A stretch of 56,144 nucleotides of DNA. It comes from a virus (taxonomy: Duplodnaviria; Caudoviricetes). The stretch covers positions 1-56,144 of IMG/VR virus record IMGVR_UViG_3300045957_000043; one strand, 5' to 3'. The position numbers and the translations under genes were made by a program. Within the stretch, counting starts at the first letter, position 1; every line of letters begins with the position of its first letter. Of this stretch, positions 1-56,144 are shown one piece after another. Under the pieces are notes generated by a model that searched no databases, was not told the DNA's origin, and saw only the letters and a program-made list of their open reading frames with translations.

Positions 1-65
1 AGCAAGTGTTCTCCCGGCACGCCGCTATCAGCGCAGCAAACCAGATACTAACCGCCATCGGATAA
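1..65 (+). CDS. C-terminal end of the vWA-like protein starting at 55370 (across the junction)
   Basis: G(56144)+AG gives GAG, then QVFSRHAAISAANQILTAIG, with TAA at 63-65. Confidence 0.8.
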   Translation, partial: QVFSRHAAISAANQILTAIG

Positions 66-66
66 C

Positions 67-127
67 GCCGCGTGTAGGTCGCGCGAACCTGCCCTAGATC
101 GGTCTAGCCTAGGGCAGGCTGCGCGGC
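67..127 (+). other. Intergenic stem-loop in the early transcript
   Basis: CCTGCCCTAG (88-97) pairs with CTAGGGCAGG (109-118); outer GCCGCG/CGCGGC. Confidence 0.5.
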
Positions 128-159
128 TTACTTGTGCCACCAATCTGTCACTACATTAT

Positions 160-170
160 GAAAGGCTAGA
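160..170 (+). promoter_or_regulatory. GAAAGGCTAGA translation-initiation motif (one of 7 copies: 160, 494, 796, 872, 1136, 53970, 55357)
   Basis: Identical 11-mer 2-9 nt upstream of ATG codons in the early operon. Confidence 0.85.
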
Positions 171-174
171 TAAG

Positions 175-453
175 ATGAAACCCGAAGTCGAGACTTGCGC
201 AAACCTGTCGATGGACATCGGAAACTCACTCGCGCGTCTCATTGTGGAAGTGTGCGAAACTCACGACTTAGACGCTGGCGAAACGCACAGCGTCCTGCTT
301 GCTGTCTTCAATATGTTGCTTTCGAAAGCGGCGGCGCTAGCTGTAACTACCGACAGCGCAGAAGCTGTTAGCGATCTTACGCTGTCGTTCGGGAATCTAC
401 TGCAGCGCACAGTGACTAGCGAAATCGCACGGCAACGCATGTGCGCCAACTAA
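175..453 (+). CDS. Hypothetical early protein
   Basis: 92-aa ORF preceded by GAAAGGCTAGA. Confidence 0.75.
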   Translation: MKPEVETCANLSMDIGNSLARLIVEVCETHDLDAGETHSVLLAVFNMLLSKAAALAVTTDSAEAVSDLTLSFGNLLQRTVTSEIARQRMCAN

Positions 454-509
454 CCGTCAATCAGATAAAAGAGCAGGCATCGCGATGCCTGCAGAAAGGC
501 TAGAAACCC

Positions 510-623
510 ATGTTTACGGAACGTGACGCGATCTGTGTAGTTCTGATTCTGCTGGTCGGCGGTCTCGCCGAACTGTACCGGGTGCACTGTCAGCTAGAGG
601 AGCTTTGGCGCGATGACGAGTAA
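510..623 (+). CDS. Small hydrophobic early protein (37 aa; not in ORF track)
   Basis: MFTERDAICVVLILLVGGLAELYRVHCQLEELWRDDE; motif at 494-504, preceded by a 20-bp palindrome at 473-492. Confidence 0.65.
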   Translation: MFTERDAICVVLILLVGGLAELYRVHCQLEELWRDDE

Positions 624-813
624 CGTAGTCGGAGCTATACGGTATGCCGTACTCGAAAGCGATGAGTCTCTAAGATCGCTCGCCAGAAAAGCAGGCGTTA
701 ACGTTAGCGTAGTCTCGCGATTCGCATGTGGTCGCGATATTTCTGTCGATAACTTAACTAAGCTTGCCCGCGCGGTCGGGTGTGCAATCGCTATCGAAAG
801 GCTAGAAAGATGA
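613..813 (+). CDS. XRE/Cro-like helix-turn-helix protein
   Basis: SLRSLARKAGVNVSVVSRF...ISVDNLTKLARAVG HTH pattern. Confidence 0.8.
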   Translation: MTSNVVGAIRYAVLESDESLRSLARKAGVNVSVVSRFACGRDISVDNLTKLARAVGCAIAIERLER

Positions 814-881
814 GCGTCACAGCTTGGCTACTGTTGTCGATGATTGTAGTTGTCACTTCGATGTGTTTTTTGAAAGGCTAG
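810..881 (+). CDS. 23-aa hydrophobic peptide (not in ORF track)
   Basis: MSVTAWLLLSMIVVVTSMCFLKG; motif at 796-806 upstream; its TAG stop lies inside the next motif copy. Confidence 0.55.
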   Translation: MSVTAWLLLSMIVVVTSMCFLKG

Positions 882-884
882 ATT

Positions 885-1145
885 ATGAACGACAGATACC
901 CAACTCATAAGCCGTTTACCGACCCGGCTTGGTCAGCAGACATGCTCAGGGACTACGAAAGCAACGGTGGCGAAATCTACGTCTCGCGGGTCGACTGGTG
1001 CACCTCAACCGGGCGTCGAATCAGCCACGATATCGAAGCCCCCACGGAAGCTATCGCGAGACTACAGACTAGGCGTTTAACCGGACTTGGCGCCAACCGT
1101 GGCTATGAAGTTTTTGCACAAGATCACCCCACTAAGAAAGGCTAG
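885..1145 (+). CDS. Hypothetical early protein
   Basis: 86-aa ORF, motif at 872-882. Confidence 0.7.
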   Translation: MNDRYPTHKPFTDPAWSADMLRDYESNGGEIYVSRVDWCTSTGRRISHDIEAPTEAIARLQTRRLTGLGANRGYEVFAQDHPTKKG

Positions 1146-1155
1146 ATAGAAGATC

Positions 1156-1419
1156 ATGAAATTCAAACCCGGAACCCTAGTAGCAACGCGCGGAGCGATT
1201 GCAGAATTCTCCCAGAAAGAACTGCAGCGCAGCGTACTGCGCCATTTGCAGGCTGATTGGGGCGATACATGCCCGGAAGACGCGGAGCTTAACGACCGCG
1301 CGTTAGCCGACGGCGGTCGAATCCTGTCGGTATACGCTTTCCCAGAATCGCGCAGATTGTGGATTATCACGGAAGCCGACCGATCGGCGACTACGTGTTT
1401 ACTGCCGGAAGAATATTAA
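1156..1419 (+). CDS. Conserved plasmid/phage-related small protein
   Basis: F.PG.LVAT.GA...RH...DWG...ED...N..AL..G.RILS.Y...WIITEADRS.TT.LLPEEY signature. Confidence 0.8.
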   Translation: MKFKPGTLVATRGAIAEFSQKELQRSVLRHLQADWGDTCPEDAELNDRALADGGRILSVYAFPESRRLWIITEADRSATTCLLPEEY

Positions 1420-1613
1420 TGGACCGCCACGAATTCTTTACGTTGGAGGCCGAAATCAGTGAACTGTCCGAGAAGATCCGCGTGGCGCAGCATAGTCTTG
1501 TCCGCAACGGTCTACCTAGTTTTCGGCTCAAGCATGATTGTCTCGGCACAATGAAAGTTAACATCGACGTGCTTATCGCGCGGTTAAACTCGCTACGAGA
1601 TCAGATGCGATAA
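1419..1613 (+). CDS. Hypothetical protein
   Basis: ATG overlaps the upstream TAA (TAATG); MDRHEFF... Confidence 0.6.
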   Translation: MDRHEFFTLEAEISELSEKIRVAQHSLVRNGLPSFRLKHDCLGTMKVNIDVLIARLNSLRDQMR

Positions 1614-1624
1614 GCAAGGCGAGA

Positions 1625-1659
1625 CTACACCCGGTGCGAAGCTGTTGCACTGGGTGTAG
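1625..1659 (+). terminator. Stem-loop, possible terminator or processing site
   Basis: CTACACCCGGTGCGA / TTGCACTGGGTGTAG 15-bp stem. Confidence 0.45.
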
Positions 1660-1700
1660 CCGGTCTGTCTAATTATCACAGCTACACACTACACACAGGG

Positions 1701-1976
1701 GTGAAAAAGCGATACCAAGTTTACGTGGACAGAGGCAACGGTCTAGAGCTTGACGGTTGTTGGGGCAGCGAAGAAGCGACCAGCAACAACCGCAAAGAAT
1801 GCGAATTTTTCGCGCGGGGATCGCATCGTGACTACCTCGACTGCGCGTGGGTAGTCTACGACGAAAAAGCACGGGAAGAGGTCTACCGAATTGAATCGAA
1901 GCCGGCACCGACCGCCCTGGGAATTCCGTTGCCGTTGCCGTCGCGACTAGGAACAACAGCCCCGCAGCGGCGCTAA
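1701..1976 (+). CDS. Hypothetical protein
   Basis: 91-aa ORF with GTG start; converges on the minus-strand cluster. Confidence 0.55.
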   Translation: MKKRYQVYVDRGNGLELDGCWGSEEATSNNRKECEFFARGSHRDYLDCAWVVYDEKAREEVYRIESKPAPTALGIPLPLPSRLGTTAPQRR

Positions 1977-2320
1977 ACTTGCTCACCTAGGTACCGTCCG
2001 TGTGTAGTCTCGCCTGTGATGTGGTCTTTCGTGTAGATACCACGGGGTGAGCAATGATAGGTTTTAACCTGCTGGTCTAGGTTTAGGTTTTCAGACTGCC
2101 ATACTCTAACGCGGAGTATCCGCAACGCTGTAACCAAGACTTGCTTTGCAGACTTTGCTCTACACTGCAGGTTGTTTAGTTCTACGCGCGTTTGTGTCGG
2201 GTTGTGCGTGAGCACAAACTCAAAGCTTGGCGAGTTAACCAGCCCGCCGCCTGCTTGCGGGCCGGTACGCTTGACGTACTCGACCGAAACGTCTTTTAGA
2301 AACGTCTTTAGATCGGTCAT
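1973..2320 (-). CDS. Class I peptide release factor-like fragment with GGQ changed to GGG
   Basis: DVSVEYVKRTGPQAGGGLVN...VLTHNPTQ...QVKTY...TKDHITGET parallels RF2 DLRIDTYRSSGAGGQHVN...VRITHLPTG...QIRSY...VKDHRTGxET. Confidence 0.7.
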   Translation of the reverse strand: MTDLKTFLKDVSVEYVKRTGPQAGGGLVNSPSFEFVLTHNPTQTRVELNNLQCRAKSAKQVLVTALRILRVRVWQSENLNLDQQVKTYHCSPRGIYTKDHITGETTHGRYLGEQV

Positions 2321-2329
2321 AGTACCTCG

Positions 2330-2728
2330 TCAATCCCTTGCGCGGCGAAGCTCGTCCGCAAACGCCCGCTCGTAAGTAATTCCGTAGCACCCTGGGCCGA
2401 GCAGCCAATCACCGTGTTCCGGGTGGGTTACGGTCACCGGTTCGGTCACACGCAGGCACGGCCCGGTAAGAGCGCCGTTAGATCGCGTGAAATATTCGAC
2501 GCGATCGTGGCTCAGAATGTGACGGCTGCCCTTTGTGGTCCCCGGCGCAAGTTGTAACTGCACTAAAGCGGGTTTTCCTTCTGGTTCAGCGAGTTTGTGA
2601 ATTAACACGTCGCCTTGCCGCACGTACTCACCGACAGACGCGGCTACGGGAAACTCCTGTAGATCGTCGCAGCGGATTGCTTCGAGGCTTTCGCGAATAG
2701 ATTTAAAAACTTGGGCTGCACTTGGCAT
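2330..2728 (-). CDS. Conserved RQGDV/HPEH protein, usual partner of DUF6745 genes
   Basis: YVRQGDVLI, LAPGTTKGSRHIL, VTHPEHG...LGPGCY motifs. Confidence 0.75.
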   Translation of the reverse strand: MPSAAQVFKSIRESLEAIRCDDLQEFPVAASVGEYVRQGDVLIHKLAEPEGKPALVQLQLAPGTTKGSRHILSHDRVEYFTRSNGALTGPCLRVTEPVTVTHPEHGDWLLGPGCYGITYERAFADELRRARD

Positions 2729-2743
2729 GGGTTTCTCTCCTGG

Positions 2744-2941
2744 TTAAATGGTACCCAGATCGTTTCGTAACTGGCTGTCTAGCTGACTGCGGAGCTGGTT
2801 GTGGAGCTGGCTGCGGAGCTGGTTGTGGAGCTGGCTGTAGAGCTGGCTGTAGAGCTGGCTGTGGAGCTGGCTTTCGAGCTGGCTGTAGAGCTGGCTGTAG
2901 AGCTGGCTGTGGAGCTGGTTGTGGAGCTGGGTGCCTATCAT
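2744..2941 (-). CDS. Tetrapeptide (xSQL) repeat protein, 65 aa
   Basis: MIGTQLHNQLHSQLYSQL...; ATGA overlap with the DUF6745 stop. Confidence 0.65.
   Translation of the reverse strand: MIGTQLHNQLHSQLYSQLYSQLESQLHSQLYSQLYSQLHNQLRSQLHNQLRSQLDSQLRNDLGTI
2772..2930. repeat. 12-bp tandem repeat array (GAGCTGGCTGTR-type)
   Basis: About 13 imperfect units read directly from the sequence. Confidence 0.95.
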
Positions 2942-3750
2942 GATGCACCGACGCACTTTCCGTCTGGCGCGTTTCGCACCCAAGACTGAGCCTCGCCGCA
3001 GGTCGAGACGCCTTGCGGTACTTCCAAGAAGTACACACGGGCGGTCGACGGGCACCCGCAGACCAGCACCCGAATTCCTTCGCACTCAAACAATGCTTCT
3101 TCAGTCGCCTCGATGTCATTCCGGCGCCGGTCTAAAACTTTCGCGCGGGTGGCTTTCAGAAACTTGTCCCAGCCGTACCGCTCGATCGCAATCCGGCGGA
3201 CCTCTTCGCTGTCTTCGGCTCTGATCTGCGCCACGGTTAGCGTCTCAGGTCGCATAACGATCTGCTCGGTGACACGAACCCCCGAAATCGAGTACACTCC
3301 CCAGCCGTCCCTGAATCGCACAGATGGCCCTGTATCGCAATGCAGCTCGCCAGCCTGCCAGTGTACCTCTACCGGCCTCCGAGAGACTACGGGGCTGTCT
3401 GAGAGGGCTACAAACGGACATTTCCAGCACCACTGATCAAAAGCCTCTAAAGTCTCCGAATCGAACTCTACGCCGACCAACTCGGCGCCGCGATACCACC
3501 CCGCCCACGCGGACCACCACCAGGACGCATAGTAGGGCACGTCGCCGGCGAGCCGCATCGCCGCGAGCGGCGAATCAGCCACGCGAACTTTCGGGCGGGG
3601 GTGGCCGAACCTCGCCCACATATCGCCCAGAGCTTCCGCAATCTCCGCGTCGGTGTACTGCTCGGTCTGCCTCGCGAGCCACGGGTCTTTGAAGCGTTCA
3701 ACTTGTGCCCACTGGCGGGAGGTTAACGACTCGATTCGTTGGCTGACCAT
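2938..3750 (-). CDS. DUF6745 domain protein
   Basis: ELHCDTGPSVRFRDGWGVYSISGVRV...EEVRRIAIERYGW...CPSTARVYFLEVP. Confidence 0.8.
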   Translation of the reverse strand: MVSQRIESLTSRQWAQVERFKDPWLARQTEQYTDAEIAEALGDMWARFGHPRPKVRVADSPLAAMRLAGDVPYYASWWWSAWAGWYRGAELVGVEFDSETLEAFDQWCWKCPFVALSDSPVVSRRPVEVHWQAGELHCDTGPSVRFRDGWGVYSISGVRVTEQIVMRPETLTVAQIRAEDSEEVRRIAIERYGWDKFLKATRAKVLDRRRNDIEATEEALFECEGIRVLVCGCPSTARVYFLEVPQGVSTCGEAQSWVRNAPDGKCVGAS

Positions 3751-3772
3751 TCTGAAGTCTCCTGTAGATCGG

Positions 3773-3931
3773 TTAGTAGCTGATTGTGAAGCTGTCGTCG
3801 AGCCGGGTGCAAAACCTAAAGTCGCCGATGGGTCGGGTACCCTCCGAAACTGACGACCGGAGAAGACCGGTGAGATGCTGGGTAAACTGCTCGTGAAGCT
3901 GTTTTTCCAGATAGCGGGGCGAGATCACCAT
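3773..3931 (-). CDS. Hypothetical protein (52 aa)
   Basis: MVISPRYLEKQLHEQF...; coupled to the upstream repeat ORF. Confidence 0.5.
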   Translation of the reverse strand: MVISPRYLEKQLHEQFTQHLTGLLRSSVSEGTRPIGDFRFCTRLDDSFTISY

Positions 3932-4143
3932 TGCAAGTCCTCCCGGAGTTGGCTGTCGAGCTGGTTGCCGAGTTCGCTTTCGAGCTGGTTGCCGAGCTGG
4001 CTGCGGAGCTGGCTGTGGAGCTGGCTGTAGAGCTGGCTGTAGAGCTGGCTGCGGAGCTGGCTGTGGAGCTGGCTGTAGAGCTGGCTGTAGAGCTGGCTTT
4101 CGAGCTGGCTGCAGAGCTGGTTGCTGAGCTGGTTCGCGTTCAT
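3925..4143 (-). CDS. Second xSQL tetrapeptide repeat protein, 72 aa
   Basis: MNANQLSNQLCSQLESQLYSQL...; GAGGG RBS. Confidence 0.65.
   Translation of the reverse strand: MNANQLSNQLCSQLESQLYSQLYSQLHSQLRSQLYSQLYSQLHSQLRSQLGNQLESELGNQLDSQLREDLQW
3946..4133. repeat. 12-bp tandem repeat array, same unit and orientation as 2772-2930
   Basis: About 15 imperfect units. Confidence 0.95.
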
Positions 4144-4175
4144 AGTCAAGACCCTCTTCAAGCTGACTGCGGACC

Positions 4176-4204
4176 ATACTACCGCCAGCCTATCAGAACG
4201 TCAA
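4176..4204 (-). promoter_or_regulatory. Sigma70-like promoter for the DUF6745 cluster
   Basis: TTGACG-17bp-TAGTAT; ATAGGCTG motif in the spacer. Confidence 0.65.
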
Positions 4205-4229
4205 TAGACGTCCGTCCATTTTCTTAGAC

Positions 4230-4860
4230 TCTCGCAGGGGGTTTTACTCGCGACGAACCACGGGCGGTTCCCGCCGTGTTCGCAGGGGGTTGAAAGTCAG
4301 AAAACGCGCTAAAGGCAAAAACCCCTCTTCTGGGAGGGGGTAGTCTTATTTTATTATATTTTTATATTAATTAATTAGTTATAGCTACTGACCCTTGGTC
4401 TCCCCCCACCCGTGGGGCCCCGTTTGGGGGATTGTGAGAGGGTGACACTTACAACAAATAATTAATTAATAAATTACCCGTCTGAGACGCAAAAAACACT
4501 TGTTTTATAGGGTCAATCAGGCTTCGGGTATTATTTTCGCCAGATGTGGAAACAAAGTCGAATTCGCGCGGCGATGACACAAACTGTCAAATGAAAAATA
4601 GGGAAAAAACTGGCCACGCTTCCGCAGTGAATTAGTTTCAACCCCGGCGCGAACTAATTAGTCTAAGAAACAGAACCCGGGGGGTATGCAAATACCCCCG
4701 CCTGATTTTGGCCTTGAGGGGGCTTCACAGCCCAGCAGCCAGCAAGCCAAATCGCAACCATTTTCCATGCCGGAGGCTCGCTGGTGAGCGTCTATTAAAG
4801 TAGACCCGACCTCGGATCAGCGGTCGACTTCATGTCAAAGAGGGCGGTCCCGCCGGCACT
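4230..4860. other. Putative replication origin region
   Basis: ~630 bp non-coding next to the primase gene; AT-only tracts at 4346-4377 and 4456-4477; TCGCAGGGGGTT direct repeats; several inverted repeats. Confidence 0.5.
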
Positions 4861-7100
4861 CAGATTGTGCTACGTGCGACCCACTGTTTCGGCGGCTTAA
4901 AGTCTGGCATGGCCAGCACCGTCGGGGGCCGCCCCGGTCCCGCTGCGGGCGTGAGATACGCAGCCACTTCCCCGCGTTCAAGCAGACGCAGGACCGCGTG
5001 TTTGATCTTCTTGTGGGCCAGCGTCGTGCTGCGATAAATCTGAGTGAGGCTCTTCGGCTCGTCGGCTAATTGCCGCAGGACGGCACTGGTGAGCTGCTCT
5101 TCGGCTCTGTCTTCGTCTGACGCGATCGTGGCTGCTTTGACGAGCATATCCTCGACAGCCTTCAGGCGGTCCACTACGACGCTGTGAGCGGCCTTAAGAT
5201 CGCATTCTTCGACCTGGAACCCCTGGTCTAGGTTTCCCCAGCTGCGGCTCAACGCGAACAGCAGCGCGAGTTTCTGGATGTGCAGCACCGCGCGAACCCA
5301 GATCGTAGCTCTTACGTTGTTGCCGGCTTCCCGGTCGTCCCGCACTCTGGAATCAATTGCGCGACGGTATTTGCTGAGCAGCTGCCGGCCTTTGGGGCTG
5401 TAGTGTATTGTGCGCGGCTGGTCTAATAGCAAAAGCTGCTTAGCGAACGCGAGTAAAGCTTCCGGGACGGGAATAAACCCGATACTCTCGTCAGCTAGGT
5501 CTACATGCGGGATCTCGAAGACTAAAATCCTGGAGAGAAACCCGTCGATAGATAGCCCTGTGTTTACAGCCGGCCAGAAAGTCTCGGGGGTACTTGCGCC
5601 CTGGACGATCACCCGGGGATTAGTGCACGAGACTTGTTTGCCGTCAGCGTAAGTCTTTCGCACGTGGTCGGTGCTGTACAGTTCCATGAGCGTAACAGGG
5701 AGCGCCGCTAGATGCTGGCTGTTTGAGTTCGCGCGGAGTTTGCCGCCGATCTCGTCGATCTGCAGGAGCACCCCTGGGACTTGCGCGGCGATTGCGACAG
5801 CAGCCTGCGCGCTGGCTACGTCGGTGTAGACTAAGCCGTTAGCGCCGGCTTCGAACATTAAGCTCTGTACGCTTTTGCGGGTGTGCTCTTTGCCACCCCC
5901 GGACGCGGCTAAATTCACAGTAAACAGCCTGAGATCAATCCGGTCTTGCTTGATCGTGCGGCAGCCGAGCGAAGCTAACGCTGTGATCGCTGCAGAGAAC
6001 GCGAACTGCTCGTGCGGCCTGGGCGCCGTCTGCATGTAGTAGTTCATGAACTCCGAGATAAACCCCGGCACCCAGAAATCCACGACCCCCTTGCCTGCTC
6101 CTGCTCCCGCTCCCGGCTCGGTGTTCCCGCTCGGTGGCGCGGGGAGCACTCCTGTAGGCTCGTAAATACAGTCTTCCGCTTTGGCCAGGGCTTGCAGGCT
6201 TCGGTGCATGTCGACTTGCTCGTTTAACGGCGGCTCTTCATGAAATAACTCACGGATAGTCCATTTACAGCTTGCATGGAGACAAGATCCCGTGAGCTTG
6301 CCGTCGGACTGCAGACACACCGAGCACGAGTTATCCCCGACGTGCCTCGGACTGGTATTCTGGGGATTATCTGAATACTCTTTGCAACAGTGAGCTTGCT
6401 TGAATTTCCAGATATAAGCCCCTGAGCCCCAGACTTCCCGTGAAGACTCGATGCCTAGTTCTTGGAGCTTGACTTCGCAGTACAAAGCTTGCTGGCGGAC
6501 CAGCTCGGGGTTACTAACTGCGGGTTCCTGGACTTCGCGCGGTTTATTCCCGGCGATCGCGTGCTGTGAGACCCACTCTAGAAACTCATCTACACATTGC
6601 GATGGGTGGCAGGATTCTGGAGTGCCCAGTAAATCTTCGTTTAAGTCAAACGGCTGATAGGTATTCGCGCAGAACCTACCGGAAGTATTCGCGTAGATTT
6701 CAAGAGTCACGCCACCCGGTAGCTCGTATTTGCCGGAATACTGGGTGTTAGTCTCTGTGTAGCCTAAGAAATGCAGTCCCTTGCCCGAGCAGCTGCGCTC
6801 GCAGAAAGTATCTTTCAGCAGCTCGCAGACCTGCCTGTATTTTGGGTTTAGCTCGCCGGAGTCTAGAAAGACATCTGAGTCTAGGTCTATTAAGACTAGT
6901 TTGTTTTCGCGGTTGCAGTAACACCCTGTGGCGCCACTACACTGTGGCTTAGTCTGAGAGTATTCCTGCGCGAGCTTGTACGAAGTTAAGCCTTGCGGGT
7001 AGCCTTTTGATGTTCCGGTTTTTGGGTTGATCGCGAGTTTGGGATTTTTCTTAGATACCGGCAGGTGACAGTCGAGTTCGCGTAGGTCAACAGCAAGCAT
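4860..7100 (-). CDS. Primase-polymerase (AEP-like) fused to a DUF3987-like helicase domain
   Basis: LIDLD, ERSCSGKGLHF, LEIY...RF in the N-terminus; CLHASC; AASGGGKE Walker A, QIDEIG Walker B, DGFLSR. Confidence 0.85.
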   Translation of the reverse strand: MLAVDLRELDCHLPVSKKNPKLAINPKTGTSKGYPQGLTSYKLAQEYSQTKPQCSGATGCYCNRENKLVLIDLDSDVFLDSGELNPKYRQVCELLKDTFCERSCSGKGLHFLGYTETNTQYSGKYELPGGVTLEIYANTSGRFCANTYQPFDLNEDLLGTPESCHPSQCVDEFLEWVSQHAIAGNKPREVQEPAVSNPELVRQQALYCEVKLQELGIESSREVWGSGAYIWKFKQAHCCKEYSDNPQNTSPRHVGDNSCSVCLQSDGKLTGSCLHASCKWTIRELFHEEPPLNEQVDMHRSLQALAKAEDCIYEPTGVLPAPPSGNTEPGAGAGAGKGVVDFWVPGFISEFMNYYMQTAPRPHEQFAFSAAITALASLGCRTIKQDRIDLRLFTVNLAASGGGKEHTRKSVQSLMFEAGANGLVYTDVASAQAAVAIAAQVPGVLLQIDEIGGKLRANSNSQHLAALPVTLMELYSTDHVRKTYADGKQVSCTNPRVIVQGASTPETFWPAVNTGLSIDGFLSRILVFEIPHVDLADESIGFIPVPEALLAFAKQLLLLDQPRTIHYSPKGRQLLSKYRRAIDSRVRDDREAGNNVRATIWVRAVLHIQKLALLFALSRSWGNLDQGFQVEECDLKAAHSVVVDRLKAVEDMLVKAATIASDEDRAEEQLTSAVLRQLADEPKSLTQIYRSTTLAHKKIKHAVLRLLERGEVAAYLTPAAGPGRPPTVLAMPDFKPPKQWVARSTI

Positions 7101-7191
7101 CGCAGCCCCTCTAAACAAAAACAATGCCGCCTGCAAAACTGCTTGCAAGCGGCATTTAAGTATACCCACCCTGTGATTAGGCAGTCACCGT

Positions 7192-7611
7192 CTACAAATC
7201 TGGACTGAACTCCAGGACGTGTTCCCAACAGGCAATTAGGTTCAGGCAACTCGGGGTCTTTTCGTACTGCTGCTTTTGGCCGACGATCGCCCAGTCGTGG
7301 GTGAACAAGTCAATAAACCGAGCGCCTGCATGGGGCCAGACGGGAACCTCTTCCGGCCAGTCCCAGTTCGAGCCGTAGACTCGATCTAGAAAGTATTTCG
7401 CCGCCTTCTCGTAATGAAACTCGGCGGGATGACCTTCGTCGAACGACTGTATTGCGAGGTAGAGCCACGCCGCGTGACAGCCGGGTGTGCCGCAATCGGG
7501 CTCTAGCTCTTCGCTGGCCATGTCGACGCCGGCTTCGCCGTACTGTTTGCGGTAGTTCCAGTCGAGATTGCCCAGCGCAGTTACGACTTTTTCAAGATAT
7601 TCGCGGTTCAC
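7192..7611 (-). CDS. Hypothetical phage protein (CGTxGC motif)
   Basis: 139-aa ORF in operon orientation. Confidence 0.7.
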   Translation of the reverse strand: MNREYLEKVVTALGNLDWNYRKQYGEAGVDMASEELEPDCGTPGCHAAWLYLAIQSFDEGHPAEFHYEKAAKYFLDRVYGSNWDWPEEVPVWPHAGARFIDLFTHDWAIVGQKQQYEKTPSCLNLIACWEHVLEFSPDL

Positions 7612-7759
7612 GTTCGAGCCCTTCAGGTTTGACTTTGCTTTTCACCAGCTTCGGTAAAAACATCGGCTGGTACTTACCTGACTGGGCTCGATACGGCGCG
7701 AGTGTAGTCCGAGTTGAGCCCCGTTTGCGTCTAACTAGTTCTCTTCCACGTTTCATGAT

Positions 7760-7972
7760 TCACACTCCCTTGCTCTTTCGCCGTAGTCCCCCTAGGGGAT
7801 CACTTGCCCAACCCGGTTTTTCTTTTTCTGCGGGGCTCTCGCCTTTACTGCTGTCGTACCTAGGATCTTCACTCCAGCCGCACTGCCAGCAACCCCACGG
7901 TCCATAGACGTAGCCCACGCCGACGTCGACTTCATCACGTTCGCATTCTTCGCCGCATTTTTCACAGTTCAT
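7760..7972 (-). CDS. Small zinc-ribbon protein
   Basis: CEKC...VDVGVG...CWQC; AGAGGAG RBS. Confidence 0.75.
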   Translation of the reverse strand: MNCEKCGEECERDEVDVGVGYVYGPWGCWQCGWSEDPRYDSSKGESPAEKEKPGWASDPLGGLRRKSKGV

Positions 7973-8120
7973 TGCAGCACTCCTCTACGAAACTCAAAGG
8001 CATCGGGCGACTTTCAAGCAACCGCTCGGCAGCTACCTTCCCCGGTAACAACCCGCTCTAGCTCGTAGTAAAGCGTATCTAGATTCAGTTCAGCACGTCG
8101 GTGTTTTGCGAGTTCGCTGG

Positions 8121-8294
8121 TCACTGCTCAGCCTCCCATTCGCAGCACGATTCGTCAGAGGCTAAATAGACTTTGCGGTTCCAGAAACCCTCGACCAACC
8201 GCGTGAGCAGCAGCTCGTCGGCGGCGGTTTCCGCCTGCAACGTGAGCATCTGAGGCCGCCGAGATTCCGCGTCCGCGACAAATAAAACTTTCAT
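8121..8294 (-). CDS. Hypothetical protein, paralog of 17428-17658
   Basis: LTLQAETAADELLLTRLV vs LILKADTFGDEKLLHRLI. Confidence 0.6.
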   Translation of the reverse strand: MKVLFVADAESRRPQMLTLQAETAADELLLTRLVEGFWNRKVYLASDESCCEWEAEQ

Positions 8295-8427
8295 ACCCTG
8301 CACTCCTAGCTGGAAAGGAAAATAGTCCGCTGCCCCTTTGGACTGCAAAATAAACGGACACTCACCTTGCATGTGTTAGTAATTAAACCAACAGCCGCAG
8401 GGGCAGCGGCATATCGACACGACTAGT

Positions 8428-9831
8428 CTACCCTCGTCCTGTTTTCTGGACAAGCACTTTTTCGCGATATTTCTTGAGCGCGTCGAAAAGGGCTTTTTGC
8501 CCCGCAGCCTTCGCGGCCAGCCGCCCCAAAACCACTTCGTCAATCGTCAGCTCGGACACGATGCGGTGAATCCTGACCTGCTTTTGTTTCTGCCCCTGGC
8601 GGTAGATTCTGGCTTCAGCCTGCTGGACAGTCTCGGGCTTGTCGCTCAAGCCATACCAGATCACGTCGGCGCAGGCACCTTGCAGCCCGTCGACTCCGTG
8701 CGACATGGCAGCTGGCTGCGCGAGCAAGAGCTGGATTCCCCCTGCGCGAAACCGCTTGATCAGCTCTTGGGTTTGCTTGCTGTTGGTCTTGCCGTTGATC
8801 GCCGGGGCGTCTGGGAACCTTTTGTGCAAGCGCTCTAAGTCATGCCACGTCTGATACAGGCACAAAGCCGGTTTGCCTTGCAGCTCGCCGAGAATCTCGC
8901 TCACGGCGTCGGTCTTGGCGTCATGAATGTGCTCGCTCTCGCGGGTGTCGCTACCCGCTTGGGTGACGTACACGCCGCCGTTAGCGATCTGCCGGCACTT
9001 AGCGTAAGAACTCGTGGGTGAATTAAAATCGAGCGTGCCGTTTTCGAGTTCGGTAAAGACCGCGCGTTCTGCTTTCTCGTAGATCGCGCGGGCTTTTCTA
9101 GGTAACTGCACTATTACGTCTCGGTATACCCGATCAGGCATATCAAGATAGTCTTCTGCGGACATGCGCAGGACCATCGGCGCGATCTGCTTGTCGATCA
9201 GCTTCCTGCCGGCTTCGGTAATTACATATTCCGGGAACGGACCGCGCATGATCTTTTGGCAGAACTTAGCTTTGAATCGGTACTCTGTAGTGCAGAGCGA
9301 TTTGCCCTGGTCGACGAGCTTCATCTGCGGGCCGAGATCGTGATAAGAATTCGCAGCCGGCGTACCGGTCAAGATTACAGTCGGCGAGCCGTTACAGATT
9401 TTGCTGAGAGCTTTCTGCCGTTGCGAGTTCCAGCTTTTAAAACAGCTCGACTCGTCGACGATGACGAGATCGTATTTCGGGCGTGAGTCTTGTTTCGCAA
9501 GCCACCGCACGCCGTCGGTGTTGATTAAGTGCACTTCGCAGCCGTTGTTTAGGTACTTAGCCTTGTTGCTGCCGTGCAGAATACAGTAATCAAAGTTGTA
9601 ACCCCACTGCTCGATTTCTTTAGGCCAGACCAGCCCCATGACCCGGAGAGGCGCGCAGATTAAAACCTGCTGCCATGCGCCAAGTAAGTCTAAACTCGCG
9701 AGCGCTTCGAGCGTGACGACTGTTTTGCCTAAGCCTGGGTCCAGAAAGATCGCAGCGCCCTGGCCCGCCGTGAGTTTCTCTAGCAGGAACTTCACGGCTG
9801 TTTTCTGATACGGATGCAGCTCTAGCTTCAC
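8428..9831 (-). CDS. SNF2-family helicase
   Basis: LHPYQ, DPGLGKT, VDES, LTGTP, QAEARIYRQGQ. Confidence 0.95.
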   Translation of the reverse strand: MKLELHPYQKTAVKFLLEKLTAGQGAAIFLDPGLGKTVVTLEALASLDLLGAWQQVLICAPLRVMGLVWPKEIEQWGYNFDYCILHGSNKAKYLNNGCEVHLINTDGVRWLAKQDSRPKYDLVIVDESSCFKSWNSQRQKALSKICNGSPTVILTGTPAANSYHDLGPQMKLVDQGKSLCTTEYRFKAKFCQKIMRGPFPEYVITEAGRKLIDKQIAPMVLRMSAEDYLDMPDRVYRDVIVQLPRKARAIYEKAERAVFTELENGTLDFNSPTSSYAKCRQIANGGVYVTQAGSDTRESEHIHDAKTDAVSEILGELQGKPALCLYQTWHDLERLHKRFPDAPAINGKTNSKQTQELIKRFRAGGIQLLLAQPAAMSHGVDGLQGACADVIWYGLSDKPETVQQAEARIYRQGQKQKQVRIHRIVSELTIDEVVLGRLAAKAAGQKALFDALKKYREKVLVQKTGRG

Positions 9832-10193
9832 GGCTGTTGTACTGCCTCGAAGAGCGTCGTGTAGTTTCTTGCTTTGAGCTGCTCGTGTCGCCAGTACAGC
9901 TCCGCGCGGCTATTAAAGCTTTCGAGATCTCGGGATTCATCGTGAATGTGCTGCAAGTTAGAAACCAGATCGAGGTGCTTAGGCGGGATGAGGTTTAGCT
10001 CGCTGATTGCTTTGCCCTCGAATTCTGGCTTGTAGTCTTCGTCGTCGATCAGCCACCCCGCTGCGCAGCGTTTGCCGTTTTTCATTCGGTAAAAGCACGA
10101 GCCGCATTCAGTCTGGGATAACGAGCCCTGCTCGTTGAGCTTCTGCACTATGTAGTTAAACACTTCTTCGCGGGACCACTCGTTGAGATCCAT
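9828..10193 (-). CDS. Hypothetical phage protein, paralog C
   Basis: C.YR...RCAAGWLIDDEDYKPEFEG...LQ.IHD. Confidence 0.8.
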   Translation of the reverse strand: MDLNEWSREEVFNYIVQKLNEQGSLSQTECGSCFYRMKNGKRCAAGWLIDDEDYKPEFEGKAISELNLIPPKHLDLVSNLQHIHDESRDLESFNSRAELYWRHEQLKARNYTTLFEAVQQP

Positions 10194-10534
10194 GCGTTCT
10201 CTCCTAGTCGGGTTTTCAGGTCGTTTGCTAACTCGTTAAAAAATTTCAAACCTCTGCGAATCGATAGGTCGTGTATCTCTTGAAGCCCGCTGACGAGATT
10301 GAGGTGCTTGCGGGGGATACATTTCGCGACCGTGGGATCAGTAACCGGTCTGCCTTCGAACTCAGGCTTGTAGTCTTTGTCGTCGATTAGCCAGCCCGCT
10401 GCGCAGCGTCTTGCGTGCGGTCCGCGATACATGCACACGCCCAGTAGAGCGTCATAGCACAGATCACCTTGCTCGTTGATCTTCTGAACAACGTAGTCGA
10501 CTACTTCCTTAGCAGTCCACGCTGAGATATCCAC
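10148..10534 (-). CDS. Hypothetical phage protein, paralog B
   Basis: CMYRGP...RCAAGWLIDDKDYKPEFEG...LQEIHD. Confidence 0.8.
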   Translation of the reverse strand: MDISAWTAKEVVDYVVQKINEQGDLCYDALLGVCMYRGPHARRCAAGWLIDDKDYKPEFEGRPVTDPTVAKCIPRKHLNLVSGLQEIHDLSIRRGLKFFNELANDLKTRLGENAWISTSGPAKKCLTT

Positions 10535-10695
10535 CGTGAGTTTTCTCCTGTTGTATGTCTACCGCCGCACTCTAGAGAGCCCAGCGTCTTGCCTGGGCCG
10601 GGGTCAAGAAGCAACCCCGCCCCGCGACCCTCGGTGATCCGTTCTAAGAGAAAAGCGACTGCTTGTTTTTGGTAGTTGTGCAGCATGGTTTCCAT
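10501..10695 (-). pseudogene. Truncated duplicate of the SNF2 helicase N-terminus
   Basis: LHNYQKQAVAFLLERITEGRGAGLLLDPGPGKT vs LHPYQKTAVKFLLEKLTAGQGAAIFLDPGLGKT. Confidence 0.8.
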
Positions 10696-11048
10696 TCCAG
10701 GTTGAGTTCGCGAGCCAGACGTTCCGCGTTGAGGTTAAACCCAGCTACGCCTTTTCGAGTTATTGCCGCGTCGTCGTGCGCGTCTTGCAGCCTCCCGATT
10801 AAATCCCGATGGTGTTCCGGGAACACGGCATCGAGCGGCGGATCTGAAACGCACTTTCCTTCGTAACTCAGCTTGTAGTCTTCGTCGTCGATCAACCAAC
10901 CCGCTGCGCATCTCACCCCGTGCGGCCCGCGATAGCAACACGCGGCGCCAAGCTCGTCCTGTACAAACGACAGCGCGTTTTGCTCGTTGATCTTCTGCAC
11001 TACAAAGTCAAAAACGTGTTGCCATGTCCAGTTTGAGATATCCATCAT
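10644..11048 (-). CDS. Hypothetical phage protein, paralog A
   Basis: CCYRGPHGVRCAAGWLIDDEDYKLSYEG...LQDAHD. Confidence 0.8.
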   Translation of the reverse strand: MMDISNWTWQHVFDFVVQKINEQNALSFVQDELGAACCYRGPHGVRCAAGWLIDDEDYKLSYEGKCVSDPPLDAVFPEHHRDLIGRLQDAHDDAAITRKGVAGFNLNAERLARELNLEWKPCCTTTKNKQSLFS

Positions 11049-11143
11049 TCACCCTCCCGCTGATTAGCTTCCGATAACGCTTCGGCTAAGGCTTCCTGCA
11101 GTCCGTGTTCTAATAGCATCCAGATATCTTCTTGATCCATCAT
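11045..11143 (-). CDS. 32-aa acidic peptide (not in ORF track)
   Basis: MMDQEDIWMLLEHGLQEALAEALSEANQREGE; GGAGGG RBS; ATGA coupling. Confidence 0.5.
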   Translation of the reverse strand: MMDQEDIWMLLEHGLQEALAEALSEANQREGE

Positions 11144-11164
11144 TCACCCTCCCCGCTGCGGTTG

Positions 11165-13255
11165 TTAATCTTTTCGATACCGAGTAGCCGTGAAGCCTGC
11201 TGCTTTGATCGGCCAACCTTGAGCCCATGCAGGCAACTCGCACAACAGCTGTTGGACTTGCTCAACAGAGACATTGAGGTCAGTCTCACAGCACGCTTCG
11301 TCGTGCACATGAAAAATCGTATTGATCCCGGCGCGCTCCAGGTTTAGTAAACCCTGCGCGAGAATATCCCGAGCGATAGCCTGGGTAGCGTTCTCGACCA
11401 GCAAGCCCGGATAGAGTCTCTTGGCGGAGCGATCGTTGGGGTTAAAGCAAGTCAAAACGTCGCGTTTGCCGATGGGAGTCTCGACTTGTTTCTTGATCTC
11501 CGGCTTAAAGTAATACAGCGATCTACCTGACGGCAGAGCCATGCGCAACCACTGGTAGCCGGCCTGCTCGTAGATATCAAACTTTATGAACTGGTTCACG
11601 TGCTGCGGCTCACCGGTTTGCACACACGCAAACGCCGCGTCGCCCATCGCGTACCAGAACTCAACGATCGGGCGGTTCGCGCGGCGATACACATCTACGA
11701 CGTAAGCCGCTGCGATCTGGTGGTCAGTGAGCTTGCCGGGTTTAGCGATGAGTGTAGTGCCGTGCTTCTGTAATGCAGTAAAGCTCTTCTCTCCGCCGGT
11801 TAACTCAGCCACTCGGTTCCACTTGTCGAGCTGTGCGGTTTTGCCTCGGATTACTTTCGTGCCGGGGATCTCAAGATCCTGGTTATCACCCCAAGCGTGC
11901 AGCATTTCAGCGAACTTCAAGAACCCACACGAATACTGCAAACTGAGCACGGCGACTTTAGAGACAAACCGTTCAGCTTTAGTAATCTCGTCTGCGGGTT
12001 TCTCGTAGAGCTTGGCGCCGAACTCGCAGTAAATATCTGCACCTGAATCAAACAGCTTGAGCATCTCAGTGTGCTGACTGAGTGCACAGACTACGACACC
12101 TTCAATCGAAGTGTAGTCACAAGCGATCAGCTGCTTGTTCTCGGGAGCTTTTACCATCGACCTGATGCACGAGCTTAAAGCGGCGGTTGTGTCGCCGTAT
12201 AGCATTTCGATCAGGTCGGGGTCTTCTTCGGGTAGCAGCTCGATCACGTCTTCGATTTGCTGCTGGTTTTTCAGCGACCCCCGCGTGAGATTCTGAAACT
12301 GCACGCCCCTGCCTGACCAGCGGCCCGTACCCGCACCGTAGAACATCATCGAGTTATGCACGCGCCCGCAGTACTCGCGGTCGAGCATTGCTTGGTATTT
12401 GCTCACACTCGCACGGGATAATTCCAGGCGCAGCTCTAACATCCGGCTGGCTTCGCTCGGCAAGTCCGGGTCCTTGAGTGCAGTCTCGACGACGGGTCTT
12501 GATAAATCTTCGAGCTGCACACCGTGGTGAATTTCTAGCCAGCCAAGAATGCGCTGCACTTGCCGACCTGTAGTGATCTCGCCGCTGGATAATTCAGCGA
12601 TCTCTTGCTCTAGTTTCTGTTTGTGCTTTTCGAGAAGGTTCACCGCGTGTCGGCAGGATTCTAGATCAACCGGGATGCCCCGGTTATTGATGACGTAATC
12701 TAATTGCCAGATAGTCTGCTCGCTCTCGGGGATCGCGGGCGTCGCTTTGTGGATCTCGCGTTCGACTTCTACGTCGATCTGGCAGTAGGCGTAGGTCTTC
12801 TCTAGCAGGTCCGGATTAAAGTTTCGCACGCCGTCTTTGTTGGGCTTGCAAACGTGCAGCATCGCGCGGTGCCCGATATCGTCTTTCTGCTGTGTGAGAT
12901 TAAGCGCAGCGCCGCAGTGCTTGAGGGCTCTAGGTAGTCCGCAAGCAGCAGCCCGGACTGCAGTGCATTCCCACTGTGAGATTGGTATTTCCGGCCAGCC
13001 GTGCACCGGCGCACAGTGATTATTTAAGACAGCTAGCTCAAAGCTTGCGTTGTAAGCGTGAAATTTGTAGTTCTCGGGCTCATAGAAAAAACCTGGCAGC
13101 GGATCTTCAGGGAGCCATAACTCTGCTGGTTTATCTCCGACAGCCCACGCCATGCAGAGCAAGTCAAACGACTCGCAGCTGGTGTAGCACTTCGTGCTTG
13201 TCTTGCGCAAGTCAGTCTCGCAGTAAGTTTCGAAATCAATAAACACGTTAGTCAT
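11165..13255 (-). CDS. polA: Phage family A DNA polymerase with 3'-5' exonuclease
   Basis: IDFET exonuclease I; motif A ACDYTSIE; motif B RFVSKVAVLSLQY; motif C HVHDE; ENATQAIARD. Confidence 0.95.
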   Translation of the reverse strand: MTNVFIDFETYCETDLRKTSTKCYTSCESFDLLCMAWAVGDKPAELWLPEDPLPGFFYEPENYKFHAYNASFELAVLNNHCAPVHGWPEIPISQWECTAVRAAACGLPRALKHCGAALNLTQQKDDIGHRAMLHVCKPNKDGVRNFNPDLLEKTYAYCQIDVEVEREIHKATPAIPESEQTIWQLDYVINNRGIPVDLESCRHAVNLLEKHKQKLEQEIAELSSGEITTGRQVQRILGWLEIHHGVQLEDLSRPVVETALKDPDLPSEASRMLELRLELSRASVSKYQAMLDREYCGRVHNSMMFYGAGTGRWSGRGVQFQNLTRGSLKNQQQIEDVIELLPEEDPDLIEMLYGDTTAALSSCIRSMVKAPENKQLIACDYTSIEGVVVCALSQHTEMLKLFDSGADIYCEFGAKLYEKPADEITKAERFVSKVAVLSLQYSCGFLKFAEMLHAWGDNQDLEIPGTKVIRGKTAQLDKWNRVAELTGGEKSFTALQKHGTTLIAKPGKLTDHQIAAAYVVDVYRRANRPIVEFWYAMGDAAFACVQTGEPQHVNQFIKFDIYEQAGYQWLRMALPSGRSLYYFKPEIKKQVETPIGKRDVLTCFNPNDRSAKRLYPGLLVENATQAIARDILAQGLLNLERAGINTIFHVHDEACCETDLNVSVEQVQQLLCELPAWAQGWPIKAAGFTATRYRKD

Positions 13256-13908
13256 ACTCTTGCCACCTTGCGCACGGGTATCGTTATGGCGTCTTCGGGA
13301 TGCCAGCCTCGATTGAGACGGCTGGTTATCGTGCGTCTGTGAATGCCCGTGATCTCGCCCCATTCGGTGATTGTTTTCGCAATACCGTTGACGGTTAGCA
13401 CATGGTTGTTGCGGCGGTTACGTGATTGCGTGATTCTGTCAGCCCAGCGGCAGTTTTCAGGCTCATAGTCGCTGTCGTTGTCGATCCGGTCCAGGCTGTA
13501 GTCGTTGCCCGGTCGCGGTCCCATGTCGTCGTAGAAATACTCGAAGCCTTCAAGCCAGCGGACACATACGCGAATACCCCGCGCGCCGTAGTCTTTGTAG
13601 TACGGGCTGCGAGGGTTGTAACATCGCTTTTTCATCGACGCCCACGCTTCGTATTCGGGGGTCCTGCACATCCCGTGTTGTAGGTTGCGAGAAGTTTTTG
13701 TCTCTCGGTCGTAGCAGCCGCAGCTCTTCGTGTTGCCGTTGCTGAGACTACCCGGATAGACAGCCGTGCGTTTTCCGCAGCGACACCTGCAGATAGCGAT
13801 CCGTGATCGGCACCAGCCTTTTTTGAGTCGTGCGTACGGGACAACCCGGTAGTAGAAAGCTTCGACGGTTAGCCGGCCAAAAACGTCGCCAAGATGGACT
13901 GCAGCCAC
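13252..13908 (-). CDS. HNH-type (homing-like) endonuclease
   Basis: FGRLTV, CRCRCG, TKSCGC, W.SMKKRC, YGARGI.VC, SLDRIDND..YEPENCRWA. Confidence 0.85.
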   Translation of the reverse strand: MAAVHLGDVFGRLTVEAFYYRVVPYARLKKGWCRSRIAICRCRCGKRTAVYPGSLSNGNTKSCGCYDRETKTSRNLQHGMCRTPEYEAWASMKKRCYNPRSPYYKDYGARGIRVCVRWLEGFEYFYDDMGPRPGNDYSLDRIDNDSDYEPENCRWADRITQSRNRRNNHVLTVNGIAKTITEWGEITGIHRRTITSRLNRGWHPEDAITIPVRKVARV

Positions 13909-13920
13909 GGGAACACCAGT

Positions 13921-13967
13921 TAAAGAAACCGCCCGCCGCGCGGGGGAACGCGACGGACGGCGGGGGA
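13921..13967 (-). terminator. Putative intrinsic terminator after the SSB gene
   Basis: GC-rich hairpin followed by TTTCTTT on the minus strand. Confidence 0.5.
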
Positions 13968-13988
13968 AAAGAAGCAAGAAAAGAGGGG

Positions 13989-14558
13989 TTACGCCAGCAT
14001 TTCGTCTTCGAGTTCTTCGTACTCTTCAGCATCCGCGAATGCCGACTCGGGATTGCCGCCGCCGCTTGAACCAAAAGCCGTGTCTTGCTTAACCAGCAGC
14101 ACTGAATTCAGTCCGAGCGAAACACCTTTACCGAGATAGTCATAGGCATACGATGAAGTTTCCACGCGGCACCAACACCCGGCGTAGATTTTGCCGTCGT
14201 CTTCTGTTAGGTCTTCAAATTGACCTTCGAATTTGCGCACGACGCGCACGGGTTTTTTGGAACTGAACTTCACGTATGTCCAGCCGTCTTCGTAGCCTTC
14301 TAGGTCGCTCTTTCGACCGCAGTCATGAAACGGCTGTCGGTTTTCAGCAAGGTTTTTGAGCGAGACTTTGCCGTTGAACGCTTCCTTGAGTTTTTCTTCG
14401 CAGGCTTTTCGCAGTACTGATAGATCAGCACTCGGTGGAAACAACAGAGTGCACTCGTATTTCGGCGCTGATGCGTTCCCGGTGTTTGGATCGACAAACA
14501 CGGTGGGTTTCCAGAGCGACGGAAACGACAGTCGGCCAACAGGCGTAACTAATGCCAT
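13989..14558 (-). CDS. DUF2815 / T7 gp2.5-like ssDNA-binding protein
   Basis: GRLSFPSLWKP, KYECTLL, IYAGCW, GVSLGLNSV; acidic C-terminal tail. Confidence 0.9.
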   Translation of the reverse strand: MALVTPVGRLSFPSLWKPTVFVDPNTGNASAPKYECTLLFPPSADLSVLRKACEEKLKEAFNGKVSLKNLAENRQPFHDCGRKSDLEGYEDGWTYVKFSSKKPVRVVRKFEGQFEDLTEDDGKIYAGCWCRVETSSYAYDYLGKGVSLGLNSVLLVKQDTAFGSSGGGNPESAFADAEEYEELEDEMLA

Positions 14559-14560
14559 GA

Positions 14561-15697
14561 TTAACACTCCTCATAGTCTTGGAATACAGTCTCGGGGTCA
14601 GAAGCTTCGACAGCTTGACGGTGATCAGAGACCGGGGCTGCAACCAATCCGCGCGGCGGTCGACAGGTGAGATCGCTTAGGTCGATCTTCAGTCTCTGAT
14701 TCTCTTTGATTGCTTTCGCGACTTGCGTCGGCGACTGCAGTTTTTTAGTTGTCTTGTACAGATACTTAGCCGGGACTTTGCGCGACTTGAGTTCCTTAAC
14801 GAGATCCTCTTCGTCGAGCGCCCAAGTTGTACTCCCGAGCGACTCGACCACCTTATAGCCTTCGACTTCAGCGCCGTTTTGCATTGCATCGCACAGCTTT
14901 CTCGGCACCGAGTCGCATACTTTCTTAATCGCGACACGGGCTTCGTAGATATCAAGCCAGTCTTGAATCGGCCAGTTATCTACGTCGACGTGCTTGGATT
15001 TCTTAGCGAGAGCTAACAGCGCCGGACAATAGTTCCGCGAGTTGCAGAGACTACAGTGATCGCCTGTGATTAGCTCCACACTGAGCAACGACTCAACGAA
15101 ACGATCGCGGAACGCAATCAGTTCTCCGTAAGTAATATCAGCGTGCTTGATCTGCTGGTCGTCCCGCGAGTTTTGGTACGCGCGAGGCTGCACGACTGTC
15201 GCGCGGAACCGAACACCTTCAGGATCAGGCAGCTCTTCGATACCGAATTTCTCGGCGGCGAGTAGCAAGTACAGCATCAACTGCGGGTTGTCATGCACCG
15301 CAACAAACTGGCCAACGCCGTGCTTGTAGTCGACAACGTGCAGGACTAGCTCGCCGTCGTCATCTTCGTACACCAACAGGCAGTCGATTGTCCCGCCGAG
15401 CCCTTTGATATTTTGCGACTTGCATCGCACCTCAAATTCTTTGGTGATCAATAACGCCTGACTGCAGACGTGCTTGACGTACTTAACGTAGACGCTCACG
15501 CTTGCAAGCATTTCTTCGTCGAGTTCGTTACCCGGTACGGGCGCATCGACGAGCAACTTGTAAGCAAGCGCGTGGGCTTCGTGCCCCTCGCGGGTGAACT
15601 CGTTTTCGTCGTTATCCTTGGCCAACGTTAGATGCCCAGGACAGAGCAGTGTCAGCCAGCCGCTACTCGGCGAGATAGGAAAACCCCGATACTCCAT
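14561..15697 (-). CDS. DUF2800 PD-(D/E)XK nuclease
   Basis: SPSS...CPG, EG..AH, GGTID, VVDYKHGVG..V...NPQL.LY, VQPR, G.HCSLC. Confidence 0.9.
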   Translation of the reverse strand: MEYRGFPISPSSGWLTLLCPGHLTLAKDNDENEFTREGHEAHALAYKLLVDAPVPGNELDEEMLASVSVYVKYVKHVCSQALLITKEFEVRCKSQNIKGLGGTIDCLLVYEDDDGELVLHVVDYKHGVGQFVAVHDNPQLMLYLLLAAEKFGIEELPDPEGVRFRATVVQPRAYQNSRDDQQIKHADITYGELIAFRDRFVESLLSVELITGDHCSLCNSRNYCPALLALAKKSKHVDVDNWPIQDWLDIYEARVAIKKVCDSVPRKLCDAMQNGAEVEGYKVVESLGSTTWALDEEDLVKELKSRKVPAKYLYKTTKKLQSPTQVAKAIKENQRLKIDLSDLTCRPPRGLVAAPVSDHRQAVEASDPETVFQDYEEC

Positions 15698-15703
15698 GTG
15701 TAG

Positions 15704-16039
15704 CTACTCCGAAACTAAGGCAAGTACCTTCTCGTAGAAGTCAGCTAACTGCTCGTCGGCAATTCCGCTGATTGACTTCGCGTCGTACTCGCCGAGAAGC
15801 TCAGCAAGCTGTGAGCGTTCGAGCCGCCCTCCGGTCAAGGCGTCTTTGCAAATTAGTACCAGCGAGTCGCGATCGGGTGCGGCGGCGGTTTGCGTTCGGG
15901 TTTTGGTTTCGGGTTTGGGTTTGCTGCTATCTCGCGACGGCGCGGTTTCTGCGTGAGATTCGAGCAACACGCGGCGGACGATATTGGCGAGCAAATCTTC
16001 GAGGTCGTCGATTTCGAGACGCACGTTTAGAACAGCCAT
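15704..16039 (-). CDS. Hypothetical replication-module protein
   Basis: AAGGAG RBS; C-terminal LL..Y.AK.IS.I motif, typical upstream of DUF2800. Confidence 0.75.
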   Translation of the reverse strand: MAVLNVRLEIDDLEDLLANIVRRVLLESHAETAPSRDSSKPKPETKTRTQTAAAPDRDSLVLICKDALTGGRLERSQLAELLGEYDAKSISGIADEQLADFYEKVLALVSE

Positions 16040-16114
16040 GTGTAGTAACTCCTTAACAAAACCAGCTGGCTGGGAATCAAGATGAGTCGCTTTTCTTTGC
16101 GACCAACTCGCCAC

Positions 16115-16144
16115 ATAGTAGGCGGGTAGTAAGCTACTAGTCAA
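16115..16144 (-). promoter_or_regulatory. Sigma70-like promoter for the replication operon
   Basis: TTGACT-18bp-TACTAT. Confidence 0.5.
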
Positions 16145-16545
16145 GCACCCGTTTTCTTTTTTCCGCTAACGCGATAGCCAGCGTGTTCGAGCGACAGGCG
16201 GCAGATTTCGAGGAACTCCTCGATTTCTAAGTTGCGCTTCGCGAAATTCGCGTGTTTCGTAGTCAGCTGCAGATTTTCAAGCGTATTTTTTCCGCCTTTT
16301 TCCAGCGGTCGAACATGATCGACACTGCAGTTATCTGGGGTCAGCGGCACCCCCGTGATTGCACAGGAATATTCCTGGTTTTCGAGCAGCTCTTGCAACT
16401 GCAATCGGGTGACGCTGCAACCCCGTCGACCTAGAAGCCTGACTTTGGTCTCCATCACTCTCACCCACGGGTCTTGCTGCCTTTTTTCGTCACGGTTCAG
16501 CTTCTTTGCGAGGGCTGCTAATCGGTATTTCCAAGCGGTATCCAA
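16141..16545 (-). CDS. HNH endonuclease
   Basis: CAITG...SVDHVRPLEKGGKNTLENLQL...N.AK. Confidence 0.85.
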   Translation of the reverse strand: MDTAWKYRLAALAKKLNRDEKRQQDPWVRVMETKVRLLGRRGCSVTRLQLQELLENQEYSCAITGVPLTPDNCSVDHVRPLEKGGKNTLENLQLTTKHANFAKRNLEIEEFLEICRLSLEHAGYRVSGKKKTGA

Positions 16546-16792
16546 GTTCGAAGAGACCTGTTGCGACGGAGTTAGCGGTTTTTGTTACAAACTCTTCGGC
16601 AAACACGTCGAAGGCGCAGCCGTGCAGCATTTCGTGGATGAGGGTTTCGAGAAGCGAACACCCGGATAAGTCTTCGTTGACCAGAATTTCGGAACGTTCC
16701 GAGTCGCAAGAACCGTGAGCACCGTCCAAAAGACTTGCTGGGACGGCGCTGACGCGATAGAATTGTCCGTTAAGCCTAACTATGCACTGCAT
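16490..16792 (-). CDS. Small HEXXH zincin-like protein
   Basis: G.CD....I.V....LETLIHEMLHG...EEFV. Confidence 0.75.
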   Translation of the reverse strand: MQCIVRLNGQFYRVSAVPASLLDGAHGSCDSERSEILVNEDLSGCSLLETLIHEMLHGCAFDVFAEEFVTKTANSVATGLFELGYRLEIPISSPRKEAEP

Positions 16793-16826
16793 AGTTAATT
16801 GTATGGCAGTAAGAGGTTACTGATCT

Positions 16827-17453
16827 ATGAAGGTTTATGTGTGCGGAAAGATGCGAGGAGTGCCGCTCTTCAATCGCCCGCAGTTCGACCAGATCGAGCA
16901 CCGGCTGAAGCTACGCGGCTGGCTGGTTCGCACCCCGATCACGTCGGATCTAGAACTTGGGTTCGATCTGCACGGTGAGAACACCGACGGGAGTGTCGAG
17001 CCTGACCCTGAGCAGATGGTGGAGTTTCTGCGGGCCGACGTGGAGAACGTAATCTGGTGCGACGCGATCGCGCTTTTGCCGGACTGGGTGCAATCTCGCG
17101 GCGCCCAGATGGAATACTGGATGGCGCGATACCTAGGCCGGCAAGTCCTGGACGACCACGGTAACCCCCTCCCGTTGCCACCGACTGACCCCCTACAGCA
17201 AGACGTGCTAGAAGAGGCGTTATTGCTGACTTCTGGTGCGCGTCACGACCAATACGGTGCGCCGAACGCAGATTTTCAGCGGATTGCCGCGATGTGGACG
17301 ACGCTTTTTTCTCGGGAATTCTCGCCACACGAAGTCGCAATGGCGATGATCTGCCTGAAACTGTCTAGAATGACGCACAGTCCCCAAAAGCGGGACCACT
17401 GGGTCGACGTAGCGGGTTACTCGCGGTGTGGGTGGCTTTGTCTTGACGACTGA
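16827..17453 (+). CDS. DUF4406 (nucleoside deoxyribosyltransferase-like) + DUF6378 fusion
   Basis: VYVCGKMRG...CDAIALLPDW..SRGA.ME; R...YG.P...F.RIA.MW...MICLKLSR...DHWVDVAGY. Confidence 0.8.
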   Translation: MKVYVCGKMRGVPLFNRPQFDQIEHRLKLRGWLVRTPITSDLELGFDLHGENTDGSVEPDPEQMVEFLRADVENVIWCDAIALLPDWVQSRGAQMEYWMARYLGRQVLDDHGNPLPLPPTDPLQQDVLEEALLLTSGARHDQYGAPNADFQRIAAMWTTLFSREFSPHEVAMAMICLKLSRMTHSPQKRDHWVDVAGYSRCGWLCLDD

Positions 17454-17658
17454 TAGGTACGATGAATTTATGGACATACGATACCCAGAGTCCAAAATTG
17501 CGGGTCGGACCGAATATCTGATCCTTAAAGCAGATACGTTCGGCGACGAGAAGCTATTGCATCGCCTTATCACCTGTTTTCAAGAAGGTGAGATGATCGT
17601 GGAGTCGCAAGACCGCGTGCTGACGTGGCGTTCAGAGCAAGTTCCGGAAACGGACTGA
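17428..17658 (+). CDS. Hypothetical protein, paralog of 8121-8294
   Basis: Internal similarity to 8121-8294; start uncertain. Confidence 0.6.
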   Translation: MGGFVLTTDRYDEFMDIRYPESKIAGRTEYLILKADTFGDEKLLHRLITCFQEGEMIVESQDRVLTWRSEQVPETD

Positions 17659-17662
17659 ATAG

Positions 17663-17791
17663 CTATTTAAACCGGTCGGCGAGTTCGCTGATTTCCGATA
17701 GCAGCTTTTTAAGCGGTGACAGTCCGAACAGAGCAACTGTCGCTGCGCCGATAAAGCCCCCAACAAGCCCGCCTAAAAACGCACCAAGCAT
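17663..17791 (-). CDS. 42-aa Gly-rich membrane peptide (not in ORF track)
   Basis: MLGAFLGGLVGGFIGAATVALFGLSPLKKLLSEISELADRFK; TGATG coupling, GGAGGA RBS. Confidence 0.6.
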   Translation of the reverse strand: MLGAFLGGLVGGFIGAATVALFGLSPLKKLLSEISELADRFK

Positions 17792-18288
17792 CACAGGTCC
17801 TCCGCATCTACGTCGAGTTCTTTTTCTGTATTCAGAGCACTGAGCGCGTCGTGAACGTCCGTGATGGAGGCACCCTTGAGTGCGTTAATTTGTTTGTCGA
17901 TTGCTTCGACATCCGGCTCGGCCTGCATGTTTGCAAGGTCCTGCAAGATCTTTAGGTTAAGCACGTCAGCCTGCAGCAGCGACTTGAATGCGGCGACTTT
18001 AGTCTGAGGTCGCAGCTCGCCGGACAAAATCATATTTACGAGTTCAGTGACCAGCTCGCCTTTGATGTTTAGCGGCAGTGTCGGCCACTGTAGTGCCCCA
18101 GTGATTAATTTCGCGCGAGCCGTAATACTCTGTAGCGGGTACTGCTCGGATTCTGGGTTCTTGGCTAGCTCTTGCTTTTCCATTTCTCGACGAACGCGCA
18201 GTTCTTCTTCGCGCTCGGCAAGATTGCGGGCAAGCTCGTTGTTGGTAGCTTCAGATTCAGATTCAAATTCAAACTCGGATTCAAGCAT
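17791..18288 (-). CDS. Hypothetical helical protein (possibly terminase small subunit-like)
   Basis: 165-aa acidic/helical ORF; function is a guess. Confidence 0.55.
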   Translation of the reverse strand: MLESEFEFESESEATNNELARNLAEREEELRVRREMEKQELAKNPESEQYPLQSITARAKLITGALQWPTLPLNIKGELVTELVNMILSGELRPQTKVAAFKSLLQADVLNLKILQDLANMQAEPDVEAIDKQINALKGASITDVHDALSALNTEKELDVDAEDL

Positions 18289-18372
18289 AAACGGTCATCG
18301 GCCCCTGACTCCGACACCCGGAACGGCAGAGGCGATAGCTTGCCGACCGGGGCGGAGATTTATGTAGATTAG

Positions 18373-18804
18373 TTAGCCCAAGACTGCAGTGTATTCTCCG
18401 CACCAATGCCGGTCGCTTACGGCAAGGGGGTTCGGGAACCTATGGCAGATCCCGCTCCCGCTGTGGGACTGGTAAAAAGTACAAGACACACACGCGGGCT
18501 CCGCTACGGACTGATTTTCTTCAGGCTGGCTTGCTTCGGGCATTTGTTGCTGCTCCAGTTTTTCTAGGTCTTCGATTGTTTGGCGAAAAATGGGTTCGTC
18601 TCGCCACGGCGGTTTGGGTAGCCATTCTGGCCACCAGCGATTCGGGTCCGGTGTCGGCTCCGGCGACGGCCAGGGGATAATCCGCTGGATTTTACCCTGG
18701 ACGAGCCCGATACCGTGCCCGACCTTAAACCCAACAAACAAGCCTGCTGCCAGGATGAGCGCGCCCACAACTAGCGAGCCCCAGGCTCGTAAAGCCTCTA
18801 GCAA
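18373..18804 (-). CDS. Membrane-anchored protein with a C-terminal Cys4 domain
   Basis: N-terminal TM, Pro/Trp linker, CVSC...GICHRFP...WCGEY. Confidence 0.7.
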   Translation of the reverse strand: MLEALRAWGSLVVGALILAAGLFVGFKVGHGIGLVQGKIQRIIPWPSPEPTPDPNRWWPEWLPKPPWRDEPIFRQTIEDLEKLEQQQMPEASQPEENQSVAEPACVSCTFYQSHSGSGICHRFPNPLAVSDRHWCGEYTAVLG

Positions 18805-18815
18805 CGGATCACCTC

Positions 18816-19178
18816 CTAACGGGTTTGTAAGCGATTCAGCCAGACCTTAATGGTATTAGCTGACGCTAAGCCCTGTAGCCGACCGATCTCTCTGCCGTGG
18901 CGATAGGCAGTCAATGTTGGTACAACCGACACTGGCGGACGAGCTATCTTGCGTAGTTCGATATGAGCCCATCGAATGTCCCGTCGTTGCCGATAGACTT
19001 TGTTAACGATAGGTGTCATTTTACCGCACGGTGGGCACGACTGAGCGTGCCAATACAGCACACTTAACTGAGCGGTATCGGCCCATTTGCGAATCCGCGC
19101 GTTTTCTGCGGAGAAGGCCGCTTGGCCAACGAAAAAAATTGCGAATACTACCGCCATTACCGCTAGATTTTTGAGCAT
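18816..19178 (-). CDS. Exported thioredoxin-fold protein
   Basis: Signal-like N-terminus; YWHAQSCPPCGKM CxxC; VVPTL cis-Pro; GREIGRLQG. Confidence 0.85.
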   Translation of the reverse strand: MLKNLAVMAVVFAIFFVGQAAFSAENARIRKWADTAQLSVLYWHAQSCPPCGKMTPIVNKVYRQRRDIRWAHIELRKIARPPVSVVPTLTAYRHGREIGRLQGLASANTIKVWLNRLQTR

Positions 19179-19260
19179 TGCTAGCAACAATCGTCGTATA
19201 TAGTGGGGGTAAGATACCTGACTATTACATTGTAGGCTTTCTAAGAGAGAAAGGTTTAAC

Positions 19261-19641
19261 ATGCAGGTTAAGTTTGCTGACTACCCGTGGGTCGCCAGGG
19301 CTATTGCTAGTCGCGGCGGCAACTACAAATTTCCACCCGAGCGGTTTTCGGCGCGTCGTTTAGTGGAGTACCAAGGGCGGCTCATCTATGCTGCGTCGCA
19401 ACTCGAACTGATCGCTGATATGCTACAGAAATACGGCGTCGAAGCGGTTGATCTCGTCGGGGGAGACAACATCGAAAACGCCGTGAATCTTGTTGAGCGA
19501 ACTGTGGGGCTGATCGCGGATCAGTGCTCAGGGTATGCGATCCACTATAAGACGAAACAGTCGTTTGTTACTGACGAGCCCGGCGACGCCCCCAAAAGAA
19601 AACGGGGGCGCCCTAGAAAGAAACCGCACGACGAAGCTTAG
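19261..19641 (+). CDS. Hypothetical protein with a C-terminal AT-hook
   Basis: KRKRGRPRKK; GAAAGG RBS. Confidence 0.75.
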   Translation: MQVKFADYPWVARAIASRGGNYKFPPERFSARRLVEYQGRLIYAASQLELIADMLQKYGVEAVDLVGGDNIENAVNLVERTVGLIADQCSGYAIHYKTKQSFVTDEPGDAPKRKRGRPRKKPHDEA

Positions 19642-20516
19642 ATAGGTTTAGGCGATTTCAGCGTTTCGGGGACAACCCGCGAAATAAGGTAGTGCTTTCG
19701 AAAAGTACTTTCGTTCGCGTGGCCCAGGTGAGTGCGGCCAGCTTCAATCCCGTATCTGCGGAATACATCTGTGCCGCTTCCGGCTCTTAGCCCGCCCAAG
19801 GTGTGACCAGGGAAACCGCCGGCTTGCTTAATAATCCGGGCAGCTTCGCCGAAAAAGTGGCGCTCGTCCCCTGGCAAGGGGAAAACTAACTCGCGAGCAG
19901 GAAGCTTGATCTTTTCGATGGCTCTGAGTGTATTCTCTGAGAACCGCCAGCAAATCGGGTTTCCGGTCTTCTCGCGCATGCGCACGACTACCCCGTCTTC
20001 CTGGATCTGGTCGAACCTAAGCGATCTCAAGTCTTTCGGGTGTGAACTGTCCCAAGTTGCGCGAATATACGCGACCCAGAAATCCCCGCGACAGATCCCA
20101 TTGCGCCTGTATTTTTTACTCAACCACTTCCGGTATCGCGGTAGCGGGTTTTCCAGTCGGTGAATCAGCTCTGAAGCTTCTTCCCAGGAAAACCCTTCAG
20201 TCGGTTTCGAGTCTTGACGGATCTTTACAGTGTTGTACCGCGACAGCTCTTCGGTGATCAGCTTTTGAGCCCTCGCGGCGTTGCACAACACACAGAGGAT
20301 AGTCTTGTAGAGCTTCCGTGTGCTGGAAGCGAGTCCGTCTGTTCTCAGCTGAACAAGATGCCGGTTGACCGCTTCCGGGTTCAGGTCTTCGACGGTTGCT
20401 TCCCGCCCTAGCGTGGCGCTGAATTTCTTCACCGTGAGATGCAGCGTTTTGACGTATTTCTTGCTGAGGTCTTCTCGTAACAGGATGTAGCTGTCGACAA
20501 AATCGCGAAGCAACAT
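19638..20516 (-). CDS. int: Tyrosine recombinase/integrase (catalytic residues partly degenerate)
   Basis: SAM-like N-domain, EKTG, GLR, HLGH, RKHY; GGAGAGGA RBS. Confidence 0.8.
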   Translation of the reverse strand: MLLRDFVDSYILLREDLSKKYVKTLHLTVKKFSATLGREATVEDLNPEAVNRHLVQLRTDGLASSTRKLYKTILCVLCNAARAQKLITEELSRYNTVKIRQDSKPTEGFSWEEASELIHRLENPLPRYRKWLSKKYRRNGICRGDFWVAYIRATWDSSHPKDLRSLRFDQIQEDGVVVRMREKTGNPICWRFSENTLRAIEKIKLPARELVFPLPGDERHFFGEAARIIKQAGGFPGHTLGGLRAGSGTDVFRRYGIEAGRTHLGHANESTFRKHYLISRVVPETLKSPKPI

Positions 20517-20552
20517 AGTGTCCTCTCCTAGTAAGCTGAACCAGCCAGAATC

Positions 20553-20790
20553 ATAGGCTGAACAAACACAAACGATAGGCTGCACGAAATGCAAACCTCA
20601 AACCGACGGGTCTATTATATTAGACTAAGCATCGGTAGGTCAATACCATCGGCCTACTATGCCAGCCTAGGTAATATAGGCCGCCAAGGGCATGTAACCA
20701 AAGTAGCGAATCGCTTCGGGCTGTCAACAAGCTAGGCTGCACAACCGCTAAAGAATAGGCAGAAGTATCGCCGAACCATAGGCTGCACAA
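20553..20790. promoter_or_regulatory. Direct repeats (A)TAGGCTG(C/A)AC, putative operator or arm-type sites
   Basis: Copies at 20553, 20575, 20733, 20778. Confidence 0.6.
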
Positions 20791-20796
20791 GTCGGT

Positions 20797-20825
20797 TTGC
20801 CAAGCAGGAGGCGAGCGGGTACACT
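20797..20825 (+). promoter_or_regulatory. Sigma70-like promoter
   Basis: TTGCCA (20797-20802)-17bp-TACACT (20820-20825). Confidence 0.7.
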
Positions 20826-20831
20826 GATCTT

Positions 20832-20893
20832 TAAGGCGGCGGGCTGTGCAGAGTTACTAGCCTTTCGATGTGCGGCCCGTTCGCCTCTCTTCT
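20832..20893 (+). ncRNA. Putative antisense sRNA or structured leader
   Basis: 17-bp stem (G-U pairs valid only on the + strand); 18-nt loop carries CTAGCCTTTCG, antisense to the early-gene RBS motif; starts at the predicted +1. Confidence 0.6.
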
Positions 20894-20919
20894 AGATTGC
20901 AACGAAAGGATCTCTACAC

Positions 20920-21222
20920 GTGGCCGAAAAGGACAAAACAGACCTCAGGTCTGATCTGCTGATGCAAGCGGTGCGCAATCTAATCCTGCGGTATCTGCGC
21001 GATCACCGAGGCGCCACCGCTTCGGAAATTATCGAACGCGCGGGGATCTGCAAGAGCCACTTTTACGCCATCATGGGCTCGACTAGCGGCTACTACCCGA
21101 CTATCAAAACGGTGCTGCTGCTTCTCAATGCAATCAACTGCGACCTGGAAATTGTTGAAAAGCTTCCGGCGGGGCTTCGCCGTGAGTCGAAAACTAGCAA
21201 GCAAATCAACTTTGAGTCCTAG
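20920..21222 (+). CDS. HTH transcriptional regulator (repressor/Cro-like)
   Basis: ASEIIERAGICKSHFYAIM...PTIKTVLLLLNAI; divergent from the integrase. Confidence 0.8.
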   Translation: MAEKDKTDLRSDLLMQAVRNLILRYLRDHRGATASEIIERAGICKSHFYAIMGSTSGYYPTIKTVLLLLNAINCDLEIVEKLPAGLRRESKTSKQINFES

Positions 21223-21315
21223 CTAGAAAAAATTTTTGGAAACGTATTCCAATCTTCTGAACGGTAGGTTACTATGCACCCACCATGAGGAAGTCGCAGC
21301 TAAGGGAGCAGCGGG

Positions 21316-21510
21316 ATGCTAATTATCGAACGGAAAACGGATGAAGCGTTCTGGCTGCACACGGACGGCGGGCACGAAGCCCGAATCATTGTAACGCGGA
21401 TCAAAGGAAACCGTGTTCGCATTGGCATCGAGGCCGATATGTCAGTCCGAGTTTGCAGGGAAGAGCTTCGAGGGACCGGGACTGAGGTGCTGGATGGAGA
21501 AGCGACCTAG
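21316..21510 (+). CDS. csrA: Carbon storage regulator CsrA/RsmA homolog
   Basis: MLIIERK.DE...I.VTRIKGNRVRIGIEA...V.V.REEL. Confidence 0.9.
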   Translation: MLIIERKTDEAFWLHTDGGHEARIIVTRIKGNRVRIGIEADMSVRVCREELRGTGTEVLDGEAT

Positions 21511-21554
21511 CTCGGCGGCGGCAGGGGACGTTGCCGCCGAGTTGCTTAATTCCT

Positions 21555-21905
21555 ATGCCGATCAACTCCCGAGCTAAAGGCGCCAGCGGCGAGCGCGAAC
21601 TGGCTAAAAAACTCACCGAGCTAGGCTTCCCGGCCCGGCGCGGGCAACAGTTTTCGGGGCTCGAAGGTAAAGACATCTGCACGGCGGTCGCCGGACTACA
21701 CATTGAGTGTAAACGAGTTGAACGACTCAATCTTCACAAGGCTGTCGACCAAGCGATACGAGACGCAGACGACAGTGAACTCCCGGTGGTGGTCCACCGC
21801 GCGAACGGCAAACCGTGGCTGTTTACTGCTCGCCTGGACGACCTCTTAGCCTTGTTGGAGCTGCTTGCGTGCTGGAAGACTTCGAACCCGACCGAGAAGA
21901 GTTGA
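21555..21905 (+). CDS. Holliday junction resolvase-like PD-(D/E)XK nuclease
   Basis: NSRAKGASGERELAKKL...RRGQQ...D...HIECKR. Confidence 0.85.
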   Translation: MPINSRAKGASGERELAKKLTELGFPARRGQQFSGLEGKDICTAVAGLHIECKRVERLNLHKAVDQAIRDADDSELPVVVHRANGKPWLFTARLDDLLALLELLACWKTSNPTEKS

Positions 21906-22216
21906 GGCGCCGCTTTCGCAACCGGATGGTTGAGGAAAAAGGCGCCGAGCTGATCGAGACAATCGCCATCGCCTTTTACGAGTTCGCGCTCGATCCTGAA
22001 GACTGGATGCAAGAAGACGAGTACCTTGACTGCGCGACAAGTGCCGCTATGTGGTGCTTGGTCAGCTTTCTTAACATGACCCTCTACGAGCTGCAGCAGC
22101 CCGCTCACCACGAGCCTGATCCTGAAAGCATCAGTGAAGTAAACCGAGAAATTCTGGAGCTATCTCGGCTACGAATGTCGCAAGTGTTAATGGATGCGGT
22201 CTCGAAAGACAATTAG
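21815..22216 (+). CDS. Hypothetical protein
   Basis: Acidic ORF in the operon; start uncertain. Confidence 0.6.
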   Translation: MAVYCSPGRPLSLVGAACVLEDFEPDREELRRRFRNRMVEEKGAELIETIAIAFYEFALDPEDWMQEDEYLDCATSAAMWCLVSFLNMTLYELQQPAHHEPDPESISEVNREILELSRLRMSQVLMDAVSKDN

Positions 22217-22275
22217 TTAGTGGCCCTAGAATTACAGTGTAGAACCCAACCAAAACTCGTAGGTAAGGTAGCACT

Positions 22276-22530
22276 GTGCTTGATCTCTTTGTCGTTCTCG
22301 CGGTCGCCGTGGCTTGGGGGGTTTTTGTCTACTCGCGCAAAAAGCCCTTGGAAGGCGGCGTGCCGCCCGGCTCCGAGTCCGCGCAATATCGCGCGCCTTG
22401 CGACTTGTCGCGGGTGAAATGCCTGCTAGAGACACTCGACCCCGAAAAAGACGCGGAGTTGATCGAAGCGATCGTGCGGGCCAGAGTATTAGCCGAGTTA
22501 CCCCAGTCAGTTAGAGACAAACTGAAATGA
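22276..22530 (+). CDS. Small membrane-anchored protein
   Basis: N-terminal TM; ATGA-coupled to the next gene. Confidence 0.7.
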   Translation: MLDLFVVLAVAVAWGVFVYSRKKPLEGGVPPGSESAQYRAPCDLSRVKCLLETLDPEKDAELIEAIVRARVLAELPQSVRDKLK

Positions 22531-22997
22531 ACGATCGGATCGTTAGCGCAGGGACGGTGATCATCTTAGCACTGCTCGTACTGGTGCTCGGGCGGCGGCT
22601 AGTAAACCAGCTCCCAGGGATCGCACCGGATACTAAGCTTCCCGCGAATCTTCAGCCGATTTCGCAGCAAATCTACACTCATATCGGGGGGCAGCCTAAC
22701 GCCCAGCAGGATTGCCGGACGCTCGCGGCACTTTTTCAAGGCTATCAAAACTTGCTGGCAAGCGACGGCAAGGCAGCTCTCTATTACGTTGCTGACCGGG
22801 GCTCGCTCAAAGCCAGATTCGCGCAAATGGGCGAGCTAATCGTAGGGCCTGATTGGCAACTCGGGGAGCGGTATCCGGGGCTGGCGCCAGTGCTCGCCGA
22901 GTACTGTGCACCGATTGATGAATTCCCTGGAGGCCGCGCGCAAGCGGTGCAGCGTTGCCGTGAGCTAGTCGTGGTATTCAGCCACTTGGCTAACTAA
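22527..22997 (+). CDS. Membrane-anchored hypothetical protein
   Basis: N-terminal TM helix, 156 aa. Confidence 0.75.
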   Translation: MNDRIVSAGTVIILALLVLVLGRRLVNQLPGIAPDTKLPANLQPISQQIYTHIGGQPNAQQDCRTLAALFQGYQNLLASDGKAALYYVADRGSLKARFAQMGELIVGPDWQLGERYPGLAPVLAEYCAPIDEFPGGRAQAVQRCRELVVVFSHLAN

Positions 22998-23011
22998 TCA
23001 AGGGGCTTGGG

Positions 23012-24052
23012 ATGACGTTTTTGCGTTGGCTGCTTGTTTGCTGCGGACTGGTCTTTTTAACGGCTACAGCAGGCGTCTCCCAAGAGCCGGCAGCTGACTT
23101 TTCAGTTAACAAAGAAGGCTGGCGGTACGAGCCGGAAGTACTCGAAGCCGCTATCAAGCGGGTTCCCCGTAAGTTTTACGCGCAAGCCGCGATCCTCGCT
23201 GAAGACAGCGACGAACGCACGGTGCTACTGTACCGGTTTGTAGTGCAGGCTCGGGGACTGCCTGCTGGAACTACACTACCAACGCGCGACCAAGGCAACG
23301 TCGGTTCGTGTGTAGGTTACGCGACAGCCAACGCGGTTGATCATTTAAGTGCAGTCCAGATCTACTTGAAAGGGCTGCGCGAGCGATTCGAGGCAGCCAG
23401 CGCGCCGGCGCTTTACGGCATCGGGCGGCAACAGGCTGGTCAACTCGGCGGGTGGGACGGGAGCACCGGTGCCTGGAGCGTCGAGGGAATTCAGCAGCTC
23501 GGCGCGTTGTGGCAGCTAAGCTACGGCGAAGCGGATCTTAGCCGTGAACGACCCAGCGATGCAAAGAATTTCGCCTCGCGGGGGCTGCCGGCAAGCTTAC
23601 TAGAGATTGCACGGGAAACACCCGTGCAGGCGCACGTCGCGGTGCGCGACTGGAAACACGCTCGCGGGCTAATTCAGTCGGGCTTCCCGCTCATCGTGTG
23701 TTCGGACGTGGGCTTTGATAACGGCTCGCGGGGCACACAACGGGACAATCTCGGGTTTGCCTCCCCGCGCGGGTCGTGGATGCACGCGATGTGCTGTGTC
23801 GCTTACCGAGGGCCGGACACGGGGCGCGAAGGTTTTCTGATTTTGAATTCCTGGAACCCGCGTTATATCTCGGGGGAAAAGTGGCCTGAAGACCAACCAG
23901 AAGGGAGTTTTTGGGTCACGCCGGAGGTCCTCGGTAGAATGATTTCAAAGCGGGACACCTGGGGCATTTCAGCGTTAAAGGGTTTCCCTAAAAAGGAACT
24001 CACCCTTCTAGAAATTTTTGAAAACGCAGGTGGGGCGAGAACGGAGAACTAA
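23012..24052 (+). CDS. Secreted papain-like (C1) cysteine peptidase
   Basis: Signal peptide; RDQGNVGSCVG, WMHAM, ILNSW. Confidence 0.9.
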   Translation: MTFLRWLLVCCGLVFLTATAGVSQEPAADFSVNKEGWRYEPEVLEAAIKRVPRKFYAQAAILAEDSDERTVLLYRFVVQARGLPAGTTLPTRDQGNVGSCVGYATANAVDHLSAVQIYLKGLRERFEAASAPALYGIGRQQAGQLGGWDGSTGAWSVEGIQQLGALWQLSYGEADLSRERPSDAKNFASRGLPASLLEIARETPVQAHVAVRDWKHARGLIQSGFPLIVCSDVGFDNGSRGTQRDNLGFASPRGSWMHAMCCVAYRGPDTGREGFLILNSWNPRYISGEKWPEDQPEGSFWVTPEVLGRMISKRDTWGISALKGFPKKELTLLEIFENAGGARTEN

Positions 24053-24054
24053 CG

Positions 24055-24264
24055 ATGTCACGCAGTATTGCTGTCGGGGTCGTACTCGGGGGTCTCGGCT
24101 TGGTCGCAGACACGGCGATCGAGCACCCACCAAAAGAAACCGGGCAGGCGGCTGTCGTCTTGACGGCGCCGGTTACGTCCCCGCATATTGCTCAGCAGCA
24201 GCAGCAGGAACAGCCTACGGGCGATCCGGGGTTTGAGTATTACGCTATCCACGATATGAAGTAA
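24055..24264 (+). CDS. Small membrane/secreted protein
   Basis: Hydrophobic N-terminus, GGAG RBS. Confidence 0.6.
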   Translation: MSRSIAVGVVLGGLGLVADTAIEHPPKETGQAAVVLTAPVTSPHIAQQQQQEQPTGDPGFEYYAIHDMK

Positions 24265-24269
24265 GTGTT

Positions 24270-24485
24270 ATGGGCTGAGGCTGCCGCAAAAAGAAAGCGC
24301 GTGCCGCTTTCGGAAAACCACTGAGCGTAAAAGTTGTTTCCGGCCTGCCTCAGCCGACTGTCATGAGGGGACCGGCGACTAATACGAACTATGGGCGCCG
24401 TCAAGACGGTGATGTCTTCACGGTGTTTGAAAAGGACGTGGAACCGCTCGTCAAAGACGAAACGGTCCGAATCGAAGTCGTGTAG
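24270..24485 (+). CDS. Putative selenoprotein (UxC motif, in-frame UGA at codon 3), 71 aa; not in ORF track
   Basis: MG*GCRKKK...TNYGRRQDGDVFTVFEKD; paralog of 24498-24707; SECIS-like hairpin at 24293-24311. Confidence 0.7.
24293..24311 (+). promoter_or_regulatory. Bacterial SECIS-like hairpin
   Basis: GAAAGCG-CGTGC-CGCTTTC; loop starts 21 nt after the UGA; GU at loop positions 2-3. Confidence 0.55.
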
Positions 24486-24497
24486 GAACCCGATGCA

Positions 24498-24707
24498 ATG
24501 CCTTGTTCAAGTTGTCAGAAACGCCGCGAAGCGCGACTGCGAAATACTGAAATGGTCAAAGTGAAGTTTGTGGATCTACACCCTACAGGCGTGATCCTGC
24601 AGGTTGGCATGACGAACTACGGTTTTCGCAAAAACGGGGACGTTTTGAAAATGTTCAAAACCGACTTCGAGAAGCTGAAATCAGGAGCCGCCGAAATTGT
24701 TGAGTGA
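24498..24707 (+). CDS. Small CxxC protein, paralog of the putative selenoprotein
   Basis: MPCSSCQKRR...TNYGFRKNGDVLKMFKTD. Confidence 0.8.
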   Translation: MPCSSCQKRREARLRNTEMVKVKFVDLHPTGVILQVGMTNYGFRKNGDVLKMFKTDFEKLKSGAAEIVE

Positions 24708-25026
24708 GAGCCCCATCTGGCCGTTAGTCGTCGCGCTTGCCGTGTGGCGCGTCACGCACATGATCACTGATGAAGACGGACCGTTGCGCGTGTTGTGGTA
24801 TTTGCGCGAGGCTTTGGGAGGGAACCAGCCTGACCCATCGCCGGGGTCTGCTGGGGACTTAATCAGTTGCGCGTATTGTCTGTCGGTGTGGGTCGCGCTG
24901 GTGTTTGTACTCTTAATGCAGCTTAACCTGAGAGCTGTGAATATCGGTTTCGAAGTACTCGCGCTGAGTGCCGTCTCGGTCTTCGCGACGACACTGCATA
25001 ACTACGTCAACGACCAGCTAAGCTAG
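24697..25026 (+). CDS. DUF1360-like membrane protein with CxxC
   Basis: LAVWRVTHMITDEDGP...LISCAYCLSVWVAL; about 3 TM segments; AGGAG RBS. Confidence 0.85.
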   Translation: MLSESPIWPLVVALAVWRVTHMITDEDGPLRVLWYLREALGGNQPDPSPGSAGDLISCAYCLSVWVALVFVLLMQLNLRAVNIGFEVLALSAVSVFATTLHNYVNDQLS

Positions 25027-25032
25027 AGGGGG

Positions 25033-26229
25033 CTAGGTGTAGGTGACGCAGCTACCGGGGTAGTCAGGGTGACCAGTTCCGATATTGCGGATGTCGTATT
25101 TCCCAAATGACGGGAACGTAGCGTCGTTGCAGTCTGAGTACGATTCGATTTCGAATGCGAAGCACACACCGTCAGCCGGCACGTAGCCCGGCTGCGCCGT
25201 GACTTCGGCAAGGATCGCACTGACGTTAATCGGCACGTAAGTCTGTGTCGGACCACCAAAGGGAGCCCAGCTGTTAGACGGCTGAGCAGTGAGCGTAACA
25301 GACGCGGTGCTCAAAGCCCCGAGACTTAGCGACCCGACAGGCGTTCCGGCGTGACCCCGGATACGGAGCACCATCGTATCGCAATTCCCTAGGGAGTCTT
25401 CCATTGCCTGCAGATGCAGCACACCGGAAGTCGTGTTCGCGGGGATATCCGGCGAGCAAATCAACGGAGTTCTTTGGTTGCCGTTAGTCGGGTCGTGTCC
25501 GACATTCGGTCCTGCCGTCTGCGGTTGTACAGCCCAAGTGGATTCACCCTCGACGCGAGCCAGAATCGTGTTGTTGCAGCTCCCTGCTGGGTTTTCGCAA
25601 CACGTTTCATACGGAATCCAGACGCAGGAGCCGTCTGCGCCGTGGGAAAGTACTTGTTGCTGCGAAGCGATGTACCCAGGAAGTTGCCCAAGCTGCTCGC
25701 ACACGTCACTCTCGCCGCCGCAGAAGTCAGCTTCCCACCGCGCGGAGTTTGCGTTCCAGGTAGCGCAGATACGGTCTGCGCTCAGCGGCGCGGCGTCCTC
25801 CTCTGCCGGGCAGTTGCCGTCCAAGCAGGGAATGAAAATCTCATACGGCTGGTCAGACCGCTCGGTCCACAGTCCAGTACACGGCTCAGCTTCAGCCCAA
25901 AGCGCATAAATACTCGGAGTCGATGACGAGTAGGTCGCGTCGCCACACGTGACGGTTTTGCAAGTGAGTAGATTCTGCGTCGCGTCTGCGGGAATCCCGA
26001 ACGTACCGGCTGCCTCTTCAACTTCCAGATCAGTCATCGGACGAAAGCACTGTCGCTTGGGCAAACCCGTGATCGAGATGTTAGTCTTCTCGCCAACGGT
26101 TTTGATGTTCAGCGGCGGTGTTACTGATAAGCTCTCGCGGAGTTTCGCCGCGATCGCCTTGATCGCACTACCGGAGAGCTTATTCGTGCGCGTCGTGTCG
26201 CTGACTGCAGGTTTCTTGCGGAACACCAT
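25033..26229 (-). CDS. Cys-rich tail tip/fibre-like virion protein
   Basis: Last gene of the tail operon; 18 Cys/398 aa. Confidence 0.7.
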   Translation of the reverse strand: MVFRKKPAVSDTTRTNKLSGSAIKAIAAKLRESLSVTPPLNIKTVGEKTNISITGLPKRQCFRPMTDLEVEEAAGTFGIPADATQNLLTCKTVTCGDATYSSSTPSIYALWAEAEPCTGLWTERSDQPYEIFIPCLDGNCPAEEDAAPLSADRICATWNANSARWEADFCGGESDVCEQLGQLPGYIASQQQVLSHGADGSCVWIPYETCCENPAGSCNNTILARVEGESTWAVQPQTAGPNVGHDPTNGNQRTPLICSPDIPANTTSGVLHLQAMEDSLGNCDTMVLRIRGHAGTPVGSLSLGALSTASVTLTAQPSNSWAPFGGPTQTYVPINVSAILAEVTAQPGYVPADGVCFAFEIESYSDCNDATFPSFGKYDIRNIGTGHPDYPGSCVTYT

Positions 26230-27470
26230 TAAGGGTTAACCACCCAGCTGCTACCAGGAATCTGGTCGGATCGTTCTTCTGAGACGTTCGGAAACACTTG
26301 CGAGATACCGCAGAATGTTACCGTTGCAGTCCCTAAAGGTACAGTTGCAAAATCAAGCGACAAGAGATTCGCGAAGCTCGTCGAGGGGTAGGGCTTCTGC
26401 TCGCACTCGACGCTCTGGATTTCCAAAAAGTGACAGCCGATTTCGCAAGAGGTGTTCGGCTCCCAAGTACCGCCGGCGTCGATGCACGCTTGCTCGGTCA
26501 TCTGTGCAGTGCTGGTATCCGGTAGTGTACACGTGCCTATTGGGTTTTCGCTGCCTTCGCCAAGTGGATTACGCCGCCACGCACGGTTCCAGGCGCCGAC
26601 AACGCCGCTACACGCGCAACCGGCGGCGAGCGTTTCAAACGGGCACTTAGGTACAGTCTTGACGACGAAAATAAACTCAACATCGTAGGTCGGAGTGCAG
26701 TACCAAGTCGGTCGCTCGGTGATCTCCGCGTCAGCCAGCAATACAGACTCGCACGGGAGATTATCAAACATCGGCTCGCTGTTGACGTGGCCCACAGCAT
26801 TGCGGATGGTGTCGTGCGGCACATACGGCAGGTTCGACCAGCGAACCCGGTAAGTCGTTGTGTTGATCGCGATCGCCGGGTTGATATCTTCGTCCGTGAG
26901 GACTTGACCGTCGACGATGTACTCGAAGGACCTACCGGGGAGCGTCTGCACGTCGAGTTCGTTTTCTGTTTCGACCTCGATAAACGTGCAGTTCGCGATC
27001 GCAGGCAGAATCGGCGCGCAATCATCCGGCAGGCATTCGCTGCGCATCCAGATCGGCCAATTCGCAAAGTTCTTGTGCCGGTAGTTGACTGTAATCTCGA
27101 CAAAGCCTTCACCAACTAGCGGCGCGGTCATTAAGTGCGGCACACCGCACGCGGTAGAGACCGTCGTGCAGCAGTTCTGTAGCGGCTGAATCGTGAAGTC
27201 TTCAGGGTAAAGCGTTGAAGTCCCGCCACAGAGATCAGTCGGGCAGAATAAAGCCAGCGGCTTGGGTTCGGCAGCACAGTGTACTGTGCAGTCTTCGTAC
27301 TGCCAGATGCCGAAAATCTCAGTGATAAAGCTTGTAGCATAAAACGCCGGGCCGATGTATTTCATTACCGCCGTGGCGCCGTCTGGATTCTGCGTGAGTA
27401 CCGGGTAGCCCGCCTCGACTTGATAGCCGAACGCAAGATTCCCGATTCGCGAGCAGTCGTTGATCGTCAT
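26229..27470 (-). CDS. Cys-rich tail tip/hub-like protein
   Basis: Immediately after the tape measure; 22 Cys/413 aa. Confidence 0.7.
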   Translation of the reverse strand: MTINDCSRIGNLAFGYQVEAGYPVLTQNPDGATAVMKYIGPAFYATSFITEIFGIWQYEDCTVHCAAEPKPLALFCPTDLCGGTSTLYPEDFTIQPLQNCCTTVSTACGVPHLMTAPLVGEGFVEITVNYRHKNFANWPIWMRSECLPDDCAPILPAIANCTFIEVETENELDVQTLPGRSFEYIVDGQVLTDEDINPAIAINTTTYRVRWSNLPYVPHDTIRNAVGHVNSEPMFDNLPCESVLLADAEITERPTWYCTPTYDVEFIFVVKTVPKCPFETLAAGCACSGVVGAWNRAWRRNPLGEGSENPIGTCTLPDTSTAQMTEQACIDAGGTWEPNTSCEIGCHFLEIQSVECEQKPYPSTSFANLLSLDFATVPLGTATVTFCGISQVFPNVSEERSDQIPGSSWVVNP

Positions 27471-27471
27471 G

Positions 27472-30400
27472 TTAGACTAAGCCCCCTAGTTGATCAGGCG
27501 CGCGGCGCGCAAATTCAATGCCTTGCGCAAGAGCAGAAAGCTCCCGCTGAATCGCCGCGATGCCGTTGGCAGTGCGTTCTTGCTGCTGGAGCATTTTGGT
27601 TTCTGTAGTCACGGACTGCTGTAGCTGATTGCGAAAGTCAATGATTCCGAAAATCTGTGAGCGAACTTGCTGTGCGACGCTGTTGATGTCCGGCTCGGGC
27701 GCCGGTGCGCCTTGCTGCTGGCTGCGCTGCTGTTCGCGCTCCTGCTGAGCTTTTAGGCGGGCTTCCTCTTCAGCTTTGATAATCTTCTCGCGTTCGGCGA
27801 GTTCTTTTCGGTAAGCATCCGCACGGCGGTCCAGCTCGCCCTCTGCGATCCTGAGCTGCAGTTCGTTAGACACGGCATCCCCGAAGAACGTTAGCAGTTG
27901 ATCTTCGAACCCGCCGAGTAACTGGGCAGCGATCTCCGGCGCGCGGAACGGGTTACGGATCGCGTCGGTGATCCTTGCGATTACTCTGAAAGTGTTGTCC
28001 GCGAGTGCTTTCGCAAAGTTGATCGCGACACCGACCAGCTCGTAGCCAAAAGCTTTCGCGCGATACACCGCGATGTTAAACACCAGCTCGAAGTTATCCG
28101 CTAAGAACGTGATACCCTCGATCAAGCTATCGAAATTCTCGATACGAAACGCACGCTTGAGCCTTGTTTCGAGTTCTTCAAGGGCTGGCAGGGCTACCGC
28201 GCTAAGCCTGCGGAAACCCTCAGTCAACCGGATAATTGCGACGCCGTTGATGACCGACAGAATGCTAACGAGCCGCTGCCCCGCAGCGACGATCGGTGCG
28301 AAAAACTCAGCCGCGCGTCCGCTTTGGACAAACTCTTTGATGCGGTCGATCACGAGAGTAACCGACGTGGCTACGCTCTCAACGAACCGCGCGAATGCGG
28401 GGTTCTCACGGAGAAACCCGATTGCCTTGCCGATCTCCAGGCCGATCGTGCGGAATACACCTAAGAAGTTAGCGGCAACCTGCCGTCGCAATAGAGTAAA
28501 CTGATTGCCGAGTGTAGTAACGACACCGCTAAGTGATTCAGCCTGCAGTACAGCCTGCTCGAAAAACTCACTAAACGCCTGATCGCCTACGGCTTTAATA
28601 AACTCGCGGGCAGAAATCTCGTTATTGCGAAGAGCCTCTGTCAGAGCCTCCCCAGATTTACCGATTGCGCGTTCGACCAAGCCGATCGCACCGGGGAGAC
28701 CCTCGGTGAGCTGGTTGTTAAGTTCTTCGCTACGCAGTACACCCTTCGAGATCACTTGCTCATAGGCTCGAAACACGCGGTTCAGGTCGCTGGTTTCGAC
28801 ATTCAGGACGCGGGCGGCGGCAGCTGTGCCCCGGAAGAGCTGGAAAATTTCGTCTTGCGGAACACCTGAGTTCTTCGCGGCGGCTGAGATTTTACCGTAG
28901 AGATTCTCGATCTCGTCCAGCGGCACTGCCAGTTGCAAAGCCAACGCCTGGATTCTTTGTAGCTCTGCCTGGGAATCTGCCCCGAATGCAAAGCTAAACC
29001 TCAGCCTGATATCTTCGAGCCGCTGTGCAGTCTGGAATAACGCACGAGTTGCTAAGCCGCCGACTGCCGCTGCAATGAGCGGGAGATTCGCAACTAGATT
29101 GCGAATGCCTCGGGCCAGAGCGATCGTCGGACCTAGCGCGAACGTAACCGCACGAGTGAACGCGCGAAATGCAGTTCTGGCTACGAAGAGTAACGCTTGG
29201 CCTAGTGCACGGGTTGCGGCGACTAAAGCCTGTAGCCCCACCAAACCGCCGACTACCAACGAGCCGATACCCACTCCCGCTAGACTTGCAGCTGAACCGA
29301 CAAGCCCTAGGTTCTGAAACACCCGGACGGCAGACAGTCCGACACGGCCCAGCGCTGCCGCGTAGTTACCGATTCTGCCGCTGGCTGCGCCTAAGTCGAA
29401 GCCGAGCTGACGGATACTCGTGAGTGTAGTCTGGGCCTGCCGTGCTCGTGCGCCCTCGATCGTGGCGAGTCTCGTAGTGACCTGCAGCTGCAGCCGCAAG
29501 ATTCGCAAGCGTTGCTCGGATGTGATGTTTTGCTGCTCTAGTTGAGCCTGCACCCGTCGTTGGATCAGCGTTAGCCGCAGTCGTTCGTCGACGGCACCTT
29601 TAGCCCGCAAGACTTCTTCTCTTTGCTGGTTAAGCCGTTGTCGCTGGTCACGGGCTTGACCGCGACTGATTTCACGTTCCCGCTGCGCGTCTCGTTGGCG
29701 GCGCACCGCGCGGGCTCGGCGGTCACGGGCGGCTTGCTGCACTTGCGTGCGGTTGGTCACCCGTAACAGCCGAGCTTCCGGTGATGTGTCCTCGCGGGCA
29801 ATGCGCTGACGCTCTTTCGCGGCTTCCCGCAGGGCGCGTTGCTCTCTTGCGCGAATGAGGCTTCTTGCTTTTGCGTTACGCTTGAGCTGTTCCAGTTCAG
29901 TCCGCGCAGTGACTCGGGCCAGCCGAGCTTCGATCGAAGTTCCGGTGCGACGCAGTTCGCGCTGTTGTTCTCTTTCGCGTCGTCGACGGAGCGATCTAGC
30001 TCGTGCATCGCGGCGGACCTGCTCGATCTCGGCGCGCTGGGCTAATCTCGCTCGTCTGCCTTCCAGGCTGGTAGACTGCAGCAAGGCTCGCTGCCGTTCA
30101 CGCTCAGCGCGCTGAACTTCACGAGCTTGACGCCGTAGTGTAGCCAGTTCCTCGCGGGCAATCTGGTCGCTGACTTTCTTGCGGCGCGCAGCAAATAGCC
30201 TTCGAGCCAAGATTCTTCGAGCTAGAATTTGCTCTTCAGTTCTCGCGGCAATCCGCTCTCGGCGAGCTTCGAGGGTGTCGGCCCTGACTTCAGTAGGCTG
30301 GCGTGATCTACCAACGCGCGTTGTAGAGCTAGATTCCTGCCGGGCCTTTTGGACAGCGCTAGATAAAGCTGCAGCTCCCGTCGCGGCGACGGTAATCTTC

Positions 30401-30507
30401 TGCTTGCCGAGCCGCTTGCTGATCTTCTCCAGCTCGCGGAGCTGCTTGAAGACTTCTTCTAAGCCTTGCGCGCGAACCGTGATGAAAGTCGATAGCAGCT
30501 CAAACAT
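27472..30507 (-). CDS. Tail tape measure protein
   Basis: ~1011 aa helical; AYEQVISKGVLRSEELNNQLTEGLPGA tape-measure motif; follows the chaperone genes. Confidence 0.92.
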   Translation of the reverse strand: MFELLSTFITVRAQGLEEVFKQLRELEKISKRLGKQKITVAATGAAALSSAVQKARQESSSTTRVGRSRQPTEVRADTLEARRERIAARTEEQILARRILARRLFAARRKKVSDQIAREELATLRRQAREVQRAERERQRALLQSTSLEGRRARLAQRAEIEQVRRDARARSLRRRREREQQRELRRTGTSIEARLARVTARTELEQLKRNAKARSLIRAREQRALREAAKERQRIAREDTSPEARLLRVTNRTQVQQAARDRRARAVRRQRDAQREREISRGQARDQRQRLNQQREEVLRAKGAVDERLRLTLIQRRVQAQLEQQNITSEQRLRILRLQLQVTTRLATIEGARARQAQTTLTSIRQLGFDLGAASGRIGNYAAALGRVGLSAVRVFQNLGLVGSAASLAGVGIGSLVVGGLVGLQALVAATRALGQALLFVARTAFRAFTRAVTFALGPTIALARGIRNLVANLPLIAAAVGGLATRALFQTAQRLEDIRLRFSFAFGADSQAELQRIQALALQLAVPLDEIENLYGKISAAAKNSGVPQDEIFQLFRGTAAAARVLNVETSDLNRVFRAYEQVISKGVLRSEELNNQLTEGLPGAIGLVERAIGKSGEALTEALRNNEISAREFIKAVGDQAFSEFFEQAVLQAESLSGVVTTLGNQFTLLRRQVAANFLGVFRTIGLEIGKAIGFLRENPAFARFVESVATSVTLVIDRIKEFVQSGRAAEFFAPIVAAGQRLVSILSVINGVAIIRLTEGFRRLSAVALPALEELETRLKRAFRIENFDSLIEGITFLADNFELVFNIAVYRAKAFGYELVGVAINFAKALADNTFRVIARITDAIRNPFRAPEIAAQLLGGFEDQLLTFFGDAVSNELQLRIAEGELDRRADAYRKELAEREKIIKAEEEARLKAQQEREQQRSQQQGAPAPEPDINSVAQQVRSQIFGIIDFRNQLQQSVTTETKMLQQQERTANGIAAIQRELSALAQGIEFARRAPDQLGGLV

Positions 30508-30745
30508 GCTTGCCTCCCTTATGCAGCTGGGCGAATCCGGCAAACTTTCGCATTAGAGCTGCTTGCGCGTCTTTGATTTCTGCCTCGGAGGGTTTTTCTC
30601 GGTAGCCGAACATCAACAACCGATCGTAGTCACTCATCGAGCGAATGTAGTCCAAGGTCCATCCGGTTTCGCGGGCTAAGCCTGCGTAAGCTTCTTCGAG
30701 TGTCACCCGCTGCGTTCCTTCGCCGCTGGGCGGGATTAGTTTTTT
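30500..30745 (-). CDS. Tail assembly chaperone, -1 frameshift extension (GT-like)
   Basis: A AAA AAC at 30745-30739; the -1 frame reads KKLIPPSGEGTQRVTLEEAY...GWTLDYIRSM. Confidence 0.8.
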   Translation of the reverse strand, partial: KKLIPPSGEGTQRVTLEEAYAGLARETGWTLDYIRSMSDYDRLLMFGYREKPSEAEIKDAQAALMRKFAGFAQLHKGGKHV

Positions 30746-31182
30746 GCTGCTTGGTGCGCCTCGTCTGCTACGCTCATTACGATTGTGAATAGCTTGTCGA
30801 GATTCCCGTAGGCGTTCATGACTTGCTTGGCTTCTTCTACAGTGTCAATCTCACGGACTGCACACTGCAGTAAAATCGCAAGCGCTTCAGTGTCGCCCTT
30901 TACGAGTAAATCAAAAGCGTCTTCAGCGCCGAGCTGCGTATCTTTTCGTGAGTCAGCTAGAATCGCTTCAGCAAAACTACGCTGGGCCGCTTCGGGGAGC
31001 GACCCAGCGTAATCAGCGAAGTCCTTGATTGCTTCCTGTCTCGCTTGGCGGTGCCGGTATTTGAGCAGCGCGACTAGCTTGTCTAGTGCGTACTCGCTGA
31101 GCACGTTACCGCCTAAGTGATACGTGCGATCTTCGCCGTCGATCGTAACTTTGAAGTACTCGCCTTTTGGTGCCCCACTCAT
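30736..31182 (-). CDS. Tail assembly chaperone (G-like)
   Basis: Between tail tube and tape measure; ends in slippery AAKN*. Confidence 0.85.
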   Translation of the reverse strand: MSGAPKGEYFKVTIDGEDRTYHLGGNVLSEYALDKLVALLKYRHRQARQEAIKDFADYAGSLPEAAQRSFAEAILADSRKDTQLGAEDAFDLLVKGDTEALAILLQCAVREIDTVEEAKQVMNAYGNLDKLFTIVMSVADEAHQAAKN

Positions 31183-31207
31183 CTACTCTCTCCAAAAAAG
31201 GTTCGTG

Positions 31208-31873
31208 TTAGTTGTCCGAAGGCTTCGGTGCGGCTTTCAGGCCGGCTGCCACGAGCGGCGCGGGTGTAACACCGTCCGTACCGCCAACCGCGACACAAGT
31301 ACCGGAGTTGTCACCGATCACGTCGCTCTTGCTATACGGGAGGTACGGGCCGTTAGTGACATCAATCAGCCACTCGGCTGTCGAGACATCCTGACCTTCG
31401 TTCGTGGCGCCGAAGCCCGGAGGCGAGACCTGACCGTACAGGTAAATGCCTGCTTCGTTGGTCGTGTAGCCGCCGTCGATCAGCGTTGACATATCGGTGA
31501 CTGATGGCAACCAGCCCTGACCGCCGCAACCAGCTTTCAGATACCCAGGGTCAAAACCCAAGAAGAACCAAGTCGTCGCACCGACGCTCGGGTATCGCGG
31601 GTCGTCTAGGATATGGCAGTACAGCCAATCATCGCCGCACAGTGTGTTGGTGACAGTAACCTGCCACTGCAGTTGGTCAGCGCAGAACTTAATCGCCTGC
31701 CGACAAGTCGAGCTGGTTTGCTTTCGCGGGGCTTCCTGGCGGTTGGGATCGAGTTCCCAAGAATCAACGTGTTCCAGGAACGTCCAAGCAGTTACGTCGG
31801 TGTTGTCTGCCGGGTTGGTCGTGGCGACAAATACCGAGAAAATGCCTGGGCACAAGCATGAATCAGTAGCCAT
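31208..31873 (-). CDS. Major tail (tube) protein
   Basis: Position, size and beta-rich composition; GAGGA RBS. Confidence 0.75.
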   Translation of the reverse strand: MATDSCLCPGIFSVFVATTNPADNTDVTAWTFLEHVDSWELDPNRQEAPRKQTSSTCRQAIKFCADQLQWQVTVTNTLCGDDWLYCHILDDPRYPSVGATTWFFLGFDPGYLKAGCGGQGWLPSVTDMSTLIDGGYTTNEAGIYLYGQVSPPGFGATNEGQDVSTAEWLIDVTNGPYLPYSKSDVIGDNSGTCVAVGGTDGVTPAPLVAAGLKAAPKPSDN

Positions 31874-31938
31874 ATTGGTGTTTTCCTCGTTGCCCCACAA
31901 CAAAGTATCTAGCTAGGTACTATCTGTATTCTAGGCAC

Positions 31939-32391
31939 TTAACACAGGGGTTCGACGACCCAGAACACGAGCGTCGCCTGCGTCATCCAAAGGCATTCTG
32001 CAGCCTGGACGCTACGCGGGCGCCCGGAGAGCCGGTTGTAGCAAGCTGGGCCGAGATTCGTCATCAAACAGCGTTCAGCTTGCAGTCTTGCGCGGGTATC
32101 CTGCACGATCGCTTGCCCGGCATGACTTGAAGTCGTGAACACGCGCAGCCTCACGGCAACCTGATAACGCACAGCCGTGAAGCCGATTCGCTGCCCGGCG
32201 GGTGCGTTTTGCTCTTCGAGCACAGCATACGGCACACGGGGGCTGTTATTGCTTGCTTGCGAATCACACTTGCGCGCAAGGCCCCCGGTGTAGACTTCTG
32301 CCGCGCCGGCGAGACTTACCTGCTCGGCAATTAAGTCTTCCAGAGTGCAGTCCGTGAGGTCTTCAGTGCTGGGAGTACAGGCAAACGTCAT
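31939..32391 (-). CDS. Tail terminator-like protein
   Basis: Position; PYAVL...VAVRLRVF pattern. Confidence 0.65.
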   Translation of the reverse strand: MTFACTPSTEDLTDCTLEDLIAEQVSLAGAAEVYTGGLARKCDSQASNNSPRVPYAVLEEQNAPAGQRIGFTAVRYQVAVRLRVFTTSSHAGQAIVQDTRARLQAERCLMTNLGPACYNRLSGRPRSVQAAECLWMTQATLVFWVVEPLC

Positions 32392-32774
32392 GCAGTGAGA
32401 TCCTCTACAATCTGCGCGCGGATCTGATCGAGATCCTCGAAAAAGCTATCGTAAATCCCTAGGCGGTTTTGTAGTTCCGCGAGCCACTCCAGGTGCGTGC
32501 CACCACGAGTTTTGTGCGGAGGTCTCTGGATTCCTTGGTCCGGGCCGGGCATTCCTGCGCGCCCTTCGAGCTTGTTATTCGGGTTCACTGCCGAGAAGAT
32601 CGAATCCCGGCCTTGCCCGGTTCGCACAGCCGGGTACTCGCCTTCGTTTGAACTGGGGGGCCAAAACTTGGCCCCAACTTTTTCGCGGTAGCCGTCGGCA
32701 ATCTCGTCGACGGCGATTTCGACGGCTATCGCGAGGCGGTCTTCGATAGCTTTCTGTACTTGGGCGAGCGTCAT
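32388..32774 (-). CDS. Neck/tail completion protein (HK97 gp10-like)
   Basis: PSSNEGEYPAVRTGQGRDSI motif; position. Confidence 0.7.
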   Translation of the reverse strand: MTLAQVQKAIEDRLAIAVEIAVDEIADGYREKVGAKFWPPSSNEGEYPAVRTGQGRDSIFSAVNPNNKLEGRAGMPGPDQGIQRPPHKTRGGTHLEWLAELQNRLGIYDSFFEDLDQIRAQIVEDLTA

Positions 32775-33373
32775 ACCCGGTCCTCCCAGCCGAAGGGTGC
32801 TTCTCTCGCCACAACTTGAGCCAGTTGCTTAACGTCACATCGGGTCTCGATTGAGTCGACCACGTAGGTAGTTTCTTCGCACTGTACAAAGTCTCCGGGA
32901 CGCACGTTGATGTTCGCGCCGAAGCAGATTTTCACGGTGCTAGTGCATACTTCGGCGTCGTTTACGATCTGAGTTTCGAGCTTCTCTTCGCAGATAGAAA
33001 TCGGCACGTCGGTCGCCAAGTCGGTTGCGAAGACTTCTGTGGGGCAGTCTTCACCAGGAGCACGATACACCCGGACTACTGTAGCTAAACAGTCCGGGCA
33101 ATCGAGCACTGGTCTTGCTAAAGAAAGCACGAGAGTGCACGCCGCGAACTGGACACTTGAGATCAGATAACTAATCTCGTCGTGGATTGCCGTGTCCCCG
33201 ATTCGCGGGGGGTTCTCTTCAGTGTAGTCGCAGCTCGTGAAGACCGCTTCGATGAAGCTGCACGGCTGGGTTTCGCTTTTGGTGACTTGGTACTCATAGA
33301 GAAACCCTTCGACCTGGACTTCTGTGCCCGTGCACTCGGTGATCGTGAGTTCCTGCGTGCAGTAGCAGCTCAT
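32771..33373 (-). CDS. Cys-rich head-closure/neck-like protein
   Basis: Position; ..PGD....Y.V motifs; 14 Cys. Confidence 0.6.
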   Translation of the reverse strand: MSCYCTQELTITECTGTEVQVEGFLYEYQVTKSETQPCSFIEAVFTSCDYTEENPPRIGDTAIHDEISYLISSVQFAACTLVLSLARPVLDCPDCLATVVRVYRAPGEDCPTEVFATDLATDVPISICEEKLETQIVNDAEVCTSTVKICFGANINVRPGDFVQCEETTYVVDSIETRCDVKQLAQVVAREAPFGWEDRV

Positions 33374-33810
33374 GGGTTGCAGCAATCTCCGGTAGTGCTC
33401 GCCTCTTCAGTGCTGCCAAAGCAGCTGCACTGGTGGAGATGAAACCGCTCCCGGACGACATACGTGCCGCAGCCGTCGCACACGACCCGTGCAGGCTCAC
33501 ACTGCGGGGCGCCGCAGCGGTCAGACCAAATCGTCTGAAAAATCACGTCGCCTGTATCTTCTCGCTCGCAAATCTCGAACGTGAGCTGCACGAGCTGCCG
33601 CAACTGGGCAATCAGCTGGCTGGGGTCAGCAAACCGCACATCACCGATCGAAACCGGCTTGCAGAGTGCCGAGCTGCTACACATGAGCTTCGCGATCTGA
33701 TCGAGGGCCAACGCGCGGATCACGCAAGCTTGCTCGCAGCCGCAGCCCGAGATCAGGTTAATGTTGTCTAAACACTCTTCGAGCGTCGGCGTGGTGCAGT
33801 CATGAGCCAT
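33370..33810 (-). CDS. Cys-rich head-tail adaptor-like protein
   Basis: First neck gene; 16 Cys/146 aa. Confidence 0.6.
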   Translation of the reverse strand: MAHDCTTPTLEECLDNINLISGCGCEQACVIRALALDQIAKLMCSSSALCKPVSIGDVRFADPSQLIAQLRQLVQLTFEICEREDTGDVIFQTIWSDRCGAPQCEPARVVCDGCGTYVVRERFHLHQCSCFGSTEEASTTGDCCNP

Positions 33811-33835
33811 GAATCGCTCGCTTGGGTTTTCTAGG

Positions 33836-33898
33836 GAAAAAAGCAGGGTGAGCCGCCGCCTTCACGGTGGGGCGGACGCTACAGCGACAGCCCACCCT
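33836..33898 (-). terminator. Intrinsic terminator-like hairpin
   Basis: AGGGTGGGCTGTCGCT/GGCGGCGGCTCACCCT stem followed by GCTTTTTT on the minus strand. Confidence 0.55.
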
Positions 33899-33955
33899 AT
33901 TAGTATTTTAGGCTTGGCTTGTCCGTGCCCCAGGACTTGAGTAGACTAGGCTACT

Positions 33956-34147
33956 ATGAACCGAGTTTCCGAGCCGCAGCTTGAACACCAGATACAAACC
34001 ATCGAATCGCGTCTGCACGCAAGTTTGGTCCCTAGCGGGTTTAGAGAGACCGTTGTTGCCGAAAGACTTCTTAACAGCCTGATGCAAGCGGCTTACCCTG
34101 TCCACAAAGAACTGCAAGCCCTGTTGGTCGATCATGCTAACGAGTAG
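33956..34147 (+). CDS. Hypothetical protein
   Basis: 63-aa ORF overlapping the MTase start; TTGTCC-17-TAGACT upstream. Confidence 0.55.
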   Translation: MNRVSEPQLEHQIQTIESRLHASLVPSGFRETVVAERLLNSLMQAAYPVHKELQALLVDHANE

Positions 34148-34934
34148 CAAACCCCTAAAGTGGCACGGCGGCAAACACTATCTCGCTCGCAAAATCATTG
34201 AGCTAATGCCCTCACACGTCCACTACGTGGAGCCGTTTTTCGGTGGTGGGAGTGTCCTTTTCGCGAAACCCTACGAAGGCGTCAGCGAAGTGATCAACGA
34301 CCGCAACGACGAGCTGGCTAACTTCTGGCTGGTTTTGAGCGACCCGGATCTGTTTGCTGACTTTCACCGCCGTGTGAGCGTTCTGGGCATGTCCGAAACC
34401 CTCTGGAAAACTGCCTGGGAGGGGTCTCCCGTGAAGCGAGCGGTTGCGTTCTTTGTGAAGTATCGGCAGAGCCGGCAAGGGCTTGGCAAAGACTTTGCAA
34501 CGCTGTCTCGCAATCGCACGCGGCGCGGGATGAACGAACAGGCTTCTAGCTGGCTCTCAGCAGTCGAAGGGCTGCCGGAAGTGCATTCCAGATTGCAACG
34601 AGTTGTCGTGCTCAACCGCGATGCCCTTAACGTGATCCACCAACAAGACGGTGAGCAAACGCTCTTCTACCTCGACCCCCCGTATTTGCACGAAACCCGT
34701 GTAACAACTAACGAATACGGCGAGCACGAGATGGTCCGCGAGGACCACGAAAAGCTACTAGAGCTGCTTCTCCAAGTGCGGGGTAAATTCCTGCTTTCAG
34801 GCTACCCGAGCGAGCTGTACGCTCAGTTTGCGACTGAAGGCAACTGGCGGCGGGTCGACTTTGAGATCGACAACAAGGCCAGCTCACGAGCCCGCAAGCC
34901 CCGCGTCACCGAGTGTGTCTGGCTAAACTACTGA
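34134..34934 (+). CDS. D12/Dam-class N6-adenine DNA methyltransferase
   Basis: LKWHGGK, YVEPFFGGGSV, EVIND, FYLDPPY. Confidence 0.95.
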   Translation: MLTSSKPLKWHGGKHYLARKIIELMPSHVHYVEPFFGGGSVLFAKPYEGVSEVINDRNDELANFWLVLSDPDLFADFHRRVSVLGMSETLWKTAWEGSPVKRAVAFFVKYRQSRQGLGKDFATLSRNRTRRGMNEQASSWLSAVEGLPEVHSRLQRVVVLNRDALNVIHQQDGEQTLFYLDPPYLHETRVTTNEYGEHEMVREDHEKLLELLLQVRGKFLLSGYPSELYAQFATEGNWRRVDFEIDNKASSRARKPRVTECVWLNY

Positions 34935-35460
34935 CGCGCAAGATTGCGGCGACGGGGATCACAGCGGCTTTGGTGAAGTCACCTGGACCGCCGTAGACGA
35001 GCCCGACCAGCTTACCCTCGAAATAGACCGGCCCGCCGCTGTGACCGGGCTGGCTGGCGAAACCGCACTGGTAGTTGCCCGAGTTGAAGAACAGCTCGAC
35101 GCTGCCTTGCTTGGTGGCGAATTCTCCGCGCGGAAACCCTTCGCTGGTAACCCGGTCACTGGGTAAAGGGGTATTACCGATAGCTACAGGCGTCAGCGTC
35201 GCAGCGGACTTTAATACTGCCACGTCTAGTTTCTTGTCTATTTGCAACACGACTGCAGTGTAGTGCGTGTTTATTGTTGCTTCGGGCTTTTCGCCCGCAG
35301 CCCACCCGTGCGCGCAGGTTGCAATCAGCTGCTCGCCGTCAAGCGTGCCGATACAGACGCCGGTCAAGACGCCGGCGTCTGGGGTTTCGATCTTGCACAC
35401 GTGCGGGCTTTGCCCAAAAGCCTGACAGGCCATGAGGAGAATAAAAACAAAGCACCGCAT
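34906..35460 (-). CDS. Secreted trypsin-like serine protease
   Basis: Signal peptide; TCAH, DVAVL, GHSGGP. Confidence 0.9.
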   Translation of the reverse strand: MRCFVFILLMACQAFGQSPHVCKIETPDAGVLTGVCIGTLDGEQLIATCAHGWAAGEKPEATINTHYTAVVLQIDKKLDVAVLKSAATLTPVAIGNTPLPSDRVTSEGFPRGEFATKQGSVELFFNSGNYQCGFASQPGHSGGPVYFEGKLVGLVYGGPGDFTKAAVIPVAAILRVSSLARHTR

Positions 35461-35478
35461 CGGTGGTCCTCGCTTTTC

Positions 35479-35847
35479 TTAGGAAGCGATCACTTCCAAC
35501 CACCGCTGGTTGAATTTCTTGATAGCTCGGATCTGCTTTTCCCAGATTTTCACCGTCTCGCGAAACGACAATTCAGAGACCATCCCGTCGGTGATCCCTT
35601 CCGAAGCCATATCGACCTGCACCACAGACAAGTCGTCATCACTTAACCCGTGAAATTCGATACCGGCCTTAAACACAACGTCGCCGGATTCAGTGACCAC
35701 CTGCGAGACCCAGACTTCACCCGTGGTCGGGTCTGCCTCGACCTCCATCGCCATCGCCCAGGTCTTCGAGTCAAAATCAACAGGCGATTTTCTGTTGATC
35801 TTTTGTTTGACCTTCTGAGTTTTCTCTTTTTTCAACATCTGAAACAT
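35479..35847 (-). CDS. Hypothetical protein
   Basis: 122-aa ORF in the operon. Confidence 0.65.
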   Translation of the reverse strand: MFQMLKKEKTQKVKQKINRKSPVDFDSKTWAMAMEVEADPTTGEVWVSQVVTESGDVVFKAGIEFHGLSDDDLSVVQVDMASEGITDGMVSELSFRETVKIWEKQIRAIKKFNQRWLEVIAS

Positions 35848-36118
35848 CCTTCTCTAAAAAGTGTGTAGTCACACGACCGTCTTTCTTGCGAACAACAATC
35901 CGTTTTGCACCCAGATCGCGTAGTTGGCGGACTAGTACTCTAGCCTCTGAGGCTGTCGGCGCTTTGGTAACGCCGACTAGCTCAACGCATTCGCCGTCCG
36001 TCCAGACGACAGTTGCGCACCACTGATACTTGCGGGGCGGGCGACAGCCTTCATCAGAGTTGAGAGAATCAAAGATACGGATCACGCCCACCAGCGGCTC
36101 GTACGCTGCTTGCGACAT
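35777..36118 (-). CDS. Hypothetical protein
   Basis: 113-aa ORF in the operon. Confidence 0.65.
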   Translation of the reverse strand: MSQAAYEPLVGVIRIFDSLNSDEGCRPPRKYQWCATVVWTDGECVELVGVTKAPTASEARVLVRQLRDLGAKRIVVRKKDGRVTTHFLEKDVSDVEKRENSEGQTKDQQKIAC

Positions 36119-36137
36119 GACAATGGCCCCTAATTGC

Positions 36138-36986
36138 TTATTCGACTCGCTCTTCAGCCGTGCGAATATTACTTTGGTCAGCGATTATCGCTAGACCCTC
36201 CGAAAAAGTGGCCCCTTTAATCGCGGCGATTCTCGCGCAGTTCGCGACTTGCAGGGGTCTGATTGAAGCATTGGATACCCATGCACCATAGCTGTCAACC
36301 GTGCCGACGACTTCGCCGGTCTCTGCAATGATCACTTGGTTGTCTCGAAAAGCAAGCGACGGGCGATCTGTGCAAGCTTCCTCACGCCAGCCGAACGGAT
36401 ATCTCCGTGCGATCTCCAGCGAATCCCAAGCACCTAGCGTTCGCAAGGGTTGGCCGAAACTAAACGTAGGCTCCATCAGGTTTGTTCGCCCACCGGTTGG
36501 CGCGTGTGACAAACCGATTGCGTGCATCGCTTCATGCAAAAACACATTTGCAAAGTCGTCTGTTGTCCAGGCTTCTTCGTTGTCAATCTCGATCCGCCCG
36601 ACAACGCCGCCGACGTTTAGCTCTTCGCCGCGAGCCGGCTGCCATGCTTGGCCGAGCACTCCGAGCCTGCCGTCAAGCCGTTTAAAGACTACACGGATAT
36701 TACCGTTCACGCTGACTTCTCGGAAACTCAAGTCTCCGTGTAGAGTGATTAACGCGAAAGCCCTGTGTATCCCCGCGTAGGCATCTTCCTGTGATAGCAC
36801 CCCGTTTAGTCCTGCGAAGTTCACGCTCCAGGTGATCACTGGGTTCGTGTCGTTCACAAACCACCTGAGCCCCTGACCAGGCGCTTCAGCCGTGGCCGTC
36901 GCCGCGAGTACGCTTTGCGTCGCCCATTGTTTTTCAGAGGGTTTTGCACAGCAGTCGACAGCTTGTCCGGGGTTTCGTTTAGCCAC
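36138..36986 (-). CDS. Matrixin (M10) zinc metalloprotease
   Basis: HEAMHAIGLSH, Met-turn NLMEP, DGRLGVLGQA; GTG start with GGAG RBS. Confidence 0.9.
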   Translation of the reverse strand: MAKRNPGQAVDCCAKPSEKQWATQSVLAATATAEAPGQGLRWFVNDTNPVITWSVNFAGLNGVLSQEDAYAGIHRAFALITLHGDLSFREVSVNGNIRVVFKRLDGRLGVLGQAWQPARGEELNVGGVVGRIEIDNEEAWTTDDFANVFLHEAMHAIGLSHAPTGGRTNLMEPTFSFGQPLRTLGAWDSLEIARRYPFGWREEACTDRPSLAFRDNQVIIAETGEVVGTVDSYGAWVSNASIRPLQVANCARIAAIKGATFSEGLAIIADQSNIRTAEERVE

Positions 36987-38358
36987 AGAAGTACTCCACA
37001 GATTCAGTCCAGCGAGGATACCCCGGTGAATCGAGTTCGTGCGACTTGAAGCCGAACGCATCGTCAGTACCGCAGCGGCGATACAAGGTGTGGTAGCCAG
37101 GGAAGTTAGCCGCGATATAAGTCAGCCAGTCCGCCCAGAACGCGCCGGCTTCTGGTCCGTTACTGATTGCAGCTAAGTTTGTGTCAATCGGCCCGTTGTC
37201 GTTTCGGTTAAGCGAAAAGCCAGTCTCGTAGAACCAAATCGGCAAGCCTGAGCTAGATGCGTAACCCTGCCACGTCGCCAAGTGCGGCAGCACTCTCGTG
37301 TCGCGGTCGTCTTCGCACGCGGTGATCGCTTCAGCTGGCGTCGACGTGGCTGTCGCGGTATTTGTCGCCCAGGTCTGACCAAAATACGGCGCGACCGCCA
37401 TTGCATCCAGAAACGTTCCGGGTCGCGTGCGACCTGACACGGCTTGGTTGTAGGTATTCGGCACGCTGAGCCAAGCACCCCACACACCGTAGATATCTAC
37501 GCCCGGCATCGTCGTCTTGAAAATCTCGGCGGTCCTGTCGCTGCGGTCCCAGCTGTAAGCAGCAATGCGGGCTGTGTCGCCGGCGCCAGCGTAGCCCGAC
37601 GCGGCAGCGGTATTCGTGCTCCAGTTTGCCGCAAACGAAGAGTTCCAGTTTTCGTTACCCCACTCAACGATCAACGGTGTAGTCGGGCCGGCAGCCGCGT
37701 ATTCGTTCGCGACTTCCTGGATAATCGTGTCGTTCCATGTGCAGTGGATGTTAATCCACGGTACAGTCCCAGTCTGGTTCGAGATGTCTACGATGTCAGC
37801 CGGCGTGATCATTCGCCGAATGAACTGGTTCGCGCCCGTGGGCGTCGGGTAGAAAACCCATCGCTGGCTAGCAACTGAAGTACGCGGCTGAAAGTTAGTA
37901 AAGTGCGCGTTCATGTACCGCACGACACAGGCGTTCTGCACGTCGGCAAGAAAAGTCGGCGTCCAGTTGTCGGGGTCGCCGTCGCGCTTCAGACTAAACC
38001 CGGCTAGATCCCCGTCGAATTGCCAGTTAACGGTAGTGCTGCCTGCAGTAATCGTCTTTGTTGCGCCATTAGTTGAAGTGCCGGTGCCCGACCAAGTAGC
38101 TGTATAGTCGCCAGCTGGCCACGTGCGGCCCTGTCGCGCCTCGATATTGAGTTGGGTCGGCCCGGTAACCGGATAGCCAGTCGTCGGGTCGGTCGTCGCG
38201 GCGCCGATCGTGTGATAGAACTGCGAGTACTTGCCGAAGTCGTAGTGGATTCTTGAGGCAGAAAACGCGCCGGGTTCGGCGACGTTGAAACCTAGCTTGA
38301 ACTCGGGGTCTGGATCAGGGGGCGGATCGCCCGCACAGATCGGTTGGATGAACGCCAT
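36979..38358 (-). CDS. Glycoside hydrolase-like (clan GH-A TIM barrel) protein
   Basis: VRYM, PWINIH, IVEWGNENWN (acid/base), APYF, FYETG (nucleophile). Confidence 0.7.
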   Translation of the reverse strand: MAFIQPICAGDPPPDPDPEFKLGFNVAEPGAFSASRIHYDFGKYSQFYHTIGAATTDPTTGYPVTGPTQLNIEARQGRTWPAGDYTATWSGTGTSTNGATKTITAGSTTVNWQFDGDLAGFSLKRDGDPDNWTPTFLADVQNACVVRYMNAHFTNFQPRTSVASQRWVFYPTPTGANQFIRRMITPADIVDISNQTGTVPWINIHCTWNDTIIQEVANEYAAAGPTTPLIVEWGNENWNSSFAANWSTNTAAASGYAGAGDTARIAAYSWDRSDRTAEIFKTTMPGVDIYGVWGAWLSVPNTYNQAVSGRTRPGTFLDAMAVAPYFGQTWATNTATATSTPAEAITACEDDRDTRVLPHLATWQGYASSSGLPIWFYETGFSLNRNDNGPIDTNLAAISNGPEAGAFWADWLTYIAANFPGYHTLYRRCGTDDAFGFKSHELDSPGYPRWTESVEYFCG

Positions 38359-38451
38359 TTATTTAACCCACCAGTACCATCGTTTCCAAACCCGCCAGCC
38401 AAGCCACCCCACAGCCAAACCAGCAACCAAATAGGCCCAATGCCAGTACAC
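38359..38451 (-). CDS. 30-aa Trp-rich cationic membrane peptide (not in ORF track)
   Basis: MYWHWAYLVAGLAVGWLGWRVWKRWYWWVK; fills the intergenic gap exactly. Confidence 0.65.
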   Translation of the reverse strand: MYWHWAYLVAGLAVGWLGWRVWKRWYWWVK

Positions 38452-38453
38452 GG

Positions 38454-38789
38454 CTAGCAGCCTAGGCTACCTGAAGCTACCAGCGTGTCGCTCGCGGCGG
38501 GCGCGCCGCCGGCCCTGATAAACACGCTGTAGCACATGCACCCCGGCAACGCCGGTAAGTCGATTGAGTACCAAGACTCGTCGCCTGAGAGCGGCGTGCC
38601 GGTCTCTTCAGTCAACAGAGCTGAACTGTAGTTAGCCCGGCTCGGGTCACTGTAGCTACCGTCGAGCTGGCTCGTGTTGAAGTTGTAGTGCTGACTGCCA
38701 TCGCACAGACCCGCGATAGCGTAAAGATTCTGTCCAGCAGCCGCGCGGGTCGCAACAGTCGAGCATTTTGTAATTTCTGCGTTGTGCAT
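38454..38789 (-). CDS. Hypothetical (probable virion) protein
   Basis: 111-aa beta-rich ORF with AAAGG RBS. Confidence 0.65.
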   Translation of the reverse strand: MHNAEITKCSTVATRAAAGQNLYAIAGLCDGSQHYNFNTSQLDGSYSDPSRANYSSALLTEETGTPLSGDESWYSIDLPALPGCMCYSVFIRAGGAPAASDTLVASGSLGC

Positions 38790-38802
38790 GACTTACCTTT
38801 TC

Positions 38803-40476
38803 TTAGAATTCCGCGATCCACTCGCCGCCGCCGGTAGTTGACCAGTGCCAGGAACGTACTTCGGTTGCTGAACTAGGAGACAGACCGCCCGAGTCAGCCC
38901 ACTGAGCATTTTGGATTGTCATGCAGGGCTCGCCCGCGAAGCTCGGCGCGTAGTGCGGCGCGCCGCCGAAGCTCGGGTGAGCTTGGTTACCGGTAAGCGT
39001 CGCGTCATGGCACTTTGCCAGCGGGTTTTCGCCGACCGAAGTCAGTGCGAGATTGCCTTCCGGCGTATCGCTCTTAGAGTGCGTGCCAGACCCGTGTAGA
39101 GACCCGGCAATGGTATTGCTGTTATCGAATCGCAACTTGCCTTTTTCGTTCGGGAAATCAGCCGCGATTAAGACCTGAGTCGGTCCAGCGCCGTCGGGGT
39201 TAAACCGACACTTGTCACACTCCAGTGACCCGGAGACTGCAAAAGCACCGATGGTATTCGGGTCGGACAAACCGTCTCCCGCAATCGCCCGCGACGTATA
39301 GTACAGTTCTGAGCCTTCGAGAGAAATGTCTTCATAGAAGCCCAGCACCGCCCAGCTCGTAGTGATGTCGACGCCGAGCTTCGAGCCGACAATCCGCACG
39401 CGAGGGCGCCCGGTGCGGCTGATGTGATTCAAGATGCCCTGGATGTAGCTGTCGTGGATCTCCAAAAAGCTTACAGTGCCTTCGATCATGATCCCCGAAC
39501 CGGCAGTCGTAGAGGTTTGAGGCCGCAACAGCGTGCAGCCTCGCACTGAAGCGTGTACTACGTCCTGGAGTTTAATCAGCGCGCTGCTCTCGGTGCCCGC
39601 GACAAGCTGCGCCGGGACTGCACCGAGATTAAACACGCAGTGTGAAATATCAGCATGTCGGTATGTCAAACCGGATGAGCCTCGATTGAAGTTAATCCCG
39701 CCAGTCGGGCCAAAACTCGTCGCGGTAGTCTTAGTGAACATGCACCCGGTGATCGACACGGAGTTCAAGTCTGGCCCACCGTTAATTACACCCCAGGACA
39801 GGATATCGGTAAACGTCGAGCCCTTAACACTCGTCGACCAGCCTTGGTTGTTCACCCCGTAGCTGCCCATCTTATAGAAGTCACACGCGGCGACCGTAAC
39901 CGCTTCGCAGTTTGAGTCGATCGTGATCCCGGCTGCGTCAACGTACCGCTGCACCGAGCCGCCGCCAGCAGGCGCGATCGTACCTGCGTGACGACGGAAC
40001 AAGCAGTTCTCGACCCTCACGGCGTGTGAGTTCTCGATTTTCAGGAGCGAAGCATTCGCAGTGTTGTTGGGGTTCGTCTGGTTGAAGTCCGCAGGGACCG
40101 TGAGTGTAGTCGGCGCGTCGAATTCAACTTCGCCGTCGAGAATACAGTCTACGAGCTTTGAGCGATTAGCTCCTGCGAGCGTGACTAGAGCTAAGTAGTT
40201 CTGACCCGGTGCTCTGGTGATCAGCCCTTTTTTAAGCGTCACGTCGGGCTGGCTGATCGTGATCGAGGCGCCAGCGGGTGACTCGTATTCCGCGTACTCG
40301 TCGCAGACAACCGTGTCGTACTGCACAGCGTCCGTCGCGGCTTGGTTGAGCGCAGCCCAGTTCGCGGCGGGCGTTTCAGAGCCCGGCGTGTACACTTCAT
40401 AAGTTCCGTCAGCACTGTACCGGACGACCTGCCCGACAGCTTGCCCGACGGATTGAGTAGGATCGAGATTATGCAC
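38803..40476 (-). CDS. Right-handed beta-helix (pectin-lyase-like) tailspike/depolymerase
   Basis: Repeating V.V.NC.F / SITGCMF / ISHCVF parallel beta-helix turns; start uncertain. Confidence 0.75.
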   Translation of the reverse strand: MHNLDPTQSVGQAVGQVVRYSADGTYEVYTPGSETPAANWAALNQAATDAVQYDTVVCDEYAEYESPAGASITISQPDVTLKKGLITRAPGQNYLALVTLAGANRSKLVDCILDGEVEFDAPTTLTVPADFNQTNPNNTANASLLKIENSHAVRVENCLFRRHAGTIAPAGGGSVQRYVDAAGITIDSNCEAVTVAACDFYKMGSYGVNNQGWSTSVKGSTFTDILSWGVINGGPDLNSVSITGCMFTKTTATSFGPTGGINFNRGSSGLTYRHADISHCVFNLGAVPAQLVAGTESSALIKLQDVVHASVRGCTLLRPQTSTTAGSGIMIEGTVSFLEIHDSYIQGILNHISRTGRPRVRIVGSKLGVDITTSWAVLGFYEDISLEGSELYYTSRAIAGDGLSDPNTIGAFAVSGSLECDKCRFNPDGAGPTQVLIAADFPNEKGKLRFDNSNTIAGSLHGSGTHSKSDTPEGNLALTSVGENPLAKCHDATLTGNQAHPSFGGAPHYAPSFAGEPCMTIQNAQWADSGGLSPSSATEVRSWHWSTTGGGEWIAEF

Positions 40477-40696
40477 GTTCTCTGCTTCTCCAGTTCTCGA
40501 TCGCCCAGCTCGCCGTCGCACAAGCCACTGTAAGGCCGAGATACGTAAGAGCGAGCGATTTTGCTTTGTCAACTTCACACGGTCCGGTGTAGAGCCCTGC
40601 CGGGGGCTGCGGTACTTCAGGCACAAAGGCGTAAAAGCCGCCGAAAGCTAGGCTCAGCCCCACGAAAAAGGCAGTGATCGGCGATACTTTAATCAT
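40469..40696 (-). CDS. Small two-TM membrane protein (holin candidate)
   Basis: Two hydrophobic segments, basic C-terminus, GGAG RBS. Confidence 0.55.
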   Translation of the reverse strand: MIKVSPITAFFVGLSLAFGGFYAFVPEVPQPPAGLYTGPCEVDKAKSLALTYLGLTVACATASWAIENWRSRERA

Positions 40697-40740
40697 AGGT
40701 ATCTACTCCGTTGCTGCCGGAATGCGATCCCAACCATAGG

Positions 40741-42132
40741 CTAAATCTGCTTCATCCAGAATTCGTCAATCTCGCACGACGGGCCGGTACTCGGCTGTGT
40801 AATCATCAGCAAACCGTGCTTGTAGTTGTTCTGATAAAAAGTTGTCAAAGTATCCGTGGCCGTGCTCACGCCGTCTACGAACACCTCGAAAGCTAGACCG
40901 TTAAATTCGATTTCGTAAAGATGGGGGACAGAATCGTCGTTGCCCAGATCGTGAACCGATTGCACAGTCGAACTCCGCATTAAAATGCCTTCGTTCGTCG
41001 TGCCGGTGTACCTGATGTAGTACCGCCAATGGTTGGTCGTACTCGTGCTGTCTTCGTTTCGGAAGACGAAACCCGCCATCGAACTGTTAGTGACGATTCC
41101 GGTCCCACCGAGTCCGTCATTAACCGTTTTTATGACAGCGCCGAGCCTCATGTCTTTGTCCCCGAGCACGTCGTGACAAGGGACAGTCACCTGCTGTCGT
41201 AGCCACGTCGTGTGTGCGGGCTTGACAAGCTTGTTGCTTAGCACCTGAATTTCAGTTCCCGCGCCTGAAGATTCCCACCACCGTGGTGCGCCTGGGACGT
41301 AATTTTCGTCAACAGTCGGGTATCGAGCGGCTGCCGCGACCAGCACCCCGTCTGCAGCAGTAAACGTGTCGCGGTAATAGTAATCGCTGACGATTGGGAC
41401 ATCATATGTGGCGAGCAATGCGTTGTACTGTGCATCGCTGATCCGTTGCCTTGACAGGCACAAATCAAGCACTGGGCTGCTGCCGTACTGCAACGTCCCT
41501 GAACCGGACCGCGTGTAAATCCCGCAGACACGTCCGACATTCGGCTCAGTGTCAGTAGCTTTCTGCACACCGTCGGCATACAGCGTCCACCGCGAAGCAA
41601 CCACTTCAAGTTCGAAGCGGTACGTCCCCGCCGCTAAGCCAAGCGGGTAAGCCGTAACGCTGTCCGCGACGGTGCCGTTCGTCGTGTAATGCCTTACGAC
41701 GAAATACACTTCCTCCGTAGTCTCGACATAAACGAAGCAGCCTTCAGTGTGATAGCCTGGGTCACCGAAGCGACGCCTCCAGCGAAAGCCCGTTCGCTGA
41801 GCACCTGAAGCGGTGGCGTCCGAGATCGAGACAGTCCAAGTTCCAACGACCTGGATTCGCGCGGTCAAAACATACGTTGAAGTCGGCAGCTCGATTTCTG
41901 TACGACCGGCAGAAAAACCAAACACCTGTTCGTTAACTAGCGTCCCGTTCCACGTCTTGTTATAGATCCCCATGTATCGCGTGTTGAGCCGCGAAAAGTC
42001 TGGGTCATGTACTTGGCTCCCCGTTCGGCTGTCGCCTGCCGCGATATCCTGGTGATTCGTATCGCGAAACGTGTCGAACAGGTAGATATTCGCATACTGC
42101 CAGAATGCAGCCCCGGCGCCTGAAGTTCCCAT
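40741..42132 (-). CDS. Protein with two concanavalin A-like beta-sandwich domains
   Basis: Two repeats of DTF...G..FR...Y..E......(L/V)(Y/F).DGV..ATD. Confidence 0.65.
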   Translation of the reverse strand: MGTSGAGAAFWQYANIYLFDTFRDTNHQDIAAGDSRTGSQVHDPDFSRLNTRYMGIYNKTWNGTLVNEQVFGFSAGRTEIELPTSTYVLTARIQVVGTWTVSISDATASGAQRTGFRWRRRFGDPGYHTEGCFVYVETTEEVYFVVRHYTTNGTVADSVTAYPLGLAAGTYRFELEVVASRWTLYADGVQKATDTEPNVGRVCGIYTRSGSGTLQYGSSPVLDLCLSRQRISDAQYNALLATYDVPIVSDYYYRDTFTAADGVLVAAAARYPTVDENYVPGAPRWWESSGAGTEIQVLSNKLVKPAHTTWLRQQVTVPCHDVLGDKDMRLGAVIKTVNDGLGGTGIVTNSSMAGFVFRNEDSTSTTNHWRYYIRYTGTTNEGILMRSSTVQSVHDLGNDDSVPHLYEIEFNGLAFEVFVDGVSTATDTLTTFYQNNYKHGLLMITQPSTGPSCEIDEFWMKQI

Positions 42133-42213
42133 GAGTGTTTAGTTCCTTGTGTCGCTGGGGCTGTTTTGTTTGACTGCACTACGCTTACTTAACTAGCTAA
42201 ATAGCCTGCTAGA

Positions 42214-45030
42214 TTAAGGCCAGACCGGTGCTTTGTGTCCTTCACGCACACTGCACTGGATCGTGCCGTCGTACTCCACTCGCCAGCTCAGCACTACGCC
42301 TTTGGTGTTGTCATTAGTCAAGATCCAAGCCGGCACGTTCGGTGCGGTGTCCGCGTCCGGGCCGAAGTCCCAGAGGCTACCCCAAGCCGGCGGGAAACTT
42401 GAGCCTTGCACAAACACTTGTCCGCTGTCGCCCGGCGAAGCGTTCGTGAGATTCGCGACAGTTCTCCCGCCAGCCAAGAGTTGGGGCAAAAACGCTTGTG
42501 GGCCAAGCGACACGTCGTACACAATGCTCGTCTGTGTACGGTCCAAAACCTGATAGCTCGGTCCTGCCGCGACGCCGCCCGTATCACAACACAACTGCGT
42601 GACAGTCAGGCTACCGCTAACAGAGTCAATGCAAGTGTGATACTTGAGCGACAGAGCACCCGGAGACGTGTAAATCAAAATGTCGCCAGACTGTTGCGGC
42701 GAAGCATTTGCCGCGTACCAAACCAGAATCTCGTTGTTAGTCGGAGCTTCTGGATCGCCGAACGATAAACCGCCGCCCGAGTTATCAATCGTGTAGCACT
42801 TGTCTTTCGGCAGCGAGTGATACTCGCCGGCATCATCCGTGTAGCCGAGAATATTCCCGTTCGCCCCCGTGTTATCCGAAACGAGCGTGAACTCGCTTGC
42901 GGTTGTGCTCCACGTCGCGGGGTCAACAAACGGACCGGCAGCGGCTTGGTTAACGCAGCAAGCATCGAGTCCTGTTGTTTGGATCAAGCTGGCATTGCCG
43001 TCGTCGTCCACGAAGTACCGATAGGTAGTCCCGTCGCCGTGGTCGTACTCAAGGACTGTTGGCCCGGAAATATTCTGTGCAGTCACATAGCTTTCGGCTT
43101 CTGTGACAACCAGCGGACTTGTGAAGCTACCGCCGGGGACCGTAGCGATCGGCGAGAGACAGCCTTGGATCGCTGCGCAGATATCAACCGTGACTGTAGT
43201 GCCGTCACCGTCGTTATGCACAATGGTGCCGTCGGCTAAGCCGTTTGCGCCGGTGTTGTCTGTGAGTACAGAAACACTACCGGTATCTACACCTGTAGTC
43301 TGAATCAGGCTCGCGTTACCGTCGTCATCCACGAAGTACCGATAAGTAGTCCCGTCGCCGTGATCGTACTCAAGGACTGTTGGCCCGGAAATATTCTGTG
43401 CAGTGACGTAGCTCTCGGCTTCTGTCACGACAAGCGGACTCGTGAACGTGCCGCCGGGGACCGTAGCGATCGGCGAGAGGCAGCCCTGGATTGCCGCACA
43501 CACGTCTACCGTGACTGTAGTCCCGTCACCGTCGTTGTGCACAAACGTGCCGTCGGCTAAGCCGTTCGCACCAGTGTTGTCGGTAAATACACTGACGGCG
43601 CCCGAGCTGATACCTGTAGTTTGGATTAGGCTCGCGTTACCGTCGTCATCCACGAAGTACCGATAAGTAGTCCCGTCGCCGTGATCGTACTCAAGCACCG
43701 TCGGTCCAGAGATACTCTGGGCCACGACGTAGCTCTCGGCTTCTGTCACGACAAGCGGACTCGTGAACGTGCCGCCGGGAACTGTTTCGATCGGTGACAG
43801 GCAGCCTTGGATCGCCGCGCAAATGTCGATGGTGACCGTAGTCCCGTCGCCGTCGTTATGCACAATCGTGCCGTCGGCTAAGCCAGTCACGCCAGTGTTG
43901 TCGGTCACTACAGACACCGCGCCGGCGCCGCCGCCTACCGGGACAGAACCGACACAGCTCTCGGTCATGACCGTGATATTCAGGTTCACGCCGTCACCGG
44001 CAGCGGTCACGACTTGATCAGAAATCGAGCTACCTGCAGGCAGAATCTCGCCGTCCAAGATGCTCGTCATGTCGAGCCGCGTCTGGCCAGCCGGCAAAAT
44101 CCACGGGTCTGCTGGGTTGACTACGCCACCAGGACCAGGAAGCAGCGTCGCCGAGCCGGGGCTCGTACCCGCCGCGATCCACATGAGGTGGAACTCGATA
44201 TCGCTCGCCGAAGTGCCCGTAACTTCCGCCCAAGCGCCCACAATGGTCTCTGAGGTGTTCGGGTTGACCATCGTGGAGTCAGAAGGCGTCGGTACTGAAC
44301 CCGAATCAACCGTCACGCTGCCGACTTTACCGACGGTGGTTTTCGTCCGCATACACACGCCGGGCAGCGGGTGCTCAACGCCGTTTTCGTCGACGTAGCC
44401 TACAAGGTACTGCACGGTGTCGTCGGGATTCTCGTAGAAGACGAACGTGTGGTTCGCAGACGGATTGGCCGCTGTAGCGCCCGCCGGCCAAGTGGTGGGG
44501 TCGTTAACGTCAACTAGCCCGCCGACAGTTGCTTCGATAGTGAAGTCGCAGCAGTTCTCGCCCGGCACTCGTAGTACCGTGACGTTGCCGTCATCATCTA
44601 CACCGTAGCGATATAGCCCGCCAGAACCGTCGGTGTAATCGATAAATGTCGGGCCAGAAGGCGAGCCTGCAGCTGCGTACACCGCAGCCAGATCGAGCGG
44701 GTCAACCAGACTCCCGGTCGTTACTGTAGCGATCGGGTCAAGGCAGCCTTGGATCGCCGCGCAAATGTCGATGGTGACCGTAGTCCCGCCGCCGTCGTTA
44801 TGCACGATCGTGCCGTCAGCTAAGCCGTTTGCCCCGGTGTTGTCCGTAACTACACTAGTAGCTCCCGTCGCCGTGATCGTCACGCTCAACGGGTCACCGT
44901 TAGTCTGCTGCAGCGTTAGCAGGCCCGTTTCGCTGGTGTAAACTAGGTCTGTGTTGCAACAGCCGTCGCCGCCTCCCCCGCAAGAATGCGCAACGTAACT
45001 ACTGCCGGGGGGAATTTGTGAGCCTGCCAT
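42214..45030 (-). CDS. Large repeat-containing virion fibre protein
   Basis: 938 aa, Thr/Gly/Asp-rich with four internal repeats; fibre-like C-terminal domain. Confidence 0.75.
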   Translation of the reverse strand: MAGSQIPPGSSYVAHSCGGGGDGCCNTDLVYTSETGLLTLQQTNGDPLSVTITATGATSVVTDNTGANGLADGTIVHNDGGGTTVTIDICAAIQGCLDPIATVTTGSLVDPLDLAAVYAAAGSPSGPTFIDYTDGSGGLYRYGVDDDGNVTVLRVPGENCCDFTIEATVGGLVDVNDPTTWPAGATAANPSANHTFVFYENPDDTVQYLVGYVDENGVEHPLPGVCMRTKTTVGKVGSVTVDSGSVPTPSDSTMVNPNTSETIVGAWAEVTGTSASDIEFHLMWIAAGTSPGSATLLPGPGGVVNPADPWILPAGQTRLDMTSILDGEILPAGSSISDQVVTAAGDGVNLNITVMTESCVGSVPVGGGAGAVSVVTDNTGVTGLADGTIVHNDGDGTTVTIDICAAIQGCLSPIETVPGGTFTSPLVVTEAESYVVAQSISGPTVLEYDHGDGTTYRYFVDDDGNASLIQTTGISSGAVSVFTDNTGANGLADGTFVHNDGDGTTVTVDVCAAIQGCLSPIATVPGGTFTSPLVVTEAESYVTAQNISGPTVLEYDHGDGTTYRYFVDDDGNASLIQTTGVDTGSVSVLTDNTGANGLADGTIVHNDGDGTTVTVDICAAIQGCLSPIATVPGGSFTSPLVVTEAESYVTAQNISGPTVLEYDHGDGTTYRYFVDDDGNASLIQTTGLDACCVNQAAAGPFVDPATWSTTASEFTLVSDNTGANGNILGYTDDAGEYHSLPKDKCYTIDNSGGGLSFGDPEAPTNNEILVWYAANASPQQSGDILIYTSPGALSLKYHTCIDSVSGSLTVTQLCCDTGGVAAGPSYQVLDRTQTSIVYDVSLGPQAFLPQLLAGGRTVANLTNASPGDSGQVFVQGSSFPPAWGSLWDFGPDADTAPNVPAWILTNDNTKGVVLSWRVEYDGTIQCSVREGHKAPVWP
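42965..43920. repeat. Three tandem 321-bp repeats (107 aa); a diverged fourth copy at ~44580-44860
   Basis: GTGTTGTC anchor at 43253, 43574, 43895. Confidence 0.9.
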
Positions 45031-45054
45031 TTACTACACTCCAGTGGTTTGTTT

Positions 45055-45483
45055 TTAGCCGACGAGTTCAGCTGTCAACGGATCGGGGCCGTTCTTGACG
45101 TTCCAGCTGCTACGGGTGCGTTTGCGGAATTCAGAAATAACCTGGGTCGCTTGGTTCCTCTGATCGAAGTCCGACCAGACCGTATACCCCACAGGTTCGC
45201 CGTCTCCGCCGAGATATCGCTTGTCGCGGACGACCCACTTGTGCTTCCCAGCGGATCGGCGTTCGGCTTCGATGCGTGCAAGAATCTTGCCTGCTTTGTG
45301 TTGGTGCTCTTCGAGCGTCGCCATCTGACCCCCGATCGACGCCACGCGCAAGTTTTGAATTTCAAGCTGCTCTTCCAGCTGTTGAATTCTATCTTCGAGT
45401 TGTTTTTGCTTTCCGCTTGCACGGGCGCCAGAAACAAGGGTGTTAGTTTCGTTGGAGACTGTAGTTTCAGTGGTTTTTGCCAT
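45055..45483 (-). CDS. Coiled-coil hypothetical protein after the capsid gene
   Basis: QKQLEDRIQQLEEQLEIQ; GAGGG RBS. Confidence 0.7.
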   Translation of the reverse strand: MAKTTETTVSNETNTLVSGARASGKQKQLEDRIQQLEEQLEIQNLRVASIGGQMATLEEHQHKAGKILARIEAERRSAGKHKWVVRDKRYLGGDGEPVGYTVWSDFDQRNQATQVISEFRKRTRSSWNVKNGPDPLTAELVG

Positions 45484-45504
45484 AGTTTCATACCCTCATC
45501 TGAT

Positions 45505-45542
45505 TAGACAAACAGGCTCAGATTTTACCCTGAGCCTGTCTA
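45505..45542 (-). terminator. Hairpin after the major capsid gene
   Basis: ACAGGCTCAG (45512-45521)/CTGAGCCTGT (45530-45539). Confidence 0.55.
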
Positions 45543-45577
45543 CTCTTTATCGTCGTAGTCACACCCCACGACGAGCG

Positions 45578-47134
45578 TTATTCAGTCGGGATTGCAGTCC
45601 CGTCCGCGTCAAGCGTGTTGTCGAACGCTCGCACCAAAACCGTCAGCCAAGGACGCAATGGAGTGAACGCCGCCATCCGCTCGTAACGACGCGCGAACGT
45701 AATCCCGCGATCAAAGTAAGCCCACGTGTTCGTTCCGCCGAACTCGCGGGTTGATACGTCGAAGTCGACCACTTGGCCGAACGTCGAAGTGAAGCTCTTG
45801 CTGACCAAGTACGTGTTCTCTGCCCACAACTCTGCGGTGCGGAGTGCAAGGTCCGGGTCTGCGATCCTGTCAGCAACCGTACCGTTGCCGTCGCCGTCGT
45901 AGCAGTTCAGGTAGAAGTCAACCAGGATGTTCCACATCCATCGCGACCACTTCACAACCGGGCTCCAGCCGTCACGCGATGACATATTGACGCGCCGTTC
46001 TGCATTGCAGCCGTTGTACGTGCCGCAAGTCGTCAGCAAGTGCGAGCCGATCGCACGTTGGTACTGCTCAGCTTTGCACCTTCGAGTCATCATCACTTGG
46101 TACTCGCCACCGCAGTCAACCGGCATTCCGGTCATCGGGTCGCAAGCGCCCTCGAAGACTTGCTCGATCGCGCAGTACGGCGGGCAAGTGCAGTCCGTCC
46201 AAGCCAAATCAGGGTCTTGCAGGACGTTCACCCAGGGGCCGTTATCCGCAGCCGTCAACCACATGGATTCGTATGTTACGTTGTCGTACGTGTACGGATA
46301 CTGATTGCAGCCCGTCTCGCAGCTCAACGCATCAAACGCCCAGCGGATAAAGTTCCGCTCGTCAATGATGTCAAACCATTGGCGGCGACGGTCGATTTCG
46401 CGGCGCATTTCGGCGTCTGCATCCAAGCAGGCGATATTCCGGTGTAGCGCGAATGCAAAGTGAATGTAGCAGGGCCGTCCAGGCTCCCAGCAACGTTCTT
46501 TGCCCAGCCCGTAAAACTGCGCCGGGTCGTCTTCGTTCGTGTCGTTGCAACAGAACTCAGGCGGCATATCCAGCGGCATTTCGCAAATCTTGCGGTCGAC
46601 ATACCGCGAGCACGGCATATCCAATCGCGAATAGCAGTCTTGAGTTGCCGTAGCAGCCGGCGGACAAGTGAAGTCCGACATAATCCGGGTCTTGCAACGC
46701 TCTCGGAAGCTATCAACGTAGCTCGCGGTGATCGGCACAATCCCGTCGCTTTCGGCCAAGATTCGATCCAGGTCGTTCGCGATCGAGATGTCGTAGCTCG
46801 GCGTGTGATGACGCATATGCGTCGTCACCAGCTTGTCGAACACCTTATCAAACTTCGTGGTTTTACACGCTTTGTCGGCTTCCTCGATGAGCTGTTCGCT
46901 GCGCGCGTTGCTCAAGCCGGGGCGACCTTCATAAAAAGCGTTGTACATCGCGTCGGGCATCAACTGCTCGAACACCATGTTATAGTCAACGTCATTGATG
47001 TTGTACGTGCCTTCCGCACAAGCATCTTTGAGTTCATCAAAGGCTTCGTTCAGGGTCTCATCGTTGACTTGACCCTTCGCTGCCTTCTCGAACTCCTCCG
47101 TCAGGAAGTCGTTAATGTTCTTCTTTTTGGGCAT
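45578..47134 (-). CDS. Major capsid protein (Cys-rich)
   Basis: Position after portal, protease and decoration genes; AGGAG RBS; 23 Cys/518 aa. Confidence 0.75.
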   Translation of the reverse strand: MPKKKNINDFLTEEFEKAAKGQVNDETLNEAFDELKDACAEGTYNINDVDYNMVFEQLMPDAMYNAFYEGRPGLSNARSEQLIEEADKACKTTKFDKVFDKLVTTHMRHHTPSYDISIANDLDRILAESDGIVPITASYVDSFRERCKTRIMSDFTCPPAATATQDCYSRLDMPCSRYVDRKICEMPLDMPPEFCCNDTNEDDPAQFYGLGKERCWEPGRPCYIHFAFALHRNIACLDADAEMRREIDRRRQWFDIIDERNFIRWAFDALSCETGCNQYPYTYDNVTYESMWLTAADNGPWVNVLQDPDLAWTDCTCPPYCAIEQVFEGACDPMTGMPVDCGGEYQVMMTRRCKAEQYQRAIGSHLLTTCGTYNGCNAERRVNMSSRDGWSPVVKWSRWMWNILVDFYLNCYDGDGNGTVADRIADPDLALRTAELWAENTYLVSKSFTSTFGQVVDFDVSTREFGGTNTWAYFDRGITFARRYERMAAFTPLRPWLTVLVRAFDNTLDADGTAIPTE

Positions 47135-47146
47135 CAGTGAGTTCTC

Positions 47147-47710
47147 CTAGCAGCGCCCGGCGTCGAAGGCGAGCAAGATGCAACGCTTCGTAGGCCGGGT
47201 GATCGAATTCAAGAGGGTCGGGCTCACATCAGCCGGGGCAGCCGGGTCAGGCGGGCACGACAACCGTTGCTGACAGTTACACGCACACTCTTCGACTGCT
47301 TCGAGAATGCCAGTACCGTTCGCAACAACAATTGTGTTGCTAACGAACGTGACTGCATTGACCGTCTCAGTCGCAAAAGTGTATTTCTCGCCCGGAATGC
47401 TCGCTACCGGAGTAGCGGTCTGCATTTCCACCCAACCGCAGCTGGCGATCTGTACCGTATGGCACTCGCCAGCTTCAAAGGTTTCAACGGTGAAACCAAC
47501 AAAGTTATCGACCGCCAAGCTAAGCGTTACCGCCGAGCTAAACGGGCGAACCGCGCTGGTCACGGGATCTTGGAACATGGGCGTTCCGCCAAGCGGAATC
47601 CCAAATGCCGGGTCAACCAAGTACTTGCGCAGACTGCAGGGTCCGCAAGTCCGGCGGATCTTGTTGCAAGTCAAATTGCAACTGCCGTCGTCAAGGCATT
47701 TCAGGCTCAT
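47147..47710 (-). CDS. Head decoration/cement protein (Cys-rich)
   Basis: Position between scaffold and MCP; FVGF motif; 13 Cys/187 aa. Confidence 0.65.
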   Translation of the reverse strand: MSLKCLDDGSCNLTCNKIRRTCGPCSLRKYLVDPAFGIPLGGTPMFQDPVTSAVRPFSSAVTLSLAVDNFVGFTVETFEAGECHTVQIASCGWVEMQTATPVASIPGEKYTFATETVNAVTFVSNTIVVANGTGILEAVEECACNCQQRLSCPPDPAAPADVSPTLLNSITRPTKRCILLAFDAGRC

Positions 47711-47721
47711 GGATTTAACTC

Positions 47722-48687
47722 CTACAGTTCGCGTCGGGAGAGTTTCTTACGTGGCTTCTTGCCATTGGCGGAGTAGCTCGTACCCGACTTGCTCTTCGGG
47801 GCCCCTGCGGGGTCGCCTTCAGCACTCTCGGGAGCCATTCGCTTCAAAATTCGCAGATAACGATCGTCGTCATACAGCTCAAGCAAGTCTTCCATCAGGT
47901 CTTCTTCGACCAGGAAGCCGTCGCCGCAAATCTCCTTCGCGCTCTCGGTGATCTTCTCCCGGCGAGCGTGGTCCTGCTCGGCCTGCTTGTATTGGTTCAG
48001 CTCAGCTTGAAGGTCGTCTAAAGCCTTCTTCAAGTCGGCTTTTTCGGCGATCAGGTTTTCAACCTTCTCGGCCTTTTCGTCGCGCTGTTGAGTCGCGCAG
48101 GCGCAGGCGGCTTCTTCAAGTTGCTCGCAGAGCACTGGGAAGGTCGCCTTCAGCTCCTCTTTAGTTTTGATTTCCATGATTTCCTCGTGGCTTTCAAACA
48201 AACTGCTGTTGGTGCCTCCCCGGTACACCGCAGCGACACCCAAGAACTTAGGGTCGTCGGTGATATCCTCAATCAGGGTGACCCCGCCCTTTTTGGATTC
48301 CTTCCAGCGGCCCACTTCGTGAGACAGCGGAATGTTCTGGGGGAACTTTTCCGCATCGACGAGAATCTTTTTGGTCAGCGGGTCGGCTTCGTTCAAGAAC
48401 CAGTCGTAACGGCTACAGGCTTCCTTCGAGCCGAGCTTTTCAGCTCGCCCGTTGCGAAGTTGCCCGTTTTGGCAGTGGTAGTCACGGTGTTTGCGGTCGT
48501 GACCGCCGCGCACTGTCACCGGCACGTTTTCGAACACACGACTCGACTTTTCGATTGCCTTGTCGGTGTATTCCCGGTTGTTGTTCGAGACCTTGCCCGT
48601 GACCTTGACCCCGTGGATAACGTGATTCTCGTGGTCGACTTTGACTTCAGATAAGTCAAACGACTCGACTAACAGGTTAGCTGGCAA
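47722..48687 (-). CDS. Prohead protease/scaffold
   Basis: VIHGVKV.G.VS.NNREY, PLSH; coiled-coil C-terminal half; internal GAGGA-ATG at 48177. Confidence 0.8.
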   Translation of the reverse strand: MPANLLVESFDLSEVKVDHENHVIHGVKVTGKVSNNNREYTDKAIEKSSRVFENVPVTVRGGHDRKHRDYHCQNGQLRNGRAEKLGSKEACSRYDWFLNEADPLTKKILVDAEKFPQNIPLSHEVGRWKESKKGGVTLIEDITDDPKFLGVAAVYRGGTNSSLFESHEEIMEIKTKEELKATFPVLCEQLEEAACACATQQRDEKAEKVENLIAEKADLKKALDDLQAELNQYKQAEQDHARREKITESAKEICGDGFLVEEDLMEDLLELYDDDRYLRILKRMAPESAEGDPAGAPKSKSGTSYSANGKKPRKKLSRREL

Positions 48688-48722
48688 GGTTTAGACTCTC
48701 GTAAAAAGAACAGGGGGCATCC

Positions 48723-50264
48723 TTAATCTGATTCTACGCCTGGGTCTGTAGTGCTAGTCCCTGCTGGGTACAGTTCACGGTGGCGACTGATCTCAGACTG
48801 CATTTGGTTGTAGTCCACGTTGAGCCTACGCGCGGCTTCCTGAACCGAGATAATCGCGGGGTGATCTGCAGTCTCACTAGCCAGCGAGATTACCATCTGG
48901 GCTTCTTTCGTCTTGTCGTTTTGCTCGGTCAACGGGAAGCTAGGTCGGATGATCACTTTCGCGCGGGCGTCTTTGATCGAATCCGGCTGCCAGCCCAAAA
49001 TTGCGGCGATACCTATCCATTGCAGCTCTTGCTCATAGAACCACATGGTTGTTTGCTCGCGCAAAACCCGCCGGCTAAACGGCCCGGTTGCCGAGACTAA
49101 ACTGCTCCGGTTTCCGGTGTTCGCATCCCCGAACATGAACTCCGGGATCTGCCGGATCGAGCCGATCGACCGTTGTAGCGCCTGGATCACCTCGATGTAG
49201 TTTCGGGCGTTCACTTTGAAGCCGTGCATCTCCACATCAATGTTTTTCAAGTGATGCTCTAAAGGATCTCGCCCCCTGGTGGACATTTGGCTATTCAGCT
49301 CTTCAGCGCGCCTTCCGATCACGTTTTGGACCGCCGCGCGGCGATTCGTCTTCGCGTGCTTATGGACTACCGCGTACTTGCTTTGCTTGATAGCTAACTC
49401 AGCCATCGACTGGGTGACTTCCTGGAGCAGCGCAACCACACAGCCGACCGCCAGAAACGGCGGGACTCCCCTCGGGTCGTTCACGTCGACCACGTTTTTT
49501 CCGTGCTGCACTTGGCTAGCCGGGACGTACTCAAACTCGTCACTCTCACCCGTCTGCGAGATTCGGTGCCAGTACCCTACAGGCATCGCGGCATCACCGG
49601 GCATTGCCACGATACCGAATTCCCCTGGGACTACATTCTCTTCGAGTAGTGACGCCACGAAAGACGGTACGGGGCTGATCACTTGCCGGGGGTCAGTCGG
49701 CTGCCGCACGTCCATCGGTTCCATGAATCTCACGTGGAACTCGCCGTTCACGTAAAACCACCGGCGGAAGAACTCCCCGTCTCGCACATACCGGCGGTAC
49801 GTCTCTTCCTGCATGAAGTACCAGCCCCGGAGGTTCCCGAGATGCACGTTTTCGACTAAGTACTGGTGAGCAGTACGAACGGCTTTCAGGCGTTCTTCCC
49901 TGAACGGATCAGTAGAGTCTCGGTTGGCGACCGTGTATTTCCAGCCGTTCGCCACCGTGTAGCTAAGCATCGCTTCGGTCGCCGCGATGATATTCGGGTC
50001 GCGAGCCAGTTTGAAACTTGCCTCTTGCATGGTATCCAGTGACCCTTGGTCACCGCTTTTGTACGGGAGGTGCTTGCCGTCCTGCAGTCCTTCTCTAGTC
50101 AAGAAATCAAACTCATCGCGGACTGTCTGCAGTCTACCTAAGCAGTCCTGTAGTCCGCGCACGTCGGCTTCAAGCAGCCCGAATTCAGTAAACTCCTCAA
50201 CGGCTTCGGTAAGCACATTGGGTTTAGTCTCGGGCTCAGCAAGAGCAGTAGTAGATTCAGTCAT
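48723..50264 (-). CDS. Portal protein
   Basis: Follows terL; RDGEFF, V.H.K..VD...RGVP, IPEFMFGDA..N..S. Confidence 0.85.
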   Translation of the reverse strand: MTESTTALAEPETKPNVLTEAVEEFTEFGLLEADVRGLQDCLGRLQTVRDEFDFLTREGLQDGKHLPYKSGDQGSLDTMQEASFKLARDPNIIAATEAMLSYTVANGWKYTVANRDSTDPFREERLKAVRTAHQYLVENVHLGNLRGWYFMQEETYRRYVRDGEFFRRWFYVNGEFHVRFMEPMDVRQPTDPRQVISPVPSFVASLLEENVVPGEFGIVAMPGDAAMPVGYWHRISQTGESDEFEYVPASQVQHGKNVVDVNDPRGVPPFLAVGCVVALLQEVTQSMAELAIKQSKYAVVHKHAKTNRRAAVQNVIGRRAEELNSQMSTRGRDPLEHHLKNIDVEMHGFKVNARNYIEVIQALQRSIGSIRQIPEFMFGDANTGNRSSLVSATGPFSRRVLREQTTMWFYEQELQWIGIAAILGWQPDSIKDARAKVIIRPSFPLTEQNDKTKEAQMVISLASETADHPAIISVQEAARRLNVDYNQMQSEISRHRELYPAGTSTTDPGVESD

Positions 50265-50265
50265 T

Positions 50266-51741
50266 TCAGTACACAATCTCACTCAGGAGGAAAGTAGCGA
50301 CCTCAAGAGCGTCTGGTCCGTCGTCATGTGCCGTCCGCGAGGGAAACGCGCGGAGCTGGCGTACAGTAAGCCCAGTGCCCCGGCTCCTGACAAACTTGAT
50401 ATCTCGGTTACGAATAAACGCATCTAGCCCTTCGGTAATCCGGTCTTCTTTGCTGCGCGGCGCGTCGCGCAAGACGTTATCAACTTCCATGATCTGACAG
50501 TTGATGCCTTGCTCGTGAAATACATCATCCGCAGTCGCGCCGATCAAAAACTGCATCGCGTTTGATTCGATGCCCACAACGTCGGGAACCCTGGGGAGCT
50601 TTTTAGTGCAGAACCGCGCAAGGCGCTGTACTGTCTCGAACGGGCCGTCTTTCTCTAGGTCAGCTTCACAGTAAAGCTGCCCCGTGCGGTCAGAGCCCAA
50701 GGCTACAACCGCACTGTAGTCGCCGTCTCTTAAAGCCCTTCCGGTCGCGGGGTCGACTGCTACAACCAACCATTCAATCTGGCTTGGCCACTTATCAACC
50801 CACTGCGACTCACTAAATAAGCTCCCCTCCCAGAGCAGCCCGTCCTGCGTGATCGGTCTCTGTTGGTAGGTCGCGTTCCACGCAAACCGGCTCAGCAAAT
50901 CGCGGCGGTTTTCGAGATACTCAAGCGGCAGAATTCCAGGGCAAAGGCTTTCACCCTTGCGCATGATCAGCTCGTTGTTGTGGTAGACATCGTCTTCCGC
51001 GAGCGCGGGAAGAATCAGCTTGCGCCACTTGATATGACCGCCTTCGTTCTCCTGGTCAAGCAGTCTCCCTAAGTGGTCTTCCGAGTGCCATCTTGTTCCG
51101 ACTGAGACAAGTTTAGTTTTCAGCTCGTCGTTGTCTTGCACGCGCTGCAGGAGCGTCATGTCAATCCAAGCCCAAATCTTGTCTCGGACTTTCTCGCTCA
51201 AAGCCTCTTCCGTGTCTTTGATCAAGTCATCCAAGATAATCAGATGACACTTCTGCCCCGTGATCCCGCCGCCCCAGCCAATGCAGTTGAAGCTACCCTC
51301 ATGCCCTTCAATGCCCCAGGACTCGTTCGCAGTTCGCTTCTTGGATAGCTTCAGGTTGAACAAATCCCCCGCGTTGTGCCTGAACACCTCTTTGCACTGC
51401 GCGCCGAACCGATTCGCCGTCGGTTGGTTGTACGTCACGATATACACGTTCTCGTCTGGGTGCATCGCAAAGTATCGCGTCGCACCATACAGCATCGTGC
51501 TCATCGTTTTACCCACACGCGGTGGGCAATTAATCATCAGGTACGGGTGCTCCCCCGAGAATACTTTCTCCAGCTCGGTATCTAGCAGCTTCGTGTGCCA
51601 GTACGGCTTAAAGAAGCTCGGCTTGTGGTTTAACATCCAGGCAAACGTCGAAACGCTACACAGGCTTCTCCTTGTCGCAATCGGCAAGTCCCGAAAGCTC
51701 TTCGCGCCCGAAATATGCTCCCGGATCGTCTCAATCGCCAT
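50266..51741 (-). CDS. terL: Terminase large subunit
   Basis: PPRVGKT, IILDDLIKD, GTRWHSED, VDPA, DYSA, HDDGPDAL. Confidence 0.95.
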   Translation of the reverse strand: MAIETIREHISGAKSFRDLPIATRRSLCSVSTFAWMLNHKPSFFKPYWHTKLLDTELEKVFSGEHPYLMINCPPRVGKTMSTMLYGATRYFAMHPDENVYIVTYNQPTANRFGAQCKEVFRHNAGDLFNLKLSKKRTANESWGIEGHEGSFNCIGWGGGITGQKCHLIILDDLIKDTEEALSEKVRDKIWAWIDMTLLQRVQDNDELKTKLVSVGTRWHSEDHLGRLLDQENEGGHIKWRKLILPALAEDDVYHNNELIMRKGESLCPGILPLEYLENRRDLLSRFAWNATYQQRPITQDGLLWEGSLFSESQWVDKWPSQIEWLVVAVDPATGRALRDGDYSAVVALGSDRTGQLYCEADLEKDGPFETVQRLARFCTKKLPRVPDVVGIESNAMQFLIGATADDVFHEQGINCQIMEVDNVLRDAPRSKEDRITEGLDAFIRNRDIKFVRSRGTGLTVRQLRAFPSRTAHDDGPDALEVATFLLSEIVY

Positions 51742-52006
51742 GCTGTTCCCGCCGCGCTGCTTCTTGCTCTTTGCTGGTCTGCCGCCGGCGCTCCCGGTTA
51801 CGTTCAGCCAGCGTCGAGGCTGAGTATTCTTTCCGAACTAAAACAAAACCAGTTTTAGGCTCCCAGTTGCGCAGGTCGCTATTCAAAGTGAAGTGCCGCT
51901 CAAAACACAGCAGGCAGAGCCCATTCTTGTAGTCCCCAAGCCGCAAGCAGTGCTCAGCACTACACGTAGTAATCTCGACTGACTCTTGTTTTTCAGTCGA
52001 ACGCAT
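51731..52006 (-). CDS. Small Cys-motif hypothetical protein
   Basis: CSAEHC...GLCLLC. Confidence 0.6.
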   Translation of the reverse strand: MRSTEKQESVEITTCSAEHCLRLGDYKNGLCLLCFERHFTLNSDLRNWEPKTGFVLVRKEYSASTLAERNRERRRQTSKEQEAARREQHGD

Positions 52007-52214
52007 GGACCTCGACCGTTGCATAAACGCCGCCAATCCCAAGTTCGTACACGTGCAGCTCGTACGGGTACAAGCAACCCGCATGACTAAGATTCGTCAG
52101 CCGCACAGCCTCAGAGTCGATCAGGAACACATGCTGCTTCCCCCTGAGCCGGCTTGTATCCACGATCTTCTCTAACCCGTGCGGCAGATTCTCAATCGAG
52201 ATGAGCTTGTTCAC
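51993..52214 (-). CDS. Hypothetical protein
   Basis: 73-aa ORF in the operon. Confidence 0.55.
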   Translation of the reverse strand: MNKLISIENLPHGLEKIVDTSRLRGKQHVFLIDSEAVRLTNLSHAGCLYPYELHVYELGIGGVYATVEVHAFD

Positions 52215-52223
52215 ACTCGAATT

Positions 52224-52484
52224 CTAGGGTGACCGCCGCATGGTACGGGCCTGAACCGCAGCTGGTTTAGGGGTGGCATGGCCCTGGACGAAGTGGACCA
52301 CGTGTTCCTGGCCATCAGGCGTCTTTTCCACAATCCGCAGTCGGGGGCACGGGTACTTCTCCAGCATTCCGGCGACGTACCCAAGACAGAAATTCCGCGT
52401 TTCCCCGAGCGTTGTGTAGACCGGCGACCAGTTCCCCCCGACGTGATACTGCATTTCCACGCGGTAAGTATTTCTCTTGCGCAC
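52224..52484 (-). CDS. Hypothetical protein
   Basis: 86-aa ORF, GAGG RBS. Confidence 0.6.
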   Translation of the reverse strand: MRKRNTYRVEMQYHVGGNWSPVYTTLGETRNFCLGYVAGMLEKYPCPRLRIVEKTPDGQEHVVHFVQGHATPKPAAVQARTMRRSP

Positions 52485-52495
52485 AAAGGCCGCCT

Positions 52496-52594
52496 CTAAA
52501 GCAGAAATCTACCTAGTAAATATCCTCCGATCGCAGCGACTACCACCCAGAACGTGAATATCGCTGCGATGATCCTCTCCAACCCGTCAAACAC
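52496..52594 (-). CDS. 32-aa single-TM peptide (not in ORF track)
   Basis: MFDGLERIIAAIFTFWVVVAAIGGYLLGRFLL; GAAAGGA RBS. Confidence 0.6.
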   Translation of the reverse strand: MFDGLERIIAAIFTFWVVVAAIGGYLLGRFLL

Positions 52595-52596
52595 AG

Positions 52597-52692
52597 CTAC
52601 AGTCCTTTCCCGAGCAAATAGCCGATCAGCCCCGACACTGCAGCCACAGCACCGAGGATCAACACCAAAATCCTCGCAACGCCTCTCGTCAC
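52597..52692 (-). CDS. 31-aa single-TM peptide (not in ORF track)
   Basis: MTRGVARILVLILGAVAAVSGLIGYLLGKGL; GTGA coupling. Confidence 0.6.
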   Translation of the reverse strand: MTRGVARILVLILGAVAAVSGLIGYLLGKGL

Positions 52693-52871
52693 TTCTCGCA
52701 CGGTGGGTCCTCTATAGTCGCCTGGAACAACAGCCTCATCGCCGCCAGCTCGCCCTTGTAAAGAACTCGACACTCGGGAGCAAATAGCACGTGGCGGGCT
52801 AAGCCTTCGTCACCGAGACAAAGCTGGCCGCAAGCCCGACACCGTATTCTCGGCTTCTTATCTCTAATCAC
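52689..52871 (-). CDS. Small zinc-finger-like protein
   Basis: CRAC...H.....C. Confidence 0.55.
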   Translation of the reverse strand: MIRDKKPRIRCRACGQLCLGDEGLARHVLFAPECRVLYKGELAAMRLLFQATIEDPPCEK

Positions 52872-53076
52872 CTGAAAACGGAAACGCCTCTTGGGGATCT
52901 AAAGCCGATGTAGCGATCTGGCGGATATCGCGGAGCGCCAGTTTGTTCGCACGGGGGGAGTCAGCTGCAGTTTGCGCACGGTTTGCGATCTCTGAGAGTG
53001 CAGTCTGCATTCGCTCAAAGAGATACTCCCGGCAGTCGCAAGCTTTGTAGTGAGTTACGCAGCGTTTCACGGGCAC
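52864..53076 (-). CDS. Hypothetical protein
   Basis: CVTHYKACDCRE motif. Confidence 0.6.
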   Translation of the reverse strand: MPVKRCVTHYKACDCREYLFERMQTALSEIANRAQTAADSPRANKLALRDIRQIATSALDPQEAFPFSGD

Positions 53077-53104
53077 TTCCGCACTGTTCTAAAGCTACTT
53101 CCGC

Positions 53105-53214
53105 AAAGCTAAAGCTAAGACTAAAGCTAAGACTAAAGCTAAGGCTAAAGCTAAAGCTAAAGCTAAAGCTAAAGCTAAAGCTAAAGCTAAAGCTAAAGCT
53201 AAAGCTAAAGCTAA
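53105..53214. repeat. Hexamer microsatellite (AAAGCT)~18
   Basis: Read directly; three variant units (AAGACT x2, AAGGCT). Confidence 0.95.
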
Positions 53215-53312
53215 CTGGCTCGCTACCCGACACAGCAAACGTGTAGCCTGCGGGGCTGTTGGGGGTACACGCATAGTACCCTACTAGTGCAGTCTGGGCA
53301 ACGCAACACAAC

Positions 53313-53815
53313 ACATTAAAGACCTTCAGGTCTTTAATTAGAGCACTACCTTTGTGTAGTCTACTTTCTTGGACCGCAAACCGGTTTCCGGTTTTGAAAA
53401 AATTTTTTGAGGTCGCTCGCTCCCTGCCGGCCTCGGTCGCGGGTCCCATCCGCCGTGGAGGGACCCTACGTCGTCAACCACTACGCAGCAAGCCGCGTAG
53501 CCCGCCTAACAGCCGCGCAGCCTAACTGGCTGTCAGACGGCTGTCAGACAGCGCTGTTAGCCTGCGCGGCTATACGGGCCTCTGGCGCGAAACACCCCGT
53601 CCCCCTAATTTTAGACGCTGCATGTCTACTAGTCGTATACCTGCAGCCTATCGGCAATAGGCTGCAAAACCCCTTGTTTTATAGGGGTTTTCGCGTGTTT
53701 ACATTAAAGACCTGCAGGTCTTTTATTCAGGTGTCGCAATCGCATGGTGCAGTGCAGCAACACTACAAAACGCTAAACTTTTTTGAGCCCAAAGTTTAGC
53801 CTAGGCTAAACTTTG
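53313..53815. promoter_or_regulatory. Palindrome-rich divergent control or packaging region
   Basis: AAAGACCT.CAGGTCTTT at 53318 and 53706; TGCAGCCTAT-N5-ATAGGCTGCA at 53642-53666; 26-bp perfect palindrome at 53790-53815. Confidence 0.6.
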
Positions 53816-53891
53816 CAGCCGGCGTAACTTGTTTGCCTGCAACGTGTTACAACTATCCCGAATTATTTTGCTGGATATTAGTCTATTCTTC

Positions 53892-53919
53892 TGGACATGC
53901 GGCCGATAGTGATTACAAT
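53892..53919 (+). promoter_or_regulatory. Putative early promoter
   Basis: TGGACA-16bp-TACAAT upstream of 53983. Confidence 0.55.
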
Positions 53920-53982
53920 CAGCAACTGTGTTGCGACGGTGCAACACGCAAGCGACCTACCACACGAACGAAAGGCTAGACC

Positions 53983-55335
53983 ATGACTCTCGAAACCAAC
54001 TTGGAAACAACCCCTTCCCGCAAACGCGCGCAATACGACAATCAATGCCAAGAGTGCGGCAAACCAATCACGAAAAACGTGGACTGGATTGTCCCCGGTC
54101 GCTATCCAGGGCGCAAGCGCTTGAAATGGATTCACGAACGATGCAGGACACCGGCGAATGATCCGCAACGCACGGAAAAACTGGAATTGCGCGTCGATGA
54201 GACCTACGAAACGCGCGGCGCTGGTCGCGTGACGATCACTGTACATGAACCCTGCAACGCTTACCCGTGGATCGCGGGGGACGGGCGCAGCTACGACGCG
54301 AAGGGCTTTTATTACAACCCCGAATCGCCAAATGAAAACGATATCGTGTCGCGCGTCGAACCGCAGTCGGAACCGCAGTCGGAACCGCAGTCCGAACCAC
54401 GGTCCGAACCTCGCAAAACTGGAAACCCGTTTGCGTTTAACGTCCAAGAATTGAACTCTTCGATCGCGCATCTTAGCGCAGTGTCCCACGCTATCGCAGA
54501 ATTGCAATCTCGCGTTGTCGATCTTGAGGCTAACGGCGTGTCTGGCGGCGGCGCAACGCGCATCGTGGTTGAACGCCAAGACGCGCCCGAACTAGAGTTG
54601 AACGAAACCGCGCACGAATGCCTGCAGGACGTGGTTGACCTCGCCTCGCAACGTATTCCTACGCTGCTCGTCGGTCCGACTGGATCAGGAAAAACTTATC
54701 TAGCGCGCCAGCTGTCGCAAGTGCTGGAGTCGCGCAAATTCGGCTCGCTAAGCCTATCTGCCGGCGTAACCGAATCAAAACTAGTCGGTCGCTGCCTGCC
54801 TGATCACACTGGCGGGTTTACGTTCCGCGCAACTGAATTTCTAGATATTTTCGAACACGGTGGGGTTTTCCTCTTTGATGAAGTCGACGCCGCAGATCCG
54901 AACGTGTTGCTTGCTGTGAACTCAGCTATCGCTAACGGGTTCCTTCACCTTCCCGATCGACACGAAAATCCTGTCGCTGAAAAACACGCCGATTGCGTTT
55001 TGATTGCGGCGGCTAACACGTTTATGACTGGACCAGACGCCGCGTTTAGCGGTCGCGACCAGCAAGACGCCGCGTTTATAGACCGGTTCTCAGTCGGAAA
55101 AGTTTGGGTGGATTATTCGCGCGATATCGAGACCGCAATTTGCCCTAGCGAGCGGTTGCGTGAACGATTTTGGGCAATCCGCGAGAAAACGCGCGAGCAC
55201 AACATCCGCCGACCGGTTTCGACGCGCACACTGCAGTCAGCCTACCGCATGCAGATTCAAGGTTGGTCAATCGAGAAAATCATCGACGGGTTCACGCGCG
55301 GCTGGACTGACGACGAAAAGCGAAAATGCTTGTAG
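53983..55335 (+). CDS. MoxR/CobS-like AAA+ ATPase
   Basis: GPTGSGKT, LFDEVD, AAANT, DAAFIDRF, STR; N-terminal CxxC and EPQS repeats. Confidence 0.9.
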   Translation: MTLETNLETTPSRKRAQYDNQCQECGKPITKNVDWIVPGRYPGRKRLKWIHERCRTPANDPQRTEKLELRVDETYETRGAGRVTITVHEPCNAYPWIAGDGRSYDAKGFYYNPESPNENDIVSRVEPQSEPQSEPQSEPRSEPRKTGNPFAFNVQELNSSIAHLSAVSHAIAELQSRVVDLEANGVSGGGATRIVVERQDAPELELNETAHECLQDVVDLASQRIPTLLVGPTGSGKTYLARQLSQVLESRKFGSLSLSAGVTESKLVGRCLPDHTGGFTFRATEFLDIFEHGGVFLFDEVDAADPNVLLAVNSAIANGFLHLPDRHENPVAEKHADCVLIAAANTFMTGPDAAFSGRDQQDAAFIDRFSVGKVWVDYSRDIETAICPSERLRERFWAIREKTREHNIRRPVSTRTLQSAYRMQIQGWSIEKIIDGFTRGWTDDEKRKCL

Positions 55336-55369
55336 TCTCAACTCAACTCAACTCACGAAAGGCTAGACT

Positions 55370-56144
55370 ATGACAGCAACAACAACCGGCAACGCGGGTC
55401 AGTTTCGGCACGTTTCCGACAACCAGTACCACTATCGGTTTAACTCAGTCGACGAAATGCTGAACGCGGCGCGTGACGTGCGCTATATGTCACACTCGGA
55501 CTGCATCGACGAACAACGCGCAGGCTTTCTAGGCCGTGCGTTTAGCCCGTGGACGTGGGACGAACTCTACCGGCAGATTGATATCGCAGAAGATGCGGAA
55601 TCGCAGGTCAACAGAATGGTCGCCGACCTGCGCCAGCAAGTTAGCCCGCCAACTACGCGCCGGCGTCGCCGCAAGTTTTCAGAGGATGACGGCAACGATA
55701 TCTGTTGGGATAGACTTCGAAATGGTGGCGCATGGTGGGAAACGCGCGAGCGTAAACAGACCAACAGCATCGCGGTCGTCACGCTAGTCTATAACGTCGC
55801 TAGTGGTTTCCGCATCGACGCTAACGACATCCAATGGCGTACCGCTGCGGCGGTCGCGATCGCGCAACTGCTCGCCGAGGCTAGCTACACTGTGCGGTTG
55901 GTTGCAGCTAGTTCGCAAAGCAGCGCGTACTGCTGCCGATCTGCGCTGCTCACCGAATGCCTAGTGAAACACGAGCGTGAACCGCTAGACGTGCGGCGGG
56001 TTGCGAATATGGGCTCTGGTTGGGTTTATCGAACGGTATGGTGGCGTGTCCGGTTTACCGAAGATAAGCCTAGCAACGTCGACGACCAGCTAGGCACGCC
56101 ACGTGAGCTAACTGCGCAGGACAAGCAGCTGCTAGATACGGTCG
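55370..56144 (+). CDS. vWA-like (CobT-like) partner of the AAA ATPase; continues into 1-65
   Basis: No stop to the window end; VVTLVYNVAS...WRTAAAVAIAQLLAEASY.V.L; motif at 55357. Confidence 0.75.
   Translation, partial: MTATTTGNAGQFRHVSDNQYHYRFNSVDEMLNAARDVRYMSHSDCIDEQRAGFLGRAFSPWTWDELYRQIDIAEDAESQVNRMVADLRQQVSPPTTRRRRRKFSEDDGNDICWDRLRNGGAWWETRERKQTNSIAVVTLVYNVASGFRIDANDIQWRTAAAVAIAQLLAEASYTVRLVAASSQSSAYCCRSALLTECLVKHEREPLDVRRVANMGSGWVYRTVWWRVRFTEDKPSNVDDQLGTPRELTAQDKQLLDTV

Follow-up and report, generated by a model that had tools for sequence, protein, structure and literature searches.

Conserved cysteine enrichment in the putative virion proteins of an uncultured siphovirus-type phage lineage and its probable relation to disulfide hardening

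The window analysed here, the whole 56,144 nt of the IMG/VR record IMGVR_UViG_3300045957_000043 (CheckV completeness about 68%), is from an uncultured siphovirus-type (long-tailed) phage with a lambda-like head module, and its late genes raise the question of why so many cysteines are placed in proteins that probably form the outside of the particle. A first-pass annotation counted these residues, described them as rich outside and poor inside the virion, and proposed a particle that is either disulfide-crosslinked or metal-stapled. Our analysis suggests that the lineage is most likely an extreme case of disulfide hardening already known from a few phages.

Cysteine content of the window and its relatives

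The cysteine-rich set comprises eight late proteins, namely the major capsid protein (MCP), the 187-, 146-, 204-, and 150-aa proteins, the tube candidate, and the 413- and 398-aa proteins (Table 1), which, when counted again in the ORF translations, together contain 121 Cys among 2247 residues (5.38%). The corresponding figure is 2.46% for 25 replication/early ORFs (Fisher p 1.4e-10) and 1.44% for the remaining late proteins. Over-dispersion of the counts among 51 ORFs is strong (chi-square 195.6, 50 df, p 4e-19); taken singly, six proteins are Cys-high and two are Cys-low, namely the tape measure (p 2e-10) and the portal (p 0.001). Seven of the first-pass counts (MCP, 187-, 146-, 150-, 413-, 398-, and 204-aa proteins) were reproduced as given, the remaining three, for the tube, tape measure, and portal, agree after allowing for alternative start codons, and the excess that they pointed to lies beyond chance. 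Base composition alone predicts 3.2% Cys, a codon-random level that the proteome as a whole does not exceed. The proteome does lie clearly above the range of 0.7–1.4% that the Milano paper quotes for phage proteomes (PMC10491603). Other than for the MCP, tape measure, portal, and terminase, the last of which matches a Pfam family, the structural roles used here are putative names assigned from gene order alone, with the decoration, adaptor, head-closure, terminator, and tip candidates returning no Pfam, PHROG, or PDB match.

Table 1. Positions and cysteine content of the proteins discussed, ordered along the window.
Feature	Positions	Strand	Cys	Basis and remarks
Thioredoxin-fold protein	18816..19262	-		Pfam Thioredoxin, E 1.3e-6; CPPC motif; signal-peptide-like N-terminus
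DUF1360 membrane protein	24697..25026	+		Pfam DUF1360, E 6.6e-8; CxxC just before hydrophobic segment
398-aa protein, last gene of tail block	25033..26229	-	18 (4.5%)	Gene order only
413-aa protein, tail-tip position after tape measure	26229..27470	-	22 (5.3%)	Gene order only
Tape measure protein	27472..30543	-	0/1011 from ATG (MFELL); 1/1023 from upstream TTG	Pfam TMP_3, E 4.9e-25
148-aa protein, tail-assembly-chaperone position	30736..31182	-	1	Homologues 0–3 Cys
Putative tail tube protein	31208..31903	-	8	221 aa from ATG, 231 from upstream TTG
150-aa protein, tail-terminator position	31939..32391	-	7 (4.7%)	Includes C5 and C-terminal C150; gene order only
128-aa neck/tail-joining protein	32388..32774	-	0	Contrast case within Cys-rich block
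204-aa protein, head-closure position	32771..33385	-	14 (6.9%)	200 aa from ATG; gene order only
146-aa protein, adaptor position	33370..33810	-	16 (11.0%)	Gene order only
142-aa protein after MCP gene	45055..45483	-	0
Major capsid protein (MCP)	45578..47134	-	23 (4.4%)	518 aa
187-aa protein, putative decoration/cement	47147..47710	-	13 (7.0%)	Includes C5 and C-terminal C187
Portal protein	48723..50282	-	3/519 (0.6%) from GTG; 2 from ATG	Pfam Phage_portal_2, E 1.1e-8

Four IMG/VR viral records with an identity of about 25–45% (G001–G004, G002 being a 31.8-kb fragment) were compared with the window, a comparison that the first-pass annotation had advised, and the protein-by-protein cysteine profile recurs in all of them. 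The 187-aa gene occupies the place of lambda gpD, with protease/scaffold on one side and the MCP on the other, and it is in this gene order alone (portal, protease/scaffold, 187-aa, MCP) that it agrees with such an assignment, with the protein itself giving no Pfam, PHROG, or PDB match and a poor Atlas structure model. The homologues at the gpD position hold 7 Cys each in all four relatives (3.6–7.0% Cys over the five genomes), with C5, C146, and C152 kept in 5/5 genomes. The 146-aa gene is the first of the neck/tail block; BLAST homologues at the adaptor position contain 8.2–10.4% Cys in G002–G004, the G001 protein in this position, 110 aa long, holds 10 Cys, and all five genomes keep both the N-terminal Cys and a C-C at the C-terminus. 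At the head-closure position, G001 encodes a protein with 8 Cys, to which 4 of the 14 window cysteines align (MAFFT), and at the terminator position 6 Cys are found in the homologue of G001 and likewise in that of G004 (4.3–4.7% over the genomes where the protein is present), with 4/7 window cysteines aligned to Cys in G001.

Immediately upstream of the genes for the chaperone and tape measure is the tube gene, whose product matches no Pfam family and is weakly linked by the Atlas (score 0.92) to clusters named 'major tail protein'. Residues C18, C74, and C89 of this protein are invariant in nine family members, its homologues contain 3.1–3.9% Cys, and five of its eight cysteines are aligned to Cys in G001, with other members of the family beginning with a C-x2-C-x3-C cluster. 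The cysteines of the tip proteins are poorly conserved, the 413-aa protein having BLAST homologues with 13 Cys in G003 and 9 in G004, and the 398-aa protein having no BLAST homologue in the four relatives.

The cysteine-poor proteins are similarly consistent between genomes, with tape measure homologues holding 0 Cys in 668, 1235, and 1239 aa in the three relatives having one, and portal homologues containing 0.8–1.1% Cys. None of the nine terminase cysteines, and one of six in the protease/scaffold protein, is aligned to Cys in G001. Two zero-Cys proteins absent from the first-pass list also fit the pattern, the 128-aa protein, whose homologues in G001–G004 have 0, 1, 0, and 0 Cys, and the 142-aa protein, whose homologues have none in all four relatives. 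As a division between outside and inside the pattern is roughly true, with the zero-Cys 128-aa protein in the neck/tail block and the 11%-Cys protein at the adaptor position, off the outer shell, falling outside such a rule.

Paired cysteine columns in the major capsid protein

On the evidence of its predicted structure, the 518-aa protein is an HK97-fold MCP, with a helical N-terminal extension (residues 1–155) preceding an HK97-fold body (residues 156–518). The AF2 model, built from a 35-row alignment (pLDDT 80.9), gave 189 Foldseek matches in the PDB at E<=0.001, including HK97 itself (1ohg_A, E 6.9e-6), and the matches listed are all phage capsids or encapsulins, Milano capsid chains included. 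Cys content is 3.1–4.4% across the MCPs of the window and its relatives, with 17 of the 23 window cysteines aligned to Cys in G001. Among 34 homologues the number of cysteines per MCP ranges from 0 to 23, and the HK97 fold therefore does not need them.

Judged from the alignment, the cysteine columns of the MCP change in pairs, with co-occurrence counts of 26/0/0/6 for C175/C236, 26/0/1/5 for C157/C341, 10/0/1/21 for C184/C215, and 9/3/0/20 for C321/C353, and with two further paired columns that are absent from the window (342/447 at 7/0/0/25 and 275/313 at 5/0/1/26). MCP bodies with an even Cys count make up 19/32 and those with an odd count 13/32. A phylogeny-aware pair test was performed on an MCP tree built with Cys masked, on which C321 and C353 change 8 and 6 times respectively; over 6–7 independent contrasts the partner changed in the same direction in 5.5–5.7 and in the opposite direction never (median p 0.031), by which measure C321 and C353 are gained and lost together. 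No MCP pair except C321/C353 passes this test. The quartet C157/C175/C236/C341 is counted as all-or-none in 31/32 full-length family members (25 with all, 5 with none, and P0014 with C157 and C341 only), P0018 being without C157 alone; the quartet changes just 1–3 times on the tree, however, and its all-or-none pattern could thus reflect one or two historical events.

Probable disulfide locking after release and its precedents

These comparisons support the view that the cysteines are under selection and located in virion proteins. On balance we think it probable, though far from certain, that the conserved cysteines form disulfides after release, as in Milano, and so lock the particle. The particle would be assembled in the reducing host cytoplasm with its thiols free, and following lysis the thiols would oxidise to disulfides, some of them serving as intra-chain staples, such as C321–C353 in the MCP, and others as inter-chain links through cysteines near the N- and C-termini. 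Combined, these bonds would join the capsomers, cement, neck, tube rings, and tip into one covalently locked particle. Few or no cysteines are present in the proteins that have to exit or be unfolded or that function internally (the portal, tape measure, scaffold/protease, and chaperone), and none in the 128- and 142-aa proteins. We infer the formation of the disulfides, their timing, and which of them are inter-subunit. A placement near chain ends is evident in the window, where Cys occurs within the first 10 residues of 6/8 proteins of the set compared with 9/43 other ORFs (p 0.005), and two of the eight proteins end in Cys. The crosslinked virion proposed by the first-pass annotation is partly sustained, with the selected cysteines in virion proteins, the recurring profile, the C321–C353 covariation, and the precedents in solved phages speaking for it, whereas the odd totals of several proteins (23, 13, and 7) mean that not all cysteines can be in intra-chain pairs. 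Disulfides would, furthermore, not persist in an anoxic or sulfidic habitat.

The closest precedent is Milano, in which most cysteines of the structural proteins are reported to be disulfide-bonded, N-terminal cysteines link chains, and DTT abolishes the extra stability (PMC10491603). Its covalent hooks lie near chain termini (LP1 Cys3/Cys7 and BW2 Cys3), with a Cys content of 1.4% overall and 2.1–2.4% in structural proteins (PMC10491603, PMC10811340). As far as the published description of Milano goes, the two systems share structural Cys enrichment, conservation in related phages, the involvement of capsid, cement, neck, and tail, and an HK97-fold MCP, with terminal Cys hooks in Milano and conserved terminal cysteines here. 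Milano differs in its contractile tail and in having bonds seen by cryo-EM and tested with DTT, the window phage being known from a contig alone, and in its density of cysteine, the window reaching 2.46% overall, 5.4% in the eight virion proteins, and 7–11% in single proteins, or about twice the density given for Milano. No sequence relationship between Milano and the window proteins was detectable.

Two further precedents concern the tail. The rings of the siphovirus tube protein gp39 (Pfam PF08813) are described as disulfide-linked, with two Cys per monomer (PMC13576161), and gp39 resembles the window tube in having conserved cysteines in a non-contractile tube; its cysteines are reported from one branch only, comparable with the range of 0–23 in the MCP family here. 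In contrast to gp39, the window tube matches no Pfam family, and of its 8 Cys three are invariant across nine relatives. In the cyanophage Pam3, fibres are reported to be disulfide-linked to the baseplate and released by DTT (PMC9942802). The tail-end proteins have Cys-rich regions in both phages, which in Pam3 hold peripheral parts covalently; however, the bonds described for Pam3 are limited to the baseplate and fibres, whereas the enrichment in the window extends from the head through the neck and tube to the tip.

That tailed phages can harden their particles through disulfide networks has been recognised only recently, and the few solved cases include Milano, Pam3, and one tube family; among the systems compared, this lineage would be the densest example, with 23 Cys in one HK97-fold MCP. 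Cys-rich and Cys-free members of a single MCP family both exist for comparison, and such proteins would be natural templates for the design of covalently stabilised capsids and nanotubes. The lineage also raises the question of how dozens of correct disulfides would arise in cytoplasmically assembled particles without a known oxidase.

Free thiols, redox genes, and metal binding

It is rather unlikely, in our estimate, that the cysteines stay free thiols with no crosslinking, whether for packing and kinetic stability, as sacrificial redox buffers, or simply tolerated in an anoxic habitat, with the lineage-wide excess being a habit of composition that is more pronounced in structural proteins. 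Odd numbers of Cys are frequent, and a general background shift (2.46% Cys in the window and 1.4–1.9% in the four relatives, from crude ORF sets) is consistent with such a habit. A preprint survey of gut-phage MCPs likewise predicts mostly buried, isolated cysteines and proposes hydrophobic packing, with 1 thiol among 47 Cys sites near a sulfur at bonding distance, a median MCP Cys content of 0.51% in gut phages and 0.21% in INPHARED, and at least 3 Cys placing an MCP in the top quartile (bioRxiv 10.64898/2026.07.03.736451). In view of these predicted isolated thiols, enrichment alone is no proof of disulfides. The Cys-enriched MCPs of the survey share with the window MCP the HK97 fold and conserved cysteines, described in the survey as convergently acquired; they are unlike the window MCP, which differs in its 23 Cys (4.4%) and paired covariation, where the survey predicts isolated buried thiols. 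Against free thiols stand the gain and loss of MCP columns in pairs, one of which is significant on the tree, and the crowding of cysteines towards the ends of the chains, regions that tend to be flexible arms rather than cores. Among 12 residue types tested, Cys has, moreover, the least hydrophobic flanks, but the difference is only slight (hydrophobic fraction 0.31, compared with 0.35–0.41 for other residues), and its smallness counts against the disulfide reading. The absence of Cys from proteins that unfold or exit is a better fit to the avoidance of crosslinks than to packing. Should the habitat be anoxic, the cysteines must serve another role, which would also be of interest.

Disulfide locking leaves the source of oxidation to be considered. 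Large DNA viruses run cytoplasmic disulfide pathways by means of Erv1/ALR sulfhydryl oxidases. They resemble the window phage in having Cys-rich virion proteins without export signals (no hydrophobic leader was seen on the N-termini of the eight proteins, read by eye), and differ in that no Erv1/ALR domain is present in the window record. No match at E<=1 came from six-frame searches of the about 68%-complete record for Erv1/ALR, VKOR, DsbA, and DsbB (PF04777, PF07884, PF01323, and PF02600), and an oxidase gene could therefore lie beyond it. We consider it doubtful that catalysts of the phage itself make the disulfides, these being the DUF1360 CxxC protein together with an exported CPPC thioredoxin-fold protein and a HiPIP-like 4-Cys domain. 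The DUF1360 gene is oriented convergently with the tail block, whose end it directly adjoins in the window, and homologues are found in G001, G003, and G004, missing only from the fragment G002, with the CxxC kept in 4/4. The protein is thus a candidate thiol-disulfide component; however, the CxxC may be a general feature of the DUF1360 family, and a full-text literature search for the name gave no functional study of its activity apparent by title, nor did tblastn match the window protein in cultured phages. The thioredoxin-fold gene adjoins that of the membrane-anchored HiPIP-like domain, but the former has no BLAST match in G001–G004 and the latter is absent from the same relatives, which keep Cys-rich virions, and it is not obvious how a protein that is exported or sits in the membrane would gain access to cytoplasmically assembled particles. 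A fuller scheme is equally doubtful, namely that in all five genomes of the lineage nearly all exposed virion proteins are covalently stitched, at about twice the cysteine density of the most disulfide-rich phage yet solved, with DUF1360, conserved next to the structural genes, catalysing or timing the process, and with the thioredoxin-fold protein and, as electron sink, the HiPIP-like iron-sulfur domain supplementing it in this phage; if true, it would be a phage-borne oxidative-folding relay of an undescribed type.

The metal-stapled or metal-binding virion, in which thiolate clusters would hold Zn, Fe, or Cu inside subunits or across them, or attach the particle to metal sulfide minerals, is very unlikely, since the near all-or-none MCP quartet expected of a Cys4 site, the C-x2-C-x3-C start of the other tube-family members, and the single CxxC in each of three of the eight proteins are opposed by an overall lack of CxxC enrichment (3 observed compared with 6.7 +/- 2.4 in shuffles), by the depletion of His in the set (1.1%, compared with 2.4% in replication/early proteins), and by P0014, whose C157 and C341 without C175 and C236 are what two separate pairs would give, instead of one four-ligand site. 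A genuine zinc-ribbon-like repeat, encoded in G001, looks quite unlike the virion proteins: of the 30 Cys in its 451 aa, most belong to CxxC and CxxxC pairs set at regular intervals.

Cysteine content and identity of the virion proteins

The eight virion proteins described as cysteine-rich in the first-pass annotation, namely the MCP (518 aa), the tube protein (231 aa), and the proteins at the gpD (187 aa), adaptor (146 aa), head-closure (204 aa), terminator (150 aa), and tail-tip (413 and 398 aa) positions, contain 121 Cys in 2247 residues (5.38%), compared with 2.46% in 25 replication and early ORFs, and 1.44% in the remaining late ORFs (Fisher p = 1.4e-10). The cysteine richness of these proteins is thus confirmed, with every count in that annotation reproduced upon recounting, and small differences for the tube, tape measure, portal, and 204-aa protein stemming from the choice of start codon. 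Cysteine counts are over-dispersed across 51 ORFs (chi-square 195.6, 50 df), with the tape measure (p = 2e-10) and portal (p = 0.001) individually low, and the 128-aa and 142-aa late proteins also devoid of Cys. In the available text of the reports on Milano, cysteine contents of 1.4% in the proteome and 2.1–2.4% in structural proteins are termed remarkable by the authors, who compare them with 0.9% in T4 and 0.7% in A511 (PMC10491603, PMC10811340). A survey preprint, in the portion available, gives median MCP cysteine contents of 0.21% for INPHARED and 0.51% for gut phages, with the top quartile starting at 3 Cys (bioRxiv 10.64898/2026.07.03.736451), placing an MCP with 23 Cys far out on this scale.

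The window is one entire virus record of 56,144 bases with linear ends, estimated by CheckV to be ~68% complete. Pfam families identify the large terminase, a lambda-family portal, and the tape measure, with further matches to a family-A DNA polymerase, an SNF2 helicase, a DUF2800 nuclease, and several accessory genes. The late genes lie on the minus strand, the head side running from a small Cys-rich protein through the terminase, portal, a 321-aa protease/scaffold-like protein, and the 187-aa, 518-aa, and 142-aa proteins. The neck and tail block comprises proteins of 146, 204, 128, 150, and 231 aa, a 148-aa protein at the chaperone position, the tape measure, and the 413-aa and 398-aa proteins. 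Between the two modules lie ~11 kb encoding large proteins and peptidases, including a 938-aa protein grouped with proteins of 463, 607 (beta-helix), and 459 aa; it contains 22 Cys (2.3%) and a short DUF3155 match (E = 2.3e-5), and BLAST revealed no homologue in the four related records G001–G004. The late region and its immediate flanks also hold two peptidases and a 346-aa protein whose N-terminus resembles a signal sequence (see table), and no recognisable endolysin was present among the scanned ORFs.

Coordinates of features in the window and in related viral records
Feature	Record	Position	Strand
HiPIP-like protein, 143 aa	window	18373-18804	-
346-aa protein	window	23012-24052	+
DUF1360 membrane protein	window	24697-25026	+
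128-aa late protein	window	32388-32774	-
Trypsin-like peptidase	window	34906-35460	-
113-aa late protein	window	35777-36118	-
Matrixin-type (M10) metallopeptidase	window	36138-37061	-
111-aa late protein	window	38454-38789	-
938-aa late protein	window	42214-45030	-
142-aa late protein	window	45055-45483	-
MCP, 518 aa	window	45578-47134	-
187-aa protein (gpD position)	window	47147-47710	-
Zinc-ribbon-like repeat protein, 451 aa	G001 (locus L006)	52546-53901	+
DUF1360 homologue	G001	56507-56971	
DUF1360 homologue	G003	36136-36462	
DUF1360 homologue	G004	1196-1522	

None of the eight proteins matched Pfam or PHROGs, even at E values up to 5, and PDB sequence and profile searches revealed nothing meaningful for the MCP, gpD-position, tube, terminator-position, head-closure-position, and 128-aa proteins. 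Modelling of the 518-aa protein with AlphaFold, using an alignment of 34 homologues drawn from 1.84 billion cluster representatives, gave a pLDDT of 80.9, compared with only 36.7 for single-sequence AF2, and with 189 Foldseek matches at E ≤ 0.001 the model groups with phage capsid proteins of the HK97 fold and with encapsulins, identifying it as a predicted HK97-fold capsid protein. Residues 1–155 of the model form a helical N-terminal extension, partly of low confidence, which holds 3 of the 23 Cys and in most homologues is far shorter or incomplete; this extension may be a scaffold-like (delta-type) domain that is removed on maturation. The assignment of the 231-aa protein as a putative tail tube draws upon its position before the chaperone and tape measure genes, and a weak ESM Atlas lead to a 'major tail protein', whilst decoration, adaptor, head closure, terminator, and tip are putative labels of position, taken from gene order alone, rather than identities.

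The gene for the 187-aa protein occupies the lambda gpD position, with a lambda-family portal in the same module. ESM Atlas revealed nothing usable for this protein, and complex prediction with the MCP body (score 0.01) gave no answer, counting neither way. The public gene call begins at residue 45 (143 aa), dropping five N-terminal Cys. The homologue P0043 and four relatives align from residue 1 of the longer form, which therefore looks right; the five N-terminal Cys themselves are absent from P0043 (42% identical).

Cysteine conservation in related records

Four related IMG/VR records of 31.8 to 68.3 kb (G001–G004) were reached via the alignment of tube proteins and a single homologue of the MCP, giving a set of five genomes in which G003 and G004 are near-duplicates. 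BLAST identities to the window proteins are 23–46%, and the cysteine profile recurs protein by protein. The crude whole-record cysteine content of these relatives is 1.4–1.9%, making the window the most extreme of the five.

Cysteine content of counterparts in the related records
Protein	Content
MCP	4.4, 3.3, 3.1, 3.1% (G001-G004)
gpD-position protein	3.6, 3.9, 3.9, 3.9% (G001-G004)
Adaptor-position protein	8.2, 10.4, 10.3%; G001 protein at same position, 110 aa with 10 Cys
Tube	3.9, 3.1, 3.1, 3.1% (G001-G004)
Terminator-position protein	4.3% in both records with a BLAST match
Tape measure	0 Cys (668, 1235, 1239 aa)
142-aa protein	0 Cys in 4/4
128-aa protein	0, 1, 0, 0 Cys (G001-G004)
Portal	0.8-1.1%
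Terminase	1.0-1.5%

Pairwise global alignment with G001 places Cys on Cys at 17/23 positions of the MCP, 5/8 of the tube, 4/7 of the terminator-position protein, 6/14 of the head-closure-position protein, and 7/16 of the adaptor-position protein, compared with 0/9 in the terminase and 1/6 in the protease/scaffold protein; these are upper estimates, as the scoring matrix rewards Cys–Cys matches. The corresponding MAFFT values are 6/8 for the tube, 4/7 for the terminator-position protein, and 4/14 for the head-closure-position protein. Residues Cys18, Cys74, and Cys89 are invariant among nine members of the tube family, and across the five genomes the adaptor-position protein retains a Cys at the N-terminus and a C-C at the C-terminus, and the gpD-position protein retains Cys5, Cys146, and Cys152. 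Both tip proteins have few or no Cys positions in common with their relatives.

Beyond these records, tblastn and megablast gave no match to the MCP and head region in cultured phages, and matches of the terminase and polymerase fell below 35% identity and were spread over many host genera, so that the host could not be inferred. Genome-contig scans with the MCP alignment and a DUF6745 protein revealed neither a prophage nor a host relative. Scanning of viral contigs with the window MCP, A3, A11, and A12 as queries gave no match, and one metagenome scan returned only a 5.4-kb fragment (L001). In a word-index homologue search the adaptor-position protein matched only itself, and the 187-aa protein gave one homologue.

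Paired cysteine columns in the capsid protein

The MCP family ranges from 0 Cys, as in P0032 and P0034, to 23 Cys, with 19 of 31 full-length homologues at or above 2.5% and 12 below, and the fold therefore does not need them. The cysteine columns are gained and lost in twos, as seen in counts of family members with both Cys, the first only, the second only, or neither: C175/C236 (26/0/0/6), C157/C341 (26/0/1/5), C184/C215 (10/0/1/21), C321/C353 (9/3/0/20), and C315/C376 (13/0/7/12), and, in other branches, columns 342/447 (7/0/0/25) and 275/313 (5/0/1/26). The homologue P0014 carries C157 and C341 and lacks C175 and C236, a pattern that two pairs fit better than one four-ligand site.

As relatedness inflates such counts, independent contrasts were taken on a tree built with Cys masked. 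On this tree C321 changes 8 times and C353 6 times, and of the 6–7 contrasts available, 5.5–5.7 showed a concordant change in the partner and none an opposing one (median p = 0.031). All other pairs provide 1–4 contrasts each, too few for significance, with the conserved quartet changing only 1–3 times. Pairwise coupling is thus shown for the single pair C321/C353, with the remaining pairs compatible with it.

Possible disulfide bonds, free thiols, and metal sites

The first-pass annotation proposed a virion that is disulfide-crosslinked or metal-stapled, and rich in cysteine outside and poor inside. We favour the disulfide reading by a modest degree, though it is unproven. The proposed mechanism is closest to the Milano disulfide network, the fibre–baseplate bonds of Pam3, and the tube rings of gp39, and sequence relation to these is absent; of the features defining the Milano type, enrichment and conservation are both seen here. 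A Cys occurs among the first ten residues in six of the eight proteins, compared with 9 of the 43 remaining ORFs (p = 0.005), and two of the eight end in Cys. The 113-aa and 111-aa late proteins likewise end in Cys, resembling the gpD-position and terminator-position proteins. The available text on Milano describes inter-chain links made by terminal Cys (PMC10491603). The Cys-free proteins include some which must exit or unfold (the tape measure), act transiently (the chaperone), or sit inside, fitting avoidance of unwanted crosslinks. The outside–inside pattern holds only approximately, with a Cys-free 128-aa protein in the block joining neck and tail, and the richest protein being, by position, a neck component.

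A less probable alternative is that the conserved cysteines stay as free thiols, a reading suggested by the survey preprint on gut-phage MCPs (bioRxiv 10.64898/2026.07.03.736451) and by a possibly anoxic habitat. Zinc-type metal sites are rejected as the main explanation, and a metal-stapled virion is disfavoured, as CxxC motifs in the eight proteins number 3, compared with 6.7 ± 2.4 after shuffling, enrichment is absent at every spacing between C-C and C-x6-C, and His accounts for 1.1% of residues, compared with 2.4% in replication proteins. The appearance of metal sites in this lineage is seen in a G001 protein whose 30 Cys mostly form regularly spaced CxxC and CxxxC pairs in a zinc-ribbon-like repeat array, which the virion proteins do not resemble; this protein is encoded upstream of the G001 terminase, and its counterpart is absent in the window. 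A wrong reading frame or odd genetic code is rejected as the source of the Cys, with the MCP frame folding confidently and homologues aligning throughout.

Read by eye, none of the eight N-termini bears a hydrophobic leader, and six-frame searches of the ~68% complete record revealed no Erv1/ALR, VKOR, DsbA, or DsbB domain, on which grounds the particles would presumably be assembled with free thiols and oxidised after release; the available accounts of solved phages give no timing of bond formation. A virus-encoded Erv-type oxidase is rejected on the same six-frame result for Erv1/ALR. The window does encode a thioredoxin-fold protein with a CPPC motif and a signal-like N-terminus. Directly downstream lies the gene for a HiPIP-like protein, in which an N-terminal hydrophobic segment and a Pro-rich linker precede a C-terminal four-Cys domain (Pfam HiPIP, E = 1.7e-4; 23.7 bits in the six-frame search). 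Neither gene was found in G001–G004, so a Cys-rich virion does not require either of them.

A DUF1360 membrane protein adjoining the tail block is a candidate for a link to virion disulfides, a lead rather than a finding. It gave no tblastn match in cultured phages, and a literature search on the family name found no functional study in the text available. In all four phages having the gene, a CxxC motif precedes a hydrophobic segment (CAYC in the window, CFKC in G001, and CQWC in both G003 and G004).
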